IMG/VR virus record: IMGVR_UViG_3300028048_000057
Coordinates: 32,001 to 96,000 of that record
Length of the DNA: 64,000 nucleotides
Strand: one strand, 5' to 3'
Source of the DNA: a virus
Lineage: Duplodnaviria > Caudoviricetes
Shown here: positions 1-64,000 of the stretch, piece after piece
Layout: each line of letters begins with the position of its first letter
How positions within the stretch are numbered: position 1 is the stretch's first letter
Notes under the pieces: model-generated
The model's input: only the letters and a program-made list of their open reading frames with translations
Databases searched by the model: none
What the model was told of the DNA's origin: nothing
Program-made: the position numbers and the translations under genes

Positions 1-161
1 TTTCTTTAATGATGCAGTTATTAGGTGATGATGCTTTTCTTAAAAATACACCTATGGAATTAGCAAATAAAATTTTATTTTGTATAATATCATGTGCACT
101 TACTTCTGGAATTATAGGTATGTGTTTCTTAAGATTGGTTACTATGTAAAGGAGTATTTAG

Positions 162-401
162 ATGAAAAGAAAATATACAAAATGTGAATGTTGTCCATTT
201 TATGCTAAAGAAATGAAAAGTGGAAAATGGGAATGTTCAAAAATAAATCCTAGTTATTATACCCCAAGGAGTTATACAAGGGAAGAAAAATCAGGAAGTT
301 TATGTATTTTTAATTATCATAGCAGTGAGGATAAAGATAATAACTTAAAAAATCAAATACTAGAGCGTTGGATAAATGCTAATAAAGGAGAGAATCAATA
401 A
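162..401 (+). CDS. Small Cys-rich hypothetical protein
   Basis: ORF with AAGGAG RBS; CECCPF motif. Confidence 0.7.
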   Translation: MKRKYTKCECCPFYAKEMKSGKWECSKINPSYYTPRSYTREEKSGSLCIFNYHSSEDKDNNLKNQILERWINANKGENQ

Positions 402-565
402 TGAAATCAATTCCACATTATTATTTAGCCTTGCTTATTTGGGTTTTAGAGATTATAATGTTTGCTTCAATTGTATTATTACCATTAGTAGTTTGGTTAA
501 GAGATAATTTTGATGCCTTTAAAGTTCCTTTTTGTTGTGCTTATTGTGAAAATTGGAGGAATTAG
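401..565 (+). CDS. Small membrane protein, 54 aa (not in ORF track)
   Basis: ATG overlaps the previous stop (TAATG), AAGGAG upstream; MKSIPHYYLALLIWVLEIIMFASIVLLPLVVWLRD... hydrophobic stretch. Confidence 0.6.
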   Translation: MKSIPHYYLALLIWVLEIIMFASIVLLPLVVWLRDNFDAFKVPFCCAYCENWRN

Positions 566-566
566 T

Positions 567-842
567 ATGCTAATAAAAGCAATAGTTAAAAGAGAAGAAG
601 AATTTGATTTAAGACAATTTAATTTTTATTGTGAAGAAACAATAGAAGAAAATAAAGATTCTAATTTATCTTTTGATGAACTAGTAAATAAATGTTATGA
701 AAACTTATTGTTTACATTTATTGAAGATTTAGGATATGATATCATCTCTGTCAATGAACAAGATAAACAAAAAGTCTTATATTGGATTAGACAAAATGTA
801 AAAGACATTTTAGATAAAAAGAAGAAAGAGGTCTTGTTATGA
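567..842 (+). CDS. Hypothetical protein (start moved from 510 to ATG 567)
   Basis: GGAGG RBS just upstream of ATG 567. Confidence 0.7.
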   Translation: MLIKAIVKREEEFDLRQFNFYCEETIEENKDSNLSFDELVNKCYENLLFTFIEDLGYDIISVNEQDKQKVLYWIRQNVKDILDKKKKEVLL

Positions 843-1222
843 TTACAAATGAAAACATTATGAAATACATTAGAACGAAAGATGACAAAATCTATGAATT
901 GCAAGCAGCAAAAAGTGGAGAAAAATATCTTGTTAGGAGAAATGAACTAATACCAATGTGGAACACTAACGAGTATGAAATCATTAAGCAAGCCGACACT
1001 ATTGAGGAATTGTGTGATTGCTGTGTTTGTTTTATCAAAGATGGATACTATCCTTATATTTATTCTATTGAAGATATTAAGTATTTAAGAAAGTTGGAAC
1101 AATTTGGGGGCAAAATAAGAAATAACAGAGTGTATGAAAAAGTTTATCTTACCCTCTGGACTGATAAAGGTCTTATCTATGTAGCAAAGATGAACGACAA
1201 AGGAGAGTTAGAATTATTATGA
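839..1222 (+). CDS. Phage hypothetical protein
   Basis: ATGA overlap with upstream gene, GAGG RBS. Confidence 0.7.
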   Translation: MITNENIMKYIRTKDDKIYELQAAKSGEKYLVRRNELIPMWNTNEYEIIKQADTIEELCDCCVCFIKDGYYPYIYSIEDIKYLRKLEQFGGKIRNNRVYEKVYLTLWTDKGLIYVAKMNDKGELELL

Positions 1223-1404
1223 AAAAGAAAATTAAAGATTTGACTTTAGAAGAAATGAATAAGATTTGTGCTTTTCATAATGAAAAAGGAACATCTTGCT
1301 TGAATAATCATTGTAAATGTCCTTTACTTTTTGCAGGTGCTTGCTTAAGAGGTTTTGTTGAAAAATTGCAATACATTAAAAAAGAGGTAGAAGTTGATGA
1401 CTAA
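1219..1404 (+). CDS. Small Cys-rich hypothetical protein
   Basis: Overlapping start/stop coupling, AGGAG RBS. Confidence 0.65.
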   Translation: MKKKIKDLTLEEMNKICAFHNEKGTSCLNNHCKCPLLFAGACLRGFVEKLQYIKKEVEVDD

Positions 1405-1777
1405 AGAATTAACACCATTAGAAGCATTAAAAAACTTAGCAAAGATGTTTAGTTGTGAAACCCCATTTTGGGATAGTAATATGCAAATCATTGAATCTGC
1501 ACTTAAAAAGTTAGAAAAATGGGAAAACCTTAAAATCAGTGAAGAAGAAGCACATTGGTTAATGACTTTGATAAGCAACCCTGAAGGTCAATTAGATAAA
1601 CTCAAAGCATTAGAGATAATTAAAAAGAAAATGGTTGATATATCTATGTTTTATTGTACTGATGTTTTATCAGAATATAATGATTGGGCAAGAAAACATT
1701 TAACTTTATTACCACCTGAAAAAAGAGAACTAACCAAGGAAGAATACAATTTATTAAAAAGGTGTTGTTATGATTAA
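1394..1777 (+). CDS. Hypothetical protein, C-terminus paralogous to 57150-57548
   Basis: KALEIIKKK...LTKEEYNLLK versus KALETIKEK...LTQKEFDLLK. Confidence 0.7.
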   Translation: MMTKELTPLEALKNLAKMFSCETPFWDSNMQIIESALKKLEKWENLKISEEEAHWLMTLISNPEGQLDKLKALEIIKKKMVDISMFYCTDVLSEYNDWARKHLTLLPPEKRELTKEEYNLLKRCCYD

Positions 1778-1988
1778 ATGGAAAGTATTTGAAAGTAAAA
1801 CTCCAAAACAACTTATGAAAACACTACAAAATTGGGGTTGGAAGAAAGAAGACATTATCAATTTATTAGTCTATTATGAAATAGAAGATGAAGAAACCTT
1901 AAAAGGAACTACTTATCTTAATATATGTACTAAATATAAAATTATTTTAACTGAATGTGTTGAAGAAGAATATGACAATGCATATTAA
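1770..1988 (+). CDS. Hypothetical protein
   Basis: ORF overlapping the upstream stop. Confidence 0.6.
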   Translation: MIKWKVFESKTPKQLMKTLQNWGWKKEDIINLLVYYEIEDEETLKGTTYLNICTKYKIILTECVEEEYDNAY

Positions 1989-1993
1989 TAAAT

Positions 1994-2020
1994 AAAGAAC
2001 TTAATTGTTCTTTTTTTTTT
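1994..2020 (+). terminator. Intrinsic terminator
   Basis: AAAGAAC-TTAATT-GTTCTTT followed by a T run. Confidence 0.75.
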
Positions 2021-2070
2021 ATTGTATTATTATCTTAATTTTGCTAAAATAATATAAGAGGTAATTTGTC

Positions 2071-2268
2071 ATGGCTAAGAAAAAGAAAAAATTAAAAATC
2101 AATTATACAAAGTCATCAAGTGGAGTGGTTACTTTACATTTAGACCCTAAAGATATTAAAGTAAGAAATGAACTACATTTTCAGACTCAATTAAATACTA
2201 AAGCACAAGTATATAAAGATAAAACAAAATACTCTAGGAAAAGAAAGCATAAGAATAAAGAAGAGTAA
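2071..2268 (+). CDS. Small basic protein with ArfA-like C-terminal motif
   Basis: GAGG RBS; KDKTKYSRKRKHK tail. Confidence 0.6.
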   Translation: MAKKKKKLKINYTKSSSGVVTLHLDPKDIKVRNELHFQTQLNTKAQVYKDKTKYSRKRKHKNKEE

Positions 2269-2277
2269 CTCTTTTTG

Positions 2278-2294
2278 TGCTAAATTTAATGATA
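2278..2294 (+). promoter_or_regulatory. Putative phage late promoter TGCTAAATTTAWTGA (type copy; others start at 2042, 7807, 14108, 18711, 19942, 26711, 28966, 36752, 52719, 53409)
   Basis: Recurs in intergenic gaps just upstream of the RBS of structural and virion genes. Confidence 0.8.
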
Positions 2295-2320
2295 AATTTA
2301 CTAGGAGAAAATAACTGTAT

Positions 2321-5300
2321 ATGGAATTATATGATAAAGTAACTCAAGTATTAGATGATTATGGTATTCTTTATGGTGATATTGTAGAAAATGATGATGG
2401 TTCTATTAATATTGTTGGTGTTGAAGAAGATGAATGGGATGAAGTAGTTGATGCTATTAAAGAAGAATTAGGCCTTGATGTTTTAGTTCCAGATTCAGAC
2501 CATGATGAATTAGACAATGAATTAATTGTTAGAGAATCCTTAAAAGAATCTTGTGTAAAATATACAAAACCAACTAAAGAAGATATTGAAGAATGGGACC
2601 CTGATTTTGATATTTGTTGTAAAGATGTTGCTAATGGATTAGATAGTGGCTATTGGCATGGACAAACCTCAAGTGAAAGAAGTTGGGGATTAAGTGTTAA
2701 TGGTAAAGATGGAAATCAATTTAGTCCATTATTTGCAGATGTAGTTGCTTATGAAATTTCTTATCCAGTTAGAGATGGTTTATTTAGTTATAGTGGTTTA
2801 GATTGTGTTCCTAATAAATCTACATTCTCCTATATGAGTGAAGAAGATTGGAAAGATGAAGATAAATTAGAAACACTTAGAAATGATTTATTAAGTGTTG
2901 GTTGTGAAGAAGAAGAAATTAATAAATTCTTTAAAGATGAAATTAGTGAAATTGAATTCTATGTTGATTATGAAATTGATATTGATGATTTAGAAGAAGA
3001 TGAAGAAGAAACTGATGAATCTTTAAAAGAAGATAAAAGTTTTAAGGATTTAACAATTGAAGACATGTTCTTTGAAGTTTCTGGTAAGAAATTTAAAGTT
3101 TTTGATAAAAATGGTCACTTCACAAAAGAAGCATGGAAATTATATGATAAAGTAGCAAAGAAATTTGGAGATTATGATGAGTTTGATGCTCTTTGTGGTG
3201 AAGAAGGTTGTTTTGAAGATGATGAAGATATTCAATACCCTTCTAATGAATCTTTAAAAGAAGCAAAAGATGAAGATAAATTAGAAACCTTTGAAGATAA
3301 AATGGACTTCTTAGCAAAAGATGAACAAGAAGCAATTGATGGTTATGACAAAGTTATTGCTATGTTAAATCCAGATGAAGATGCTTTTGTTATTGAACAA
3401 TTAACTAAAATTAAAATTGAAGAAGAAGCACATAAAAAATATCTTGAAGATGTTAAAACTAATAAAGAGTTAGAATATACTGAACCTTTAGAACAAGATG
3501 AACTTGAAGAAGGTAAAACAAGTGCTCAAAAATATAATGATATGCTTCATAGAACTTTTGAGATGGCTAAAAAAGCCAATCTTGCTATGAAAGATTTCTT
3601 AATTAAAAATGGTGTTAGTGAAGAGGAAGCAGAAAAGTTATATCAAGATACAGGATTACATGGAAGTCCATTACAACAAAAATTAATTGACATGGGACTT
3701 AAAGATGAATTCTTTAGTAAATATGATTATAGTAAAGGTGTTATGAAAGAATCTAAACAAATTAAAGAAGCACAAGAAGGATTTACTACTTTCCTTAATT
3801 TAGAGTGTGGTGTATTATTAGAAGAAGACCACCCAGAATTTAAAGACTATTCAGTTGCTTATGACCATAAACATGGATATTATGATGAAACCTATCTCAA
3901 TTCTTTAGAAGGTGATTTAGAACTTCTTAAAGAGAGTGGATTAGATTATATCAAAAAAGGTGTTAATGGAACATATGCTATTTTAACTAAAGTAGATGTC
4001 CAAGGAAGCATGGAAGATGACTTTATTAAAGATGCTATCAAAGACATTGAAGATGGAATGTATATTGATAATAGTATTGAATTCTTAGATGGTGAACAAT
4101 TCAAAGCATCTAATGTCATTTGGAGTGCATACAAAGATGAGAATGGTGAAATCCATGAAAACTTTGTTGATACAAGTGTTACTGAAGAATGTAAAAAAGA
4201 ATTAAAAGAATACAATTTACCTAAAGATGCTAAACCATATAAAACATGTGGTGATAAAGAATATTATATTGCTACCTTTGATGATGTAGATAGAGCAATG
4301 ATGGGAAACAAAGCAACTCATACAATTGTCACTAAGAAAGTTGGTGGAGACTTTGATATGGGAAGTGCTAGTGGTTTAGACTTTAATAGTGAAGAAGAAG
4401 CCAAAAAGTGGATTGATGATGCATGCTCATTAAAAGAAGATGTTAGTGATGAAGTAGCAAGTAAATTACAAGCCTTATATGATGAAGGTAGAGTTTACTT
4501 TGACCTAGCCAAAGATAAAGATGGAGATGACTTCCTCATTGTTGATGGATGGGAAGATGTTAGAAAAATTCAAAAAGCATTAAAACCAGATTTTGAACCT
4601 AAAGATGAATATGACACAAGTGTCTTAGATGAATTATTTGACAATGGTTATCAATGGGGATTTAGAGATGAATACTCTAAATGTGATAGATGTGGAAAAG
4701 TAATTAGAACAGAAGCAGACTCTTATTCATGGGTTCCAGACTTCTTTGTAACAGAAGATGGAGAAATTATTTGTGGTGATTGTGTTAGAGAAAATCCTAA
4801 AGAATATTTAGAAACTTTATATAACAACCCAGAAAAGGCAAATACAATCTTAAGTGCTCAAGACTTAATTGATAATGGTTTTGAAAAGATTGATGGTGAC
4901 TATGAAGATGGTTGGTATGACAAACATGACTCACCAGAAGAAATCCTTAACAAGGCTTTAGAAGCACATCCTAATGGAGTATTTATTTTCCATATTAGTG
5001 GACAAGGACAATTTGCAACTCAATTTGAATTATGGGGTGCAGACCTTGACTTAGATGAATCTAAGAAAAAAGACATTAAAGAAGAAAATGAAGACCATTA
5101 TGTTGTTATCTATTATGAAGATGGTAGTCATGACATTTCTTATGGTGATTATGATAAATCTTGTAAATTTTATGATGAGTATGTAGAAAAATTAGGTTCT
5201 ACTATTGAATCAGGAAAGAAGATTGTTAAAGTTTTAAGATATAGTGAAAATGGTTGTGAAGAAAGTAAATCTTTAGAAGGATTTGAAAATATTGATGAAT

Positions 5301-5509
5301 CCTTAAAGGAATCCTACAAAGAAAATGACCTTATTGAATTTGAAGATGATGCACCTATGACTTTTGGTGATATTGTTGAAATGATGTACAATAGATTATC
5401 AAAGGAAGATAACTTAGTTGAGAACTTAGAAGAAGAAGCCCTCAAATGTGCTAAAAACTTCATTGAAGAAAAAGGTGGGCATAAAGCCACTAAAGATGCA
5501 GAAAAGTAA
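2321..5509 (+). CDS. Acidic multi-module putative internal head polyprotein, 1062 aa
   Basis: 4 exact ESLKE linkers plus variants; ferritin-like segment (DEQEAIDGY...EEEAH); CxxC...CxxC module; late motif upstream. Confidence 0.6.
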   Translation: MELYDKVTQVLDDYGILYGDIVENDDGSINIVGVEEDEWDEVVDAIKEELGLDVLVPDSDHDELDNELIVRESLKESCVKYTKPTKEDIEEWDPDFDICCKDVANGLDSGYWHGQTSSERSWGLSVNGKDGNQFSPLFADVVAYEISYPVRDGLFSYSGLDCVPNKSTFSYMSEEDWKDEDKLETLRNDLLSVGCEEEEINKFFKDEISEIEFYVDYEIDIDDLEEDEEETDESLKEDKSFKDLTIEDMFFEVSGKKFKVFDKNGHFTKEAWKLYDKVAKKFGDYDEFDALCGEEGCFEDDEDIQYPSNESLKEAKDEDKLETFEDKMDFLAKDEQEAIDGYDKVIAMLNPDEDAFVIEQLTKIKIEEEAHKKYLEDVKTNKELEYTEPLEQDELEEGKTSAQKYNDMLHRTFEMAKKANLAMKDFLIKNGVSEEEAEKLYQDTGLHGSPLQQKLIDMGLKDEFFSKYDYSKGVMKESKQIKEAQEGFTTFLNLECGVLLEEDHPEFKDYSVAYDHKHGYYDETYLNSLEGDLELLKESGLDYIKKGVNGTYAILTKVDVQGSMEDDFIKDAIKDIEDGMYIDNSIEFLDGEQFKASNVIWSAYKDENGEIHENFVDTSVTEECKKELKEYNLPKDAKPYKTCGDKEYYIATFDDVDRAMMGNKATHTIVTKKVGGDFDMGSASGLDFNSEEEAKKWIDDACSLKEDVSDEVASKLQALYDEGRVYFDLAKDKDGDDFLIVDGWEDVRKIQKALKPDFEPKDEYDTSVLDELFDNGYQWGFRDEYSKCDRCGKVIRTEADSYSWVPDFFVTEDGEIICGDCVRENPKEYLETLYNNPEKANTILSAQDLIDNGFEKIDGDYEDGWYDKHDSPEEILNKALEAHPNGVFIFHISGQGQFATQFELWGADLDLDESKKKDIKEENEDHYVVIYYEDGSHDISYGDYDKSCKFYDEYVEKLGSTIESGKKIVKVLRYSENGCEESKSLEGFENIDESLKESYKENDLIEFEDDAPMTFGDIVEMMYNRLSKEDNLVENLEEEALKCAKNFIEEKGGHKATKDAEK

Positions 5510-5556
5510 TCCTACTCATGGATTAACCTAAAAGTGGCTCAGAAAGGCTAAAAATA

Positions 5557-6273
5557 ATGGAAAAAGGCCAAAGAGTTAAAATTGTTAATACTAATTCTAT
5601 TTGGGATGATAAAGAAGGTGTCTTAGAAGATATTGAGGAAGAAAGATGTACAGTATTTGTAGATTTTATTCCAGAACAAAATAAAAAAGTAAGGCAATAC
5701 TTTAAGTTAGAAAATGTAGAACCAATAGATTCTTTTGATGAAGCCCTAAAAGATAAAGTTAGTGGTGAAGTGGGAGAATTAGAAAAAGACTTCAAAAATG
5801 GATATGGTTTATTAAAAACTAATAAAGGAAATACAATTCAAGTAGCCATTGATAACCTTGAAGAAGTAGAGGACGATGTTTCTTCTTCATTAAATGTTTT
5901 AGATGTTATAACTACAGAATCTTTTGAGGAAGATTATTTTAATTTACCTAATCCTAAAGAAGCAGATTGGTTCTTTGAAAAGAAAGAATCAAATAGTTTA
6001 ATGATTTTACAAAGATTAGGACTAGAAAAAACTATTCAACTAGGAAAGGCCAAAAAAGAATCTATTTCAAATAATAATAAATACAAAGGTGGAGTAACAG
6101 TTTATTCTTTATTTAAAGGTGCAGGAAGCGGGAATCAATTTAGAGCCTATTTTTATAGAGAAGGAAATACTTGTATCTTTGTAAGATGCTTGTTAAAGAA
6201 GACAACTAAAAATACATCAGAAGAAGATAAGGCAATTATGGACACCATAAATTATGCTTTATCTAAAAAATGA
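5557..6273 (+). CDS. KOW/SH3-like N-terminus plus RelE/Gp49-like C-terminal domain
   Basis: KGQRVKIV...EGVLEDI; FRAYFYREGNTCIFVRCLLKKTTK resembles the Gp49/HigB-type RelE C-terminus. Confidence 0.45.
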   Translation: MEKGQRVKIVNTNSIWDDKEGVLEDIEEERCTVFVDFIPEQNKKVRQYFKLENVEPIDSFDEALKDKVSGEVGELEKDFKNGYGLLKTNKGNTIQVAIDNLEEVEDDVSSSLNVLDVITTESFEEDYFNLPNPKEADWFFEKKESNSLMILQRLGLEKTIQLGKAKKESISNNNKYKGGVTVYSLFKGAGSGNQFRAYFYREGNTCIFVRCLLKKTTKNTSEEDKAIMDTINYALSKK

Positions 6274-6275
6274 TG

Positions 6276-6304
6276 TTGACAAATAATATAGACCTATTTA
6301 TAAT
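6276..6304 (+). promoter_or_regulatory. Sigma70/SigA-type promoter
   Basis: TTGACA-17 bp-TATAAT. Confidence 0.85.
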
Positions 6305-6330
6305 TGTGATTGAAGTGAGGTACTAGGAAT

Positions 6331-7092
6331 ATGGAATTACCAAAATTAACTAAAGAAATTGCTAAACAAATTGATGACAACTATCAAAAGTTCTTAAAGA
6401 ATGAAGAACTCAAAGAAGCATTAAGAGAAGATGATATGCTTAAAGCAAAGGCATTAGCAGAATATCTTGGTGTAGATGTTGAAGATATTGAAAATACAGG
6501 AATTGACCTCTATAAAGTAGATGGTGATGAATATTTAGTTCTAACAGATGAAGAGGCTACAGAAAAAGCAGAAGAAGAAATTCAAAATGTTTTTGATGAT
6601 TTAGGTTTAGATTCTTTTACTGATTCATTTAAAGAATGGATTATGAACAATTGTGTCTCTACAGGTAAAGTATATGATTGGATGTTAGATTCATATAGAA
6701 GTTATGTAGATGATATTGAATTAGAAAATGATTATACTTTTGGTAACAGACTTATTCAAGAACTCTATGATAATGGTTTATTAGAAGATGAAGATTTTGA
6801 AGTTGAAGATGGAGAAATCCTCTATGATGAATTAAGAGATTCTTCTATCTTAGATAGTAAAAAAGAAGAATATGCAAATCAATTAGCATCTACAATGGAC
6901 CCTATGGATTGGTTAAAAGAAATCTATAGTGAAAAAGATTTAGCAAAATTAATTGTAGATGAAGATATGATTGATATGGAAGCCCTAATTGAAGAATGTA
7001 TTAGATTAGATGGTAGAGGCCATTTCATTGCTTACTATGATGGAAATGAACTTGACCTTGGTAATGGCTTATTTGCATATCAAGTAAACTAA
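6331..7092 (+). CDS. Highly acidic protein, possible DNA mimic/antirestriction
   Basis: Very D/E rich; own consensus promoter and terminator; function inferred only. Confidence 0.45.
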   Translation: MELPKLTKEIAKQIDDNYQKFLKNEELKEALREDDMLKAKALAEYLGVDVEDIENTGIDLYKVDGDEYLVLTDEEATEKAEEEIQNVFDDLGLDSFTDSFKEWIMNNCVSTGKVYDWMLDSYRSYVDDIELENDYTFGNRLIQELYDNGLLEDEDFEVEDGEILYDELRDSSILDSKKEEYANQLASTMDPMDWLKEIYSEKDLAKLIVDEDMIDMEALIEECIRLDGRGHFIAYYDGNELDLGNGLFAYQVN

Positions 7093-7097
7093 ACAAT

Positions 7098-7130
7098 AAA
7101 AAGCAACCAAAAATGGTTGTTTTTTATTTT
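7098..7130 (+). terminator. Intrinsic terminator
   Basis: AAAAAGCAACC-AAAAAT-GGTTGTTTTTT. Confidence 0.75.
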
Positions 7131-7324
7131 TCAATCAAAAATGGTTGCTAAAAAAGAAAGGGTAATAGAAAAAAGAAAGTAACATAAAGAAATAAAGATT
7201 ACCTAAAAGAAGTGTTGTATATGTTCTAATACATCCTATATAAATATAGTCTATATTATAACATATACAAGAGTACAGGTCACTTTTTTACCTCTTTGTT
7301 ATAAGTTTTTGTCAAAAAAAATAT

Positions 7325-7353
7325 TTGACTAAAAACATAATAGAGTTTATAAT
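7325..7353 (+). promoter_or_regulatory. Sigma70/SigA-type promoter
   Basis: TTGACT-17 bp-TATAAT. Confidence 0.8.
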
Positions 7354-7371
7354 TTAACTAAAGGTATTATT

Positions 7372-7752
7372 ATGAGAACAGATATTACACTAGAATCTAT
7401 CATTAGCCTTAGATATAATGAAGAAAGAAACTATTCTTCTCTTAAAGCATCTAAAGTAGTAGAAGTATCTTTTGATATTATTAGAAAAATAAATAAACTT
7501 AGTAAAGAATGTTGGAATGATTTATCTATTCAATTTGCTATCTATAGACAAAACTTAGCATATTATAGAAGAAATGGTGGATTATATCCTAACTTAGATT
7601 ATCCTTTAACATATAAACAAAAGATTAGTCAACTTCAAGAAATTAAATATTTTATCCTTGATAATGTAGATAAGATTAAAAATAATAATTGGACTTATGA
7701 TATTGGATATTGTAAATACATAAGAGGACTTAGAGATATTCTTACATTGTAA
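7372..7752 (+). CDS. Hypothetical protein
   Basis: ORF between a promoter and a hairpin at 7780-7803. Confidence 0.65.
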   Translation: MRTDITLESIISLRYNEERNYSSLKASKVVEVSFDIIRKINKLSKECWNDLSIQFAIYRQNLAYYRRNGGLYPNLDYPLTYKQKISQLQEIKYFILDNVDKIKNNNWTYDIGYCKYIRGLRDILTL

Positions 7753-7845
7753 TGTATAACTTTAGTTGTATAATTAATTAAGAGTGCTTTATGTAACTCT
7801 TTTCATTGCTAAATTTATTGATACAATAAATAAGGAGTTTTATAG

Positions 7846-10800
7846 ATGGATATAGATTCAAAGAGTACAAATAAGAATATTTGTAAAGAAGACTTAACTA
7901 GTGATATTGAATTAGTATCTAAGTCTTTTGGAACCTCTACACAACCATTTATGGGCCCTTCTTATATTTTACCTAATGGTAAATTTTTAAAAATAAGAAA
8001 TGCCAATATCAATATTTCTAGTAATGGAAGTGGAGATAGAGGATTAATCATTCACTTAGATGTTCAAAAATGGTTAAACAAACAACACAATAAAGAAGTA
8101 AGTAATATTGATAGTATAGATTTAGAAGAAGTTTGTATTAGAGTTAATACAGATATGGTAGAACATTATATTGTATTGCCTAAACAAAGACCTAATGATA
8201 ATCAGTTTGAAGCATTAAAGGATTGGATAGACTTCTACTTTGAAAAAAGAAATACTAATTTAACACTAGTTTCCTACTATGGTCCTACAGAGACTTATTT
8301 TGTAGGTACAGTTGCAGAAGATATTATTGATGATATTAAAGCATACTATACAAGAGGAATGTATTTTGAAAGTAAATCTTGTACAAAAGATAAACCTATA
8401 GTTATTAAAGAAGACTACACTCCTACAGAAGAAGATTTTCCATTTACTTTAGATGATATAGAAAATGAATTTCCTGATTTATTTAGTTCTAATTTTGAAT
8501 CTTGTGGAAATGCTTTTATTACTCCAGATGGAAGATTCATTCTTAGTGGAAAAAGATTTGATATGCATGCTGACTTTTCTTGGCAATGCTTAATGAACAT
8601 TGCTGGTAAGACAGAACAAGAAATTGAAACTGAGTGGGATACAAGTAAACTTTTAGATGCTTTTACTAAATATTTTGATTTAGTTAGAGTTAATGATGGT
8701 TCTAATAAAGGTTCAGAGGAAAGAGTTTATTTTGTAATTCCAAAAAATAGATTATCTAGAGGCCAATATGATGCTTTATTATCTTGGTTAGATTATATAC
8801 TAGAAAATAAGTTTTCTAAAAAGATTTATGATATTCAAGCATTTGTAGGAAATAATTATGCACATAAAAGATGGGATATATCTAATGATATTACAAGTGA
8901 TGAAATCATGGAGGATGTTGAGGGTGCTTTAATTAGAGGTTACTTTACTGAATCTCTTAAAGAAGAAGTTAGCGAAAGTGACCAAGAAATATTAAACATT
9001 TTAGATGAAACATTTGGTCAAGGTGATAGAATTGTAGATTGGTCAACTTATATTTTACCTAATGGACATTGTTTAGACTTTTGGAGTGATTGTATAAATG
9101 ATAAATATTTAAGTGATTCTCCAGAAGAATGGTTCACAGAAGATGAAGGTGAACACGCTAGATGTTGGGAATTCATGAATGCTATGTGGCCAGATAAATT
9201 TGAATCTTCTATTGAGTGTGAAGAATTTATGGATAAATATTGTATTAAAGTTAATATTAATTATCCATATGCTTCCCTTGCTACAAATAATGTTACATCT
9301 CAACAATGGAATTCATTAGAAAAAATTATGAATTGTCTTTTAGAACACCCAATAGATTATTATTGGATGGAATGCCCTAATGATGAAAAAGGAATGGTTA
9401 GTATCTTAACTAAAAAGGGAGATACTTGGTTAAACTTATTTGAACTAGGCCTTGAAGAATTCATGAAAGAAGTTAAAGAAGGATATACAAGAGGATTCTT
9501 TGAAAATTTAGATGAATATTTTGATGAAGTAGGATTTGAAGAAACTAATGAAGAATTTCCAGTATTTGCTAGTGATGAACCATATAGAATTAAAACTTTA
9601 ATCACAAAAGGTGATAAGGCTTATAGAATTTATTATGATAAGAGTACAGGAACTTTCTATCTCCAAGATGCTTTTGGTAATAGAACACATGGAGATATGC
9701 TAGACCTAGCCAAAGAAAATGGATGGATTACAGACCAAAGTTCTTTAGGTAAATACTTAGATACTGATTGGGATGGGTACATGGTTTTCATTCCATTCAA
9801 TTATGATAAAGAATTAAGATGGCACACAAGAATAGGTGAGGATGATTATTATGATTGTAGAGTTTATCCTTATGGTGTCATGTTTGTTAGAGATGATAAA
9901 GCATATGAAAACCCTCTTTTTAGTGCATTAGGAGAACCAGAAAGAGAAATTCATTATAAAGAGTCTAATGAAACTATAACTATTAGTGTAGGAGATAAAT
10001 CCTATGACTTAGATGTATGGGATGATTTAGGTGCTGAACCTAATGATGCAATCTCTTTGGATTTAGATAGTTTAGGTAAAAAGAAAAAAGACCATAATAA
10101 ATTTGAATATGTTTTAGATATGGTTAAGTCTTTAGGATTTAAAGTTGCTAATTCTGAAAGAAGATATGAACAAAAAGAATACATTAATTTTGCAAATAGA
10201 TTTTATGATGAATATCAATTAGTAAGAGATATAGATAAAGATGAACCTTGGACCTTAAAAGATGAGGAAGGAAATGTTTTAAATGATTCTTTAGATTTTA
10301 ATGATAGTGATAATTGGAATGTTATTTCTTCTTTACAAGATGCTAAAGATGATGGCATAGATGATATAGATGATGATTTACTTGATTTAGATGATTTAGA
10401 CTATGATGACATTGAAAGAGAATCTTTAGATGAAGGAGTTGATAAATACTATAGATTAGAACTTGAAGACCCTTGGGGAGGAAGGTCTGGCCTTATACTA
10501 GGTGCTTTTGAAATGATTCCAACAAAAGAGACTATTGAGGAATTTCCTGAAGATTTTGAAGAATTGACAGATGATGAGAGAAGAACATATTATGAAATTG
10601 ATAGAATAATTTCTAAGTTATCTGAAATTAAATGTCCTGCAGTAAATTCTAAAAACATTTTTGCTTTTACAAAAGAGGCTTACAATAAATATAAGGAAGA
10701 TATAAAATATCTACAAGAATTAGTATCTAAAATAGGTATGAAAGTTATTATTAATGAAGTAGATGTAGATGATTTAGATATAGAGTATAAGGATGATGAC

Positions 10801-13800
10801 CAAATTGCTTTTGATGTAAGAAAGTATAATCCAAGAGAAATAACTGAATCAAAACAAGATATTGAAAAGTTCAAACAATGGGCGGGAGAGAAACTTGCTA
10901 ATAGATTTTTTGCTATTAAAGATAGAATTAAAGATAATGATAAAGATATGAGAGATATCTATTGGTGGATGACTCAAGCAAATAAATTTTTTGGTGATGA
11001 TGAGCAAGTCCTAAAACAATTAAAAGATTTTGTTAAAGAACTTGAATCAATTCCAACAAAAAAAGAGAGAAATAAAAATGCTAGAGAAGGTTCAGAAAAA
11101 GTCTATGATGATGGAAGATGGTTAGTTTTAAAAATTAATACATATGAAGCATCTGTTAAATATGGTAAAGGTACTGAATGGTGTATTACAGGAACTAACT
11201 CAAGTGATGATGAAGGAAACGGTGGAAGATATGATTTTGGAAAACACTCTAAAGGTGCTCAAATTTATTTCTATATTGATAGAAGTAAAAATAATAAATA
11301 TGCTTTAGAATTTAAAGATTTACATAATTGGTGTTTGTGGAATGAATCAGATTGGGTTGAGTGTGGTGAAGGTAAATTATTTAAACAAGGATTAGATGTT
11401 CAATCAGGAGAGACTTGGAATGCTTATGACTCAGGAGGAAAGCATCCTAATTTTCCAAACATTCAAGGATTACCAGACTTAAATAAAGCATATGAGGATT
11501 TAGCAAAAGAACAAGGTTGGGATAAACCTATTATTTTAGAGGAAATTGAAAAAACATTTAAGTTCCCTAATACTCCTACAATGCAAAGAGCATTACAATC
11601 TTTAGAAAAAGATGGATATAAATTAGAAACAATCAGAATAGAAGATTTAGTTAAAGATAATAATCTTTTAGATAACAAAGAATTAGATTATCATAAAGCA
11701 ATTTGGGGACCAAATCCAGATGATTATAGAATGGATGATATGGAAATTGATTCATGGAATTTTAATGATGCAATGTCTTGTGTTAGAAAAGATAATAAGT
11801 TATTATTAAATAATGGTAAACATAGAACAAGAGCCCTTTATAATAGTGGATATGAATTTATAGAAATTCCTGTTTTAAGTGAATCACTAAATGAATCAAA
11901 CAAGGAGTTAGATTATATTCATGAAATGGATGGAGATTATGTGGACATGAAAGAACTTGAAAATGTCACATACAAACAATTAGTAGATAATGATTTAGTA
12001 ATTAATCCAACTAATAAGTTATATCATAGCACTCCTGCAAGCAATTTAGAAAGTATTAAACAAAATGGATTGAGAATAGATAATAAGAATTTATGGTCTA
12101 TGTCTAAATCAGGAAGGATTTATTTTGCACTAGACCCAGATGAATCTATAGAATATACAGAGTATGCATATCAATGGGGAGCCTCTAATGTAGAAGATGT
12201 TATTTTATTGGAAGTTCCTATTGATGCTTTAGATTTAAATAAACTTTATGTTGATACTAATGAAGATGAAAATGGATATTGTATTGAAGGAAAATTGTGT
12301 TTGATGTCTCTTGAATATAGAGATAATGTTCCAGCATCTAGTATTAAAATTGTAAAAATTATAAAAGAAGATGAAATGGATGAATCTCTCAAAGAAAAAA
12401 TAGTTAAGAAAGGAAATAAGTGGCAAGTTCAATCAGAAAAAGGAAAGAACTTAGGTACTTATGATACTAAGAAAGAAGCAGAAGATAGACTTAAACAAGT
12501 TCATTATTTTAAACATATGAATGAATTTATAGATGAAGTTCCAACAAAATATTCAGAAGAAACAATAACCGATGAATTAAGTGAAGTTAAAAGATTATTA
12601 AATAAAGGAAATGTTAGTTATAGAGGATGCTATGACACCAAGGATAATGTAGTTGGTTTAAGTGAATTAGAATTAGAGATTCATGATAATGTTGAAAGAG
12701 CAATGGTAAAGAATGGATACTCTTCTAATTTCTTACATAGATTTTTAGTTTTTGATAAAAAATATTATGATGAAAATAGTATTGATGATGAAGTAGATTA
12801 TTATGATATACCTCTAGAACAATATGAATATGATAATTTTTATTTAGTGTGGGTGGTTGAAAAAGGTAAATCATTTACTAAAACAGAATTGTATAATGTA
12901 TTAGGAAAACCTATTAAGAAATTGAGATACATAAAAGAATCATTTAAAGAAGATTTAAAAGACAATCAAGTTGTATATAACTTTGATAGAGAATTAAACT
13001 CTAATGAAGTACTTTTATATCATCAAACAAGTGAAGATAAATTAAAGAAAATTCTTAAAGATGGTTTTATAAAACATGATGTTTGGGCACAAGAGAATAT
13101 AGACACATGGAATTATGGAGGATATGCTATTGGATTTGCAATAGATAAAGATAGAGTGCATAAACCAAATGATATAGATAGAATAGTTTATGTAGATATC
13201 CCTAAAGAAGATTTTGTATGCATTCTTGATTCTAGAGGTAGAACTTCAATAGGTAAAGAGAAATTTAAAAGTGAATTTGAATTAGTAGAATCAAAGGAAG
13301 ATTTTGAAAAATTTAAAGTATGGTGTAATGATGATAACTTATATAATAGATTTATGAAGTTAAGAAACAGATTAAATGGACAAGAAAAAGATATCTATTA
13401 TTGGATGGGCCTTGAAAAGAAATATGGAAAACATGGGGCTATTCAAGAATTACTCATCACCCTTAGAGATTTAGAAAGAACACCTACTAGAAAAGAAAAA
13501 GATGAACTAGCCAAAGAAGGGTCTATACTTTTATATAATCAAAATGGTTGGAAAGTATATAAAATAGAAACTCAAGAAGCATCACAAAAATATGGTAAGA
13601 ATACCATGTGGTGCATTAGTGGTGAAGGTGGATATGATATAGGGGATGGTTTTTGGGAAGGACATGAAGACAATACTTACTTCTATATCCATGGAAATGA
13701 AAAGTATGCTTTGATTTGGCCTAAAGGAGCCAAAGTTTGGGATATTTGGAATGATGAGGATGAAATAATTCCTTATATACCTAATGCTCCTAAAGTAGAA

Positions 13801-14064
13801 GGGTTGCCAGATGTAAGTAAACTTCCAGACTTTATTACAACCAATGTTGCTAAGTTATACAACATAAGTGTAGATGATATTAAAGATGTAAAAAGTGCAT
13901 CTTATGATTCAGAGTTAATGGATTTATTCTTAGATTATGATTCTAAGCAAAATTATATAGTTGAGTTAAAAGATGGAACAACTAAATATTGTTATGTTAA
14001 AGAATTCACAGATTTCATTGATGTAACAGAAGAGATAGAAGAACTTATTGATGAATATTTATAG
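7846..14064 (+). CDS. Giant multi-domain (polyvalent-type) putative virion polyprotein, 2072 aa
   Basis: Three YILPNG-type repeats, two TxEASxKYGxxTxWC repeats, a ParB/Srx-like NGKHR module and two ART/Tpt1-fold-like LYHxT modules, separated by ESLxE-type linkers. Confidence 0.65.
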   Translation: MDIDSKSTNKNICKEDLTSDIELVSKSFGTSTQPFMGPSYILPNGKFLKIRNANINISSNGSGDRGLIIHLDVQKWLNKQHNKEVSNIDSIDLEEVCIRVNTDMVEHYIVLPKQRPNDNQFEALKDWIDFYFEKRNTNLTLVSYYGPTETYFVGTVAEDIIDDIKAYYTRGMYFESKSCTKDKPIVIKEDYTPTEEDFPFTLDDIENEFPDLFSSNFESCGNAFITPDGRFILSGKRFDMHADFSWQCLMNIAGKTEQEIETEWDTSKLLDAFTKYFDLVRVNDGSNKGSEERVYFVIPKNRLSRGQYDALLSWLDYILENKFSKKIYDIQAFVGNNYAHKRWDISNDITSDEIMEDVEGALIRGYFTESLKEEVSESDQEILNILDETFGQGDRIVDWSTYILPNGHCLDFWSDCINDKYLSDSPEEWFTEDEGEHARCWEFMNAMWPDKFESSIECEEFMDKYCIKVNINYPYASLATNNVTSQQWNSLEKIMNCLLEHPIDYYWMECPNDEKGMVSILTKKGDTWLNLFELGLEEFMKEVKEGYTRGFFENLDEYFDEVGFEETNEEFPVFASDEPYRIKTLITKGDKAYRIYYDKSTGTFYLQDAFGNRTHGDMLDLAKENGWITDQSSLGKYLDTDWDGYMVFIPFNYDKELRWHTRIGEDDYYDCRVYPYGVMFVRDDKAYENPLFSALGEPEREIHYKESNETITISVGDKSYDLDVWDDLGAEPNDAISLDLDSLGKKKKDHNKFEYVLDMVKSLGFKVANSERRYEQKEYINFANRFYDEYQLVRDIDKDEPWTLKDEEGNVLNDSLDFNDSDNWNVISSLQDAKDDGIDDIDDDLLDLDDLDYDDIERESLDEGVDKYYRLELEDPWGGRSGLILGAFEMIPTKETIEEFPEDFEELTDDERRTYYEIDRIISKLSEIKCPAVNSKNIFAFTKEAYNKYKEDIKYLQELVSKIGMKVIINEVDVDDLDIEYKDDDQIAFDVRKYNPREITESKQDIEKFKQWAGEKLANRFFAIKDRIKDNDKDMRDIYWWMTQANKFFGDDEQVLKQLKDFVKELESIPTKKERNKNAREGSEKVYDDGRWLVLKINTYEASVKYGKGTEWCITGTNSSDDEGNGGRYDFGKHSKGAQIYFYIDRSKNNKYALEFKDLHNWCLWNESDWVECGEGKLFKQGLDVQSGETWNAYDSGGKHPNFPNIQGLPDLNKAYEDLAKEQGWDKPIILEEIEKTFKFPNTPTMQRALQSLEKDGYKLETIRIEDLVKDNNLLDNKELDYHKAIWGPNPDDYRMDDMEIDSWNFNDAMSCVRKDNKLLLNNGKHRTRALYNSGYEFIEIPVLSESLNESNKELDYIHEMDGDYVDMKELENVTYKQLVDNDLVINPTNKLYHSTPASNLESIKQNGLRIDNKNLWSMSKSGRIYFALDPDESIEYTEYAYQWGASNVEDVILLEVPIDALDLNKLYVDTNEDENGYCIEGKLCLMSLEYRDNVPASSIKIVKIIKEDEMDESLKEKIVKKGNKWQVQSEKGKNLGTYDTKKEAEDRLKQVHYFKHMNEFIDEVPTKYSEETITDELSEVKRLLNKGNVSYRGCYDTKDNVVGLSELELEIHDNVERAMVKNGYSSNFLHRFLVFDKKYYDENSIDDEVDYYDIPLEQYEYDNFYLVWVVEKGKSFTKTELYNVLGKPIKKLRYIKESFKEDLKDNQVVYNFDRELNSNEVLLYHQTSEDKLKKILKDGFIKHDVWAQENIDTWNYGGYAIGFAIDKDRVHKPNDIDRIVYVDIPKEDFVCILDSRGRTSIGKEKFKSEFELVESKEDFEKFKVWCNDDNLYNRFMKLRNRLNGQEKDIYYWMGLEKKYGKHGAIQELLITLRDLERTPTRKEKDELAKEGSILLYNQNGWKVYKIETQEASQKYGKNTMWCISGEGGYDIGDGFWEGHEDNTYFYIHGNEKYALIWPKGAKVWDIWNDEDEIIPYIPNAPKVEGLPDVSKLPDFITTNVAKLYNISVDDIKDVKSASYDSELMDLFLDYDSKQNYIVELKDGTTKYCYVKEFTDFIDVTEEIEELIDEYL

Positions 14065-14150
14065 AATAAACTATTGATTATTGGTAGGTTTTGATTTACA
14101 ATATTATTGCTAAATTTAGAGAAGATTTACATTAACAAGGAGAATTCCAA

Positions 14151-16085
14151 ATGAGTGTTAGAAAATTATTAGAAGATTTAGACATTGAAAATATAGATGA
14201 TGAAATAATTGTAGATGACAATATGGATGTTGTTGATGACATCAAAGATAGATTAATTGTTACAGATGAAGAAGGTAATCTAGTTTCAGCACATGTATAT
14301 GCTAATACAATTTTGATTACTTATGAATTAACAGAAGAAGAATTAATTAAATTACTTAAAGAGAGTGGAGAATACTTTAAATTCTTTACTTTTACTTTAG
14401 AAGGTGTAGATGAATTAGTTATAGGTAATGAACTTTGTACTATTGAAGATATTAAAGAAGAATTTTTATCCTCTTTAGAAGATGGAGAAGAATTAGAATT
14501 TGATGTTGTTGAAATCAAAGATGAGGGTGAAGATGAACAACCAAAAGCAGAGGAACAAGAACTTACAGAATCCATGAAGAGTGAAGTTACTAAATGGTGG
14601 AAAGATGTAGAAGATGCTAACATTGCCATGAAGTGGGGATTTAGAATTGACAATGAAGGTTGTGATGAAGAAGAGATGCATGCAGCAATGTTTGATATGT
14701 TAGATGAACTTAAAGAAGTTGGTGCTTTTGAATTGTTTAATAGTGGTAAAAAGATTTACAATAAATATGCTAAATACTCCAAATATAATGAATCCATTAT
14801 TGAAGGTTGGGGTGAAGATGGAAAAGACTACATTTACTATTGTGTAAGTGATGGTATGAACCCAAGAAATTCTATTATTTTACCTAATAGTGAAGATGCT
14901 AGAGAAAGAGCAATTCAAATTGCAAAAGATAATCAACCAAAATATAAATATGTTTCTATGTTTAAAAATGGGGAAGAAATTGTTATTTGGAATGCGGAAG
15001 ACTTTGACCCAAGCATTAATAATATGCATGTTGAAAACTTAAAAGAATGTAAAGTTAAAGTTAGTGCATTGCATGATGATGGTTCTTTAGCACATGAAGA
15101 AGTGGTTGAAATTGAAGGCCCTTATGATAGTGGTAAAATTCTTACAAAGTTTTTTGAAAAGAATCCAGAGTATAAACAATCAATGTTATCATTAGACTTT
15201 ATTGAAGAATCTATTAAAGAAGAAGTTAAAGAAGGACCAAGTGATATTTTTGGTTATATTAATGGTGATTTAGAATCATTTGACCCAAAAGCATTTATAG
15301 ATAAAGTTAAAGCAAGAAAAACTTCTTTACATACAAATAGAATAATTAAAGATACAGACAATTTAAAGATTTGTCATCATATTGTTTGTGAAACTTTAGG
15401 TTGGGGTGATGAACCAAGGGTTTATATTGATGTAGTTGAAGAAACTTGGACAAGAAACCCAGGTGATGCAGATGACATCAATTCTTATTCAGGAGAAGAA
15501 ACCCAAGATAGAATTTTAATGAAGAATTGTGGTAAAGGTGAAGAGGGATTTGCTAAGGCCATTGAAGTATTAGAACAATATAAAAAAGATACTTTAGGTA
15601 AGAATGAATCTTTACAAGAAGATAGAAAAAATCCTACTCCAGTTGAATTTAGAGAAAGAATTTCAAAAATCAAAACCTATCAAGAACTCAAAGATTATTT
15701 AAATGAATATCCAGAACTTTATTTAGATAGCAATGGTGTTGATGAATTATCAGTTTGGACTACTCTTGATGATGGAGAAATGGCTGGTGATATTATTGCT
15801 AATGTTGACCAATTCTTTGATGATTGGTATAAAGAACATCATTGTGATGAATCTTTAAATGAAAGTGGCTCTCATGAAGAAAATATTTCTAAAATTAGAA
15901 CTTATGGTGAATTAAATAGATACTTAGAAAAACATCCAGAATTAATACTAAAAAGTCCAGGAAAAGGTGTTTTAAATGTATTTAAGAAAGATGAAGATGG
16001 AGTTGAAGAATTTGTTTGTGATGTTAGCAAATTCTATAGAGCCTTTAGAAAAGAAGCAGATAAAGCAGATATAAGAATTAAATAA
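14151..16085 (+). CDS. Acidic multi-module putative internal head protein
   Basis: ESIIE/ENLKE/ESIKE/ESLQE/ESLNE linkers; duplicated C-terminal ISKIxTYxELxxYLxxxPEL module. Confidence 0.6.
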   Translation: MSVRKLLEDLDIENIDDEIIVDDNMDVVDDIKDRLIVTDEEGNLVSAHVYANTILITYELTEEELIKLLKESGEYFKFFTFTLEGVDELVIGNELCTIEDIKEEFLSSLEDGEELEFDVVEIKDEGEDEQPKAEEQELTESMKSEVTKWWKDVEDANIAMKWGFRIDNEGCDEEEMHAAMFDMLDELKEVGAFELFNSGKKIYNKYAKYSKYNESIIEGWGEDGKDYIYYCVSDGMNPRNSIILPNSEDARERAIQIAKDNQPKYKYVSMFKNGEEIVIWNAEDFDPSINNMHVENLKECKVKVSALHDDGSLAHEEVVEIEGPYDSGKILTKFFEKNPEYKQSMLSLDFIEESIKEEVKEGPSDIFGYINGDLESFDPKAFIDKVKARKTSLHTNRIIKDTDNLKICHHIVCETLGWGDEPRVYIDVVEETWTRNPGDADDINSYSGEETQDRILMKNCGKGEEGFAKAIEVLEQYKKDTLGKNESLQEDRKNPTPVEFRERISKIKTYQELKDYLNEYPELYLDSNGVDELSVWTTLDDGEMAGDIIANVDQFFDDWYKEHHCDESLNESGSHEENISKIRTYGELNRYLEKHPELILKSPGKGVLNVFKKDEDGVEEFVCDVSKFYRAFRKEADKADIRIK

Positions 16086-16092
16086 TTAATTT

Positions 16093-18708
16093 ATGAATTG
16101 GAATGATTTTTTAGTAAAAGGATATAAAGAATTAGATAATGCCCACTTACATTTTAATGTTGAAGGTGGGACTTTTGAATTTGATAATGATAGAGATGCT
16201 AGACAAGGTGCAACAATCTTAGGAAGACTCTATGGTTTTGATAATGTCATTCAAAGTGGATGGAATGTTATAGTTTCTTTTCCTGATGATGTTGATGAAA
16301 ATTTAATTAAAAAGTTAACTGAAGATTTAATTGTAATTGAACCTTATGAGGCTAAGGAAAAGTTAGCAAATCTAAAGCATCAAATTGAAAATGAAGATAC
16401 ACCAGAGAACAAAGAATCTTTAATGACATTAATGGATATTTATTTATTTCAAACATATAAACCTTCAGATAAGGAAGAGTCCAATATTACAGATGCAGAA
16501 TGGGAAGAATATTCTAAATTTTTAAATAGTGAGAAAGAAAAATATCAAAAGCATCTTAAGGAATCTAATTCAGAAACAATAGAATTATACTATGATAAAC
16601 TACCTATCAAAACTAGGTATAAGGTATTTAATGCTACTGAAATATCTCCAGAAGAGTGGGACTATAAAGAAGGATATGATTCTTGGACTTATGAAGTAGA
16701 TAAAGATTATGTTATAGATGTCTTATATGATACTATATTAGATGAAAAAGAATTTGAAAATTATTCAGAAGAAGAATTAGTAAAATACATTAATGATAAT
16801 TTTGATGACTTATTGGATAAATATTACAAAGAGGTTTTAAAATATTTTGAAGATAGTGCCATTGAAGATTATGAAGAACATAAGCGTGATGAAGATGATT
16901 GGGATGATTATAGAGAATCTTTAAATGAAGATTTAAAATCTAAGTTAGAGAAAAAGTTATCTGAAGACATGGATAATTTACCAGGAGTCTATTATGTAGT
17001 TAAATCAGATATGACTAAAAAAGGATATGGTGCACTAAGAAATATTCTGTATAGAGATGTAAATAAAGAAAAGGCATTAAAGAATTTAAAATTACATAGA
17101 CAACTTAATAAGGATAACCAAAATGTAAAGGTGTTTTTAGTATATAATAATAAAATACTAGATGAAGATATTGAAGATAGAGAAAATACTATTTTACAAG
17201 TTGTTAAAGAACATGTTGATGAATTATTGTCTTCAATGAAAGATTCACCAGTAGTAAGAAAAAGAAAAGGATGGGAAGAATGTTCTTTTGGTTATAAATT
17301 ACCAAATAGAAATATTAATATTACATATGGTTATAAGAAAGATAATAAGGTATTATTTAAAGTTGAATTCTATTCATCAAAACCTAAATATCTTGTTGCA
17401 AGTCCACAATACTATTGGTTAGTTTATAATAAAGACACAAAAGATTTACATTTTATTGATGGCCTTCAAAATTTAGAATATGAAGGATTAGAAGAAGATA
17501 TTGAAAAACACGATACTTTAAATCCTAAATTATTTGATAATAATGAATTAAAACCAGAAGTAAAAGAAGCACTTTTAAAAGTAGTAGATGCTTTTGTAGA
17601 AGATTTAAAAGATAGTGAAATAGATATTAAAGTTAAAGATGTTGTTGTAATAGGAAGCAATGTAAATTATAATTATAATAAAGATAGTGATATTGATTTA
17701 CACATTATTGCAGATTCAGACATTTCTCAATATCCAGGTGAATTATTAACTTTATTGTACAGTGCATATAGAAGTATATTCAATAAAAATTATGATATTA
17801 CAATTAAAGGAATTCCATGTGAAGTATATGTTGAATTAGATGAATTACATGGAACTAGTAATGGTGTTTATTCACTATATAATGGTTGGTTAAAAGAACC
17901 AGAGCAAAAGAATATTCCAGATATTGATATGGATACTTTTAATAAATTATTTGATGAGTGGGAAGATAAGTATTTTGCATTGTTAGATGAGATAGGAATT
18001 ACTCCAGAAGAAATGCTTGCTCTAAACGAGAGAGAAGAAGATAAAGAAGCAAGTGAAAAGGTATATAATTTTATTGAAGATATTTATGACCTTAGAAAAG
18101 AATCAATTGCTCAAGAAGGTGAATTTGGTTTAGGTAATCTTGTATTTAAAGAATTTAGAAACCTTGGATACTTAGATGCTTTAAAACAATTAACTAAAAT
18201 TCTAAAGGGAAAAGAATTATCTTTAGAAAATATAAATGAAGATTTCTCACAAGATACTTTAGAATCTATATACAAATATACACTAGATAATGATGGTGGG
18301 ACTTTTGATTTAAGAAGTGGTAAAAGCCTTTCAGGAAATGATAGCATGAAAAATGTCTATAGTGTTGAATTCAAAAGTCATGATTGGAGAAAAAGAATAG
18401 GCCAAGTAGATAAACAAGAAGTATTAAATGCTATTGAATCATTATTAAGAAGTGATAGTGTTAAAGATGCAGATGCTATCGGTACTTGGAGTAGTGGAGA
18501 AAATGAAAGACCACAATCAAGTATAGGATTAAATAAAATCTTTAAAGATAGAGAAGAAGCAGAAAAATTTGCTTTAGACCATAATCAAAAGGCTATAGGT
18601 GAATTCAATAGTAATGGAGAATATGAAGAAACTATCTATAGAAAAGACTTTAAATATAAACCTCATAAAGAAGATGAGCCAAAAGAGCAAGACAAAGAAG
18701 AGAAATAA
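16093..18708 (+). CDS. Multi-module protein with Pol-beta superfamily nucleotidyltransferase domain
   Basis: GSNVNYNYNKDSDIDLH (GS...DxD) at about 17653-17703; ESLNE and LxE linkers. Confidence 0.7.
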   Translation: MNWNDFLVKGYKELDNAHLHFNVEGGTFEFDNDRDARQGATILGRLYGFDNVIQSGWNVIVSFPDDVDENLIKKLTEDLIVIEPYEAKEKLANLKHQIENEDTPENKESLMTLMDIYLFQTYKPSDKEESNITDAEWEEYSKFLNSEKEKYQKHLKESNSETIELYYDKLPIKTRYKVFNATEISPEEWDYKEGYDSWTYEVDKDYVIDVLYDTILDEKEFENYSEEELVKYINDNFDDLLDKYYKEVLKYFEDSAIEDYEEHKRDEDDWDDYRESLNEDLKSKLEKKLSEDMDNLPGVYYVVKSDMTKKGYGALRNILYRDVNKEKALKNLKLHRQLNKDNQNVKVFLVYNNKILDEDIEDRENTILQVVKEHVDELLSSMKDSPVVRKRKGWEECSFGYKLPNRNINITYGYKKDNKVLFKVEFYSSKPKYLVASPQYYWLVYNKDTKDLHFIDGLQNLEYEGLEEDIEKHDTLNPKLFDNNELKPEVKEALLKVVDAFVEDLKDSEIDIKVKDVVVIGSNVNYNYNKDSDIDLHIIADSDISQYPGELLTLLYSAYRSIFNKNYDITIKGIPCEVYVELDELHGTSNGVYSLYNGWLKEPEQKNIPDIDMDTFNKLFDEWEDKYFALLDEIGITPEEMLALNEREEDKEASEKVYNFIEDIYDLRKESIAQEGEFGLGNLVFKEFRNLGYLDALKQLTKILKGKELSLENINEDFSQDTLESIYKYTLDNDGGTFDLRSGKSLSGNDSMKNVYSVEFKSHDWRKRIGQVDKQEVLNAIESLLRSDSVKDADAIGTWSSGENERPQSSIGLNKIFKDREEAEKFALDHNQKAIGEFNSNGEYEETIYRKDFKYKPHKEDEPKEQDKEEK

Positions 18709-18760
18709 CTTGCTAAATTTATTGATAAAGTTATAATATAAATTAGGAGATTAGATAGAT

Positions 18761-19501
18761 ATGGCAATGAGTGTTAAAGACTTAGCCAAGTGGCTTAAAC
18801 AAGAAGTAGAATTCTTAAAAGAAAACCAAGATTATGTTGGTGGTTGGATTCAATTAGGTAATGGTCTTGCTGCAGTTGTTTTATGGACTCCAGGTTGGGG
18901 TGATGAAAAAAGAGATGATTGCATTCAAGCAGAAGATAACCCAGATTATGCATTGTGTGCAGGAATTAAAATCTACAATCCACATGATACACCAGATGGT
19001 TGGTTAATGCTTAGTGATAAAGAAGGAAATATTGTTACAGAAGAAAGTGGTATTTCACCAAAAGAAGATTATGAAGCAGAAGCAAAATGGTTATTAGATG
19101 ATTTTGCTAAAGTTGAAACTGTTGATTATGATGAAGATGGTGTTATTACAAGTGAAATTGAAGAACCTAAGAAAGAAGAAGAATCTTTAAAAGAATCAAA
19201 AGGTGATTATTTAGATTCTAAATATAAAAAGATTATTGGTGAATATTTTGATTACACAGGTGACTTTGAATTCTTAGATATTGTTGCTGATGTTATTTCA
19301 AGAATTGATGATTTTGGGGATGAAGAAGATATTTGGAGAGCCATTGATGATGCATTAATTTATAATGATGACCAATGGACCATTGCTCAATTCTATGCTT
19401 CAAGTCCTAGTGAATGTGATTGGGATTCCATTATTTCAGATTTTGATGGTGATATCCACTCAATTTGTGATTTAATTATTAGTTCAGGAGATGAAGAATA
19501 A
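18761..19501 (+). CDS. Two-module acidic protein; C-terminal module possibly Ocr-like
   Basis: ESLKE linker; IWRAIDDALIYNDD in a very acidic helical domain. Confidence 0.5.
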   Translation: MAMSVKDLAKWLKQEVEFLKENQDYVGGWIQLGNGLAAVVLWTPGWGDEKRDDCIQAEDNPDYALCAGIKIYNPHDTPDGWLMLSDKEGNIVTEESGISPKEDYEAEAKWLLDDFAKVETVDYDEDGVITSEIEEPKKEEESLKESKGDYLDSKYKKIIGEYFDYTGDFEFLDIVADVISRIDDFGDEEDIWRAIDDALIYNDDQWTIAQFYASSPSECDWDSIISDFDGDIHSICDLIISSGDEE

Positions 19502-19878
19502 TGGCTAGAGAAAAACAAAGAATTTTTAAAGAATCACTTTCTCCTAAACTTCCTAATAAAAAAGTGAATGAAAGTGCTTCTAGTTTAGAAGAAGGTAAGA
19601 AACATCAATTTTTAGGTTTAATGGTTGGTAGAGATGCTTATGCTCCTACGGAAGTTGGAACCATGACAGTTGAAGAACTCATTGAAGAATTACAAACATA
19701 TGACATGAGTCTTAAAGTAGTCTTTGTCAATGATGGTGGATATACTTATGGAGGTATCTCTTCATCAGATATTAGGGAATTCTCATATGAAGATGATGAC
19801 GATGAGGATATTGAAGAATCTAAAGAAAAAGGTCACATGAAGTTTAAACCAGAGAGAAAACCTTCAATTAAAAAGTAA
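19501..19878 (+). CDS. Hypothetical protein with LxE-flanked central module
   Basis: AGGAG RBS; MTVEELIEELQTYD module. Confidence 0.6.
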   Translation: MAREKQRIFKESLSPKLPNKKVNESASSLEEGKKHQFLGLMVGRDAYAPTEVGTMTVEELIEELQTYDMSLKVVFVNDGGYTYGGISSSDIREFSYEDDDDEDIEESKEKGHMKFKPERKPSIKK

Positions 19879-19896
19879 ATTAATTCAATAAATAAA

Positions 19897-19925
19897 AAGA
19901 GAGCCCATAAATATGGGTTTTTCTT
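19897..19925 (+). terminator. Intrinsic terminator
   Basis: AAGAGAGCCCAT-AAAT-ATGGGTTTTTCTT. Confidence 0.75.
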
Positions 19926-19990
19926 ATATATTAAGAATTAGTGCTAAATTTAATGATAAAAATAAAGATTAATGTGAGGACTATCTATAG

Positions 19991-20701
19991 ATGAAATTAA
20001 GTGAATATATTGAGGATATCAAACTTGTACTCACAGGTGGAGTTTTAAGGTTAGAAATAAGTGATGACACTATTGGAAAGTTAATCTTAAAGGCCTTTTC
20101 TGAAGTTCAAAGATATATTGATGAAACAAGATTTATTCAAGTTCCTTATGCTTCTTGTATTGATTTAAAAGATTTTAAACATAGTTCTATCACAAATGTA
20201 TATAGAACTAAGGGAACAGGAATTGACACTTCTTCAGATATGAATGCTTTGAATGACCCTATGTATTTTCAAATGTGGGCTTCATATGGTTTTGGAGGAA
20301 TGTATAATTTAAATGAGTTCATATTGAATTATGGTGCTTTCAATACAATAGAACAAATTAGAAATACTCAAACAACAGACCTTAAATTTATTGAAGATAA
20401 ACAAGGTGATAAATTATATATCAACTCTTCAATAGATACACCAATAGAAATTGTAATAGAGTATGTTCCAAAATTTGATGATGTGGATGAAGTTAAGAGT
20501 GATTATTGGATTGATATTTTAAAAAGATTATCCTTAGCACATGTTAAAGCAACTTTAGGATATATAAGAACTAGAATGAAAGTTAATAATCAACCTTATA
20601 CTGATGATGGTGAAGAGATGAGAAGAGAAGGTTTAGAAGAAATTGCACAACTAGAAGAAACCTTAAGAGTGAATTCTCAACTCATATATCCAGTAGATTA
20701 G
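19991..20701 (+). CDS. Neck/head-tail adaptor, T4 gp13-like
   Basis: N-terminal YIEDIKLVLTGGVLRLEISDDTI pattern, size, C-terminal DGEEMRREGLEEI. Confidence 0.65.
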   Translation: MKLSEYIEDIKLVLTGGVLRLEISDDTIGKLILKAFSEVQRYIDETRFIQVPYASCIDLKDFKHSSITNVYRTKGTGIDTSSDMNALNDPMYFQMWASYGFGGMYNLNEFILNYGAFNTIEQIRNTQTTDLKFIEDKQGDKLYINSSIDTPIEIVIEYVPKFDDVDEVKSDYWIDILKRLSLAHVKATLGYIRTRMKVNNQPYTDDGEEMRREGLEEIAQLEETLRVNSQLIYPVD

Positions 20702-20748
20702 GTTGATGTATAATAAATAAGATGTTATAAATTAGGAGAATTTATAAA

Positions 20749-23535
20749 ATGAGTAAGATTGAAGAATTAAGAAAAGAACTTAACAATGCAAGGGATAGAC
20801 TTATTGCCAAAGGATGGAAATGGGATGGAGAAAGTGGAAATCTTATGGACATTAAGCCATTTGAAATTGCTTATCAAGAGGCTATTGAAAAAGTATTTCC
20901 AGATTATATTTGGTGGGAACTAACCAATTATTGGGATATCTTTGATGCTATGATGAGTGGAATTAATGATAAAGATATTATTGAGGAAATCATTAATCAC
21001 ATTGACCCAAGTGCTTTTGAGGAAGAGTTTGGTGAAATCAAAGAAGATGAAGATGGAGACCCTATTTTAGGAGAACCTCAAGAACATGAAATTGATGAAT
21101 TAGAAAAAGAAGATACCAAAGTAATTGCAAAATTAACAGAAGGTACAAGTAACTTCCCAGTAAGAAGTGATTTTGATTTACTTGTTTTCTATACTTTTGA
21201 TGAATTTTCAGACATGATTAGGTATAGTAGTGATTATCCTAATGAAGCATCTTTTGAAGATGATAATGGTAATGTTAATTATGAAGCATTTGAAAATGCA
21301 TGCCAAGAATTTGAAGACAAGATGTGGGAAGAAAATGAAGTTTGTGTTTTAGATGATGATGATATTGAAAGACTTAAAGATAAATTAGATGACTTTAATT
21401 TAGAAACCAAATCTATTTCAGATAGAAGATGGAATGATGAAGTTGGTGATGAAACATATGATGACCTATCTAATCTTGAAGATATTGAATTAAAGATTGA
21501 ACCAGGTTATTATGAAGCAGCATATATTGATGTTGATAATGAAAATTCAATTAAATATATGAGTAAAGAATTTGGTGAAGAACAAAGTGAAAGAATTGCT
21601 AAGTTCTTAGAAGAATTAAGAAAAGAATTTGGCTTAACAAAGTTAGGTCTTGCTTATGGTCCAGCAAGCAATGGTGAAACAGGATTTAAAATTATTAAAG
21701 AAGCAAAACCTGCAAATAAAGGTAAAAAGAAAGCAAGAATTATAGGAAATCCAGAAGCAGAAAAAACATTTTTTAATGTTGCTAATGGTACTTGTGAATC
21801 TTGCAAATTAAGTGAAGCAAAAGAAAAATCCTATGAAGAAATGTTTGATGAACTCATTGATGGAGTTGAATTTGAACTTGTAAAATATAGTGGTGAAGAT
21901 AGAAAATCCAAATCTACTTGGGATGATAAAGAATATGAAGGAGATTGGGGTTTAATTGATACCCAAGGTGCTAATTTAGGTGGCATTGAAGAAGAAAGAT
22001 TCAACAATGCTAAAGAAATCATTGATAGATTAAATGTTTATATTAGTGATTACTTCTTAGGTGGACAAGATGGTCTAGAAGTTAGTGAAGAACATCAAGA
22101 TGAATTAGATGATTGTTATACATATGAAGAAATGTTAGAATTCTTTAAGAAATATCCAGAAGAAGATGAAAATGGTTATCTTGTTGAATTATTAGACTTC
22201 ATTGTAAATCATGCTAAAGATGTTGATTTAGAAAAATGTACTTTTGAAGAATTCGGTGAAGATTCCAAAGGAAGTGAAGTTTGGGTTTTAAAATTCATTG
22301 ATAAAGATGGCAATCAAGTTAAAGAAATGGGAAAACCTATGGCTTTAGATTGCACAAAAGCATTAGCCCAAAAATTAGTTGATGCAATGAATAAGTATCC
22401 AGGAAGAGTGGGAATGACTCATGAGATTGAAAAGGCTCCTTATGCAGATTCAATGTCTTATGAAATCATTGATAGTGATGATGTAGAAGAATGGATTAGT
22501 AAGATTGAAGCAGAAGGAGAAGCCTCTAATGAATCTTTAAAAGAGGAAAAAGAACCAGAACTTCCAAAAGAAGTTACAATGGACATGGCTACTATGAATG
22601 ATTTAGATATTAACCCTTCTGAAACTGGTGGAGATGAATTAGATGAAATCATTGGTGATTGGTTAAGTGATGAATATGGATATTGTCATTTTGGTTTTGA
22701 ATATGATGTAGAAAATGACCACATCAATATTTATAACATTGAATGGGATACAAGTGAATCATTAAAAGAAAGTAGTGAAGAAGAAGTCAAAGCCCCTAAG
22801 TATGCTGATGACCTTGAAATTGAAATTGCAAATAAATTAGAAAAAGCATTTCCTCAATCTAAAGGTGTGCACGATAATGCTACAGATATAGTTATGGATA
22901 TTGTAGATTTTTATCAAACTTACTATGATGAAGGTAAAACTCAAGATGAGATTAGAGCAAAATTAATTGCTAAACTTCCTGACTATGGTGTTACACACAT
23001 GGGTATGGCTGGAAGAATTATTGATTTAGTCATAAAAGAATTTGGTATTGATAAATGGGATTGGTCAGAAGGACATCCTACAGAATCTCTTAAAGAAGAA
23101 GAAAAACCATTTGTTTGTCCAAGACCAGCAATGAAACACAAAAAGATTAAAGAAGCAAGAGAAGATAGTGTTGGTTGGTTTGAAAGTGTTAAATGTTATG
23201 GTGCTCCAGGTGATGAACCAAGTGAAGTTTATGAACCAGGACAAGGTGCTTATTGTTTAGTAGATGAAGATTGTTTCTTAGTGGATAGATTAGAAAAATA
23301 TGAAAGAGAAGCAATTTTAGACCAATTAATTAAAGGTGGTTCTCAATTTGCAATTGGTGATAATGAATATGAAATTGAATTTGCAGGTGATTGTGATTGG
23401 GATGAAGCATGGCCTCATATCTTAAGAATGTTTAAACAAGGCAAACTTAATGGAGTATTTAAATTAGATAAAAAACAAGAATGTAAAGAAGAAAAAACAA
23501 TTTCTTCTAAAATTATTAAAGCACATAGAAAATAA
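20749..23535 (+). CDS. Acidic multi-module putative internal head polyprotein, 928 aa
   Basis: 3 exact ESLKE plus LTE/LSE/IKE linkers. Confidence 0.6.
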   Translation: MSKIEELRKELNNARDRLIAKGWKWDGESGNLMDIKPFEIAYQEAIEKVFPDYIWWELTNYWDIFDAMMSGINDKDIIEEIINHIDPSAFEEEFGEIKEDEDGDPILGEPQEHEIDELEKEDTKVIAKLTEGTSNFPVRSDFDLLVFYTFDEFSDMIRYSSDYPNEASFEDDNGNVNYEAFENACQEFEDKMWEENEVCVLDDDDIERLKDKLDDFNLETKSISDRRWNDEVGDETYDDLSNLEDIELKIEPGYYEAAYIDVDNENSIKYMSKEFGEEQSERIAKFLEELRKEFGLTKLGLAYGPASNGETGFKIIKEAKPANKGKKKARIIGNPEAEKTFFNVANGTCESCKLSEAKEKSYEEMFDELIDGVEFELVKYSGEDRKSKSTWDDKEYEGDWGLIDTQGANLGGIEEERFNNAKEIIDRLNVYISDYFLGGQDGLEVSEEHQDELDDCYTYEEMLEFFKKYPEEDENGYLVELLDFIVNHAKDVDLEKCTFEEFGEDSKGSEVWVLKFIDKDGNQVKEMGKPMALDCTKALAQKLVDAMNKYPGRVGMTHEIEKAPYADSMSYEIIDSDDVEEWISKIEAEGEASNESLKEEKEPELPKEVTMDMATMNDLDINPSETGGDELDEIIGDWLSDEYGYCHFGFEYDVENDHINIYNIEWDTSESLKESSEEEVKAPKYADDLEIEIANKLEKAFPQSKGVHDNATDIVMDIVDFYQTYYDEGKTQDEIRAKLIAKLPDYGVTHMGMAGRIIDLVIKEFGIDKWDWSEGHPTESLKEEEKPFVCPRPAMKHKKIKEAREDSVGWFESVKCYGAPGDEPSEVYEPGQGAYCLVDEDCFLVDRLEKYEREAILDQLIKGGSQFAIGDNEYEIEFAGDCDWDEAWPHILRMFKQGKLNGVFKLDKKQECKEEKTISSKIIKAHRK

Positions 23536-23547
23536 GGAGATACTAAA

Positions 23548-25107
23548 ATGAATAAAATTATGATGGATGCTTTTAAAGCACTAGAAAATATTGATGATGA
23601 ATTAGTAGCCCCTAAGAGAATAGTTATTAACAAAGATAAGAAAGTTGTTAATGAATCTAAAAGTGGTAATGCCAAAAAAGTTATCAAAGAAGAAAAAATT
23701 GAGACTATAGATATCAGTGGTAAAGATATGTATGAGAGAGGTAAGGCATATTACTATGCTCATACAGGTGATGTTGTTGATATTGATGGTAAAAAATTTA
23801 GAATTGACCATAGAGAACATAAAATTGGTTATGGTGACACAATTGATTTAATTGATTTAGAAACTAAAGAATTAACTACAATTTCTAAGAAAGATTTCAT
23901 TGAGAAGGCAAAACTTTTAGATGAAAGTTGTAAAGTAGATGAAGCCCCTAAATATGACTTAGATACACAACATGATTCTAGAAAATCTTTCTATGGTAAA
24001 GCAAAAGTTGATGTTAAAGATAATGGTACCCAAGTTCTTTATTCTTATGGTACTCCAGTTTGTAGAATTGAAAATGGTAAAGTTACTCTTTTAAATAAAG
24101 GGTATTTAGGTTGGGCAAGTTCTCAAACAACTTTAAGACATGTTAAAGAATTCTTAAAACAAAATGGTTTTGAAGTTGCAAGTTTAAGAGAATTGGCAAA
24201 GATGTACCCTATTGAACAAGCAAGAGAAGATGAATCTTTAAAAGAAGCAGTAATCAATCTTAGCAAAGAAGAAGAAGTTGAAGCAGCAAAGAAAGTTTTA
24301 AATGATGAAAGTGCAGAAAAAGAATTAACAGTTGTTGATGTTGATGCAGATTCTATTGATAAACTTAAAACAGATTATATAGGTAATGCTATTTTAATTT
24401 GTCCTGTATGTAAAACTCCTATTTTCTTAAAACCTTCAGCATTAAAAAAGGAAGAAAATAGTGACAAATATAATAAAGAAATAGAATGCCCTCATTGTCA
24501 TGCTCAAGATGGATTTGATTTAGTTGCCCAAGCAGCAGAACTTACTCCAGAACAAGCAGAAAAAGAAGCAGAAAAAACAGAGTTAACAGGAAGAGAGTCT
24601 ACCTCAGAAGAAGAAACTAAAGAAGTTAAAGATGTTGATGTAAAAGTTGATATTGATTCTAATGAAGATGAAGAAAAGAAAGAAGAATCTTTAACTAGAA
24701 AATTTATGATTGAAGATATTGATGAAAATAGATTTGATAAACTTATTAATCAATATTTAATTTCAACTTACAATAATGTTGAAAGTTACTCTACTACTAG
24801 TGGTAAAGTAGATAATGATAATAATATTGTTGTTTTAGAAGGTGTCATTAAATATAAGAGTGGTAAAGAAAAACCAACTTCATTTAAATTTGAAGCAAAA
24901 TCATCTACAAGAAGTGGTAGGCTTAGATTTGTAGGTATTAATGAAACTTTAACAAAGTCAAGAAATGCTTTCTCCTTATTTGGAAGAGTTTCTAAGAGTG
25001 GTTGTTTAAGATGTGAATCTATGAATTACTCTTATGGGGTTAAAGTATTAAATGAAAGTAAACTAATTAAGGGAAGAGTTGAAATTAAAGAAAAGAAAAT
25101 GAAGTAA
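23548..25107 (+). CDS. Multi-module putative virion protein with Zn ribbon
   Basis: ESLKE linker; CPVC...CPHC; KSFYGKA...LYSYGTPV...SQTTLRHVKEFL module. Confidence 0.6.
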   Translation: MNKIMMDAFKALENIDDELVAPKRIVINKDKKVVNESKSGNAKKVIKEEKIETIDISGKDMYERGKAYYYAHTGDVVDIDGKKFRIDHREHKIGYGDTIDLIDLETKELTTISKKDFIEKAKLLDESCKVDEAPKYDLDTQHDSRKSFYGKAKVDVKDNGTQVLYSYGTPVCRIENGKVTLLNKGYLGWASSQTTLRHVKEFLKQNGFEVASLRELAKMYPIEQAREDESLKEAVINLSKEEEVEAAKKVLNDESAEKELTVVDVDADSIDKLKTDYIGNAILICPVCKTPIFLKPSALKKEENSDKYNKEIECPHCHAQDGFDLVAQAAELTPEQAEKEAEKTELTGRESTSEEETKEVKDVDVKVDIDSNEDEEKKEESLTRKFMIEDIDENRFDKLINQYLISTYNNVESYSTTSGKVDNDNNIVVLEGVIKYKSGKEKPTSFKFEAKSSTRSGRLRFVGINETLTKSRNAFSLFGRVSKSGCLRCESMNYSYGVKVLNESKLIKGRVEIKEKKMK

Positions 25108-25120
25108 GAGGTGATTATTT

Positions 25121-25624
25121 ATGGAAAATAAAGACACAGGCCTTTTACTAGATAAACAAAATATAGAACTTCAAAGATTTTATTTTGAGGAATTAGTAAG
25201 ACTTAAAGGAATTAATCTTATTTATAGAGCCCCTAGAGAAAACAAAGAATATGATGGCTATGGTGAATTAGATGCATTCTTTTATGACCCTATTGTAGTA
25301 GGATGTATCTATGATGAGCATCCTAATCAATGGACAATGAAAAAGTTAGGTTGGGCTAGTGAACTTCAAGAAGAAACCTCAATAGTTCATGTTCCTTACA
25401 ATACACCTAAGTTACAAAATGGTTCTTTGTTTATTGTACCTAGTGGTGTAGATAATGCAGAAGGTAGATTATTTAGAATCATAAAGATGAGTACTATTTG
25501 TATGTATCCAGCAAGTGTAGCATGTCAAATTGCTCCAGTGTGGAAAAATACATTTGAGAAATCTCAATTTGACCATTCAGATAATAACTTCAATTTATTA
25601 AAAGAAGATGAAGGTGAACAATAG
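25121..25624 (+). CDS. Head closure/neck protein, T4 gp14-like
   Basis: EELVRLKGINLIYRAPR pattern; synteny. Confidence 0.55.
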   Translation: MENKDTGLLLDKQNIELQRFYFEELVRLKGINLIYRAPRENKEYDGYGELDAFFYDPIVVGCIYDEHPNQWTMKKLGWASELQEETSIVHVPYNTPKLQNGSLFIVPSGVDNAEGRLFRIIKMSTICMYPASVACQIAPVWKNTFEKSQFDHSDNNFNLLKEDEGEQ

Positions 25625-26038
25625 ATGGTTCTATATATAAATAATTATCCCAAAGGACAAGATGATGAATTTGTATTAAAATGTATACCTTCTATTATTG
25701 CCTCTAGAATGTTATCAAATTGTTCTACAAAGAATACTAAAGCAATGGATAACTATTTAAATAAAATGTATGAAATGTCTACTTATGAAATAGTGGAAAA
25801 AGTAGGAAAACACATTAAGACTTCTTGGGTTAGTGACTTATGTCAAATTAGCATAGATACAAATGCACTTGAGGAGAAAAGTGGCCAAACAATCAAGTCT
25901 TTAATAAAATTAATTGATTATGGAAATATAGATGTTAAAGGGTTAAATATTTTTAAAGAATCACTTATGTTTATACAAGCATATATAAATTCAATTTATA
26001 GATTATATAGATATAGTAATGGAAGGAAGGAGAATTAA
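25625..26038 (+). CDS. Hypothetical protein in neck module
   Basis: Contiguous ORF between gp14-like and gp15-like genes. Confidence 0.6.
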   Translation: MVLYINNYPKGQDDEFVLKCIPSIIASRMLSNCSTKNTKAMDNYLNKMYEMSTYEIVEKVGKHIKTSWVSDLCQISIDTNALEEKSGQTIKSLIKLIDYGNIDVKGLNIFKESLMFIQAYINSIYRLYRYSNGRKEN

Positions 26039-26040
26039 TC

Positions 26041-26703
26041 ATGGCAATTCAATATTATGACAAAGCCTTAACTGAAAAGATTCAAGATTGGATTAATGAC
26101 CCAAAAATCCATGTCTATAGACCAGAAGAAGTTTCTTGGATGTTGCAACAAAAGAGTGATGAAAATAATGATAAACCTATAGCATTACCATTCCTAGCAC
26201 TATCTAGAGAAACTGAGATTAATATTGAGAATCCAAATAAAAATCCTTTAAGTTATGATGGCCTAGCAATAAGACTATATGATGATAAAGGCAAGGAAGT
26301 ACATTTAAAATCAGCATTTAAATTAAATGCAATTCCAATAAGATTAAGTTATCAGTTGGATATTTATACCAAAGGTTTAGAAGAAGCATGTGAATATGTT
26401 AGAGAACTAGTATTCAGATTAATCAATAACCCAAAGATTCAAATTACAATTCCTTATAATGGAGTTAATTTACAACATAAATCTTCTATACAAGTATACT
26501 CTCAAATAGAAGATAATAGTGATATACCTCAAAGATTATATCCAGGACAATTTACAAGATTTACTATTAAAATGACAATTGATGATGCTTATTTATTCAG
26601 TGTTGTTGATAGACAAAACATTTTAATAGATAAAATTAGAATGGAAATTATGGATAAAGAAAGCAAAGAAACAGAGGTTGAAATTCTTACAATAAACTCT
26701 TAA
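26041..26703 (+). CDS. Tail terminator/completion protein, T4 gp15-like
   Basis: LPFLALSR...PIRLSYQLDIYT; directly upstream of the sheath. Confidence 0.65.
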   Translation: MAIQYYDKALTEKIQDWINDPKIHVYRPEEVSWMLQQKSDENNDKPIALPFLALSRETEINIENPNKNPLSYDGLAIRLYDDKGKEVHLKSAFKLNAIPIRLSYQLDIYTKGLEEACEYVRELVFRLINNPKIQITIPYNGVNLQHKSSIQVYSQIEDNSDIPQRLYPGQFTRFTIKMTIDDAYLFSVVDRQNILIDKIRMEIMDKESKETEVEILTINS

Positions 26704-26750
26704 TAAAGAGTGCTAAATTTAATGATAAAATATTAATAAGGAGAAATACA

Positions 26751-28280
26751 ATGCCAAAGATTAAAATTACAGAAATAGATAATACAGGCAGTATTCAATT
26801 AAATCCAATTACTAATGTGGTTTTTATCCCAGGTAAAGCAGCATCAAAAATGACTAAACCTGTACTTTGTTCTTCAGTTTCAGAACTAAGTAACCTTAAA
26901 GAAGCAAAAGGTTTAATTGAGGATACATCCTATAAACTAGCAAAAAGATTAATTCAATTAGGAATGCAAGTACTTTATCAAGGATTTGTAGCAAGTGGTA
27001 CTAGTGTTACTTGGTATGATGGTAATTATTTTGCAGATATTATTGAAGATGAAGAAGAAGTGAAAAAAGTAACCATTAGTGGAGAAGCATTTACTTTAAG
27101 TGAAACTGGTGAAGAATTAGTTACAGTTAAAAAATATAGAGTAACACATCATCATGAAGGTTCCGAAGATACTCATACAAATGAATATTTACATTTTGGT
27201 ATCAGTAGTGGTAAATGTGTGATTAAAATTGAAAACCTTATTTTAGAAACAGGAGATGAAGTATTATCTTCAGATTTTAAATTATTTGTAGGTATTCCAA
27301 CAAAAGAAGGTGTAGCACAATATCAAACTATTTTATTTGACTATATTAATAATAAAGTTGGATATAATTGGTTAGGACTCAATGGAGAATCCATTATAAT
27401 TGGTTCAGAAGATTGGGCATTGTTACAAGATAAATCAGTATATGATATTAGATTCTTAACTACAGGTGGTTATGCAATTCCATCACAAGCAATGGTAGAA
27501 TGTGCAGCAACTAGAGGAGATTGTGTGGCTTTAATTGACCATGATAGAGGATTAACAAGTGTTTCTAGTGTTAGAAGTGCTATGGCTCCTTTTGTTAGTT
27601 CATTCTCATCAGGATTTACTCCTTGGTTTGAAGCAAGTTTAGATGGTACTGAAAGTTTAGTTGTTCCAGCATCATTTGGATATTTATTTGCTTATGCTAG
27701 AAGCATTCAAAATAATCCTACTTGGTATTCAGTTGCTGGTTCCTTTAGAGGAATTATTCCAGAATTAGTTAAAGTTGAATATGAATATTCATCAGCAGAA
27801 GTAGAAATGCTTCAAGGTAGAGCCTCTACAATGGAAGTTGGTATGGGTGAACCAAATGATAATGTTGGTTTTGCAATTAACCCAATTGCTTATGTTAGTA
27901 GATTTGGTTATCTTATTTGGGGAAATAGAACTCTTGTTGAAAATGAAGCAGGACAAGATGGAGTAGGTATCTTAAAAGCAACTTCATTCTTAAATGTTAG
28001 AAACCTTTGTAGTGACATTAAAAAGACACTTTATTTAGCAGCAAGAAGATACACATTTGAACAAAATAGTAATTTATTATGGTTAGACTTTAAATCTCAA
28101 GTTACTCCACTCTTAGATAGAATGGTTAGTGGCAATGGTATTGAGGCCTATACATTTGAACAAATGCCAACAGATAAGAAAGCCAGATTAAGTGCAAGAT
28201 TAACTATTGTTCCAATTGAGGGAGTTGAAGACTTTGAATTAGAAGTCTATCTTGAAGACTCACTTGAAGTGGTTGAATAA
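26751..28280 (+). CDS. Tail sheath protein
   Basis: RGDCVALID, PTWYSVAGSFRG, INPI...IWGNRTL, LNVRNL, FEQN motifs. Confidence 0.95.
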   Translation: MPKIKITEIDNTGSIQLNPITNVVFIPGKAASKMTKPVLCSSVSELSNLKEAKGLIEDTSYKLAKRLIQLGMQVLYQGFVASGTSVTWYDGNYFADIIEDEEEVKKVTISGEAFTLSETGEELVTVKKYRVTHHHEGSEDTHTNEYLHFGISSGKCVIKIENLILETGDEVLSSDFKLFVGIPTKEGVAQYQTILFDYINNKVGYNWLGLNGESIIIGSEDWALLQDKSVYDIRFLTTGGYAIPSQAMVECAATRGDCVALIDHDRGLTSVSSVRSAMAPFVSSFSSGFTPWFEASLDGTESLVVPASFGYLFAYARSIQNNPTWYSVAGSFRGIIPELVKVEYEYSSAEVEMLQGRASTMEVGMGEPNDNVGFAINPIAYVSRFGYLIWGNRTLVENEAGQDGVGILKATSFLNVRNLCSDIKKTLYLAARRYTFEQNSNLLWLDFKSQVTPLLDRMVSGNGIEAYTFEQMPTDKKARLSARLTIVPIEGVEDFELEVYLEDSLEVVE

Positions 28281-28297
28281 TGGAGGAAAGATAAGAT

Positions 28298-28885
28298 ATG
28301 AGAGCAGATAATATTGGTGCTTATCACTTAGCCCAAAATCCAGAATTATATGAACCAGCAAGAACAAATAACTTTGAATTCTATGTTCCAACACTTCCTG
28401 ATAATTTATTATATGCAGGTGTGTTAGCATCAGACCAAGTTAAAGATGAAAAGAAATTCATCAAAAATGGTGGTAAATCTTTAAGAGTAGCAGTTCTTAG
28501 TTCTTCAGTTCCACACTTTGCTTTAGGTAAAATTGAAGTAAAGAGAGGCAACAGTACAATGAATGTTGCAGGTACTCCAGAATTCTCACCATTAACTCTT
28601 GTTTGTAATGATTATATTGGAGCAAGAATTAAAGACATCTTAATGGCATGGCAAGCACTTGCTTATGATGTTAGAACTCAATTAGTTCAAAAGATGTCTA
28701 ATTATAAAATGGAAGGTTACTTAATTGAGTACACTCCAGATTATGAAGAAGTAAGAAGATGGCATATTTATGGTTGTTGGGTAAGTGAAGTTTCAGAAAA
28801 TGAATTCAATAATGAATCCAATGATAAGAGAACAACTACAGCAACTCTTATCTATGATTATGCTATCCCAGAATTACCAGACTAA
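28298..28885 (+). CDS. Tail tube protein, T4 gp19-like
   Basis: RTNNFEF, WHIYGCWVSEV...LIYD; follows the sheath. Confidence 0.9.
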   Translation: MRADNIGAYHLAQNPELYEPARTNNFEFYVPTLPDNLLYAGVLASDQVKDEKKFIKNGGKSLRVAVLSSSVPHFALGKIEVKRGNSTMNVAGTPEFSPLTLVCNDYIGARIKDILMAWQALAYDVRTQLVQKMSNYKMEGYLIEYTPDYEEVRRWHIYGCWVSEVSENEFNNESNDKRTTTATLIYDYAIPELPD

Positions 28886-28903
28886 TCAAAAAAAATAATT
28901 TAT

Positions 28904-28936
28904 AGGTGCATACTTAGGTGTGTACCTTTTATTTTT
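28904..28936 (+). terminator. Intrinsic terminator
   Basis: AGGTGCATAC-TTAG-GTGTGTACCT then a T-rich tail. Confidence 0.8.
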
Positions 28937-28996
28937 AAATAATTTTTAAAATCTTTTAAAAGTAGTGCTAAAATTTATGAGGTAAAGGAGTATTCT

Positions 28997-29170
28997 ATGG
29001 ATATTGAAATTAAAGAAAAGGAACTTAAAAAAGTGTCCAAGAAGATTATTGGTGTACAAGTAACCGATGAAATTTATGATGCACTTCAAAAGAAGAGTGA
29101 AGAGGAATGGCTAACTATATCAGATATAGTTAGAAGACTCATAAGAGATTATTTAAAGGAGGCAAAATAA
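28997..29170 (+). CDS. Ribbon-helix-helix (CopG-like) DNA-binding protein, 57 aa (not in ORF track)
   Basis: AAGGAG RBS; IIGVQVTDEIYDALQKKSEEEWLTISDIVRRLIRDYL. Confidence 0.8.
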   Translation: MDIEIKEKELKKVSKKIIGVQVTDEIYDALQKKSEEEWLTISDIVRRLIRDYLKEAK

Positions 29171-29171
29171 T

Positions 29172-29936
29172 ATGTTAAAAGATGCTACAATTAAAGAAAC
29201 ATATACACTTCCTTCTTTAGGTAAACTATATGGTATTGAAGGATTCAATCCAAAAGTCACACTTAGAAGTATGACCACTATGGAAGAGATGAAAAGATTA
29301 TCATATACAGAAGATGAGTTTAAATTAATGTCTGAAATTATTGATGATTGTATTCTTGAAGAAATGCCAATCTCTTCTTATGATATGGTATTAGGTGATT
29401 ATGAATTTTTATTACATAAACTTAGAGTAGTTACTTATGGTAAGGATTATAAAATGCAAGATACATGTCCAAATTGTAAGAAACAAACAGTAGTGAGTGT
29501 AAATTTAGATGAGGTAGAAGTTCATGAATTTGATGAAGATGAAATTCTTAAATCAAGAACAATTACATTACCTATATCTAAAAAGAAAATAACATTAGCC
29601 TTTCAAACTCCAAGAACAATAGATTTAATCAAAGAGAAGGCAAATACACTAAGAAAGAAAACGAAAGACCAACACACAAACTATGAGTTCATGTATAGAG
29701 TCATCTCCTATATTGCAGAAGTTGATGGCCTAGAAAAATCAGATGATGACTTAGAACAAATGGTTAGAAAAATGCAAATGAAAGATATCTATTATATTTT
29801 AGATAAAGGTGCAGAACTTGGTAGAAAGGTAGGACTTGACAATGAAGTAGTTGCAAAATGTGGAAATTGTAATTATGAATTTGTCACACGATTTCAGTAT
29901 CAACCATCATTTTTTAGACCCTATATTGACGAATGA
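29172..29936 (+). CDS. Baseplate hub/tail assembly chaperone, T4 gp26-like
   Basis: YTLPSLGK, CPNC, CGNC motifs; between tube and tape measure. Confidence 0.75.
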   Translation: MLKDATIKETYTLPSLGKLYGIEGFNPKVTLRSMTTMEEMKRLSYTEDEFKLMSEIIDDCILEEMPISSYDMVLGDYEFLLHKLRVVTYGKDYKMQDTCPNCKKQTVVSVNLDEVEVHEFDEDEILKSRTITLPISKKKITLAFQTPRTIDLIKEKANTLRKKTKDQHTNYEFMYRVISYIAEVDGLEKSDDDLEQMVRKMQMKDIYYILDKGAELGRKVGLDNEVVAKCGNCNYEFVTRFQYQPSFFRPYIDE

Positions 29937-30180
29937 TGGGAAACCATATGGTCCATGGAGATATAAAAAGATAGTTGAAGAGTGTTATATAATAAGTCAT
30001 GCTATAAATACTTCTTATACAGACTTAATGAAGATAACACCTAGGGAAAGAGAGTATTTCATAGAATTCTTAAACAGAGAAGCAGAAGAAATGAAAAAAC
30101 TCAAAGAAGATAATAGTAAAAAATTAAATAAAACTTTAGAAGAAGTAAAATCAGCAAAACAATCAAGAGTAAGAATGTAA
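29851..30180 (+). CDS. T4 gp51-like chaperone segment (start uncertain, possible frameshift fusion)
   Basis: SYTDLMKITPREREYFIEFL pattern; +1-frame overlap with the upstream gene; no RBS. Confidence 0.55.
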   Translation: MQNVEIVIMNLSHDFSINHHFLDPILTNDGKPYGPWRYKKIVEECYIISHAINTSYTDLMKITPREREYFIEFLNREAEEMKKLKEDNSKKLNKTLEEVKSAKQSRVRM

Positions 30181-30192
30181 GGAGGGTAATCA

Positions 30193-32349
30193 ATGGCAAA
30201 ACAAGCAAATCCAATATTTAATTTTGGGATTACTGATGATAATAAAATTGAAACCAAAACCCTTGATGATGTTTTTAACCTTGAAAAGAAGAAGTCTGAG
30301 GAATTAGAAAAATATAAAAGAGACTTAATAAAAGAAACTGCAAACATTCAATCCAAAGATTTAGAAAGAAGATATAAAAATCTTCAACAACAAATAACTA
30401 AACTTGAAATGGATGGTGTAAAAGTTACTCAAGCCTATAGATTGAAGTTACAGAAAGAGGCCATCAAGCAAGAACAAGAAGAAAGATTGAAGTCTCAAAA
30501 AGAATTATATAAAAAAGAATTAGAAAATTTAAAAAAGTCTCAAAGAGGAACTAAAGAAAAACTTTCTGATAATAATAAACTCTATCAACAAAATAAAGAA
30601 ACTTTAGATTTACTTAAAGTTATTGCTTCTCAAAGAAAATTAACTAAGGATGAGAAGAAACTTCAAAAAGATACTAGAGAAGAACAAGCAAAAATCAATA
30701 GAGAAAATGCAGCAATGCAAATTCAACAAGGTTTAGTAAATGCTTTACAAGGCCTTTCTGATTCTATCAACTCTAATATGAAAACTTATGTAAATTTGCA
30801 TAAGGGTACTAATGCTAGATTGCAAGGATATACAGGAAGTGGTATTTTAGGTTTAGGCTTAAGAACTTCAGTAGATAAATATGGTGTTTTAGAAAATAGA
30901 CTTACTTCAGCAGTAGGAGTTAATCCTTATTTTAGAACAGAGGCTATGCTCACTAACCTTAGTAACTTAATAAATGAAGGTATTGCTTCTAATGTTGAAC
31001 AAAGAGCATTTTTACAAACAGCAAGTGAGAATATTGCAAATACTTTTGATGTTGCTAATGGAGCCTTATTAAGAATTGTTAGATTACAACAACAAGACTC
31101 ATCTGCAGCAAGATTAGGTATGGAAGCATATTTAACTAGATTTTTAAATGGTTTAGTTGAAAATACAGAATACCTAAATAAAACTTTTGATACAGTACAA
31201 GAAGCATTAATAGAGACTTCTTCTCATATGTCTATACAAGCATCTACAGAACTTGAGTATGTTATTCAAAAATGGTTAGGTGCTTTAGTTGGTGTAGGTA
31301 TGAGTGAAAGTACAGCATCTAATTTGGCTCAAGCCATAGGTTATTTGGGTAGTGGTAATATTGAAGCCTTAAGTGGAAATGCTTTACAAAATCTTTTAGT
31401 CATGGCAGCAAACAAGAGTAATCTTGGTTTTGGTAGTTTACTTACTAGTGGCTTAAATGCTTCTAATGCAGATGCTTTAATGGCCAATTTAGTAAATTAC
31501 ATGATTGAAATTGAGAAGAGTGGAAATAATGTTGTTAAATCACAATTTGCAAATACATTTGGAATAACTTTTAGTGACTTAGCAGCAGCATCAAACTTAG
31601 CAGGTTCAATGAGTTCACTTTATGGTAACCAATTAAGTTTTGGTGGAATGTATAATGAATTAGCAATGCAACTTATGCAAGTTCCATTAAGAATGACAAT
31701 GAGTGAAATGCTAGACAATGTGTGGGAGAATTTAGAATTTGGTCTTGCTTCTAATGTTGCATCTAGTCCAGCACTTTCAGCAATTTGGAAAGTTACAGAT
31801 ATGATTCAAAGCCAAACTGGTGGAATTAATATTCCATTTATTAGTGCTGCAGGATTTGGAATTGATTTAAATACAACCATTGAAAATTTAGTTAAATTAG
31901 GTGTAGTTGGAATTAGTTCTTTAGGAATGATTGGAGATATGGTAAGTGGTTTATCAACTTCTTTAGTACCATCTTCAGCATTATTAAAATTAGGAATACT
32001 TCCATCTAATACAGCAATTAGTAGAGGAAGTGGCTTAGGAACATTCTCAAGTGGATTAACTACATCTTCTTCAGCAATGAATACAGTTGCTAATGCTAGT
32101 GGTAGTGATATATCAGAAAGTGCTTTAGCAGGAGCAACTCAGGAAACATCTTCAGCAACTATGGATGAAGACCAAGAAAATTCAAAACAAGCAGATATAT
32201 CTACTATTAATATTTATAAATATTTATCAGAAACATTTGATAATAAGTTAGATAGATTGCTTAGTTATGTGGATGGTTTAGAATCTGAATTAACAGAAAT
32301 CAAAAGTAAAATGAATTATAGTGGTGGTTGGGGATTATCTATAACATAA
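30193..32349 (+). CDS. Tape measure protein
   Basis: Coiled-coil N-terminus, A/G/S/L-rich helical remainder; synteny. Confidence 0.75.
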   Translation: MAKQANPIFNFGITDDNKIETKTLDDVFNLEKKKSEELEKYKRDLIKETANIQSKDLERRYKNLQQQITKLEMDGVKVTQAYRLKLQKEAIKQEQEERLKSQKELYKKELENLKKSQRGTKEKLSDNNKLYQQNKETLDLLKVIASQRKLTKDEKKLQKDTREEQAKINRENAAMQIQQGLVNALQGLSDSINSNMKTYVNLHKGTNARLQGYTGSGILGLGLRTSVDKYGVLENRLTSAVGVNPYFRTEAMLTNLSNLINEGIASNVEQRAFLQTASENIANTFDVANGALLRIVRLQQQDSSAARLGMEAYLTRFLNGLVENTEYLNKTFDTVQEALIETSSHMSIQASTELEYVIQKWLGALVGVGMSESTASNLAQAIGYLGSGNIEALSGNALQNLLVMAANKSNLGFGSLLTSGLNASNADALMANLVNYMIEIEKSGNNVVKSQFANTFGITFSDLAAASNLAGSMSSLYGNQLSFGGMYNELAMQLMQVPLRMTMSEMLDNVWENLEFGLASNVASSPALSAIWKVTDMIQSQTGGINIPFISAAGFGIDLNTTIENLVKLGVVGISSLGMIGDMVSGLSTSLVPSSALLKLGILPSNTAISRGSGLGTFSSGLTTSSSAMNTVANASGSDISESALAGATQETSSATMDEDQENSKQADISTINIYKYLSETFDNKLDRLLSYVDGLESELTEIKSKMNYSGGWGLSIT

Positions 32350-32361
32350 GGAGATTGAGGT

Positions 32362-33591
32362 ATGATTGTTTTAAATGATGATAACATTTATGTAGGTAAT
32401 ATAAAACAATTATTACATAATTTTAATTTACCTATGTGTCCTATTTATAATGAGAATAGCACTTATGCTATAGGTGAACACTATTTAAAAGGTAATAAAC
32501 TGTTTGTAATAGATAATAATGGAAATGAAAAGTTTATAACTTTTTATAAATTTGGGGATTTCATTGAAGGTTTGACTACTAAATTTCCTTTATCAAGTAA
32601 TATATATGATTCAAAAACACATAATTATTTAGGTAAATATCTTAGATTTGTTAAAGATTATTTAGGATTAGATTTAATGAGTTTATATAATTGTTGCGGA
32701 TATGATTCTCCTAGAGATTTAAATGCTCATTATGATAAGATTAAATTTAGTACAGAAGATGTTAGATATACTTTAATTATGCTTCCAGTAAGATGGGGCA
32801 AAGAATACACAATTGCTATTGATTATCATGGTGAAATTGAAATGGCATGTATGCACTATTCTAATAATGCTTCTTTAGAAACCTCTACTCAAGAAGGTAT
32901 ACCTATGATACAAGGTACTTATAAAAGAGTAGTAGGAACTAGATTTAATCATCCATTTTTATATGATAATTTAAAATCAAGAGAACATAATGGAGATACC
33001 AAAGAAGAGACTCTAACCTTGTTTATTAAAATTCCATCTACCTGTAATTCTTCTATAGTTGTCTTAGAAGGTGATTATAGAAAATGTACTAATGAAAATA
33101 TGTATATGGATAATAATTTAGATGGCACAGTAAATCAATATAAACAAAAATTAGGTGATGAACTATGTTTTTATGAGTTAGGTAGTTTTGAAAAACCTAT
33201 TTGGAATTTTGATTTTGTAACTAAAAATCAACTTTTATCCTTAAACTTAAAGGCTAAAGCATTATTAGCAGATAGATTAGTTGAATATTTATCTAAGCAA
33301 GCAATAGCCCCTAATTGTGATGTTACAGCAAATATTAAAAGATTACAAAAAACATTAAAAAAGGAATATCCTTTATCTTATACAATTAAAGAATATGGTA
33401 TATGGGATGATTCAATGAAGAAATATATTTATAAGTATATTTGGGACAGTGGTATTATTAATAATTACCAAGATATGTTATCTTATTTTGATAAAGATGT
33501 AGAAACAAAGATAGGAGGATTACTTTCTCAATATTCAGATTTAAATCCTTCTAAAAAAACTTTTTCTAATGCTACTTCAGGAGGTAAATAA
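32362..33591 (+). CDS. Putative baseplate/tail-associated protein
   Basis: Synteny only. Confidence 0.45.
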   Translation: MIVLNDDNIYVGNIKQLLHNFNLPMCPIYNENSTYAIGEHYLKGNKLFVIDNNGNEKFITFYKFGDFIEGLTTKFPLSSNIYDSKTHNYLGKYLRFVKDYLGLDLMSLYNCCGYDSPRDLNAHYDKIKFSTEDVRYTLIMLPVRWGKEYTIAIDYHGEIEMACMHYSNNASLETSTQEGIPMIQGTYKRVVGTRFNHPFLYDNLKSREHNGDTKEETLTLFIKIPSTCNSSIVVLEGDYRKCTNENMYMDNNLDGTVNQYKQKLGDELCFYELGSFEKPIWNFDFVTKNQLLSLNLKAKALLADRLVEYLSKQAIAPNCDVTANIKRLQKTLKKEYPLSYTIKEYGIWDDSMKKYIYKYIWDSGIINNYQDMLSYFDKDVETKIGGLLSQYSDLNPSKKTFSNATSGGK

Positions 33592-33593
33592 AA

Positions 33594-34172
33594 ATGCCAG
33601 TATCAAAGACAATGAAGTTAATTGATAACTATATTTATTTATATCATACTGATACATGGTTATTATTACCTGAATATCCAGATTCAGTTAGTGATAAGAT
33701 GATGTCTACTTTTGGACAACAAAATGCTTTAAGTAGAACAGCACCTATTTTCTCCTATAGTAATAGTGGACCAAGAACAGTTCAAATTAATTTACATTTA
33801 CATAGAGATATGTTGGAAGATGTAAATATAGATACAAGTAATTTAAAGTTAGATGTTGATGAAGATTATGTAGATGCTTTAATAAGAAATTTACAAGCAA
33901 TAGCATTACCTAGTTATAGAGAAGCAGAAAAAATGGTTAATCCACCTTTGATTGCAGTTAAACTAGGAAATGAAATATTTGTTAAGGGAGTAGTTATTGG
34001 AGGTGTATCTATTCTTTATGAAAAGCCTATTATGATAGGTGATAGATATGCTCAATGTACACTTAATTTTGAAGTATATGAAGTAGACCCATTTGATGCA
34101 GAAAGTGTTAGCCAATTAGGTTCCTTTAGAGGAATTACTAAACAATTTAAAAATGGTATCTATAAAGATTAG
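33594..34172 (+). CDS. Tail tube initiator-like baseplate protein
   Basis: YSNSGPRTVQINL, LPSY...PPLIAVKLG. Confidence 0.7.
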   Translation: MPVSKTMKLIDNYIYLYHTDTWLLLPEYPDSVSDKMMSTFGQQNALSRTAPIFSYSNSGPRTVQINLHLHRDMLEDVNIDTSNLKLDVDEDYVDALIRNLQAIALPSYREAEKMVNPPLIAVKLGNEIFVKGVVIGGVSILYEKPIMIGDRYAQCTLNFEVYEVDPFDAESVSQLGSFRGITKQFKNGIYKD

Positions 34173-34183
34173 GAGGAAATTCT

Positions 34184-34510
34184 ATGGATGTTTTAGTAGA
34201 TAAACAAAAAAGAGATTATGACCATATTTCTAGATATTCTTCTTTTTCTTTTTATTACAATACACAAGATAAAAAATATATTTATGAAATTACTAGTCAA
34301 TTAAGTGATATTGTTACTTTTGTAGAACATAAGATTAAACAAGATGATACTTTAGATTCTTTGGCTTTTTATTATTATGGAAGACCAGATTTATATTGGG
34401 TTATTGCAGATTTTAATAGAATTCAAGACCCATTTATTAATCTTTATGAAAATTATAAATCATTAAAAGTACCTAACTTAAGTAATATTTCATTTATAGT
34501 TAAAGGATAA
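34184..34510 (+). CDS. LysM-like baseplate wedge protein (gp53/gpX-like)
   Basis: DTLDSLAFYYYGRPDLYWVIADFN. Confidence 0.85.
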   Translation: MDVLVDKQKRDYDHISRYSSFSFYYNTQDKKYIYEITSQLSDIVTFVEHKIKQDDTLDSLAFYYYGRPDLYWVIADFNRIQDPFINLYENYKSLKVPNLSNISFIVKG

Positions 34511-34518
34511 TAATTAAG

Positions 34519-35772
34519 ATGGCTACAAGTAGATTAAATTTATTAGGAAGTACATCTAGAGTAGAAACACCTTTTATTAAAGTTACTATAGGTAAATATA
34601 CTTTTGGGGCTTATAGTAAAACAACTACACTTGAAAGTGATGGAATGGGTGCTTATATTTTAAATAAAGTTCAATACCCTAATTACCTTCAAAGATTAAA
34701 TGTATCTAAAATCAATGGTGTTGTTAATAAATATACATTGGAATTAGTTTATCCAATTACTCAAAATGATGACCCAAACTTCTTTGAAAAAGTATTTAGT
34801 AGTGTTAGTAAATCTCGTAAAATTATTTTTAGTTATGGAGATATGAGTGTTCCTACTTTCTTATATAGAGAAGAAGAAGCCACTATTATTAACATAAAAA
34901 AGGATTTAGATATTAAAAATTGTGCTATTAAATATATAGTTAGTGCTATAGGTGCAGGGTTTAAAGTTTCTATAGGTTCTTATACATTTGACTCAACTTA
35001 TGCAAGACCTAGTGAAGTAATTAAGAATTTACTTTATAATAGACCAGACCTTGGATTGTTAGAAGTTTTTTATGGTATGAGAGACCAAGGATTAGTGGAA
35101 CAAGAAGGACTAATTTTAAGTGATGATGTTCAAGTATATCTTCAAAAACAAACCAATATGTCAGTACTTGATTATATTAGTTATCTTGTTAGTAAAATGA
35201 AAACTACAGGATTTAACTCACTAACCAATAAGGAAGTCTATTCTATGGTTTTAGTTGATGATACTAGTGACAAGTTTAAGGGCCCTTATTTTAAAATAGT
35301 GAAAACTAAAAAAGTTAAAAATATGTCTACAGCATATGAAATTGATGTTGGGTTTCCTTCTCCAAATGCAATTCTTAGTTATAGATGCACAGATGACCAA
35401 ACTTATTCTATATTGTATGAATTTAGCAAAGAATTGAAAGATGCTCAATATGTACAAAGAATAAACAATGAAGGTAAATTAGAAGAGATATATGCTCCTA
35501 TTATAGCAAGTGGTACAGCAACTAGAGATGTTGATTCTATTGACACTAAATGGTGGACTAATGTAACAGAATTTCCAATTAAATTACAATTAACTATAAA
35601 AGGATTATTAAGGCCAGCAATTCTTATGTCTCATGTTAGATTAAATGTAATATTCTTTGGTAGAAAATATTTAGATAGTGGATTATATATTGTTACCAAA
35701 CAAGAAGATGAAGTTTCAGGAAATGGGTTTAGAACAACATTAAATCTCACAAGAATAGATGGAGATGAATAG
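34519..35772 (+). CDS. Baseplate hub protein (gp27/gpD-like)
   Basis: C-terminal SGLYIVTKQEDEVSGNGFRTTLNLTR. Confidence 0.75.
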   Translation: MATSRLNLLGSTSRVETPFIKVTIGKYTFGAYSKTTTLESDGMGAYILNKVQYPNYLQRLNVSKINGVVNKYTLELVYPITQNDDPNFFEKVFSSVSKSRKIIFSYGDMSVPTFLYREEEATIINIKKDLDIKNCAIKYIVSAIGAGFKVSIGSYTFDSTYARPSEVIKNLLYNRPDLGLLEVFYGMRDQGLVEQEGLILSDDVQVYLQKQTNMSVLDYISYLVSKMKTTGFNSLTNKEVYSMVLVDDTSDKFKGPYFKIVKTKKVKNMSTAYEIDVGFPSPNAILSYRCTDDQTYSILYEFSKELKDAQYVQRINNEGKLEEIYAPIIASGTATRDVDSIDTKWWTNVTEFPIKLQLTIKGLLRPAILMSHVRLNVIFFGRKYLDSGLYIVTKQEDEVSGNGFRTTLNLTRIDGDE

Positions 35773-35803
35773 ATTATACTTAGTGTATAATAATTAGAAG
35801 ATT

Positions 35804-36637
35804 ATGGTTACAAAAGGTATAGTATTAGGTAGAAAACAAAATACAAATTTATACACTGTGAGAATTCCTTACTTTGAAAGTGCAGGAGGTTCTCAATGTA
35901 TTTTTGATGCTACTCTTTGTGCACCTCCAAATATTAGTGAAGCCTATAATGAAGGAGATGTTGTTCAAATTGCTTTTGAAGATAGACAAATGGACAGCCC
36001 TGTTATTATAGGGAAATTATTTACTTTAGATGAGAAAGAGGCTAGAGGATTTTCTAAAGTTCAAGCATTAGAAGTATCTAATAGTGCTTCTCTTCCATCT
36101 AATACTACTTTAGGTGGAGTTCCTTTAAAAAATATATTAGAAGTTATAGGAAAAGATTTAGATGAAGAAAATGATATTCCTCTAGAGGAGATGCCTACAA
36201 TTAGAGTTACTTCTTTATCTTATCCAAGTGAAGTAGTTAAATTTAATGAAGGTGATGTTGCTTACTTAAATGTTGTTGTAGAAGGCAATCTTAAGGTTGG
36301 AGATGAAATTACTATTTGTGAAAGAACAAAAAGTAAAGAAAATCCTAAAGGAACAAAAAGAGGAAGAGTAAGATATAGATATAAGACATTAAAATATATA
36401 ACTATAACTTCTCAAGATATTGGAAAAACAAGATTTAGTATACCTATTTATAATATTGAAGATGATAGATATGTGTTTAGTCATAATAATTCATCTACTC
36501 AAACAAGAGATACTTGGAGATATGTTAGAATAAGAAGAAAAATTCCATTTAAGTCTAATTGTAAATTTTCAAATATAGAAAGAATTTTAGTTATATATAG
36601 ATTTGATTCCAATAGATGTACATTAACTATTAACTAA
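35804..36637 (+). CDS. Baseplate spike (OB-fold N-terminus) with basic C-terminal extension
   Basis: VRIP...GDVVQIAFED...PVIIGKL. Confidence 0.7.
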   Translation: MVTKGIVLGRKQNTNLYTVRIPYFESAGGSQCIFDATLCAPPNISEAYNEGDVVQIAFEDRQMDSPVIIGKLFTLDEKEARGFSKVQALEVSNSASLPSNTTLGGVPLKNILEVIGKDLDEENDIPLEEMPTIRVTSLSYPSEVVKFNEGDVAYLNVVVEGNLKVGDEITICERTKSKENPKGTKRGRVRYRYKTLKYITITSQDIGKTRFSIPIYNIEDDRYVFSHNNSSTQTRDTWRYVRIRRKIPFKSNCKFSNIERILVIYRFDSNRCTLTIN

Positions 36638-36645
36638 ATTTATAT

Positions 36646-36715
36646 AGGGTGTATGTTTATCATCCGTTTGGGTGAATATTAAAAGTCTTGTTAAAGGGCT
36701 TAAGTTGAACATCCT
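36646..36715 (+). ncRNA. Candidate structured small RNA (three-way junction)
   Basis: P1 AGGGTGT/ACATCCT, P2 ATGTTTATC/GGTGAATAT, P3 AAGTCTT/AGGGCTT; many G-U pairs. Confidence 0.35.
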
Positions 36716-36789
36716 TAAACTATTAATTTATAATTAAAGTACATAAATAAATGCTAAATTTATTGACAAATATAATGGAGGAATGAGCC

Positions 36790-37161
36790 TTGAATAGTAT
36801 TGGTTTTCCAGAAATGTTTAAATCTAGTGCAACTCTAGTAGTTAAAGATAGAGAAGCATCATTACAAGATTTACAACTACTTCTTGCAAGTGAGAAGGGT
36901 GAACTTTTTGGTGACCCATTCTTTGGAGTAAGAGTTAAAAAGTATACTTTTAACCAAAACAATTATGTATTAAGGGACATTCTAGTAGATGAGATTTTTA
37001 CACAAGTAAAAGTATTTGCTCCTCAAATAACAGTAAGTAGAGATGACATTAAAATAATTCAAACAGGAAACACTTTAGTTACTAATATTAAAGGAATCAA
37101 CAAACTTGATTTTACTACAGATATGTATCAATTAGAGTTGTTTAATGATGAAGAGAGGTAA
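36790..37161 (+). CDS. Baseplate wedge protein gp25-like
   Basis: LLASEKGELFGDPFFG...FAPQI. Confidence 0.9.
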   Translation: MNSIGFPEMFKSSATLVVKDREASLQDLQLLLASEKGELFGDPFFGVRVKKYTFNQNNYVLRDILVDEIFTQVKVFAPQITVSRDDIKIIQTGNTLVTNIKGINKLDFTTDMYQLELFNDEER

Positions 37162-37166
37162 AATAA

Positions 37167-40100
37167 ATGATTAATGATAATGAGTTAATGATTAGTAATA
37201 AATCATATATAAATAAGGATTTTGCTACAATTTATCCTGAACTTTTAGACTATGTAAATATATTAACTAATAAATGGAATCCTCAAACTTCAAATGAAAG
37301 TGACCCAGGTGTTGTTCTTTTAAAATTAATGGGATTCATTGGAGACAAACTTAATTATAATTCAGATAAAAACATTTTAGAAGATTTTGCATTAAGTGCT
37401 ACTCAAGAATCTTCCATGAGAAAAATTTTATCTCCTTTAGGATATGATATGAAATATTATCATAGTGCTACAACAAAAGTACAATTTACTTTTATAGGAG
37501 ATGAACTAAATGATTCTAATGGAATAAACAAAAATATTAAGTTTCCAGCACTAGATACTATTATTACTAGTGATGATGAAAGTATTCAATTTGTACTTGT
37601 AAATTCACTTGAGTTGGATGCTAAAAATATTCCTAATTCTGCATTAGCCATTCAAGGGAGAAAAGAAACTTTAACTATTGGGGATAAAGATGTTATTTTA
37701 TTGGAAAACATTGATTCTAATAATAGAGTATATTTTCCAATACAAAGAGTTGCAGAAAATGGAGTATTTATTCATAGGGTAGATGATGATTCTAGATGGG
37801 AATGTATATCTAACTTAAATCTTTCTCCTATACATAGTGATGTTTTTGCTTTTGGTTATGATAGTGCTAGAGGACTTCCTTATGTAGAATTTCCAGATGA
37901 CATTGCAAATCTTATAGGAAATGGTCTACATATTGATTATATTATTACAGATGGTAGAGATGGAAATGTCAAGGCAAAATTCTTAACTAAATTAATTAAG
38001 CCTACTGAAATTCTTATTAATGGTACAGATGAAACTATTTCTTTTTCAGAAGATAACTCTAATTTATTAATTATTAAAAATTTAAGTGCTTCTATTGATG
38101 GTGCAGACCCAGAAACAATAGATGAAGCATACAATAATTTTAAGAAAACTATTGGTACTTTTGATACTTTAGTTACTTGTAGAGATTATGCTAATGCTAT
38201 TTATAGTATGTTAGATTTAGATACAGATTTAAATGTAGTTAGTAATGCTCAGGTAAGTGATAGAAGAGATGATTTTATGTATTCAACAAGAGTAGTTTCT
38301 TATGATACTTATGGTCAAAAAGTTACTAATGTAAAAAATAATATTAATAAAGATATTACAGCAAATGATTTATTCTTATATCCTTTATCTCCAGTAAGTT
38401 CATATACTATTGAAGGCTATACAGGTTCATTTAAACCTTTAAATAATGTTGCATATGTTGAAAGAAGATTAGAGAATTCTAAAACAGCATCTCATGATTT
38501 TTACCATCCTGTAGAAAGTGCTATTAGATTTTATGGACTTAAAAATTATCTTAAACTTAGTGCTCAAATTGCTACTACATATAAAGTAAATAATTATGAA
38601 AGAAAAGACATTATTTCTAATGTTATTAGTGCTTTAATTAAAAAATTTAATGCTAGAGAAGTAGATTATGGGTATGAAATTCCATATAATGAAATTCAAG
38701 ATACAATTTTAAATGCAGATTCTAGAATTACTTTTGTAAATTTACCAGACCCAACAATAACTACTAAAGTTTTATTTTCTAATGGAGATGAAAAAGCATT
38801 AATTTCTAGTGATGGACTTGATTATTTATTAACTTTAATGGCTCACAATATTTTATTAGGAAAAATTTCTTTGTTTGATTATGATGAAGATTTTAGTTAT
38901 GATTTTGGCCAAGAACAAATTAGTGGAAAGGCTATGAAACTTAAAGAACTTTCTACTATTAGTACAAAAACAGAAATTGAATTGGATTCAGGTTTAGAAG
39001 AAGAATTATTAGATAATGAAGTTATTCAAATGCTTGCTCCTTCTTTAATTACATCAAATAATTATTCATATGGTATTTATTATCATTTTACTAGTATTAA
39101 TTCAGTTCTAGAAAATACAAATTATAAATTAGGTTCTGGTGAAGAACTTTGGATAACTTATACTGATTCAGCAACTAAAAAAGTAATTACTAAAAAATTC
39201 ACAGAAGGTGAAATCATTCAACCTAAAGGGTTTACTTTAGTTCCTTCACAAGAGGGTAGAGGAGTTCAAAGAACTATTACATTTGAAGGACAGGAAGTTA
39301 CTTTATGGTTTGCTTCTTTAGGTGCTAGTGAAGAGATTGCTATTAGAAAAATTAATAAAACTACTTTTGGTAAACCTACTAATTTCTATTGGATTAGAAA
39401 TAATTCAGATAATCATTTATTTACTAGTGGAGATGCCATCATTAAGGATGATGTTGTGAAAGGTTATGAAACTATTTTAGGCGATGGTGAATATTTATTT
39501 TATACAGATGAAGGATTTAATAATCTTGTCTCATTAGGAAGTGGTACTACAATTTATACAAATAAATTAGATTTAGTTAATATTACTGCTAAAGTTGTTA
39601 CTTTTGAAGAAGTAATGGAAGAAGGTTTATTAGGACTTAAGGATAAATGGAATAAAATTAGTCTTACTAAAGAAAGTGTGCCATTAGGAGGTACTTATTT
39701 GTTAGTTCAAGAAAACACTATTTTAACTCTTACACAAGGGGATAAAATCACTTGGACTAAAGAAGAATCTAGTTTATCAAATACTATTACTTTAAATAAT
39801 ACATTACAACCAATTAGTGGTACAATTGAATATCAAATCAAAGGAGAACAACCTGATTTATTAGAGGGATACAACCTTGGAGAAGATTCAAAATGGAGAA
39901 TTAAATCTAGATACGATATTAATTGTGGTAGAAGTTTTGCACAATCTATAGGTGATGAGAGACAAACAGTTGTGTTTACAAATAAAGATAATTCTACCAT
40001 TTCTTTAGGTGGTGTAGGTGGAGTTGGACAAACCTTTAATTTAAATGAAGCATATCAATTTGCAGGAGCAGAAAGCATTGATGTGTCTTCTAAAGATGTT

Positions 40101-41051
40101 GTTACAGGAAATACATTCTACCCATTTAGTGTATATTGTTATGAATATCAACAAGTGGATGGCTCTAGTTTAGTTTTAGATAGAAATTCAGAAGGATATG
40201 TTGCCATTAAAGTAAAAAGTGGAGGAGATTTAAATGCAGATAAATTCTGTATGCCTAATATTGATGAATATAGTGTATTAATGGTTTATGCTACGATTAC
40301 ATCTAGTAATATTAAAATTAGAACATTTAATTATGTTGAAGATACCTTAATTGTAGATGCTACCACATTTGCTAGTGAGTTAAGTGATAAGGGTACATTA
40401 TATAAATTTGATTTAACCCAAGAGGAATATGTTAGTGTAACTACTTATGAAAATGATGTAACATATTATTATGTAGAAGGTTCAAACAAAAAGATTAGGC
40501 TTTACAATAGTGGTACTTCTTGGAGTGATGCTTCATCTACAATAGAAATCACTAAAGATGGAATTTATAATTTAGAGATTGAAAAAGGAACTACTGAAAT
40601 TTATATTTATAGTGACTACACTACTACAGGTAGTGATGAAGATGATGGATATAGTAAAAATACTTTAATATTAGATTATATAAAATATATTAATGGAATT
40701 GATTATGATAGTGAAATTGGGAAGAGATATGGTTTAAATCCACAAATAGGTTTAGAAAACATTACAGGAAATGATAAATCAGGAAAAACTATAACTCAAC
40801 TTGAAGAAGCATTATTAACAAAAATTAGAGATTTAGATAACCATAAAGAATCAGGTAGTTTATTAGTGTTAGACCCTCAATTCTACTACACTTGTAGAAT
40901 TCATAATTCAAATGTTATTGAATCTAAGGATTTAACTACTCCACAATCTTTATATGATATTAATAATTTTGCTAATAAGTTTGTCATTTCACAAATTGAT
41001 TTTGAAAAAATAAGTGATGATATAGATATATTAAGGAGTTCTAGATTATGA
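37167..41051 (+). CDS. Baseplate wedge protein (gp6/gpJ-like) with long C-terminal extension
   Basis: SYINKDF, ESDPGVVLL, GADPETIDE, VTCRDY. Confidence 0.9.
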   Translation: MINDNELMISNKSYINKDFATIYPELLDYVNILTNKWNPQTSNESDPGVVLLKLMGFIGDKLNYNSDKNILEDFALSATQESSMRKILSPLGYDMKYYHSATTKVQFTFIGDELNDSNGINKNIKFPALDTIITSDDESIQFVLVNSLELDAKNIPNSALAIQGRKETLTIGDKDVILLENIDSNNRVYFPIQRVAENGVFIHRVDDDSRWECISNLNLSPIHSDVFAFGYDSARGLPYVEFPDDIANLIGNGLHIDYIITDGRDGNVKAKFLTKLIKPTEILINGTDETISFSEDNSNLLIIKNLSASIDGADPETIDEAYNNFKKTIGTFDTLVTCRDYANAIYSMLDLDTDLNVVSNAQVSDRRDDFMYSTRVVSYDTYGQKVTNVKNNINKDITANDLFLYPLSPVSSYTIEGYTGSFKPLNNVAYVERRLENSKTASHDFYHPVESAIRFYGLKNYLKLSAQIATTYKVNNYERKDIISNVISALIKKFNAREVDYGYEIPYNEIQDTILNADSRITFVNLPDPTITTKVLFSNGDEKALISSDGLDYLLTLMAHNILLGKISLFDYDEDFSYDFGQEQISGKAMKLKELSTISTKTEIELDSGLEEELLDNEVIQMLAPSLITSNNYSYGIYYHFTSINSVLENTNYKLGSGEELWITYTDSATKKVITKKFTEGEIIQPKGFTLVPSQEGRGVQRTITFEGQEVTLWFASLGASEEIAIRKINKTTFGKPTNFYWIRNNSDNHLFTSGDAIIKDDVVKGYETILGDGEYLFYTDEGFNNLVSLGSGTTIYTNKLDLVNITAKVVTFEEVMEEGLLGLKDKWNKISLTKESVPLGGTYLLVQENTILTLTQGDKITWTKEESSLSNTITLNNTLQPISGTIEYQIKGEQPDLLEGYNLGEDSKWRIKSRYDINCGRSFAQSIGDERQTVVFTNKDNSTISLGGVGGVGQTFNLNEAYQFAGAESIDVSSKDVVTGNTFYPFSVYCYEYQQVDGSSLVLDRNSEGYVAIKVKSGGDLNADKFCMPNIDEYSVLMVYATITSSNIKIRTFNYVEDTLIVDATTFASELSDKGTLYKFDLTQEEYVSVTTYENDVTYYYVEGSNKKIRLYNSGTSWSDASSTIEITKDGIYNLEIEKGTTEIYIYSDYTTTGSDEDDGYSKNTLILDYIKYINGIDYDSEIGKRYGLNPQIGLENITGNDKSGKTITQLEEALLTKIRDLDNHKESGSLLVLDPQFYYTCRIHNSNVIESKDLTTPQSLYDINNFANKFVISQIDFEKISDDIDILRSSRL

Positions 41052-41749
41052 TAAGAACAAGGAATTTAGTTCCAGAAGTTTATTATAATGAATCAAGAGA
41101 CTTTCAAACTATTGGAAGAACTTTTGAAATACTTATTAATTATCTTAAAACAAATGTAGATTTAATTAAAGAATTGCCCTATAGTAAAAACAGTGATGAA
41201 CATATGCTTCCTCTTATGGCTACTACCTTAGGATTCACTAATAAAAGAAATTATAATACTAATGAGTTAAGAATTTTATGTTCTTCATTTAGTGAACTAT
41301 TAAGAAAAAAAGGTTCTAAAGAATCTGTAATAATGGCAGTAACTTTAATGCTACATGCACATCATATTAATGAACCTGCTAAAGTAGTAGAAGACCCTAA
41401 TGATAGATTTAATTATTTAATTTATATTCCATATGAATTAAAAGATACCACAATGTTAGAAGATATTTTTGATTATATTCTTCCTTGTGGATTTACTTAT
41501 AACTTTATCTATGCTTCAGTTGGAATGACATTTGAAGATGCTACTTCAATTGGTGTGGAAGATAAGTATGCTTATAGATTCTATGGAAATAATATTTCAA
41601 ATCCACAAATAAGTAAAATTGCTACCCCAGATTCAGTAGCAAAATCTCCAAGCATGCCAAGTTCAGGAGTTCAAATTCCAGAAGAGGAATTAACACTTAT
41701 TTCAAGTACAACTACATTAAAACCTGATGATGGAGAAAGTGAGGAATAG
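41048..41749 (+). CDS. Baseplate wedge protein (P2 gpI-like)
   Basis: LPLMATTLGF, RKKGSKES, YILPCGF. Confidence 0.75.
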   Translation: MIRTRNLVPEVYYNESRDFQTIGRTFEILINYLKTNVDLIKELPYSKNSDEHMLPLMATTLGFTNKRNYNTNELRILCSSFSELLRKKGSKESVIMAVTLMLHAHHINEPAKVVEDPNDRFNYLIYIPYELKDTTMLEDIFDYILPCGFTYNFIYASVGMTFEDATSIGVEDKYAYRFYGNNISNPQISKIATPDSVAKSPSMPSSGVQIPEEELTLISSTTTLKPDDGESEE

Positions 41750-41752
41750 TAA

Positions 41753-42256
41753 ATGAATACAAAGTCTATGATTTCTTATCAAGGAAATGTTACTTTGAAA
41801 ATATATCATGGAGATAAAGAAGTTAAGACCATTTATAATCATAATGAAGGGTCTTTAAGTTTAATGTCTTTCCTTGTACATTGTTTAGGGGGAGATTACC
41901 ATTATAGTGAAACTCCTAAATATATAAAGGCTTATTATAATGAAAGTGGAGATGATTTTAGTCCAACACAAGAAAGTCAAGTTACACTAAGACCTATAGT
42001 AACAAACTTTCCTCCAAAGTATATAGTTGATAATTCAACAACAAAAGCAAAAATTCAGTTAACATTTTTAATCCCTAATGGTGTTTATGATTCTTCAAAA
42101 ACTATAAATAGATTGGCTTTATATAATTTAGACCACAGGGATGGTTATAGTGACTACCTAGCATGGATAAAAACAGAACCTATAACACTAACAAGTGGAG
42201 AATCATTAATGATTATTTGGGAAATGACATTAGCAAATATACAAGTAAGTGAGTAA
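41753..42256 (+). CDS. Baseplate/tail fibre attachment protein
   Basis: Synteny; C-terminal GESLMIIWEM. Confidence 0.5.
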   Translation: MNTKSMISYQGNVTLKIYHGDKEVKTIYNHNEGSLSLMSFLVHCLGGDYHYSETPKYIKAYYNESGDDFSPTQESQVTLRPIVTNFPPKYIVDNSTTKAKIQLTFLIPNGVYDSSKTINRLALYNLDHRDGYSDYLAWIKTEPITLTSGESLMIIWEMTLANIQVSE

Positions 42257-42273
42257 AGTGAGGAAATAATATT

Positions 42274-43623
42274 ATGAATAAATATCTTGAGAGTAGTCAA
42301 GTAAAAGTCTATCCTTCAGCATTTAGAAGTTCAGAAATAGATTTAGAAGCAAGTAGATTTACAGAAGGAAGTATAACTAAGTTAGTTAAAGCACCTTTAT
42401 TCAAAGAATCTTTTGTTAAAATTGAAAATAATGGTTCTATGACACTAGTTCTTGGAGGATATATTTTTACTATTATTGACCCAATTATTAATATTAAAAG
42501 TTTATTTAGTAATCAACCAGAAAGTATATATGCTTTCATTGTTTCAAAAGTAATAACCTCAACCAATGATAACATACCATTAACAATGTTGGTAAACATT
42601 GAGAATGAATCTTCAACTCTAGATGATACCTCAATGTTTAAGGCTCTTGCCTTTTCTGACACTAAGCCAAGTGAAGAAAATTATCCATTGCAAATTAAAG
42701 TTTTAGAATGGAGTGAAACATTAAATGATTATAAAGTTTCTTCTGAATCTAAATTAATTCTTGATAGCATTCAAATTAAAGATAATTTATCTGGTGATAA
42801 ATCAATTAGAGAATTATTTAAAACTGATGAATTATATGTTTTAGGGCAAAAAACACCTTCAGGAAAAACATATGGATTAAAGATTGATTCAAATGGATTA
42901 ATCCAAAAAAATAATTTAGAATATAGTGACCCAAAACTTACTGATGATGATGAAAATTATTCATATCTTACAGGAATTACAGTAACTAATGATGGTAAGG
43001 TAAGTACTACAAGATATACTCTTCCAGATGCAGGTGCTAATACTAAAGGATTAGTTAATACAGATAATCAAGAGTTTAGTGGGATTAAAACCTTTAATAA
43101 TGGTATTAAGACTAGTAGCATCTCTTCATCTGGTAGTGTAAATATTACTACTGGTTCTGGAGAGGCCCTTCAATACAATGGTTGGGAAGTTGCTACTAGA
43201 AAATATATGCAAGATTCAGGTATTTCTGCTACAGCAAAAAAAGCGGATGCTTTAAACTCTTTTAATAGTTATTGGATAGATTCTTCATCTCATTATATAG
43301 AGGTATATAGAGAATATAATTCTATTGATTTATCAATAGCACGTAAATTATATAATCATTATGTATATTTAGTTTTAGAACAAATAGATACTGTAGATGG
43401 TTACCATAGATTTTATAGTTTTGGAATTCATTATATACCGGCTCTATATAATGGAGGTAAAGTACGTGTGTATTTATCTGAAGTTAATTCTTATTTAACT
43501 GGTAATAATTTTATTGAGTTAGAATGTACCGAATCAGCAATTACAAGTATGAAATTTTATGCAGATAATCAATTCCTTAGTGGTTCCACTCCTGGAAAAC
43601 TACATTACCTCATAATAAAATAG
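42274..43623 (+). CDS. Tail fibre/receptor-binding protein
   Basis: TKGLV...QEFSGIKTF fibre motif; last gene of the tail module. Confidence 0.65.
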   Translation: MNKYLESSQVKVYPSAFRSSEIDLEASRFTEGSITKLVKAPLFKESFVKIENNGSMTLVLGGYIFTIIDPIINIKSLFSNQPESIYAFIVSKVITSTNDNIPLTMLVNIENESSTLDDTSMFKALAFSDTKPSEENYPLQIKVLEWSETLNDYKVSSESKLILDSIQIKDNLSGDKSIRELFKTDELYVLGQKTPSGKTYGLKIDSNGLIQKNNLEYSDPKLTDDDENYSYLTGITVTNDGKVSTTRYTLPDAGANTKGLVNTDNQEFSGIKTFNNGIKTSSISSSGSVNITTGSGEALQYNGWEVATRKYMQDSGISATAKKADALNSFNSYWIDSSSHYIEVYREYNSIDLSIARKLYNHYVYLVLEQIDTVDGYHRFYSFGIHYIPALYNGGKVRVYLSEVNSYLTGNNFIELECTESAITSMKFYADNQFLSGSTPGKLHYLIIK

Positions 43624-43675
43624 ATATTTATTAGATTAAAATTAAATTGTATATTTATACAAAGGAATAAAATAT

Positions 43676-43792
43676 ATGAATCTTATTAAATGCCTAAATT
43701 GTGGAGCAAAGTATTTATCAGAAGAAATATTTTACCCTAATTTAGTCTTTAATAAAAATATAGAATTAGTTAGAGATGAGAATGATGTATAA
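43676..43792 (+). pseudogene. Truncated paralog (38 aa) of the downstream Zn-ribbon gene
   Basis: IKCLNCGAKYLSEEIF versus IVCPHCGAKYMPSEIF; ends inside a promoter motif. Confidence 0.55.
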
Positions 43793-43835
43793 TATATTGT
43801 ACTAATATATTAATAAAAGTGAAAGGAAAAAATTA

Positions 43836-44147
43836 ATGGAAGATAAGATAAACAAGGAACCTTTTATTGTCTGTCCTCATTGTGGAGCAAAATATATGCC
43901 TAGTGAAATCTTTATTGAAGAAGGTATATTAGGAGATGCTCATGAGATAGTAAAAACAAGCAAAGGTAACATAGAACATTATTTAGGTAAACCTTATGAT
44001 TTGCATGAAACCTATGTATGTGATTATTGTAACAAAGAATTTAAGATAGAAGGTACTATGGAATTCACTACTTCAAAAGTTGAAGATTTTGATGAAGATT
44101 ATGAAAAACCATTATTTAATAATAGAATTCAATTAGAAGAAAATTAA
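43836..44147 (+). CDS. Zn-ribbon protein
   Basis: CPHC...CDYC. Confidence 0.75.
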   Translation: MEDKINKEPFIVCPHCGAKYMPSEIFIEEGILGDAHEIVKTSKGNIEHYLGKPYDLHETYVCDYCNKEFKIEGTMEFTTSKVEDFDEDYEKPLFNNRIQLEEN

Positions 44148-44159
44148 ATATTTAATATT

Positions 44160-45917
44160 ATGATTTATATAACAGAAGATAGACCAGAGAAGTTAGTGGG
44201 TATATCTTCTTTGTTTATATATGTGGATAAACCTAATATAGAAATTACAAATTTCATCAAATCTTTAGGTACTTATCAAATAAATGAAACAACAAAGGAG
44301 ATAGAAGTTCCTACAAATCAATTAGCCAAATTATTAGATTTTTTGGTTTATTTTGATGATGTTGTTTTTGATGCACTTGATTATAATGAGAATAGTAACT
44401 TCAAAAAAATGGAGGTGGAGCATAAAACTCCACCATTACCTCATCAAGTAGAGGGAATTGAATATGGACTTAATCACCCTAATTTTTTATTGTTAGATGC
44501 ACCAGGATTAGGTAAAACCATGCAAGCCACTTATTTAGCAGAAGAACTTAAGAAACAAGAAGGACTTGAACATTGTCTTGTAATATGTTGTGTTGCCTCT
44601 TTAAGAACAAATTGGAGTAGAGAAATAGATAAACATTCACTTGAAGATTGTTTGTTGCTGGGTGCTAGGTTTACGAGAACAGGAAACCTTGTTTGGGATG
44701 GTATTCCTAAAAGAGTTGAACAATTAAGTCAACCAATTAAAGAGTTTTTTATAGTTACAAATATTGAATCTTTAAGGAATGCTAAAATTATTGAAGCCAT
44801 AAAGAAAGGTCCAAATAAGATTGGGATGATTGTGGTTGATGAAATCCATAAAGCAAGTGGATACAACTCACAACAAGGACTTAATTTATTAGAATTAGAT
44901 GCTCCTCATAAAGTGGCCATGACAGGAACTCTAATAACTAAAAATCCATTAAGTGCTTATCTACCATTAGTTTGGATTGGAAAGGAGAGAAAAAGAAGCG
45001 TTACTAAGTTTAAAAACACATATTGTGAACTAGACCCAAATACTCTTGGAAGAATACTCTCCTTTAAAAACTTAGATATTTTAAAGAATCAATTAGCAAC
45101 TTGTTCTCTAAGGAGAACAATAGATGTTCTTGACTTTGATGAAGATAAGAAACTTCCACCAATAAAATTCATTGATGAATATTTAGACATGGACATTAAA
45201 CAAAAAGAGTTCTATGATGAATTTGAAAAATTAGCAAATGGTGAAGAAGAAGGAAAAGCCAAAAGTGATTTGAAAAAGAACTTGAAGAAAGAATGTGATT
45301 TAGTAAAATTACACATGGGAGACCAAAGAGCACTCATGATAAGACTTATTCAAGCCTCCACATGTCCTAGCATGTTAACCACATTGGATATTCCATCTTG
45401 TAAAATAGATAGAGCATTAGATTTAATAGAAGAAATTGTAGATAATGAAAATAAAGTAGTTGTCTTCTCTTCTTTTAAAAACCCTCTTTATAATTTACAA
45501 CAAAGATTAAAGAAAGAAAAAGGATTTGAATGTATAGTGGCTACAGGGGACCAAAGTGACCAAGAAATTATTAACTCTATAAATGAGTTTCAAAGTGCAA
45601 ATTCAAAGTGCAAAATTTTCTTAGCCACTACTCAAAAGATGGGTACAGGATTCACATTAACAGAAGCATCTTATGTAATCTTCTTAGACTTACCTTGGAA
45701 TGAAGTAGATTATTCTCAAGCATGGGGTAGAGTACATAGAATTGGTTGTAAGCATCCAGTATTTGTGTATAATCTTATGTGTGAAGATACTATTGATATG
45801 GCTATCTCTAGAGTTGTTTATAGAAAAGGAGCCTTAAGTAAATACATTGTAGATAATGTTGAAGACAGTGTAGTCACTAAAGCCTTGGGAAGAATGGTTA
45901 GTGATATAAAGCCTTAA
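44160..45917 (+). CDS. SNF2-family helicase
   Basis: DAPGLGKT, DEIH, MTGT, QAWGRVHRIG. Confidence 0.95.
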   Translation: MIYITEDRPEKLVGISSLFIYVDKPNIEITNFIKSLGTYQINETTKEIEVPTNQLAKLLDFLVYFDDVVFDALDYNENSNFKKMEVEHKTPPLPHQVEGIEYGLNHPNFLLLDAPGLGKTMQATYLAEELKKQEGLEHCLVICCVASLRTNWSREIDKHSLEDCLLLGARFTRTGNLVWDGIPKRVEQLSQPIKEFFIVTNIESLRNAKIIEAIKKGPNKIGMIVVDEIHKASGYNSQQGLNLLELDAPHKVAMTGTLITKNPLSAYLPLVWIGKERKRSVTKFKNTYCELDPNTLGRILSFKNLDILKNQLATCSLRRTIDVLDFDEDKKLPPIKFIDEYLDMDIKQKEFYDEFEKLANGEEEGKAKSDLKKNLKKECDLVKLHMGDQRALMIRLIQASTCPSMLTTLDIPSCKIDRALDLIEEIVDNENKVVVFSSFKNPLYNLQQRLKKEKGFECIVATGDQSDQEIINSINEFQSANSKCKIFLATTQKMGTGFTLTEASYVIFLDLPWNEVDYSQAWGRVHRIGCKHPVFVYNLMCEDTIDMAISRVVYRKGALSKYIVDNVEDSVVTKALGRMVSDIKP

Positions 45918-45923
45918 ATTTAG

Positions 45924-46042
45924 AATTTTTGAAAAAGGATGCTAACACTAAATTATTATAATAATTTAGAGCAAATTTATGTATTAATTATTTGTCTAAA
46001 CAACTTTAAAATTTTTGAAAAAGGACCGGCATACTAAATTAT
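45924..46042 (+). repeat. Two 33-bp direct repeats with a hairpin between them, upstream of the nrd operon
   Basis: AATTTTTGAAAAAGGA-N7-ACTAAATTAT at 45924 and 46010. Confidence 0.8.
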
Positions 46043-46146
46043 GGATGATGAGAAAAAATTATTAGCAAGTTTAAGTGAAGAAGAAGTAATAGACTACATA
46101 GAAAGTCTAGAAGTGGAAATAGAACAAGAAAGGGAAAAACAAGATT

Positions 46147-46365
46147 ATGAATAAACCTATACTTTATCATCAAAATGGGTGCGGAATGTGTAAAGCCCTT
46201 GAAATGATGTTAACAAAAAAGGGAATTGAATTTGAATCAATTCTTATTACATTAGATAATATAGAAGAATATAGAGAAAAAGGAATTACAGGAACACCAG
46301 CATTAGAAGTTAATAATAAAATCTTAATTAAAAAAGAAGCAAGTGATTGGGTAAAAGGATTGTAA
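46147..46365 (+). CDS. Glutaredoxin/NrdH-like redoxin
   Basis: CGMC active site, GTPAL cis-Pro motif. Confidence 0.85.
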   Translation: MNKPILYHQNGCGMCKALEMMLTKKGIEFESILITLDNIEEYREKGITGTPALEVNNKILIKKEASDWVKGL

Positions 46366-46369
46366 TATT

Positions 46370-48283
46370 ATGGATGCTAAAACACTTGAAAAGAAATTAA
46401 ACTTTATTGATAAATATGCTAAAGCAAGTAATGCAGCAAGTGGAAGTGAATTTGATAGTAATGCTAATGTTGCTAGTATTAACCTTGCTACTCAAGAATG
46501 CGAATTAAGTAAAAAGGATTTTATTGATTTAAATAGAGCATTAGTAAAAAGATATTTACTAAAATTATATGGTGAAGAGGCTATTAATTATTTTGAACAA
46601 GATTTAAAAAATCATTTAATTTATGTACATGATGAATCTAGTTTAAAGCCTTATTGTGTTGCTTGTTCTTTATATCCTTTTTTATTAGATGGATTACAAG
46701 GATTAGGTGGTAGTGCAGGTGCACCAAAGCATGCAAATAGTTATATAGGTAGTTTGATTAATTTAGTATTTTTACTTGCTTCTCAATTTGCAGGAGCAGT
46801 TGCTATTCCAGAATTTTTAACTTATTTTGACCACTTCTTAAGATTAGATTATGGACAAGATTATGTTAAACATTTAGATGATATTGTAGAATCTATAGGA
46901 GAGCATAAATTTACTTTAAGACATAAGATTGAAGATTGGTTTCAACAATTTGTCTATAGTGTAAATCAACCTGCAGGGGCTAGAAATTATCAATCACCTT
47001 TTATTAATATTTCATATTTTGATAAAGGTTATTTTGAAAGTATATTCAAAGATTTCTTCTTTCCAGACTTTGATGAACCATGTTGGGAAACTACAAAAGA
47101 ACTTCAAAAGATGTTTATGAAATGGTTTAATAAAGAAAGAGAAAGAACAACAATTACTTTCCCAGTAGAATCTTTTAATCTTTTAGTAGATAAAGATACA
47201 CATAAGTATGTAGATGAAGAAAGTGCTGATTTTTGTGCAGAAATGCATTCAGAAGGACATTCATTCTTTATCTATCAAAGTGATAGTGCAGATTCATTAT
47301 CTTCTTGTTGTAGACTCAGAAATGGCATTGAAGAAAATGTATTTAGTACATCCATGGGTGCTGGTGGTATTATGACTGGTTCTAAAAAAGTCATTACATT
47401 AAATTTAAATAGAATTGTTCAAGATTGGTTTAATAAAGAAGTTAATGTTAAATATAAGAGAAATAGACAAACTCTTCCTGAGTATATTACTACAATAGTA
47501 AAAAGAGTTCATATGTATTTAAATGCTTGGAATGAGAAATTACATGAAGATTTCAATAATGATATGTTACCAGCATATAAAGCAGGATTCATTGATTTAG
47601 ATAAACAATTCTTAACAGTTGGAGTTAATGGATTTGTAGAGGCAGCAGAGTTCTTAAAAATTATGGGTGAATATGTCCCAGAATGTTACAAAGATATTGA
47701 AGTTAAACCAGAGAACAAAGCATATAGACAATTGGCAAAAGATATTTTAGGAACTATTGAAGATTTAAATAGAAAGAGTAGAGATGCTCATCATAAGTAT
47801 AACCTTGAATTTGTTCCAGGTGAAAATGCAAGTGCTAAGTTATATCAATGGGATAAGAGAGATGGTTATGTAGTCCCTAAAGGAAGAAATTTATATAATT
47901 CTTATTTCTATGTGGTTGAAGACACCACTATAGACCCAGTTAAAAAATTCTATTATCAAGGAGAAGGATTTGCTAGTGTATGTAGTGGAGGAGTGGCTTA
48001 TCACTGCAATTTAGATTCATTTTTATCTAAAAAAGTTTATAGAATGTTGATGGATGTTGCTGTTAAGGCAGGATGTAATTATTGGACCTATAATATTCCA
48101 GCAACAATATGTAATGATTGTGGATATAGAGATAAAAGATATTTGCATGTTTGTCCAAAATGTGGCTCTACAAATTTAGACTATGAAACAAGAATTATTG
48201 GATATTTGAGAAGAGTAAGCAATTTTAGTGAAGCAAGACAAGAAGAGGCTAAAAGAAGAGCCTATGGAAAGGTAGAAGAATAA
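46370..48283 (+). CDS. nrdD: Anaerobic (class III) ribonucleotide reductase, no ATP cone
   Basis: IYVHD, SSCCRL, VPGEN, CxxC...CxxC, RIIGYL glycyl-radical motif. Confidence 0.95.
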   Translation: MDAKTLEKKLNFIDKYAKASNAASGSEFDSNANVASINLATQECELSKKDFIDLNRALVKRYLLKLYGEEAINYFEQDLKNHLIYVHDESSLKPYCVACSLYPFLLDGLQGLGGSAGAPKHANSYIGSLINLVFLLASQFAGAVAIPEFLTYFDHFLRLDYGQDYVKHLDDIVESIGEHKFTLRHKIEDWFQQFVYSVNQPAGARNYQSPFINISYFDKGYFESIFKDFFFPDFDEPCWETTKELQKMFMKWFNKERERTTITFPVESFNLLVDKDTHKYVDEESADFCAEMHSEGHSFFIYQSDSADSLSSCCRLRNGIEENVFSTSMGAGGIMTGSKKVITLNLNRIVQDWFNKEVNVKYKRNRQTLPEYITTIVKRVHMYLNAWNEKLHEDFNNDMLPAYKAGFIDLDKQFLTVGVNGFVEAAEFLKIMGEYVPECYKDIEVKPENKAYRQLAKDILGTIEDLNRKSRDAHHKYNLEFVPGENASAKLYQWDKRDGYVVPKGRNLYNSYFYVVEDTTIDPVKKFYYQGEGFASVCSGGVAYHCNLDSFLSKKVYRMLMDVAVKAGCNYWTYNIPATICNDCGYRDKRYLHVCPKCGSTNLDYETRIIGYLRRVSNFSEARQEEAKRRAYGKVEE

Positions 48284-48822
48284 TGTTAAAGGTATATGAT
48301 AGTGCTATAGTATTTGCAGAATTCCCTGATGAAATCACATTAGCAGTAAATATAAGTAATTGTCCAGGGATGTGTGATGGATGTTCAGAGCCTTGGCTTT
48401 TAGAAGATGTAGGTGAAGAACTTACTGAATCCAAGATTGATGAATTAATTAAAGACCATCCAGGAATAACTGTATTCGGATTAATGGGTGGAGATAGTGA
48501 CCATGATGATGTGGTTAGAATTGCTAATTATGTTCATGAAAAACACCATCTCAAAGTAGGAATGTATAGTGGAAGAGAATTCCTTAATATGAAACTTCTT
48601 GAGTGTTTAGATTTATATAAAATTGGTAGATGGATTATGCCAAAAGGACCAGTAGAAGAATGGCATCAAACAAACAACGGTGTTCTTCAATTTCCGTGGT
48701 CAAATCAACTTCTTTTTGAAAAAATTGGAAATATGTGGTTTAATACAACATATAAGTTTAGAAAAGAAAAAGTTGGAAATCCTAAGAGATATATAATTAC
48801 AGAAGAAGATAATAAAGAATAG
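48283..48822 (+). CDS. nrdG: Class III RNR activating radical-SAM protein
   Basis: CPGMCDGC, MGGD, SNQ; follows nrdD. Confidence 0.9.
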   Translation: MLKVYDSAIVFAEFPDEITLAVNISNCPGMCDGCSEPWLLEDVGEELTESKIDELIKDHPGITVFGLMGGDSDHDDVVRIANYVHEKHHLKVGMYSGREFLNMKLLECLDLYKIGRWIMPKGPVEEWHQTNNGVLQFPWSNQLLFEKIGNMWFNTTYKFRKEKVGNPKRYIITEEDNKE

Positions 48823-48855
48823 GTTCTCACATAGATTGAGAATCTTTTTTTTTTT
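48822..48855 (+). terminator. Intrinsic terminator
   Basis: GGTTCTCA-CATAGAT-TGAGAATC-T11. Confidence 0.85.
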
Positions 48856-48880
48856 ATATTTTAAGTGTATAATAAGATGT

Positions 48881-49714
48881 ATGAAAATAATTTATAGAGT
48901 GTATGAAAAGGGTGAAGGTGGTACTGGTTTCTATGGAAACTATGATAACATCTTAAATCAAGAAGTTTGTTTTTGTAATAGCAGAGACCATTTCAAAGAA
49001 ATAATGAGAAGCATGTATGGAGAAGATATTGCTTTTAAAAATTCTAAGAAATTGCCTTTAGGGACTCCTTATATAGTTATTATTAGTGAAAATTGTCATG
49101 ATGCAGAAGAATATGTATCTGTGATGGATTATACTTGCTCTTGTTGTGGAAAACAATTTAAGTCAATTCCAAAGTCATTGAAGAAGATACATTCCACATG
49201 GGAATTTGATAGACTAAATCACAATCTATTTTTATCTAGACAAAATGAAATAGAAAATATGGTTTTTTGTTCAAGTTCTTGTCAAGAAAAAAAAGTTGGT
49301 GAAATAAAACAAGAATTTGAAAGATACAATGAAAAGAATGATATTGTTCCTGAATTTTATGTAGATAGAAATACTTTCTCTAGTTATAATCAATATGGGT
49401 ACATTTATAAAATAACTAAAAGAAGTACAGGTGAATTCTATATAGGACAAACAAAATATAATCCTATATTTAGATGGGGACAACATTTAACTACAGATAG
49501 ATTTCATGTTAAAAATATAATGGATTATATCTTTGAAGTTATTGATGTAGTTACTTGGGAAAATAGAGAGCAGTTGTTGGCTAAAGAGGCATATTGGATA
49601 AACCATGAAAGAGATAAGTGTCCAGAAAAATGTCTTAATAACCAAATTCCAAAAGAAGAAGATTGGAAAGAAAAATTAGAAAATGTATTGCATCAAGAAA
49701 AAATTGATGTATAA
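48881..49714 (+). CDS. GIY-YIG nuclease domain protein (start moved to ATG 48881)
   Basis: GYIYKIT...FYIGQT...RWGQH...E..WI...LN. Confidence 0.85.
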   Translation: MKIIYRVYEKGEGGTGFYGNYDNILNQEVCFCNSRDHFKEIMRSMYGEDIAFKNSKKLPLGTPYIVIISENCHDAEEYVSVMDYTCSCCGKQFKSIPKSLKKIHSTWEFDRLNHNLFLSRQNEIENMVFCSSSCQEKKVGEIKQEFERYNEKNDIVPEFYVDRNTFSSYNQYGYIYKITKRSTGEFYIGQTKYNPIFRWGQHLTTDRFHVKNIMDYIFEVIDVVTWENREQLLAKEAYWINHERDKCPEKCLNNQIPKEEDWKEKLENVLHQEKIDV

Positions 49715-49715
49715 T
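49688..49715 (+). promoter_or_regulatory. Promoter, RTGTATAAT class
   Basis: TTGCAT-16 bp-TATAAT; same layout at 51821-51848 (TTGCAC-16-TATAAT). Confidence 0.7.
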
Positions 49716-49722
49716 ATATTGT

Positions 49723-49797
49723 AGACAAACTAAGAGCCTATACTTATTTCTTGGGATAGCCTTTTAAGTTATTAGTTCAATAGTTAGGCCTTTGTCT
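49723..49797 (+). ncRNA. Structured leader RNA, bulged-helix motif copy 1
   Basis: AGACAAA/TTTGTCT outer stem; GAGCCTATACTTATTTC...AATAGTTAGGCC. Confidence 0.65.
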
Positions 49798-49815
49798 CAA
49801 TTTTGGAGGTAATTT

Positions 49816-51810
49816 ATGTTTAGTTTTAGTGAAAAATTATTAAAAATTTTAGTGATGAGACACTACTTAGTCTCATTATATCCAACTTGTAAAGAAGATG
49901 ATACTAGAAGAGCATATTTAAATGCTTATCTTTTATCTAATTTTGGTATTGTGGTAAATAGACCATATCTTTTAAGTGAGGATATGATTAAAATTATATC
50001 TACTATCTATAAATTAAATGTCCCAAAATCATTCTATGATAATCCACAAGATACTAAGTATTTTACAAGAGGCCAACTTTTAATGGAACAATTAGTTTCT
50101 TATTTCTTAGTGGAAACAGGAACAGGAATCTATGATAGAGTAGAACTCTTTAAAAAACATTTACCAGAATATGTGGTTGGTGATGAAATTAAATTAAGAA
50201 AATTCCAAATTTTATACATTGATGAAGCAAATGCAGTTTTAAAAGAAATTGCTACTTCTTTATGTGCATATACAAGACCATTCTCCTTAGAAGAGATGGA
50301 AGACTTTAAAACTCTTTATGCTAATGGTTTTGTTAGTGATGATGTAACTATTGGGTGCAAAGATAACATTATCAATATGCTTGATTTTGATGTTAGACTT
50401 GCTAGATTTTTAGATAGAAAGGATTTAGTAAAACTTTCAATTAAATTTGTAGGTGAAAAGAAAGTTGGTGTTAGAGAACAATTAAATAAATTAGATGCTA
50501 AACAAACTAATATTATTGTAAAATCTTTAGATTTGGTTAGAAATTGTCCTTTAACTAAAAAACAAGCAAAATACTTTAACAAATTACTTTCTATTTATAG
50601 TAGAGAAGAAGTACCAGTAGTGGAAGCAAATTCACCTTATAAATTTGCCATGAAATATTTGAAAGAAGGTAAGATTGTAGAAGCAGCAAGAGTGTTTTCT
50701 AAAAATGGTTCCCTTCTTGAAAGAAATTTAAGAATGCTTTTATCTAGAGCAAATCCACAAGAAGCAATGGAAATTATGAGCATGATAAAAGTTAAGAACC
50801 CAATGGTTTTATTCCAATTAGTTTCTTCATTAAAAGAAGAAGGAATTTCACCAAGAACTTTCTCATTCTTTAAGAATAATCTTGTTAAAAAACATATTGA
50901 AACTATATATGAAACTAAATGGAGAAAGTCTAGACTTAATGAATCCACAAATAAGTTTTTACATGATGCTTGTTTAGAAAAAGTATATGATTATTATAGA
51001 GGATTACCATCTTTAGGTAAAGTTTATATTAGTGATGCTTTTTATAAATTAGGAGTCCCTTCTAATACTAGTGCAAGTGGTAAAGGTATTGATGTTTTAC
51101 CAACAGGTTCTAGATTACCAATTCAAGGTAGTGCTATTAGAACCTTTGTTACTTGGAAAGGTGTATATGACATTGATGCTTCTATTTCTTTAATAGGAGA
51201 TAATAAGAAAGATTATCTTTTCTATGGTAATTATAGTGGAAAACCATTTGGTAATGATATTTTATTCTCAGGTGATTGTAGAGGTAATTCAGGTACAGAG
51301 TACTTTGACATCAAACTTGAACAAGCAAAAGCAAGAGGTTATAAATATCTTGTCTTCTCATTCCATGGATTTAATGGTAGATTAGACCAAGGTGAGATTG
51401 TTTGTGGATACCAAGACAAAACAAATCTTGAAACAAAGGCTTGGGATGCTAAAAATATTGCTTTCCAATTCAATGTTAAAGGGAATACAAGAGCATGTTT
51501 AGGTTTTGCTATTGACCTTACAACTAATGAAATGGTTATTCTTAATCTTATGGTTGAAGATGAATCTAGAGTTGTTCATAGTGGTACAGCAGATGATATG
51601 ATTTCTAAATACTTAAATTCAAGTTTCTTAGATATTAATATGGGCAATATCATTGCTTGTAGAGGTGAGGTTGTTAGTGACCCATGTGAAGCAGATGTTG
51701 TGTTTGATGATACATTTATGCCAGAAATGACTAAAGATGGAACACCAGCACAAAAAGTCATTAGAACATTTGATTTAGAAAAATTAGTTTCTATTTCAAG
51801 TGAAAAATAA
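49816..51810 (+). CDS. TROVE/Ro-like helical domain plus C-terminal TerD-like domain (putative RNA-binding)
   Basis: Helical basic N-terminal region (GSLLERNLRMLLSR); TerD-like IRTFVTW..DIDAS..FSGD..TEYFDI; adjacent Y-RNA-like element. Confidence 0.6.
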   Translation: MFSFSEKLLKILVMRHYLVSLYPTCKEDDTRRAYLNAYLLSNFGIVVNRPYLLSEDMIKIISTIYKLNVPKSFYDNPQDTKYFTRGQLLMEQLVSYFLVETGTGIYDRVELFKKHLPEYVVGDEIKLRKFQILYIDEANAVLKEIATSLCAYTRPFSLEEMEDFKTLYANGFVSDDVTIGCKDNIINMLDFDVRLARFLDRKDLVKLSIKFVGEKKVGVREQLNKLDAKQTNIIVKSLDLVRNCPLTKKQAKYFNKLLSIYSREEVPVVEANSPYKFAMKYLKEGKIVEAARVFSKNGSLLERNLRMLLSRANPQEAMEIMSMIKVKNPMVLFQLVSSLKEEGISPRTFSFFKNNLVKKHIETIYETKWRKSRLNESTNKFLHDACLEKVYDYYRGLPSLGKVYISDAFYKLGVPSNTSASGKGIDVLPTGSRLPIQGSAIRTFVTWKGVYDIDASISLIGDNKKDYLFYGNYSGKPFGNDILFSGDCRGNSGTEYFDIKLEQAKARGYKYLVFSFHGFNGRLDQGEIVCGYQDKTNLETKAWDAKNIAFQFNVKGNTRACLGFAIDLTTNEMVILNLMVEDESRVVHSGTADDMISKYLNSSFLDINMGNIIACRGEVVSDPCEADVVFDDTFMPEMTKDGTPAQKVIRTFDLEKLVSISSEK

Positions 51811-51880
51811 AAAAAGTTATTTGCACTTATTTAAAATAGGTGTATAATAAATTATAAGGTGGTATTAAGGAGTACCATTA

Positions 51881-52002
51881 GAACCTATACTTATTTCAGA
51901 AAAATGTTAGGACAAGACTCTATCAAGGGTTCGATTCCCTTCTATCTCAAACTGAGATAGTGGTGTAATGGTAACACAGAGTCACAAACAATTAGTTAGG
52001 TC
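51881..52002 (+). ncRNA. Y RNA-like (YrlA-type) RNA with circularly permuted tRNA-like domain, motif copy 2
   Basis: GACTCT / T-arm AAGGG-TTCGATT-CCCTT / closed acceptor CTATCTCA-AAC-TGAGATAG / D-arm GTGT-AATGGTA-ACAC / AGAGTC, enclosed by ACCTATACT...AGTTAGGT. Confidence 0.85.
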
Positions 52003-52024
52003 AAAATTTAATTACATCATTAAA

Positions 52025-52100
52025 TAATAAAGTAGAGCCACTACTTATTTCAGAAGCCCTAAATTGACATTTTAGTTTATACTAGTGTGGCCTATTATTA
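52025..52100 (+). ncRNA. Bulged-helix RNA motif copy 3
   Basis: GAGCCACTACTTATTTCAG...CTAGTGTGGCC, compensatory changes relative to copies 1 and 2. Confidence 0.65.
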
Positions 52101-52126
52101 TATTAATGGTAGAAAGGAAAAAGAAC

Positions 52127-52708
52127 ATGAAGAAGAATCTATTTATGTTAATCCCTCTTTTAGGATTAATGCTTGTTGGTTGTGGTTCTCAACCTAGTGT
52201 GCATACTCATACCATGACTCATGTTGCAGGTATTGAAGCAACATATACCACAGAAGGTGTTGTTGAACATGACCATTGTACAACATGTGAAAAAGATTTT
52301 GATGCTGATGGAAATGAATTAACTTCAGTAGTTATTCCAGAATTAGAATATTCTAAAACAGTTGATGCTGTTACTTCAGACATTCAAACTACCATTGGTT
52401 CTACAGCACAAGCATTTAATTTATCAAGTTATGCACCAGAAGGAGCCGATTTAACAAACACTCAAGCACCAGAAGATTTATTAGTTGTTCCAGTATCTAT
52501 TCTTTATTCAGTTATGCCAGAATACTTATCAGTAGCAAGTGCTCATTACTATACTACTGAAGAAGATTATTGGGAAGATGAATCAGGTGATACAGTTTAT
52601 TCATTATTGCTTGTTACACCAAGAACAGAAGTAGGTGTTGAAATTGTTGGCTATGTCTACAAAGATGCACTAGTAGGTCAATATAATGTTTTTGAACCAA
52701 AAATTTAA
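52127..52708 (+). CDS. Lipoprotein (start moved to ATG 52127)
   Basis: MKKNLF...LMLVGC lipobox; His/CxxC surface-protein motif. Confidence 0.8.
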   Translation: MKKNLFMLIPLLGLMLVGCGSQPSVHTHTMTHVAGIEATYTTEGVVEHDHCTTCEKDFDADGNELTSVVIPELEYSKTVDAVTSDIQTTIGSTAQAFNLSSYAPEGADLTNTQAPEDLLVVPVSILYSVMPEYLSVASAHYYTTEEDYWEDESGDTVYSLLLVTPRTEVGVEIVGYVYKDALVGQYNVFEPKI

Positions 52709-52750
52709 TAATTAATAATGCTAAATTATAAAGGAGAATTCCAAACAATT

Positions 52751-52849
52751 ATGAAAAATATTAATAGAGCAAATTTACAATTTACACTTCAACCACTTCC
52801 TTATTGGTATGGTGTTTTGTCTATGCTCTTAAAAGTAAGTAATAATTGA
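52751..52849 (+). CDS. Putative attenuator leader peptide, 32 aa: MKNINRANLQFTLQPLPYWYGVLSMLLKVSNN
   Basis: AAGGAG at 52731; codons 52778-52810 match the six downstream tRNAs; contains the antiterminator strand. Confidence 0.8.
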   Translation: MKNINRANLQFTLQPLPYWYGVLSMLLKVSNN

Positions 52850-52894
52850 AGTAATTCTTAATTAAATTTAAAAAACTTTGGGCAGCATAGACAA
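52817..52894 (+). promoter_or_regulatory. Antiterminator helix
   Basis: TTGTCTATGCT (52817-52827) is the exact reverse complement of AGCATAGACAA (52884-52894) in the terminator 5' arm and loop. Confidence 0.8.
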
Positions 52895-52911
52895 CTATGT
52901 TGCCTTTTTTT
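52881..52911 (+). terminator. Intrinsic terminator (attenuator) 3 nt before the first tRNA
   Basis: GGCAGCATAG-ACAA-CTATGTTGCC-T7. Confidence 0.9.
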
Positions 52912-52914
52912 ATT

Positions 52915-52998
52915 GGGAAGGTAGGTAAGTGGCTAAAACCATCTGACTGTAAATCAGACGCTTAGGCTTCATGTGTTCGAATCACACCCTTCCCACCA
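52915..52998 (+). tRNA. tRNA-Tyr(GTA)
   Basis: TCTGA-CTGTAAA-TCAGA; long variable arm; encoded CCA. Confidence 0.9.
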
Positions 52999-53000
52999 AT

Positions 53001-53089
53001 GCTCCTATGTTGGAATTAGTAGACAACCTAGTTTGAGAGACTAGTGTCCATATAAGGGCGTGCAAGTGCAAGTCTTGCTAGGAGCACCA
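53001..53089 (+). tRNA. tRNA-Leu(GAG)
   Basis: CTAGT-TTGAGAG-ACTAG; long variable arm; encoded CCA. Confidence 0.9.
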
Positions 53090-53093
53090 AAAT

Positions 53094-53170
53094 TGGGATG
53101 TAGACGAATTGGTAAAGTCAAGTGGCTTTGAACCACTTATGTGAGGGTTCGAGACCTTCCATCCCAGCCA
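53094..53170 (+). tRNA. tRNA-Gln(TTG)
   Basis: AGTGG-CTTTGAA-CCACT; U1-A72, G73, CCA. Confidence 0.92.
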
Positions 53171-53172
53171 AT

Positions 53173-53246
53173 ATGGGTGTAGTTTAATGGCAGAACTATG
53201 GTCTCCAAAACCATTGATGAGAGTTCAATTCTTTCCACCCATGCCA
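53173..53246 (+). tRNA. tRNA-Trp(CCA)
   Basis: ATGGT-CTCCAAA-ACCAT; G73, CCA. Confidence 0.92.
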
Positions 53247-53250
53247 ATAT

Positions 53251-53324
53251 TGAGGGTTCTGTTAATGGTAGGCTTACGGCTTTGGAGACCGTGAATGGGG
53301 GTTCGATTCCCCCACCTTCAACCA
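53251..53324 (+). tRNA. tRNA-Pro(TGG), atypical
   Basis: ACGGC-TTTGGAG-ACCGT; perfect T-arm, weak D-stem; CCA. Confidence 0.75.
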
Positions 53325-53328
53325 TAAT

Positions 53329-53404
53329 GGGAGAGTGACCGAAGTAGTTAAGGTGCTGGTCTGAAAAACCAGATATGCTGGTGCGATTCCAACCTCTCCC
53401 ACCA
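53329..53404 (+). tRNA. tRNA-Phe(GAA)
   Basis: CTGGT-CTGAAAA-ACCAG; T-loop TGCGATT; CCA. Confidence 0.85.
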
Positions 53405-53440
53405 TTTATGCTAAATTTAAAGAAAAGAAGGAAAAATAAT

Positions 53441-54160
53441 ATGAAAAAATTAAGTGAATTATTTTGGACTTGTCACACTATAAAATATGATGTGGTAGGG
53501 GATGATGTTAATTATAAGTTTGTAGAGGAAGATTCAACTCTTTATATCTATTTCCAAGGCAGTAATAGTGTTATGGATTGGATTCGTAATTTCTTATTTC
53601 CAGCAAAACCTTATAAAGATATGGAAATTTCTTATAGAGTACATAGAGGTTTTTTAAATGCTTGGAAACAAGTAGAAGATATTGTAATAGATAAAATTCA
53701 AGAAAAAACAACTAAATTAATGTTTAATAAATATAAAAAGAAATATGAAAATAAAGATATATTCAAGTTTAAAAAGATTATTGTAGTTGGATATTCTCAT
53801 GGTGCAGCACTTGCTGGACTTTGTCATGAATGTGTTTGGTATTGGAGACCTGACCTTAGAGAAGATGGTCTTGAGGGTTATGGATTTGAAGCACCAAGAT
53901 TCTATGCTGGATGGCATGTTAAAAAAGCATTAAAAGAAAGATGGTCTAAATTTAAAGTTATTAGATGTAATAATGATTTAGTTACACATTGTCCACCATG
54001 GATTCTTAGATTTATACATGTTACTAAAGACATCCTTAAAATAAAAGGAGACACTAAATTAGTGGATAAGTGGTACATACCAAAATGTGTAAAATCACAC
54101 TTCCCACAAGTAGTAATGGATGGGTTAACAAAATTAGAAAATGAAGAGGCTAACAAATAG
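53441..54160 (+). CDS. Class 3 lipase-like alpha/beta hydrolase (start moved to ATG 53441)
   Basis: FQGS...DW, VHRGF, GYSHG nucleophile elbow, FEAPR, DLVTHCPP, C-terminal His. Confidence 0.9.
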   Translation: MKKLSELFWTCHTIKYDVVGDDVNYKFVEEDSTLYIYFQGSNSVMDWIRNFLFPAKPYKDMEISYRVHRGFLNAWKQVEDIVIDKIQEKTTKLMFNKYKKKYENKDIFKFKKIIVVGYSHGAALAGLCHECVWYWRPDLREDGLEGYGFEAPRFYAGWHVKKALKERWSKFKVIRCNNDLVTHCPPWILRFIHVTKDILKIKGDTKLVDKWYIPKCVKSHFPQVVMDGLTKLENEEANK

Positions 54161-54180
54161 TTAGTCTTTTTTTATTTTAT
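54144..54180 (+). terminator. Intrinsic terminator
   Basis: AAGAGGCTAAC-AAATA-GTTAGTCTTTT plus T run. Confidence 0.8.
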
Positions 54181-54183
54181 ATA

Positions 54184-54212
54184 TTGACAATTATTTTTAA
54201 AGAGTTTAAAAT
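54184..54212 (+). promoter_or_regulatory. Sigma70/SigA-type promoter
   Basis: TTGACA-17 bp-TAAAAT. Confidence 0.8.
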
Positions 54213-54234
54213 AGTGTCAGAGAAATAAGAAAGT

Positions 54235-54537
54235 ATGAAACAAGTAATAGTTAGAATCAGAGATTGTAGGCCTACTTATACAAAAACAATTGCTAGATAT
54301 TATTTTTTATGTGTATCTAGTTATGAATATGATGTATTGGATTGTGTAAAAACTTTATTTCCAGGACAAGAGATTTGGATTAAAGTAGGAAATTTATATT
54401 CTAAATATATTTCTTATGAAGAATTAGTAGAAAATTCTCAAAAAGATGATATCACTATTGATGAAGAGTTGTATAATAATTTGTTAGAAGATTATAATTT
54501 AAATTATTATATTAATCAATATTTACCTAAATATTAA
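54235..54537 (+). CDS. Hypothetical protein
   Basis: First ORF after the promoter. Confidence 0.65.
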   Translation: MKQVIVRIRDCRPTYTKTIARYYFLCVSSYEYDVLDCVKTLFPGQEIWIKVGNLYSKYISYEELVENSQKDDITIDEELYNNLLEDYNLNYYINQYLPKY

Positions 54538-54566
54538 AGAAATAAGAAAGGAAACTACATAAAATT

Positions 54567-54965
54567 ATGAAAAAATATGCAATTGTACCTATTAGTATGA
54601 AATCCACATTACCTTGGAATCTTTACATTAGATGTGTTCTTATAGAATACACCCATATGAATAAAAATTTCTTTAAAGGCACTAGATATATTGATTGTAG
54701 TCCTTATTTTAAAGATGGTGAAGTGCAACTTCATTATAAATTTGAAGATGATGGATTTATTTTAGTTAAAGATGACCAAGAAGTTAACAATAAAGTAATA
54801 GAGATTAAAAGAGAATATCATCTTTGTTCTTCTACTTCCATTATAGATAGTAGATTAACTGGGGTTAGATTTACATGTGAAAATGATGAACAAGCAATTG
54901 CTTATTTTAAGAATAGTGAATTTTATGATACTGAAACTCATCCATTACAATTTAAAAGAATTTAA
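54567..54965 (+). CDS. Hypothetical protein
   Basis: AAAGGA RBS. Confidence 0.65.
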   Translation: MKKYAIVPISMKSTLPWNLYIRCVLIEYTHMNKNFFKGTRYIDCSPYFKDGEVQLHYKFEDDGFILVKDDQEVNNKVIEIKREYHLCSSTSIIDSRLTGVRFTCENDEQAIAYFKNSEFYDTETHPLQFKRI

Positions 54966-54982
54966 GGAGTAAATTAAAATTT

Positions 54983-55138
54983 ATGAAAGTATTTAAATAT
55001 ATCTTATATACCTGTGTTGGAATTGTTTTTGGTGCTATAGGTGCATTGTGTATTATTCCATTTATTGCATTATTTTATTTAATAAATTTACCTTGTCTTA
55101 TTGTTAGTGATATTTGGAGGAATTTGAAGAATGAATAA
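54983..55138 (+). CDS. Small membrane protein, 51 aa (not in ORF track)
   Basis: AAGGAG RBS; MKVFKYILYTCVGIVFGAIGALCIIPFIALFYLINLPCL... Confidence 0.6.
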   Translation: MKVFKYILYTCVGIVFGAIGALCIIPFIALFYLINLPCLIVSDIWRNLKNE

Positions 55139-56234
55139 AAAAGATTTAATTCAACCAACACCTACTTTATATGGTGAAGATGCAAAATTAGTTTTAAAAG
55201 AAACATTTGAAGTCTCACCAGAACAACTTGAAAAAGTAAAAGAAAGATTAGAGAAGTCTGCTCCAATCTGTTTTAAAGATGATTCAAAGATTGAATTCAT
55301 TCCTCAAATGTATCAAATGATTTCTTCTGAAGAAGAATTGAAATGGTTCTTTGAACATGTTGTAATGAAGCCACAAGTCAATGAATCTTATAGTGCTGTT
55401 TTTGTTTCTAGACATAAGAAACTTACTAAAGAAGAGCAGGAAACAATTGGCCTTACTAGAAAAGAAAGTGAATTTTTAGCAACTCAAACTTTTAGATTAG
55501 GCAAATTCAAAGATGCATTGTATATTGATGAAGATAATAACTGGACTTTTGATAATTTCTTAAAAAGAATTAGAAGATTTAATGTTGATAAATATGCTTA
55601 TACTACAGCATTAGGAGAACCTATTCCTACTAAAACACTTGCTATTATCTTTTATGTTAATCCTTGTGATGATATTAAAGTATGTAGAGAATTTGTTACT
55701 CAATATTGTGATGTTAACCAAGCAATCTCTAAAGCAATGTTATGTGGAAAAACAACTGTAGATAATTTACAAAGTTATCAATGGTTTGGTAATGCTGAAA
55801 ATAATTTAAAGCATCTTAAAGCAAATCAAAAAGGAACTAGATATTGGTTAGATTTTGATATTGATGTTCCTAAATGGTTTAAAAATTCTAAGAGAAAAAA
55901 CATGAATGATAAAACATATTATCAAGTAATGTGTGATGAAATTTTTACAGAAACTTTCGGAAAAGGTAATTATGTAGTAATAGATACATCTGGTGGATAC
56001 CACGTTTTAGTTAAAACTTCTGCTATTAAATCTAATCCACATGATATTTGTAAGAAAGTTGATAGATTATATCAAGAGGGTTTATTAGATGGCCAAGAGC
56101 CTTATCTAGATGATAAAGGTAACTGCAAGTTTGAATGTATCGTTAATGATAGTCAAATTCCAGGCATTCCATTACCAGGTACTTATCAATATGGTAGACC
56201 AGTAACAGTTCTTAATAAGGGAGATTTTGAATAG
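55131..56234 (+). CDS. AEP/PrimPol-fold-like protein
   Basis: LDFDID and TSGGYHVLV resemble AEP motifs I and II. Confidence 0.5.
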   Translation: MNKKDLIQPTPTLYGEDAKLVLKETFEVSPEQLEKVKERLEKSAPICFKDDSKIEFIPQMYQMISSEEELKWFFEHVVMKPQVNESYSAVFVSRHKKLTKEEQETIGLTRKESEFLATQTFRLGKFKDALYIDEDNNWTFDNFLKRIRRFNVDKYAYTTALGEPIPTKTLAIIFYVNPCDDIKVCREFVTQYCDVNQAISKAMLCGKTTVDNLQSYQWFGNAENNLKHLKANQKGTRYWLDFDIDVPKWFKNSKRKNMNDKTYYQVMCDEIFTETFGKGNYVVIDTSGGYHVLVKTSAIKSNPHDICKKVDRLYQEGLLDGQEPYLDDKGNCKFECIVNDSQIPGIPLPGTYQYGRPVTVLNKGDFE

Positions 56235-56502
56235 TATGGGTTGGAAAGAAAATAAAAAGAAACATGATGACTATGTTAACTTTGTGACTAAAGTACTAAG
56301 TGGCTATTATCAGATTTGTACTATTGAAGATTATCTCAAGAAAGAAATTGAAGACTATTTAAAAAAGAAGTATAAGTGGAAATACCCTAGAAATTATGAT
56401 ATGAAATTAATTTCTAAAAGAAAAAATAAATATCATTTTAGAATTATTCCTTATGATATCATTGAAGATATAGATATTAGAATTGATATATCAAGAGAGT
56501 AA
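56227..56502 (+). CDS. Hypothetical protein
   Basis: ORF coupled to the upstream gene. Confidence 0.6.
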   Translation: MNSMGWKENKKKHDDYVNFVTKVLSGYYQICTIEDYLKKEIEDYLKKKYKWKYPRNYDMKLISKRKNKYHFRIIPYDIIEDIDIRIDISRE

Positions 56503-56520
56503 AGGAGGAATTTAAATAAT

Positions 56521-56757
56521 ATGCCACTAGAAGCAATAGTAGTTTTAACAACAATGTATGTATTATTTAATATTGGTAGTGTATTCTTTACTTTCTTATG
56601 TGAAGACTTACATTTTCTTAGATTCATGCTTCCAAATGATTTTAAAAGAAGCACTACAATGAATTGGTTTGGATGTTCAGTTATATCCTTACTTTGTTTT
56701 ATATTCTTCCCTTTAATTTACTTGTATAGATTATTTGAGTTTTTATTTCATATTTAA
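56521..56757 (+). CDS. Small two-TM membrane protein
   Basis: AGGAGG RBS; two hydrophobic segments. Confidence 0.7.
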   Translation: MPLEAIVVLTTMYVLFNIGSVFFTFLCEDLHFLRFMLPNDFKRSTTMNWFGCSVISLLCFIFFPLIYLYRLFEFLFHI

Positions 56758-56772
56758 GAGAATATTTATACT

Positions 56773-56997
56773 ATGACTAAAGAAGATTTACTAGAATTAT
56801 TAAATTGTAATTACATATATGTTGCTTTATATAACTGTGATTTTGGAGATGTAAGCGATTACTTTATTGTTAAATTAGAAATTTTTGATTTAACATCTGC
56901 TGGTATAATTGTTAAAGAAAATGAATATGATGTTACATTTATTCCATATGAAGGATTTAAAGAATACTGGGCTATGAATAAGGAGGACCTTAAATAA
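56773..56997 (+). CDS. Hypothetical protein
   Basis: ORF in operon. Confidence 0.6.
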   Translation: MTKEDLLELLNCNYIYVALYNCDFGDVSDYFIVKLEIFDLTSAGIIVKENEYDVTFIPYEGFKEYWAMNKEDLK

Positions 56998-57149
56998 TGA
57001 GAAAACAAAAAGCAATAACTATAGGAAAAGATGGTAGTGTTAGTATTTTAAATTTTTATTTATCAGATGGTTGGAAAGTAGTAGATAAAACAGTATTAGA
57101 TGATAAAGTAATCTATATCTTAGAACTTAATAAAAAGGATTTTTAAATA

Positions 57150-57548
57150 ATGAGTAAAGAATCAAAAAACTATGGAACTGGTACCACATTTGACGAAATG
57201 ATTGATTATGTAAAGAATATGAAATATATTGATGAAAATGAAGCCAATGATATTCTTGATGGGCTTCTTGAAACTATACTTAAAGAAAACCAAGATATAC
57301 AAAGTTGTTTTGAAGATTATGATTTGTCTATAAAAGACATTCGTAAAGTTTGTGTTTCTTATAAACAAAGAGAAAAACATGAAAAAGCATTAGAGACTAT
57401 TAAAGAAAAAGGTTGGATTGCTCTTGATGTTGATTATGAAAATTATGATGATTGGAAAAAACACCATATAGCATTTATAGATATTGAGACAGGAGAATTT
57501 CCATTAACCCAAAAAGAATTTGACTTATTGAAAGAGGTGTTGTTATGA
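57150..57548 (+). CDS. Hypothetical protein, paralog of 1394-1777 C-terminus
   Basis: KALETIKEK...LTQKEFDLLKEVL. Confidence 0.7.
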   Translation: MSKESKNYGTGTTFDEMIDYVKNMKYIDENEANDILDGLLETILKENQDIQSCFEDYDLSIKDIRKVCVSYKQREKHEKALETIKEKGWIALDVDYENYDDWKKHHIAFIDIETGEFPLTQKEFDLLKEVLL

Positions 57549-57892
57549 TATACACAAGTTATTTTGCACATATTAGTAAACTACCAAAGGAATATCCATT
57601 ATACTATATATCCAACAGTACTATAAATTCTAGGATACAACAATTATCTTGTGTAGTTCCAGATTGGCATATTGTAAAAGATTACAAAGATGGACTTATA
57701 AATGAAGAAGTTTATACACAGAAGTATTTACAAATGTTAGAAGACAATAAAGAAGAAATATTAAAACAAATTAAAAATTTGCCTAACAATTCAGTATTAT
57801 TGTGTTATGAAGGTAAAACTAAATTTTGTCATAGACATGTATTAGCAGATTGGCTAAAAACATATAATATTGAAATAGAAGAAATTGAATAA
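57545..57892 (+). CDS. DUF488-family protein
   Basis: MIYTSYFA...LLCYE...FCHRHVLADWL. Confidence 0.8.
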   Translation: MIYTSYFAHISKLPKEYPLYYISNSTINSRIQQLSCVVPDWHIVKDYKDGLINEEVYTQKYLQMLEDNKEEILKQIKNLPNNSVLLCYEGKTKFCHRHVLADWLKTYNIEIEEIE

Positions 57893-58002
57893 AGGTGTAT
57901 AATAATTATATGATAGAGAAAATAGCATTGTGTCTAATTGTTTGTGTATTAACTATTGCATTGTTGATATTTATAGATTATCTAGGAGATAGTGATTAAG
58001 TT

Positions 58003-58254
58003 ATGAAAAAAGTAGTAATGTATGGTAGACATAGTAAGAAGCCTTTGTTTGTAGGAACAGAAGAGGAATGTCTTAAATGGATTTTCTCCCAAGCAAGTGA
58101 CAATATTAAATATATTAAGGAAGATGGAACGGAAGCCATGCTTGTAAGAGAGGTTCATGCAAAAGAAGGAATTGCTTATGATGTAGGTCAACCTGTTATG
58201 TATCAAATAGTTGAAGCAAAAGAAAATGAAACAAAAGGTATTTACAATAATTAA
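58003..58254 (+). CDS. Hypothetical protein
   Basis: AGGAG upstream. Confidence 0.6.
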   Translation: MKKVVMYGRHSKKPLFVGTEEECLKWIFSQASDNIKYIKEDGTEAMLVREVHAKEGIAYDVGQPVMYQIVEAKENETKGIYNN

Positions 58255-58273
58255 GAAAGGAAATTAATATTAT

Positions 58274-58552
58274 ATGAAAAAATTATTTCTATCATTATTA
58301 GCAATTGCATCATTAACATTAACAGGATGTAATGCAGACCTTGGATTTGGAAGTTATTCATTCCATTTTGTTCATGTTCAAATGTACAGCATGAGTGAAC
58401 CAGTTCATTTTAGAATAGATACATGGAAAAGTGATGATGGTGGAATAGAACTAAAATTAGTTAATCATGGTACTATTCTCTTAGGAGATGGAACATATAT
58501 GATGTATGATGTTGAAAATTGTCCAATTTGTGGTCATGTGGAGTATAAATAA
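58274..58552 (+). CDS. Small lipoprotein
   Basis: MKKLFLSLLAIASLTLTGC lipobox. Confidence 0.75.
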   Translation: MKKLFLSLLAIASLTLTGCNADLGFGSYSFHFVHVQMYSMSEPVHFRIDTWKSDDGGIELKLVNHGTILLGDGTYMMYDVENCPICGHVEYK

Positions 58553-58941
58553 TGAAGAAAAAAGATATTATTGATTTGATTATTGCTCATTATGAAGATG
58601 ATTCAAGAACATTTTTCCATAGAACTATTGAGGTTTTAAAAGAATTTCAAGAAGATGGTGATAATGAATTAGTTGAATATGTTAGTAATATTCTAAAGAG
58701 TAAAGTTAAAATTGCTCCAAAAAGAAAATTTACTAAAGTAGAAGATTTACAAGAAGAAATTTCATTTGATGATGCTGTTGATTTAGGTTGGATTCCCATG
58801 AATAGAGATGAAGTAGAAAAATATTCTATCTGTCCAAACTGTGGTAGTGATAATATTGCAGGGAATAGAGATTTTTCTGACCCTTGGATTAAATGCTTAG
58901 ATTGTGGATTCTATTTAAGAGAAGGTAAAAAACATGAGTAA
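58552..58941 (+). CDS. Protein resembling the N-terminal domain of IetA-type AAA ATPases, plus Zn ribbon
   Basis: MKKKDIIDLIIAHYEDD...F...E..KEF...GD.ELVEY; CPNC...CLDC. Confidence 0.45.
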   Translation: MKKKDIIDLIIAHYEDDSRTFFHRTIEVLKEFQEDGDNELVEYVSNILKSKVKIAPKRKFTKVEDLQEEISFDDAVDLGWIPMNRDEVEKYSICPNCGSDNIAGNRDFSDPWIKCLDCGFYLREGKKHE

Positions 58942-59137
58942 AGATGAGATACTAATGAATATTGCTACTGTAGAAGAAACTAAAGCACAAAACATTATGG
59001 GATGTTCTGAAAACTGGTATAACCCTTACTATGCTATTGGACACACATTTACTTATGAAGAACTATATAAAATGTCAGAAGAAGAACTTAATGATTTAGT
59101 TAAACTTGCTGATAAGATTTCGGAGTATTTATATTAG
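58934..59137 (+). CDS. Hypothetical protein
   Basis: Coupled ORF. Confidence 0.65.
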   Translation: MSKDEILMNIATVEETKAQNIMGCSENWYNPYYAIGHTFTYEELYKMSEEELNDLVKLADKISEYLY

Positions 59138-59151
59138 GAGGTGCTATTATA

Positions 59152-59451
59152 ATGAGAAATTATTCTCAAGAAGTAATAAACTTCTTATTAAATCAAGGTG
59201 GTAATATCATTGTTACTTTGAGAGATAATAGTGTTTATGTTGGAACTTTAGTTCCAGGATATGGTTCACATTATAGGCTTATTCCACCTACTATAAATGA
59301 TGGAGGAATGGGTTTTTCAAGAAGTGATATCAAACAAATTGTATTATTTAATGGATTAATATTTCCAAAAGAAATGAGTGGCCCTCATAAAATACTTAAC
59401 ATATTAGAACTAAATGATTTAGTTAACAAAGCAGGATATGAATTTATATAA
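59152..59451 (+). CDS. Hypothetical protein, possible Sm/SH3-like beta barrel
   Basis: AGGAGG RBS; IIVTLRDNSVYVGTL...SDIKQI. Confidence 0.55.
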   Translation: MRNYSQEVINFLLNQGGNIIVTLRDNSVYVGTLVPGYGSHYRLIPPTINDGGMGFSRSDIKQIVLFNGLIFPKEMSGPHKILNILELNDLVNKAGYEFI

Positions 59452-59453
59452 TT

Positions 59454-59909
59454 ATGAAAAAGTTAACCAATCAAGAAATTGAATTTATTAAGAAAACAGG
59501 ATTTACTCCTACTGTTTTTCAATGTAATGAATGGGATAGGACTAATAAGGCACCTTATTATATTAATAATATTGATGAAGCACATTATGTTGCTATTGAT
59601 TATTTTAATATTAATTTAATTGAATTTATGGGTAAAACTGCAAACATAAATATGTGTGATAAGATTAATTTAGATTATGAAGCCACCTATTTGTTTTATA
59701 CTTTCTTCTCTAAAGAAGAATTGTTAGATTTAGATACTTCATGGGCTCTTAAATGGCTACAAGATTTCAAATATTATTTTGGATATAGAAAATGGACTGA
59801 AAAAGATGTTGAACTTGCTATACAAGATGCTTTGGAAATATATGGTGGTTCAAGAGAATTTTATGAGTGTCAAGAAGATGGAGAAGTTTGGAATAGAGTA
59901 ATTAATTAA
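59454..59909 (+). CDS. Hypothetical protein
   Basis: ORF in operon. Confidence 0.65.
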   Translation: MKKLTNQEIEFIKKTGFTPTVFQCNEWDRTNKAPYYINNIDEAHYVAIDYFNINLIEFMGKTANINMCDKINLDYEATYLFYTFFSKEELLDLDTSWALKWLQDFKYYFGYRKWTEKDVELAIQDALEIYGGSREFYECQEDGEVWNRVIN

Positions 59910-59918
59910 AAAAAATAT

Positions 59919-59946
59919 TTGACAAATAAATAAAAACCTCTATAAT
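59919..59946 (+). promoter_or_regulatory. Sigma70/SigA-type promoter
   Basis: TTGACA-16 bp-TATAAT. Confidence 0.75.
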
Positions 59947-59970
59947 TATAGATAGATGGAGGTACTCAAC

Positions 59971-60936
59971 ATGAATATTAGTGGTGTTGAAAATATGATT
60001 GGTAAGGAACTTACCTATAAAGGAAAACAATATATTATTGACAATTATGAAACTCATAATTATGATGGTAAAGGAGACCAACTTTATTTTGGTTTAAAAT
60101 CTACTAAAGGGTCAAAGGATAAAACATATATTTCTACAAAAACCTTTGATAGAGGTGAAACTTCTACAAAAGATGAAGATTTACAATTATTTGTTAAAAA
60201 ATTAAACAATGACTTTGATATTCAAAGTGAAGTTATCCTTGAACAAAGAAGGGTTAAAGAAGAACAAGAGAGAATCCTCAAAGCACAAGAAGAAAAAGAA
60301 GAACTTAAAAGAGAACTTCAATTCAAAGAAGAAGAAAAATTAGATGGTGCCAAAAGAGGCAAAGAAGATGCTAGAAATAAGATTTCAGCACTTTATAATA
60401 TCTTTACATCTAAAGAATATAAATGTATTGTTAAGGCTAATGAATATAGTCCAGAATTTAGAAATGCCTATATTGTTTCTTATGAAGATGAAAAGAAGCA
60501 AATGAAACAAGAAAGATTAATTGCTTCTAGAGCAAAGTATGATACTTTAGATGAATATCCAGGGGATTTAGATGAACTTATCTTATGGATGAGAAAAAAT
60601 CTCCTTAGAGTTGATGTATTTGCTTCTCCAGATAAAATTAAGAATGAACAAATGGCTATTGATGCTATTAATTCAAGAGATGGAACTGATTATCAAGTTA
60701 AGATTAGACAAGGACAATATGTTGCTTATGAAGCCTTCTTCAAGAATCCTACAACTGCACCTAAAGAATTCTTATCTTGGATGGTTAGTAAACATGATTA
60801 TACCACTAGTGATTTAAATCAAAGAGTCATGGCACATCCTATGAATGTTAGTACAGGAAAGATGACTTGTAATGCTTTAGTTAAAGAGTTGGTGTATAAT
60901 AGTGAATATGCCTTTCATCTTGGAAAGGCTCTTTAA
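59971..60936 (+). CDS. Hypothetical protein with central coiled coil (start moved to ATG 59971)
   Basis: GGAGG precedes ATG 59971. Confidence 0.7.
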   Translation: MNISGVENMIGKELTYKGKQYIIDNYETHNYDGKGDQLYFGLKSTKGSKDKTYISTKTFDRGETSTKDEDLQLFVKKLNNDFDIQSEVILEQRRVKEEQERILKAQEEKEELKRELQFKEEEKLDGAKRGKEDARNKISALYNIFTSKEYKCIVKANEYSPEFRNAYIVSYEDEKKQMKQERLIASRAKYDTLDEYPGDLDELILWMRKNLLRVDVFASPDKIKNEQMAIDAINSRDGTDYQVKIRQGQYVAYEAFFKNPTTAPKEFLSWMVSKHDYTTSDLNQRVMAHPMNVSTGKMTCNALVKELVYNSEYAFHLGKAL

Positions 60937-60941
60937 TAGTT

Positions 60942-61127
60942 ATGAAATGGGCAATTAAAATTAGATATTTAGAATCAAAATATGGTGGAGATGGTAAATG
61001 GCATAGAAAGACCACCAAATGGTATGAAGATTCTAATGATGCTTGGGAAGAAAATGATAAATTTTTAGCCAAAAATTCTATTAAAATTGATGAATCATCT
61101 TCAAGTCTTATTCACAAGGAGATTTAA
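60942..61127 (+). CDS. Hypothetical protein
   Basis: Short ORF in operon. Confidence 0.55.
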   Translation: MKWAIKIRYLESKYGGDGKWHRKTTKWYEDSNDAWEENDKFLAKNSIKIDESSSSLIHKEI

Positions 61128-61130
61128 TAA

Positions 61131-61406
61131 ATGACTTATTTTAGTGTTTTAAAGAAAAGAGGATACAAGCCTCTAGTTATAGGTAGAAAACTTTCAGTAT
61201 ATTCCAAGAATCATAGATTAAATGTAGCCACTATTGTTGTTTTAAAAGATTCCCATTGTAAAGGTCAAGATATATCTTTTGAAGTTAGACAATTAATTAA
61301 AGACAATGGAAACAATCAATCCAATTTAGATAATGCCTACTTATTAAATGAAGTCAATTTTATTTTAAATGAATTTAATAGACTTAAGGAGAGAAAACAA
61401 GCATGA
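61131..61406 (+). CDS. Hypothetical protein
   Basis: AAGGAG RBS. Confidence 0.65.
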   Translation: MTYFSVLKKRGYKPLVIGRKLSVYSKNHRLNVATIVVLKDSHCKGQDISFEVRQLIKDNGNNQSNLDNAYLLNEVNFILNEFNRLKERKQA

Positions 61407-61996
61407 GAAAATTATTAAAACATTTAAAAACAATTAGAACCCATAGAAAATATGTTAGAAAGATGTGTTGGAAAATGGGACTTTTTTGGCAAGGAATTTT
61501 TCATGACCTTTCTAAATATTCTTTTGCAGAACTCAAGATGTGTAAATATTGGACAGGAAAAGGAAGTCCACATCAAGCATGTAGAGAAGTTTTAGGTTAT
61601 TCTCCATCTTGGACTCACCACTATCATGTAAATAAACATCATTATGCCTATTGGTGGGATGAAGATGAATTAGGGAATATTATTCCTATTAAAATGCCTT
61701 ATAAATATGTAATTGAAAGTTTTTGTGATATGTTAGGTGCCTCTAAGGCATACAATTCTAAAAATTGGGAACCTAAAATGCTTTATAATTATTGGGTGGA
61801 TAAGTGTGAAGGTAAAAGAATAATGCATGAAGAATCAATCTATTTAGTACATAAATTGATTTGGAATTTATATGAAATGGGTGAAGAAAAATTCTTAATT
61901 TGGTATAAACAAGCAAAAACATACTTGAAAGAAAATTATGAAAAAGGTATACTAGAAATAGTAGACAAGGAGGCCATGCCAATTTATGATAAATAA
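61403..61996 (+). CDS. HD-superfamily protein (DUF5662-like)
   Basis: H...HRKYV, HDLSKYS..E, HHYHVNKHH, E.FCD. Confidence 0.8.
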   Translation: MRKLLKHLKTIRTHRKYVRKMCWKMGLFWQGIFHDLSKYSFAELKMCKYWTGKGSPHQACREVLGYSPSWTHHYHVNKHHYAYWWDEDELGNIIPIKMPYKYVIESFCDMLGASKAYNSKNWEPKMLYNYWVDKCEGKRIMHEESIYLVHKLIWNLYEMGEEKFLIWYKQAKTYLKENYEKGILEIVDKEAMPIYDK

Positions 61997-62225
61997 AATT
62001 GTTAAACAAGCAAGTCTTAGTAAAGAGCAATATAATAATTTATATTTTGAAATTTGTAGACAACTTCAAAAAGAGGCTCTAGATGAAATTGATTTTACCT
62101 TTTTTGTTGTATATGGATTAAAGTTTAAAGTAGAAGAAATTAAAAATAAAGATAATGTAATAATTATAGTTACTTTAACCTATACAAGTAAAGAATCTTC
62201 AAGAGGAGATACAACTAATGAATAA
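61986..62225 (+). CDS. Hypothetical protein
   Basis: AGGAGG RBS. Confidence 0.6.
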   Translation: MINKIVKQASLSKEQYNNLYFEICRQLQKEALDEIDFTFFVVYGLKFKVEEIKNKDNVIIIVTLTYTSKESSRGDTTNE

Positions 62226-62547
62226 ATTAATGTCTAAAAGTTTGAACCCTATGCAATTAGCCATTGTATATAAAAATGTGGTTGAACTTACTCAAGGTAC
62301 AGAAGTAGCCAAGGATAGAGAACAATTAAAAAAGATTATTAAAGAGGAATATCATAAATTATATCCTCATTCTTATATGCCTATTAATGATAAAGAAGAA
62401 ACTTTAACTTCTATATATAATAACTACGGAAGAATTGAAGAACTTGCCATTGAATTAGGCATTAAAGATATTGATAATTTATTAAATTGTATTGCAATGG
62501 GAGCAAGAGCAAAGTCCAAAACAACCAAAAAGAAAAAGGAGAATTAA
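62218..62547 (+). CDS. Hypothetical protein
   Basis: GAGGAG RBS. Confidence 0.6.
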   Translation: MNKLMSKSLNPMQLAIVYKNVVELTQGTEVAKDREQLKKIIKEEYHKLYPHSYMPINDKEETLTSIYNNYGRIEELAIELGIKDIDNLLNCIAMGARAKSKTTKKKKEN

Positions 62548-62550
62548 TAT

Positions 62551-63984
62551 ATGTTTTATTTAAATAAATTTATTAAGATTCCTAATAAAAGAGTAGAGGA
62601 TGCTCTTTTTTGGCTTTATCCTTATTTTAAAGATGCTAAAAAAGAACTATACCTTGTAGGTGGATGTGTTAGAGATATGCTCTTAGGTAAGGAACCTAAA
62701 GATTATGATTTTTGCACTAATGTATCTCCAGAAGAAGTTAAACAAATTTTAAGTAAAAATTCTAGATATAGTTTTATTGACACTGGATTAAAGCATGGTA
62801 CAATTACAGTTCATGATAAATGTTTAGATTTATTTTTTGAAATTACTACTTACAGAGTTGATGGTGCATATGAAGATAATAGACATCCAATTAAAGTTAG
62901 TTGGACTTCTAGTTTAGAAGAAGACCTTAGAAGGAGAGACTTTACTATTAATTCATTTGCATATGACCCTTTAGAAAAAGAATTGGTTATGTTAGATGAA
63001 ACTTATCTATATGACCTTAAATTAGGAATCATTAGATGTGTTGGAAATCCTATTGAAAGATTTAATGAAGATGCCTTAAGAATGCTTAGAGCAATTAGGT
63101 TTAGTGCTCAATTAGGGTTCACTATTGAGAAAGAAACTTATAATGCAATTATTCAAGGTGCTCCTCTTATTCAATACATATCTAAAGAAAGAATTAGAGA
63201 TGAATTAACTAAAATTCTTTTGAGTGATAATCCTCAAATGTTAGAATTGTTTAGTTTAACTACATTAGAACATCATGTATTTGAATCAAATACTCCTTAT
63301 ATTGAATCTATGTTACAATGTGAACATGAGAACCCATGGCATTATACAGATGTATTTCATCACACAATGGATGTAATTAAACATCTTCCAAAAGATTTTG
63401 ATTTAAGGTGGAGTGCTTTAATGCATGATATGGGAAAACCTAAAGTAAAGAAACAAAGACCACAAGGGCCTATTGGACACATGGTTTATTATGGGCACCC
63501 AGATATTTCAGAAAAGATTGCTTTAGAAATTATGGAAATTTTAAAATTCTCCAATGAATCTAAGGAAAAAATTAGAAAATTTGTTAAATATCATGACTAC
63601 CCTTTAGATGAAGTTAGTGATGTAAAATTTAAAAAGATGATTATTAATATTGGCCAAGATAATTTTATTGATTTTCTTAAATTAAGAGAAGCAGATGCTT
63701 TAGCACATAGATTACTTAAAAGCACACAATATATTATTGATGCACCAAGTATTGTTAAAGATAGATATATGAAAATAGTTATGAATAAAGAACCTTTAAC
63801 TTTAAAAGACCTTGTTATTAATGGGAATGATTTAAAGAAATTTAAAGTTAGTGGAATTCATATAGGTCAGTGTTTAAATAGATTATTAGATAGAGTTTTA
63901 GAAGACCCTGATTTAAATAAAAAAGAAACATTATTAAATATAGCCAAAAGTTACTTTTGGAAATTAGGTTTATTGGAGGATTAA
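62551..63984 (+). CDS. cca: Class II tRNA nucleotidyltransferase (CCA-adding/poly(A) polymerase family) with HD domain
   Basis: VGGCVRD, DYD, RRDFTIN, EDALRMLR, ERIRDEL, MHDMGK. Confidence 0.9.
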   Translation: MFYLNKFIKIPNKRVEDALFWLYPYFKDAKKELYLVGGCVRDMLLGKEPKDYDFCTNVSPEEVKQILSKNSRYSFIDTGLKHGTITVHDKCLDLFFEITTYRVDGAYEDNRHPIKVSWTSSLEEDLRRRDFTINSFAYDPLEKELVMLDETYLYDLKLGIIRCVGNPIERFNEDALRMLRAIRFSAQLGFTIEKETYNAIIQGAPLIQYISKERIRDELTKILLSDNPQMLELFSLTTLEHHVFESNTPYIESMLQCEHENPWHYTDVFHHTMDVIKHLPKDFDLRWSALMHDMGKPKVKKQRPQGPIGHMVYYGHPDISEKIALEIMEILKFSNESKEKIRKFVKYHDYPLDEVSDVKFKKMIINIGQDNFIDFLKLREADALAHRLLKSTQYIIDAPSIVKDRYMKIVMNKEPLTLKDLVINGNDLKKFKVSGIHIGQCLNRLLDRVLEDPDLNKKETLLNIAKSYFWKLGLLED

Positions 63985-64000
63985 TATATTTAAAGGAGAA

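Follow-up and report, generated by a model that had tools for sequence, protein, structure and literature searches.

Giant late proteins jointed by a capsid-protease-like motif in an uncultured rumen-type phage: candidate head-packaged polyproteins

A block of genes at positions 2,321 to 25,107 of the window (the whole stretch of 64,000 nucleotides that was analysed) sits with head genes on one side and tail genes on the other in an uncultured, rumen-type phage with a 161-kb genome, and encodes proteins in which E-S-L-K-E and its variants recur at the joints between modules. Given that these joints carry the cutting motif expected for the phage's own capsid protease, capsid loading and cutting there are probable, and the sequence evidence makes it reasonably likely that the block proteins are polyproteins packaged in the head and cut up by the maturation protease. 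This best reading joins the processing of the T4 internal proteins and Alt to the architecture of 'polyvalent proteins'; packaging, cleavage, injection and effector roles are what we infer for the block proteins.

Exact ESLKE is found 11 times in five ORFs (four copies in 2321-5509, two in 7846-14064, one in 18761-19501, three in 20749-23535 and one in 23548-25107), against 0.05 expected from composition; the highest count in any of 2000 shuffles was 1. An earlier note on this DNA had given the same tally together with three ESLNE, both of which were exactly reproduced, and its remark that tail and metabolic genes are free of exact ESLKE was borne out, as no other ORF of the window has a copy. 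Further variants in the block are ESLDE, ESLQE, ESIKE, ESIIE and ESFKE. Outside the window the genome holds two more ESLKE, so that the peptide ranks first among all 5-mers of the proteome (n=13; runner-up n=7), and the density of ES[LI]xE is 2.40 per 1000 aa in the block and 0.16 in the rest of the proteome, a 15-fold difference. ESLKE is a peptide motif and not a DNA repeat: its copies use differing Ser, Leu, Lys and Glu codons, which indicates that selection acts on the peptide. A DNA repeat or recombination element was rejected, since an identical 15-mer is common to just 4 of the 13 copies and near-matches to the coding sequence are nearly all in frame.

The working specificity appears, from sequence comparison, to be wider than ESLKE, namely [LIV]-x-E with a preference for Ser at P4 and Glu at P5; the Leu at P3 in 33 of 33 ESLxE sites is a consequence of how that pattern was defined. 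The core [LI]xE is short and common in these acidic proteins (19 per 1000 aa), and many instances therefore cannot be sites. Within the first 14 residues it is present in 33 of 212 ORFs genome-wide, too common to pick out cargo. The flanks of the sites differ little in composition from the rest of the block proteins (acidic residues only, P=0.02) and not significantly in hydropathy; as a test for linker-like flanks this result is weak.

The earlier note had proposed a search for a gp21-like protease elsewhere in the genome, and one is present: a 519-aa ORF at genome positions 23223-24782, 8 kb upstream of the window, with the portal gene on one side and the major capsid gene on the other, codes for a head protease of the T4 gp21 type, Pfam S77 (PF03420, 30.8 bits against a cut-off of 27, genome 23334-23657; PHROG 207 'head maturation protease', 1.2e-36). 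Its tblastn matches are in T4-like phages of Escherichia, Vibrio, Synechococcus and Campylobacter, phmmer against PDB sequences gave no match, and GHP, SSRG and one conserved Asp are invariant in six relatives. T4 gp21 cuts after L/I-X-E, and a cut after Glu is likewise made by its homologues in phiKZ and SPN3US (PMC9026906, PMC5694885, PMC10052503); ESLKE conforms to the gp21 rule. The protease is fused to a scaffold-like tail, [VFM]xE stands directly after the protease domain in all relatives, and in two of these the protease-scaffold joint carries ESLKE or ESLTE. The N-terminal leaders of the capsid proteins of four relatives and G006 vary in length and sequence, with [LI]xE as the last residues of each, immediately ahead of the conserved block.

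In three related phage genomes E-S-L-x-E ranks first, or shares first rank, among gapped 5-mers: exact ESLKE leads the 5-mers of G001 and G006, and the gapped form ESLxE leads in G006 and ties for first in G007 (45% GC). The S77 protease was recognised by a Pfam match in G006 and G007 and, in G001, by homology to that of the source phage. An exhaustive homologue search gave 1390 representative proteins; in the top 150, which are divergent and metagenomic and from which motif counts were taken, ESLxE (n=109) is second to a core motif of the module termed the WC domain, itself present in most of the 150. L-x-E lies ahead of the WC domain in 81 of 87 instances, reaching very distant phages, with Leu at P3 in 66 and Ile in 12 of the 87, and L, I or V is found at other module starts. 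The claim that the linkers fall at module boundaries is upheld for module starts: 19 of 31 homology blocks start directly after [LIV]xE (8.4 expected, P=0.0005) and six after ES[LIF]xE (1.1 expected), and AlphaFold models place confident domains directly after three sites. Against it, block ends show no enrichment of the motif. In the M3, M4, M5, M7, M8 and M9 families [LI]xE precedes the module in divergent homologues despite differing upstream neighbours, and in alignments spanning a site P3 and P1 are mostly retained while P2, P4 and P5 drift. Module order, which the earlier note had suggested comparing, differs in relatives, with modules moving between proteins; these rearrangements are compatible with a linker that lets new modules be shuffled in.

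It is possible that the motif is instead a conserved, uncut junction element (a helix cap or linker) that travels with the N-terminus of a module and marks recombination joints, the giant proteins acting intact as multidomain 'polyvalent proteins', packaged or not. The near-constant L-x-E ahead of the WC domain could be such a domain-intrinsic feature, the first helix of the WC model (pLDDT 89.9) begins right at P1', and transfer without processing is known for the N4 vRNAP and for several polyvalent proteins of plasmids (PMC5512222). However, this is unlikely for several reasons: first, the same E-S-L-x-E stands ahead of at least five unrelated module families, and a structural cap alone would not call for Ser at P4 and Glu at P5 in folds that are unrelated. 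Second, the motif agrees with the known rule of the encoded protease family. Third, it recurs in the protease-scaffold joint of two relatives, and [LI]xE closes capsid-protein leaders that are otherwise variable.

The block proteins (the genes of the block and of its downstream border are all on the + strand) begin with an acidic late protein of 1062 aa (2321..5509), which has ESLKE at residues 72, 233, 310 and 993 (nt 2534-2548, 3017-3031, 3248-3262 and 5297-5311) and a PHROG 35561 match over residues 781-913; its residues 294-394 match a module of an unlike 374-aa protein in G001, with ESLKE just upstream in both. Two small genes follow (238 and 253 aa; 5557..7092), the first with ESFEE at residue 121. 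Parts of them, an N-terminal SH3-like module of 55 aa and a 220-aa module, are fused in G001 into a 306-aa protein, and in the metagenomic protein P0150 the 55-aa module is followed by VLTE and then by an M3-type module. Beyond the 2072-aa polyprotein (7846..14064) lie an acidic protein of 644 aa (14151..16085) with the N-terminal leader MSVRKLLE and with ESIIE214, ESIKE353, ESLQE486 and ESLNE567, and an 871-aa protein (16093..18708; PHROG 36119, 1e-31) with ESLNE275. In the latter, the C-terminal module (466-853) is conserved, begins directly after LEE, IDE in G001, and has sub-threshold Pol-beta-type nucleotidyltransferase matches. A 246-aa protein, encoded with a downstream 125-aa gene (18761..19878), has ESLKE at residue 141 between two modules; in the G001 counterpart an insert of 250 aa lies between these modules, and the second has ESLKE just ahead of it. 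The 928-aa protein (20749..23535) has a conserved N-terminal 445 aa (39% identity to G001) and carries ESLKE at residues 595, 670 and 779, in its variable C-terminal part; an ESM Atlas search with residues 1-598 gave no usable match. In the last block protein (519 aa; 23548..25107) a conserved module begins after LDE123, VEE in G001, and the aligned place of ESLKE229 is occupied by DLNE and ESVKE in relatives.

Within the block stands a head-tail adaptor (neck) gene (19991..20701; PHROG 211 'Ad2', 2.5e-9), which lacks ES[LI]xE and is 56% identical to its G001 orthologue. The earlier note had described gp13- and gp14-like neck genes among the block genes; this one adaptor stands, and the other candidates had no Pfam or PHROGs match, so that a gp13-like gene was not identified. 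The downstream border is formed by a weak, sub-threshold T4 gp15-like gene starting at 26041, the tail sheath and the tail tube (26041..28885), all of which are without ES[LI]xE. This location of the block, flanked by head and tail modules and enclosing a neck gene, and the BspA-type leucine-rich repeats (5-mers IPNSV and SVTSI) of some homologues would suit proteins on the outside of the virion (fibres or decoration) or late proteins that are not part of it, any processing being due to another protease. Very little weight is given to that alternative, given that Pfam and PHROGs detected no fibre, receptor-binding or Ig-like domains in the block, that no other peptidase domain was found there, and that the motif obeys the rule of a capsid protease, which is active inside proheads. 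A structural neighbour of the WC domain in BFVD (E 2.4e-5, low TM) also speaks against it, being a protein of phage PA5oct annotated 'Structural protein'; the virion proteome of this phage was determined by mass spectrometry (PMC7318152).

The 2072-aa protein comprises at least 10 modules from at least eight distinct families, each known in other contexts, with sites at ESLKE373, ESLDE863, ITE1001, ESLNE1350, ESLKE1517, ESFKE1702 and LVE1817. Two 'YILPNG' modules occupy residues 1-373; M2 is followed by M3 (864-1001), the first WC domain (1002-1232), M5 (1233-1350), M6 (1351-1517), a DUF2188-like module with X3 (1518-1702), M8 (1703-1817) and the second WC domain (1818-2072). Both WC repeats had been said to start at ES-K, as they do (ITE|SKQD at residue 1001 and LVE|SKED at residue 1817). 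A PDB sequence search with the 2072-aa and 871-aa proteins found no match, and Pfam gave sub-threshold PARP, Tpt1 and DUF2188 matches in the former. In PDB fold comparisons the WC model likewise had no match (Foldseek best E 0.26; VIA-align best Z 4.7, for the helical part only), which does not prove a new fold. In the model of M6-M8, ESLKE1517 lies within a 7-residue stretch of pLDDT <50 between two domains, and a domain of pLDDT >90 begins about three residues past ESFKE1702; this model is partly poor because the alignment is thin, and the low pLDDT ahead of ESFKE1702 is therefore no proof of a linker.

M6 and M8 are predicted ADP-ribosyltransferase (ART) folds, an assignment made from structure, the Pfam matches being below cut-off. 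M6 matches KptA (Z 8.8) and DarT1 (Z 7.1), M8 matches Tpt1 (Z 7.6) and PARP16 (Z 6.2), a Foldseek search with an ART module gave Tpt1 (E 9e-4), and the modules share conserved LYH[GS]T and G-x-[IV]-Y motifs. Their nearest structures are Tpt1/KptA, DarT, PARPs and diphtheria-type toxins, there is no Alt-family Pfam match, and they fall outside the R-S-E clade; going by the models, they may work like Alt, yet from outside its family. A homologue search with an ART module among proteins of near length returned nothing. Most modules of the block are without recognisable function, and it could be argued that the proteins, though cut, fill the head or aid its assembly in the manner of a scaffold or inner body, and that most of their fragments are expelled or remain structural, as with T4 gp22, gp67 and gp68 or the long multi-cut propeptides of SPN3US. 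The proteins are indeed very acidic (Glu 10-15%) and have long, weakly conserved stretches between modules, T4 core proteins are chopped into many fragments that exit the head (PMC9026906), and SPN3US propeptides have several cut sites (PMC10052503). Nevertheless, this appears quite improbable in view of the two ART-fold modules with conserved active-site-like motifs and of the nucleotidyltransferase-like module. Many modules, moreover, fold well, are widely conserved and occur in other phages as short proteins; among such 'stand-alone' homologues, some that have short leaders lie on very short contigs and could be fragments. Module content also turns over fast between relatives, as is typical of host-interaction genes.

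If the block proteins are head-packaged polyproteins, their genes would be expressed late, alongside those of the portal, capsid and tail proteins, and the cargo would be incorporated into the prohead core, where the phage's own scaffold-fused, gp21-type serine protease (S77) would cut after the Glu of [L/I/V]-x-E, preferably in the extended form (D/N)-E-S-L-K-E followed by S, D, E or A. The 2072-aa chain would yield about ten separate small proteins, because sites sit immediately ahead of each folded module, among them two putative ART-fold enzymes, a DUF2188-like domain and two copies of the widespread 'WC' domain. By analogy with T4 IPI-III and Alt and with the ejection proteins of SPN3US and phiKZ, at least some of these pieces may exit with the DNA and act in the host, and the acidic stretches that lack conservation may serve as targeting or spacer propeptides and be cut to pieces and discarded.

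The likeness to T4 IPI-III and Alt lies in a homologous protease family with an L/I-x-E rule and a cut after Glu (here predicted), short leaders ending in the motif, diverse and fast-evolving cargo that includes an ADP-ribosyltransferase, and expression with head genes (PMC9026906, PMC3012670). T4, however, uses one gene per cargo protein and one N-terminal targeting peptide of 7-19 residues (Alt has in addition a C-terminal cut), whereas the chains here, of at least 2000 aa, string together as many as about ten modules and have internal sites; the extended consensus E-S-L-K-E is not described for T4, T4 Alt belongs to the R-S-E clade while the ART modules here have Tpt1/KptA/DarT/PARP-like folds, and the protease, unlike that of T4, is fused to a scaffold-like protein. 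Giant phages such as phiKZ, 201phi2-1 and SPN3US (gp175/gp245) also have a diverged gp21-type protease and many head proteins cut after Glu at a three-residue motif, together with multi-site propeptides, self-cleavage of the protease C-terminus and ejection of proteins into the host (PMC10052503, PMC5694885, PMC13282480). Their P3 is Ala, Ser or Gly in contrast to the Leu or Ile found here, and 13 of 14 mapped cuts in SPN3US strip N-terminal propeptides from single mature proteins, with no chain of independent modules.

Polyvalent proteins (Iyer, Burroughs, Anand, de Souza, Aravind 2017, PMC5512222; Iyer et al. 2022, PMC9503650) are giant proteins of 2-15 domains encoded beside virion genes and predicted to be packaged and injected, with ART as the commonest enzymatic domain and extensive module shuffling. 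The 2072-aa protein resembles them as a single chain of many unrelated domains encoded beside virion genes, and a sixth ESLKE-bearing protein of the genome, outside the window, has an LPD26 match of 21 bits (cut-off 27). Most modules here match no named polyvalent-protein domain. The two papers propose that processing, if any, relies on an embedded peptidase (zincin-like MPTase), none of which was found here, and in the passages searched no repeated capsid-protease consensus at every domain joint is described.

A literature search in which subscription journals were thinly covered found no published description of protease-jointed phage polyproteins. Polyprotein processing is a known strategy of RNA viruses and, to our knowledge, has not been described for the cargo of tailed phages. 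If the joints are cut, this phage clade employs its capsid protease as a polyprotein processor, which would unite T4-style capsid targeting and processing with the polyvalent effector proteins, so far described separately. It is suggested more tentatively, with doubt slightly outweighing support, that a 'beads-on-a-string' cargo grammar is general to a large uncultured clade of phages with T4-type heads: any module behind E-S-L-x-E would be co-packaged and freed by the capsid protease, and a small number of giant late genes would supply a fast-reshuffling arsenal of at least a dozen proteins, including nucleic-acid-directed ART enzymes and the WC domain. Cutting at the joints would by itself supply a simple sequence rule by which capsid cargo can be spotted among metagenomic phage proteins, with the point where each mature product begins. 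Hundreds of giant ORFs that now lack annotation would then become a source of candidates for host takeover or anti-defence, and several foreign proteins might be loaded into phage heads with the motif as a design element. Among 50,697 GenBank phages, no match was found, either by megablast with the block or by tblastn with the WC domain. The nearest cultured relative by protease, Streptococcus phage GXN1, has only about 10 kb between its capsid and sheath genes, and neither the block nor motif enrichment was seen in the 50-kb head-to-tail stretch that the comparison covered, so that no experimental system is at hand.

The earlier note had placed a late promoter motif ahead of most block genes. 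The T4 late box TATAAATA was rejected as the shared motif (27 occurrences, 21 expected; not enriched), but a real shared motif, TGCTAAATTTA, is found 34-50 nt ahead of the starts of 2321, 7846, 14151, 18761 and 19991, and also precedes the sheath and portal genes; it lies, for example, at 2278 (for 2321), 14108 (for 14151), 19942 (for 19991) and 26711 (for the sheath). This promoter-like motif is thus common to block, portal and sheath genes, which together with the late-gene context is indirect evidence that the block proteins may be head cargo, and it is conserved in one relative.

Translation of the block of late genes at window 2321-25107 gave exactly the ESLKE counts reported in the earlier note, with four copies in ORF 2321, two in 7846, one in 18761, three in 20749 and one in 23548, alongside the variants ESLNE (three copies), ESLDE, ESLQE, ESIKE, ESIIE and ESFKE. 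For 7500 block residues of this amino-acid composition, 0.05 copies of ESLKE would be expected, and 2000 within-protein shuffles yielded a maximum of one. With 13 copies, ESLKE outnumbers every other 5-mer in the phage proteome, the next having seven, and the density of ES[LI]xE in the block is 15-fold that of the remaining proteome. The Ser, Leu, Lys and Glu codons differ among the copies, only four of which share a common 15-mer, and 27 of 29 DNA near-matches of the motif are in frame, indicating that the conserved object is the peptide. The two copies of ESLKE outside the block lie far downstream, in proteins of 165 and 907 aa. The latter, near the genome end (genome 156065-158788), carries ESLNE333 and ESLKE769, with a sub-threshold match to LPD26 ('large polyvalent protein associated domain 26') directly behind ESLKE769, and is probably a further cargo polyprotein with its gene outside the block.

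The proposal that these linkers fall at module boundaries held for the starts of modules and not for their ends. When the block proteins were compared by BLAST with those of G001, a 115-kb relative, 19 of 31 homology-block starts were at [LIV]xE against 8.4 by chance (P=0.0005) and six were at ES[LIF]xE against 1.1 by chance, whereas homology-block ends showed no enrichment; the motif thus goes with the N-terminal edges of modules. No homology block crosses 14 of the 24 strict sites. Separate searches with six module families of the 2072-aa protein at window 7846-14064 (M3, M4/M9 'WC', M5, M7, M8) identified [LI]xE directly before each in divergent homologues with differing upstream neighbours, and the junctions of the KIVKKG module include DESLNE/KIV, RVLLE/KIV, KSLQE/KIV, SLINE/KIV and TLDE/KIV. 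Of 87 instances of the WC signature, 81 have [LIVMF]xE directly in front; the same was seen in complete viral contigs, whose stand-alone WC proteins carry leaders of 10-33 residues. In homologues aligned across the sites of this phage, the hydrophobic P3 and the Glu at P1, before the presumed cut, are mostly kept and P2, P4 and P5 drift.

AlphaFold models place confidently predicted domains directly behind three of the linkers. The two WC domains (window 10849-11541 and 13297-14061) have invariant W-C and Y-G residues, and an AlphaFold model from 40 sequences (pLDDT 89.9, pTM 0.82) places the beginning of the first helix at P1', the first residue after the presumed cut. In a model of residues 1351-1817 of the 2072-aa protein, which is uneven (mean pLDDT 64.5), ESLKE1513-1517 is inside a 7-residue stretch of pLDDT <50, flanked on one side by the last M6 strand and on the other by a small beta-beta-beta-alpha domain (pLDDT ~90) that starts at P1'. 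M8 (pLDDT >90) begins ~3 residues past ESFKE1698-1702, but the long stretch before this site is of low confidence, which may be a mere effect of a thin alignment.

A gp21-like protease, which the earlier note had expected elsewhere in the genome, is present: an ORF at genome 23223-24782 matches PF03420 (Peptidase_S77, the T4 gp21 family) above the curated cut-off at genome 23334-23657, and also PHROG 207 'head maturation protease'. In an alignment with five relatives, the protease domain (~195 residues) is conserved and contains GHP and SSRG motifs; behind it come an acidic joint, which is variable, and a long scaffold-like tail of coiled-coil type. Inserts of ~250 aa occur in the joint of two relatives. 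Directly behind the protease domain there is [VFM]xE in every relative, and within the acidic joint ESLKE is found at residue 263 of the G006 protein and ESLTE at residue 264 of the G003 protein, C-terminal self-cleavage being known for this family (PMC5694885). T4 gp21 cleaves after the Glu of L/I-X-E, takes propeptides of 7-65 residues off head proteins and capsid-targeting sequences of 10 residues off internal proteins, and trims both ends of Alt (PMC9026906); the diverged homologues of phiKZ and SPN3US cleave after S/A/G-X-E and A-X-E (PMC13282480, PMC5694885, PMC10052503). Read as P5-P1, E-S-L-K-E is in line with the T4 rule. The capsid-protein leaders of this phage and of relatives G001, G002, G003 and G006 differ in length and sequence (MITRNVDLKE, MNTSLTE, MNIVE, ...NVLLE, MNLLE) and each ends [LI]xE, with the first conserved stretch, [ATK][FY].[KR][KR][LV], directly behind it. 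Judged from sequence, the leaders and the protease joint may be taken as independent signs of [LI]xE-type specificity in head proteins.

In the strongest rival explanation, L-x-E would cap the N-termini of the modules and never be cut. However, the same extended motif precedes unrelated folds and recurs in the protease-scaffold joint, and capsid-protein leaders, too, end in [LI]xE. The simplest account sees the products of the block genes as head-cargo polyproteins that the maturation protease would cut at [L/I/V]-x-E, preferably in the context E-S-L-K-E; the block proteins would then be packaged, cleaved and injected. This would combine processing of the kind known for the T4 internal proteins and Alt with the architecture of polyvalent proteins (PMC5512222, PMC9503650). 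By analogy with the disposable propeptides of SPN3US (PMC10052503), some acidic, unconserved stretches of the block proteins may be propeptides and not effectors. Each component is already known, namely the cleavage rule of S77 proteases, cargo targeted to the capsid, and polyvalent proteins; in the literature covered, which was incomplete, no description was found of cargo polyproteins with the capsid-protease consensus at every joint.

The motif is not confined to one phage. In G001, whose block proteins are about 39-60% identical and whose protease, identified by homology, is 48-51% identical, ESLKE is the top 5-mer (six copies) beside ESLEE (four), both within the syntenic block. In G006, a complete genome of 148 kb and 30.6% GC, ESLxE (14 copies) leads the gapped 5-mers and ESLKE (8) the exact ones, and in the more distant G007 (149 kb, 45% GC) ESLxE is joint top gapped 5-mer (11), located in proteins with lengths of 2122, 984 and 904 aa whose genes lie downstream of the head genes; G006 and G007 both have a Pfam S77 match. 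Given that the motif is kept despite a 16-point GC difference, it is under selection at the protein level. An exhaustive phmmer search with residues 864-2063 of the 2072-aa protein (E <= 0.001) returned 1390 representative proteins, and all ten that were checked are unnamed metagenomic sequences. The best 150 of these 1390 (125-2591 aa, mutual identity <=50%) contain 109 ESLxE in 58 proteins, second in rank to WCIxG, a core motif of the WC domain that most of these proteins carry; more than 120 of the 150 have a WC domain, and the domain occurs in phages of 27 to 64% GC.

Module order differs between this phage and G001: two WC, two 'YILPNG' and one or two KIVKKG copies occupy differing places in the 2072-aa protein and the 2608-aa protein of G001. 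One module of the 1062-aa protein is part of a separate 374-aa protein in G001, and an SH3-like N-terminal domain of 55 aa has different partners in this phage, in G001 and in a metagenomic protein. Two adjacent genes at window 5557-7092 correspond to a single 306-aa gene in G001, an arrangement that looks like module exchange and not a broken gene.

Structural comparison suggests a function for two modules. M6 matches KptA (Z 8.8, 27% identity over 93 residues), DarT1 (Z 7.1), diphtheria-type toxins, pertussis toxin S1 and PARP13, and M8 matches Tpt1 (Z 7.6), PARP16, PARP1 and PARP4; all these belong to the ADP-ribosyltransferase superfamily, which dominates the list of top structural neighbours. 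A Foldseek search gave Tpt1 (E 9e-4), and sub-threshold Pfam PARP and Tpt1 matches and conserved LYH[GS]T and G-x-[IV]-Y motifs agree with this fold. As the Z values are moderate, the fold is taken as likely and the enzymatic activity as putative. The WC model has no convincing structural neighbour in the PDB; its BFVD matches are uncharacterised phage proteins and, at a weak level, PcfJ-like proteins. One match carries the annotation 'Structural protein' in phage PA5oct, for which mass spectrometry has determined the virion proteome (PMC7318152). M7 opens with a DUF2188-like stretch, a nucleotidyltransferase-like module is present in the 871-aa protein, and most remaining modules are without annotation.

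Five block genes have TGCTAAATTTA, often followed by (A/T)TGA, 34-50 nt upstream of their start codons, and the element also precedes the portal, sheath and several other genes. This promoter-like element, TGCTAAATTTA(W)TGA, is found at window 2278, 7807, 14108, 18711, 19942, 26711, 36752 and 53409 and genome-wide; no enrichment was seen for the T4 late box TATAAATA. The element is kept before orthologues in G001, where its position sets the start of the 2608-aa ORF at MPKEKIIIE/AKEDQEKF, giving a 9-residue leader that ends I-I-E and then a WC domain.

The window comprises bases 32001-96000 of an IMG/VR phage record of 161,442 bp (91% complete by CheckV estimate); GC is 29%, and every large gene is on the + strand. 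The large terminase, portal, 519-aa head maturation protease and major capsid protein are encoded upstream of the window; a weak T4 gp15-like gene, tail sheath, tail tube and baseplate hub follow the block, with a helicase and an anaerobic ribonucleotide reductase beyond the tail genes. The phage is a myovirus infecting an anaerobe; it carries NrdD, and low-GC anaerobes are the candidate hosts. Directly behind the major capsid gene (genome 26336-28723) are genes for a Stealth_CR2 protein (4e-29), of a capsule-type sugar-phosphate transferase family, and a family-2 glycosyltransferase; one of the two has its own late promoter-like motif, and they may glycosylate virion proteins. Behind the gene for anaerobic ribonucleotide reductase lie a 179-aa ORF and a homing-endonuclease-like ORF (PHROG 314; window 46370-49714). 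The large terminase, a single ORF here, is split into two in G001, and the capsid gene of G007 is apparently interrupted by an inserted ORF, both likely due to mobile introns or homing endonucleases.

Follow-up and report, generated by a model that had tools for sequence, protein, structure and literature searches.

The window examined here, a 64,000-nt stretch of a 161-kb phage genome encoding 25 tRNAs in all, contains an array of six tRNA genes separated by spacers of 2-4 nt, which leave no room for an internal promoter within the array. Directly upstream lie a promoter-like motif, a Shine-Dalgarno (SD) sequence, a 32-codon ORF and an intrinsic terminator that ends 3 nt before tRNA-Tyr (Table 1). 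The peptide encoded by the ORF (MKNINRANLQFTLQPLPYWYGVLSMLLKVSNN) matches no Pfam family. Searches with Rfam models and Infernal returned nothing but tRNAs above threshold, with weak SpF39 and YrlA matches falling below the gathering score, and between positions 52000 and 54000 neither T-box models nor those of other riboswitches gave a match at E <= 1. In all seven homologs the first tRNA begins only 3-14 nt beyond the T-run; this gap is too short for a promoter, and readthrough would thus be the only route into the array. We regard the element as probably a leader peptide attenuator, residing in an uncultured, low-GC T4-like phage known from metagenomes.

Table 1. Features of the putative attenuator and its tRNA array (window positions), with those of a further cassette located elsewhere in the genome, beyond the window (genome positions).
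Feature	Position	Strand	Remarks
Promoter-like motif TGCTAAATT	52719-52727	+	resembles an extended -10 element; putative
SD sequence AAGGAG	52731-52736	+	14 nt before ATG, a long spacing
Leader ORF	52751-52849	+	ATG at 52751; 32 codons plus TGA (52847-52849)
Region 1	52765-52789	+	predicted 1:2 helix with region 2 when the leader is untranslated; putative anti-antiterminator or pause helix
Sensor run, codons 10-20 (QFTLQPLPYWY)	52778-52810	+	10/11 codons cognate to the six downstream tRNAs
Region 2, 5' strand of antiterminator	52817-52836	+	core TTGTCTATGCT, codons 23-26; extended to AAAGT
Region 3, 5' arm and loop of terminator	52875-52894	+	common to antiterminator and terminator
Intrinsic terminator	52880-52911	+	11-pair stem 52880-52905, loop ACAA, T-run 52905-52911 (7 T)
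tRNA array	52915-53404	+	Tyr-GUA, Leu-GAG, Gln-UUG, Trp-CCA, Pro-UGG, Phe-GAA; ARAGORN, Infernal
Second cassette, TGCTAAATT	genome 140877-140885		
Second cassette, leader	genome 140905-141012		

The promoter-like motif occurs 29 times on the + strand and once on the - strand of the 161-kb genome; most copies sit 15-45 nt 5' of an SD sequence and ATG, and the motif is kept upstream of the leader in three relatives (L024, L006 and L010). An SD-like GGAG or AAGG is found 7-14 nt 5' of the ATG in 7/7 homologs, the gap being a long 14 nt in the window, L024 and L006, all of which have leaders of the class designated type A below. If TGCTAAATT acts as a -10 element, the transcript would be predicted to start within or beside the SD sequence, a consideration that counts against the model.

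The codons of the ORF are closely related to the content of the array behind it. Codons 10-20 read CAA TTT ACA CTT CAA CCA CTT CCT TAT TGG TAT, and by standard wobble 9/11 are read by Gln-UUG, Phe-GAA, Leu-GAG, Pro-UGG, Tyr-GUA and Trp-CCA; CCT requires four-way wobble by U34, and ACA is without a match in the array. Among 322,820 eleven-codon windows in the six frames of the genome, only two attain at least 10/11 cognate codons, and the leader window is the sole one covering all six tRNAs at 10/11, a rarity which argues that the match is above chance. As background, codons read by the six-tRNA array make up only 18% of those in long ORFs, and CTT and CTC account for 23% of Leu codons. The core reading, a leader-peptide attenuator in which the sensor codons correspond to the tRNAs that would be controlled, is strongly supported. 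The original prediction had further proposed that the unmatched ACA pointed to a tRNA-Thr(UGU) either lost or encoded elsewhere; such a gene does occur, at genome position 142128, but in a genome with 25 tRNAs this was a weak prediction.

Shortly downstream of the sensor run, region 2 is positioned to pair with region 3. Beginning 6 nt beyond codon 20, the 11-nt core segment TTGTCTATGCT (52817-52827) is perfectly complementary to AGCATAGACAA (52884-52894), and pairing extends inward through AAAGT (52832-52836) and ACTTT (52875-52879), producing a 2:3 helix of up to about 20 pairs, bulges included. In the window this duplex has a predicted energy of -20.8 kcal/mol, reached by 0/1000 shuffles, and the leader region as a whole folds with z = -4.0 relative to shuffled sequences; across homologs the duplex ranges from -14.8 to -22.2 kcal/mol, values that shuffles of region 2 reach in 0-2.5% of cases. 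The original prediction had specified most of this anatomy from a single sequence (the promoter motif, AAGGAG, the ORF with its 10/11 codon correspondence, the perfect complementarity of a post-sensor segment to the terminator 5' arm and loop, the inward pairing, and the terminator abutting tRNA-Tyr), and in each of these respects the description proved accurate.

Predicted folding of the leader depends on how much of the transcript is considered. The lowest-energy fold of the full leader combines the 1:2 helix with the terminator in 7/7 homologs, the 1:2 duplex measuring -12.8 kcal/mol in the window and -11 to -15 kcal/mol among homologs. When the segment from region 2 through the T-run is folded alone, the antiterminator is the lowest-energy structure in four homologs and lies within 1.0-3.6 kcal/mol of it in the other three. 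Folding with ribosome-masked positions, as proposed in the original prediction, was informative in one setting and not in the other. In a nascent transcript ending at the terminator loop, the geometry is coherent, the 2:3 helix forming with the ribosomal A site at codons 2-19 and being abolished with the A site at codons 20-30; at full-length equilibrium, no such geometry emerges, the terminator winning at nearly every ribosome position in most homologs. The latter procedure was therefore rejected as non-discriminating, and the nascent-transcript analysis used instead. Dominance of the terminator at equilibrium, which probably applies to trp as well, implies that any switch must be kinetic. 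Region 1 and the 1:2 helix are the weakest component of the attenuator model: with no ribosome, the truncated transcript prefers 2:3 over 1:2 in 6/7 homologs, which suggests that 1:2 is weak and that an untranslated leader might read through. A ribosome at the stop codon leaves region 2 uncovered in the window, L024 and L006, and a stall at the last sensor codon would cover region 2, which also counts against the model.

The ORF and the terminator are also present in six relatives from metagenomes, as are the complementary segments TTGTCTATG and CATAGACAA, which show compensatory changes. An ORF of 25-32 codons occurs in the same frame in 7/7 homologs, all AT-rich, and the indels that distinguish them are in-frame. 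Within region 2, TTTGTCT and TG are invariant in all seven, synonymous positions included; the freezing of TTG TCT at synonymous positions, while the remainder of the peptide diverges, indicates constraint at the nucleotide rather than the protein level. In the antiterminator, 94.7% of cells are paired over the seven sequences, versus 24-53% when the partner is slid, and two pairs show compensatory double changes, which include A-U to G-C (L033) and U-A to C-G (L021 and L010); tolerance of G-U pairs further argues for constraint on the RNA. The terminator itself has 93.9% of cells paired, with double changes at four pairs. Covariation of the antiterminator with the terminator in relatives had been named beforehand as a test of the model, as had a change of leader codon content with array content, and both were found.

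The second of these correspondences separates the homologs into two types. Type A arrays (L024, L006 and L010) encode Tyr-like, Leu-GAG, Leu-UAG, Gln, Trp, Pro and Phe tRNAs, with Leu-CAA in addition in L010, and their leaders contain runs of Q, F, L, P, Y and W codons. The Tyr-like tRNA in these three has an aberrant T-loop and is called neither by ARAGORN nor by Infernal at the gathering threshold, which weighs against the model. Type B arrays (L021 and L033) encode Leu-GAG, -UAG, -UAA and -CAA, Pro, Val-UAC, Val-GAC and Phe, with no Gln, Trp or Tyr tRNA, and the runs in their leaders consist of V, L, P and F only. An array of the leader's own type matches 10-13 of about 20 leader codons versus 5-8 for the other type, a comparison drawn from seven homologs that represent only two leader types and hence few phylogenetically independent contrasts. 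In L021, 13/13 consecutive codons are cognate, a degree of matching seen in no window of the reference genome, and the Leu codons of its leader (CTA, TTG, TTA and CTC) assign one to each of the four Leu isoacceptors (p ~0.04). Replacement of TTA by TTG occurs only in L010, the sole type A array with Leu-CAA.

Scanning of JGI metagenomes yielded a homolog on a contig ending after the first tRNA (L022) and one locus with no array (L023). Four relatives (L025, L032, L008 and L017) had no array beside the marker genes. Among GenBank phages, DNA searches gave matches to single tRNAs only, and a protein search with the 664-aa neighbor gave one remote match; in IMG/VR, neither this protein nor the lipoprotein had close relatives. 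Several IMG/VR candidates were rejected: lipase relatives (L003-L005) were not syntenic, and two loci from a profile search (L035 and L036) lacked an array at the corresponding site. Five loci from a scan for the leader/terminator pattern (L011-L015) were chance matches inside an unrelated gene.

A second codon-matched cassette is present in the same genome, outside the window, and is likewise headed by TGCTAAATT (Table 1). Its leader contains 23 consecutive codons cognate to the Glu, Lys, Lys, Ile, Thr, Leu, Asn, Asp, Cys, Val, His and Ser tRNAs behind it; only two cognate runs of at least 23 codons for that array exist in the six frames of the genome. Here too an antiterminator is predicted, GCATGGTCAAG pairing with CTTGGCTATGC, and the cassette folds with z = -6.9 relative to shuffles. 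Other arrays lack such codon matching, a point against the model. A Met-Ser-Met array (genome 117696) is preceded by a 61-aa ORF that is not codon-matched, and in cassette 1 of L033 the proportion of cognate codons (28/36, against a background of 0.67) is not distinguished from chance (p = 0.11). Six further loci (L026-L031) have another kind of array, with a TTGATC-17-TATAAT promoter of its own located 3' of a terminator; a GGA TTA TCA ATA AGA run in their 41-aa upstream ORF matches five tRNAs and was not counted, because A-ending codons are common in AT-rich DNA and no antiterminator was found. Terminator hairpins also adjoin the first tRNA at genome positions 117696 and 141080.

Of the trp/his/pheST type of architecture invoked in the original prediction, a leader ORF, cognate codons, a terminator, a 2:3 antiterminator and an appropriate predicted geometry were found at this locus, accompanied by a weaker 1:2 helix. 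The element is likely to be a ribosome-mediated, or leader-peptide, attenuator of transcription with a phage tRNA array under its control. In the scheme we envision, transcription would begin upstream of the leader, probably at TGCTAAATT, and the 32-codon leader would be translated, codons 10-20 demanding the six tRNA species encoded directly downstream. During fast decoding, the ribosome would occupy region 2 (codons 20 to about 30) as regions 3 and 4 are synthesized, allowing the terminator hairpin to form and ending transcription 3 nt before tRNA-Tyr. Slow decoding of any sensor codon, whether due to a scarce, uncharged or damaged tRNA, would hold the ribosome upstream of region 2, which would then be free to pair with the emerging 5' arm and loop of the terminator and so block it; polymerase would enter the array, and tRNAs would be excised from the RNA made by readthrough. 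These tRNAs could in turn relieve the stall, providing direct negative feedback on decoding capacity for exactly those codons present in the sensor. Translation of the leader, stalling, the kinetic choice of helices, the site of transcription start and the physiological trigger are steps that we infer from sequence features.

The same attenuator could be assigned a more particular role in counter-defense, as in the full reading of the original prediction, sensing cleavage or depletion of host tRNAs by anticodon nucleases, PARIS-type systems or toxin tRNases and inducing replacements on demand. Its anatomy would be identical, and the genome shows some investment in tRNA repair: a CCA-adding enzyme with an HD domain is encoded in the window (62551-63984), a 754-aa fused kinase-phosphoesterase-Rnl1 RNA ligase is encoded at genome 96250-98514, and a putative Y RNA-like mimic of tRNA lies 900 nt upstream. 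In T4, the activities of Pnk and Rnl1 reverse the damage caused by PrrC. These repair genes offer only circumstantial support. Nothing connects the six sensed tRNAs with known nuclease targets, and the classical ones (tRNA-Lys, Glu, Thr, fMet and others) are mostly absent from the six-tRNA array. The same circuit would also be explained if host tRNAs were simply out of step with the codons that the phage uses, or by host shut-off, and the second cassette, which senses twelve other tRNAs, suggests general control of supply over response to one specific attack. We consider the defensive role unlikely and speculative; simpler feedback between supply and demand explains the same anatomy. Similarly doubtful is the broader notion that evolvable, per-codon sensors gate each tRNA block and, together with the repair genes, constitute an inducible "repair and replace" response to defenses that deplete or cleave tRNAs.

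Two explanations that dispense with attenuation are less readily reconciled with these findings. The ORF could encode a conserved small, partly hydrophobic protein, with the hairpin as its terminator, leaky or factor-driven readthrough (timed processive antitermination, for example) supplying the tRNAs, and a coincidental codon match. Placement of terminators against tRNAs, seen also at genome 117696 and 141080, is a habit of this genome, and type B leaders (LFVLLPLVPVF) resemble membrane segments. Nevertheless, the codon match has no equal elsewhere in the genome, and leaders change in composition along with their arrays; the peptide is without a match to any known family, the "protein" is invariant only where its codons coincide with the antiterminator, synonymous positions there being frozen, and regions 2 and 3 stay complementary, by compensatory and G-U substitutions, despite differing terminator stems. 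This explanation is accordingly very improbable. Alternatively, an element acting solely as RNA, its ORF untranslated, might use the 2:3 helix as a signal for processing or stability of the tRNA precursor, for instance as a site for RNase III or as protection of the 5' end; the length of that helix and its thermodynamic advantage in the nascent transcript, even with no ribosome, would suit such a role. Yet 7/7 AT-rich homologs retain a 25-32 codon frame that has an ATG preceded by an SD-like sequence, whereas about 8% of random codons would by our estimate be stops, giving a single 30-codon open frame a chance of about 0.07, and an RNA signal would have no reason to mirror the tRNAs of the array at the level of single codons. 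We judge this last explanation very unlikely as well.

Phage tRNA genes are usually treated as a fixed adjustment to codon usage, or as spares against defenses that target tRNAs; we found no description of attenuation of tRNA genes in the literature searched. If the attenuation model is correct, this phage measures, codon by codon, the shortage of tRNAs it can itself supply and transcribes them only then, which would bring a new class of genes under a mechanism familiar from textbooks. Leaders would be retuned by point mutation as arrays gain or lose tRNAs, as suggested by the change of ACA, CTT and CAA to GTA, TTG and TTA between types, and the element would offer a small sensor that could be designed to report how well particular tRNAs are supplied.

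Several known systems provide points of comparison. T-box riboswitches similarly set the choice between terminator and antiterminator by tRNA status. Translation plays no part in them, one uncharged tRNA being bound directly by means of a specifier codon and the T-box bulge, whereas the phage element has a conserved ORF and matches no T-box model. The leaders trpL, hisL, leuL, pheL and pheM have three-helix logic in common with the phage element, and pheM, which precedes the aminoacyl-tRNA synthetase operon pheST, illustrates control by attenuation of a translation component in response to charged-tRNA supply. These leaders sense one amino acid through repeated identical codons; the phage run, in contrast, is mixed, sampling each tRNA once or twice, and its output is tRNA. 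The description of the element as a "multi-input sensor" in the original prediction overstated its novelty, multi-amino-acid attenuators being classical, as exemplified by the multivalent leaders of ilvGMEDA (Ile/Leu/Val) and thr (Thr/Ile). Those leaders share several features with the phage element: a short leader ORF with regulatory codons for several amino acids, overlapping 1:2, 2:3 and 3:4 helices with 3:4 as the intrinsic terminator, and a readout given by ribosome position relative to region 2; the phage type B leaders in particular resemble the hydrophobic ilv leader. The phage element differs in lying in a phage, with no Rfam family besides tRNA at threshold, and its cassettes would sense six to twelve decoding species. 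Its choice is made at the level of isoacceptors (CTT for Leu-GAG, or four Leu codons for four Leu tRNAs), and it would control tRNAs rather than biosynthetic enzymes, such that the product itself relieves the stall.

The window (positions 32001-96000) belongs to an IMG/VR virus record of 161,442 bp; GC content is 28.5%, and the whole genome contains 25 tRNA genes in several clusters. Since T4-type genes for portal, prohead protease and Gp23 occur in its relatives, the genome is best assigned to an uncultured low-GC T4-like phage. Database searches of GenBank phages and IMG/VR revealed no close relative; homologs of the flanking lipase and 664-aa proteins occur widely in ENA and Logan assemblies, the metagenomic sources from which most of our material derives, and their contigs supplied six syntenic loci with leader, terminator and array. 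Identity of the 664-aa protein to that of the window is 88% in L024, 69% in L006 and L010, and 64% in L021 and L033 (of which L034 is a duplicate), and in L022, a JGI contig ending after the first tRNA, it is 65% over the C-terminal half.

Features of the locus, the remainder of the genome and related contigs (window positions unless a genome or contig is named)
Feature	Location	Strand	Remarks
664-aa conserved protein	49816-51810	+	function not known; no Pfam match, only a PHROG of unknown function
Permuted tRNA-like module	51883-52000	+	also L010 ~1560-1650, L025 ~2760-2860, L022 ~3490-3590
tRNA gene fragments	51890-52060; L033 7243-7386		isolated 3' halves (T-arm and CCA end)
Predicted lipoprotein, 193 aa	52127-52708	+
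Element under study	52719-53404	+	between lipoprotein and lipase genes
TGCTAAATT motif	52719; 53409	+	second copy directly after array, before lipase gene
Leader ORF	52751-52849	+	32 codons
Regions 1, 2, 3	52765-52789, 52817-52836, 52875-52894	+	2:3, antiterminator; 1:2, anti-antiterminator
Terminator	52880-52911	+
tRNA array	52915-53404	+
Class-3 lipase	53441-54160	+
CCA-adding enzyme with HD domain	62551-63984	+
754-aa fusion	genome 96250-98514 (L037 751-3015)		P-loop kinase, metallophosphoesterase and T4-type Rnl1 RNA ligase; just past window
Second cassette	genome 140877-141080 (L038 278-481)		outside window; TGCTAAATT, SD, 35-codon ORF (MRTILTIKSIELVTLEKHICEDNVIFVHGQDTSYE), terminator
Endonuclease-like ORF	genome 141204-141860		inserted between tRNA-Glu and tRNA-Lys
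Tyr-GUA-like gene	L006 1555-1640; L024 5972-6057; L010 2252-2337
ROOL RNA	L021 4385-4972		Rfam RF03087, 216.9 bits; ~200 nt downstream of lipase gene
Lipase homolog	L008 3001-3720
tmRNA gene	L016 834-1220		related 158-kb phage contig; in block of 19 tRNA genes, upstream of lipase gene

Several further features were noted around the locus. Directly downstream of the 664-aa gene is a tRNA-like module in circularly permuted order (T-arm, acceptor 3' strand, short loop, acceptor 5' strand, D-arm) with a GAGTC/GACTC closing stem, flanked by AGARCYTATACTTATTTC ahead and AGTTAGGYC after; its acceptor-like stem covaries among relatives, and it matches the Y RNA-like family YrlA of Rfam weakly (E = 0.016; at 22.4 bits, short of the gathering score). 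The tRNA gene fragments follow copies of the motif CTTATTTC between intact tRNAs, and may be rearrangement remnants or further permuted modules. The ROOL RNA of L021 has no counterpart detected in the window, and translation of the L008 lipase homolog gives the database protein only with TGA as a Trp codon; this relative is probably recoded.

The anatomy of an attenuator is present at all seven loci. Each leader ORF begins with ATG, spans 25-32 codons, follows an SD-like sequence and retains TTGTCT(A/G)TG (Leu-Ser-Met/Val) in the same frame; across 52751-52915 the opposite strand contains no ORF of at least 25 aa. The terminator T-run ends 3-14 nt ahead of the first tRNA and array spacers measure 2-5 nt, intervals into which no promoter fits, so that the array could be expressed only by readthrough of the terminator. 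Transcription would begin at TGCTAAATT, which occurs 29 times on the plus strand of the genome and once on the minus strand, often in the form TGCTAAATTtAttGAtAA, most copies lying 15-45 nt upstream of an SD and ATG start codon; judged from this distribution, the motif probably serves as a promoter element specific to the phage. At several copies the SD is so near that a transcript would begin at or inside it.

Every statement of the original prediction concerning the sequence itself proved correct, including the correspondence between leader codons 10-20 (QFTLQPLPYWY) and the six downstream tRNAs. Six-frame analysis of the whole genome gave 322,820 eleven-codon windows; 10 of 11 codons are cognate in two of them, and the leader window alone covers all six tRNA species. 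Within long ORFs, 18% of codons are cognate to the array. Leu is encoded twice in this sensor run, each time by CTT, against an overall Leu usage of 64% TTA and 23% CTT/CTC.

As anticipated, leader codon content in related phages follows array content, although the seven loci represent only two clearly different array types and thus few independent contrasts. Type A arrays (window, L024, L006, L010) encode Tyr, Leu-GAG, Gln, Trp, Pro and Phe, with Leu-UAG added in the latter three and Leu-CAA also in L010; Infernal recovered two of their tRNAs that ARAGORN had overlooked, both assigned by eye as Phe-GAA. In three of these loci a Tyr-GUA-like gene has an aberrant T-loop (GGTGGTGCAACTCCATC) and is called by neither ARAGORN nor Infernal (at gathering score); its acceptor stem covaries between loci (GGGAGAG/CTCTCCC versus GGGTAGG/CCTACCC). 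Type A leader runs include LQFTLQPLPYWYG, LQFTLQPYPFWYG and LTQQYTLQPWFYPHG. Type B arrays (L021, L033) encode Leu-GAG/UAG/UAA/CAA, Pro, Val-UAC, Val-GAC and Phe and lack Gln, Trp and Tyr tRNAs; the corresponding leaders, with runs VLFVLLPVLPLFVG and LFVLLPLPVVF (LFVLLPLVPVF in L022), are likewise free of Gln, Trp and Tyr codons, and each contains three to five for Val. The L021 leader has 13 consecutive cognate codons, a window absent from the reference genome, and its Leu codons, five in number, include at least one for each of the four Leu isoacceptors (p ~0.04). Over about 20 codons, leaders match their own array type at 10-13 positions versus 5-8 for the other. Since the two leader types can be aligned (TTT ACA CTT CAA CCA versus TTT GTA TTG TTA CCT), point substitutions appear to account for the retuning of the sensor run.

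The predicted pairing of region 2 with region 3 is likewise conserved, spanning the entire terminator 5' arm in each homolog even as these arms differ (GGGCAG, GGGTAG, GGATGA, GGGATGG, GGGCA, GGCAG). Shuffled versions of region 2 reached the observed 2:3 energy in 0-2.5% of trials, and 94.7% of cells in the antiterminator alignment are paired versus 24-53% with partners slid. Covariation, which the original prediction had proposed as a check, was found in two pairs changed on both sides (CTATG/CATAG to CTGTG/CACAG in L033; GCT/AGC to GCC/GGC in L021 and L010); the terminator alignment, 93.9% paired, shows four covarying pairs. Tolerated G-U pairs suggest that the constraint acts on RNA rather than on DNA. 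TTG TCT is invariant, synonymous positions included, while the remaining peptide diverges.

Such an ORF could be read as an ordinary small protein followed by its own terminator, or the locus as a processing signal acting through RNA only. Three observations speak against both readings: codons covary with arrays, synonymous positions are frozen and the open frame is conserved. We consider it likely, as the best-supported reading, that the element is a ribosome-mediated attenuator, sensing the decoding speed of array-served codons and controlling readthrough into the array, in a process that would involve leader translation, ribosome stalling and a kinetic choice between helices.

How such a switch might operate was explored by folding. 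Untranslated leaders of all seven homologs adopt the 1:2 helix plus terminator. In folds restricted to the stretch from region 2 through the T-run, four of seven homologs have the antiterminator as their minimum-energy structure (against the terminator hairpin alone, in kcal/mol: window, -20.6 versus -17.6; L024, -25.0 versus -18.6; L010, -18.2 versus -13.1; L033, -18.4 versus -14.6) and in the other three it lies within 1.0-3.6 kcal/mol of the minimum. Masking ribosome positions upheld the expectation that stalling frees the antiterminator for the nascent transcript, but not for the full-length RNA at equilibrium, where the terminator state dominates at nearly every ribosome position in most homologs. 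The switch cannot, therefore, be a simple equilibrium; the classical trp leader probably behaves similarly. The deciding moment would instead come when region 3 has left the polymerase and region 4 has not. In transcripts truncated before region 4, 2:3 forms with the A site at codon 2 up to codon 18-19 and is abolished at 20-30, where the ribosome covers region 2; the sensor run thus ends exactly at the onset of covering, as in six of seven homologs, L010 losing 2:3 already from codon 15. A ribosome stalled on the final sensor codon would itself cover region 2, and one parked at the stop codon leaves it uncovered in the window, L024 and L006. Ribosome-free truncated transcripts also favor 2:3 in six of seven homologs, and the 1:2 helix is accordingly a weak anti-antiterminator.

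Independent support comes from the second cassette of the same genome, because its leader has no sequence relationship to that of the first. Its terminator lies 9 nt ahead of tRNA-Glu, followed by Lys, Lys, Ile, Thr, Leu-UAA, Asn, Asp, Cys, Val, His and Ser. Leader codons 3-25 are all cognate to its twelve tRNAs, and runs of at least 23 cognate codons occur only twice in six frames of the genome (background 0.60). The 3' part of the leader (GCATGGTCAAG) pairs with CTTGGCTATGC in the terminator 5' arm, this antiterminator is the minimum-energy fold of the sub-transcript, and the whole element has a fold z of -6.9. Such a leader does not precede every array: counter-examples are a Met-Ser-Met array without a codon-matched leader, the L026 array, which has its own promoter, and L033 cassette 1, whose codon match is not significant.

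For the putative attenuator, the simplest physiological role would be to balance supply and demand of phage-encoded tRNAs by feedback. A role in counter-defence, as originally proposed, is possible but less likely, the tRNA repair genes and the Y RNA-like mimic being circumstantial support for it.

Six of eight listed features of the attenuator class are found here; the remaining two are the 1:2 helix, weak as described above, and the predicted physiological response. An Rfam/Infernal scan of the locus ruled out a T-box, and full-text literature searches yielded no description of attenuation of tRNA genes. In its mode of action the element would resemble pheM-pheST and the multivalent ilvGMEDA and thr attenuators. 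What is new relative to these known attenuators is the targeting of tRNA genes, the direct feedback, the choice of codons at the level of isoacceptors and the phage setting.
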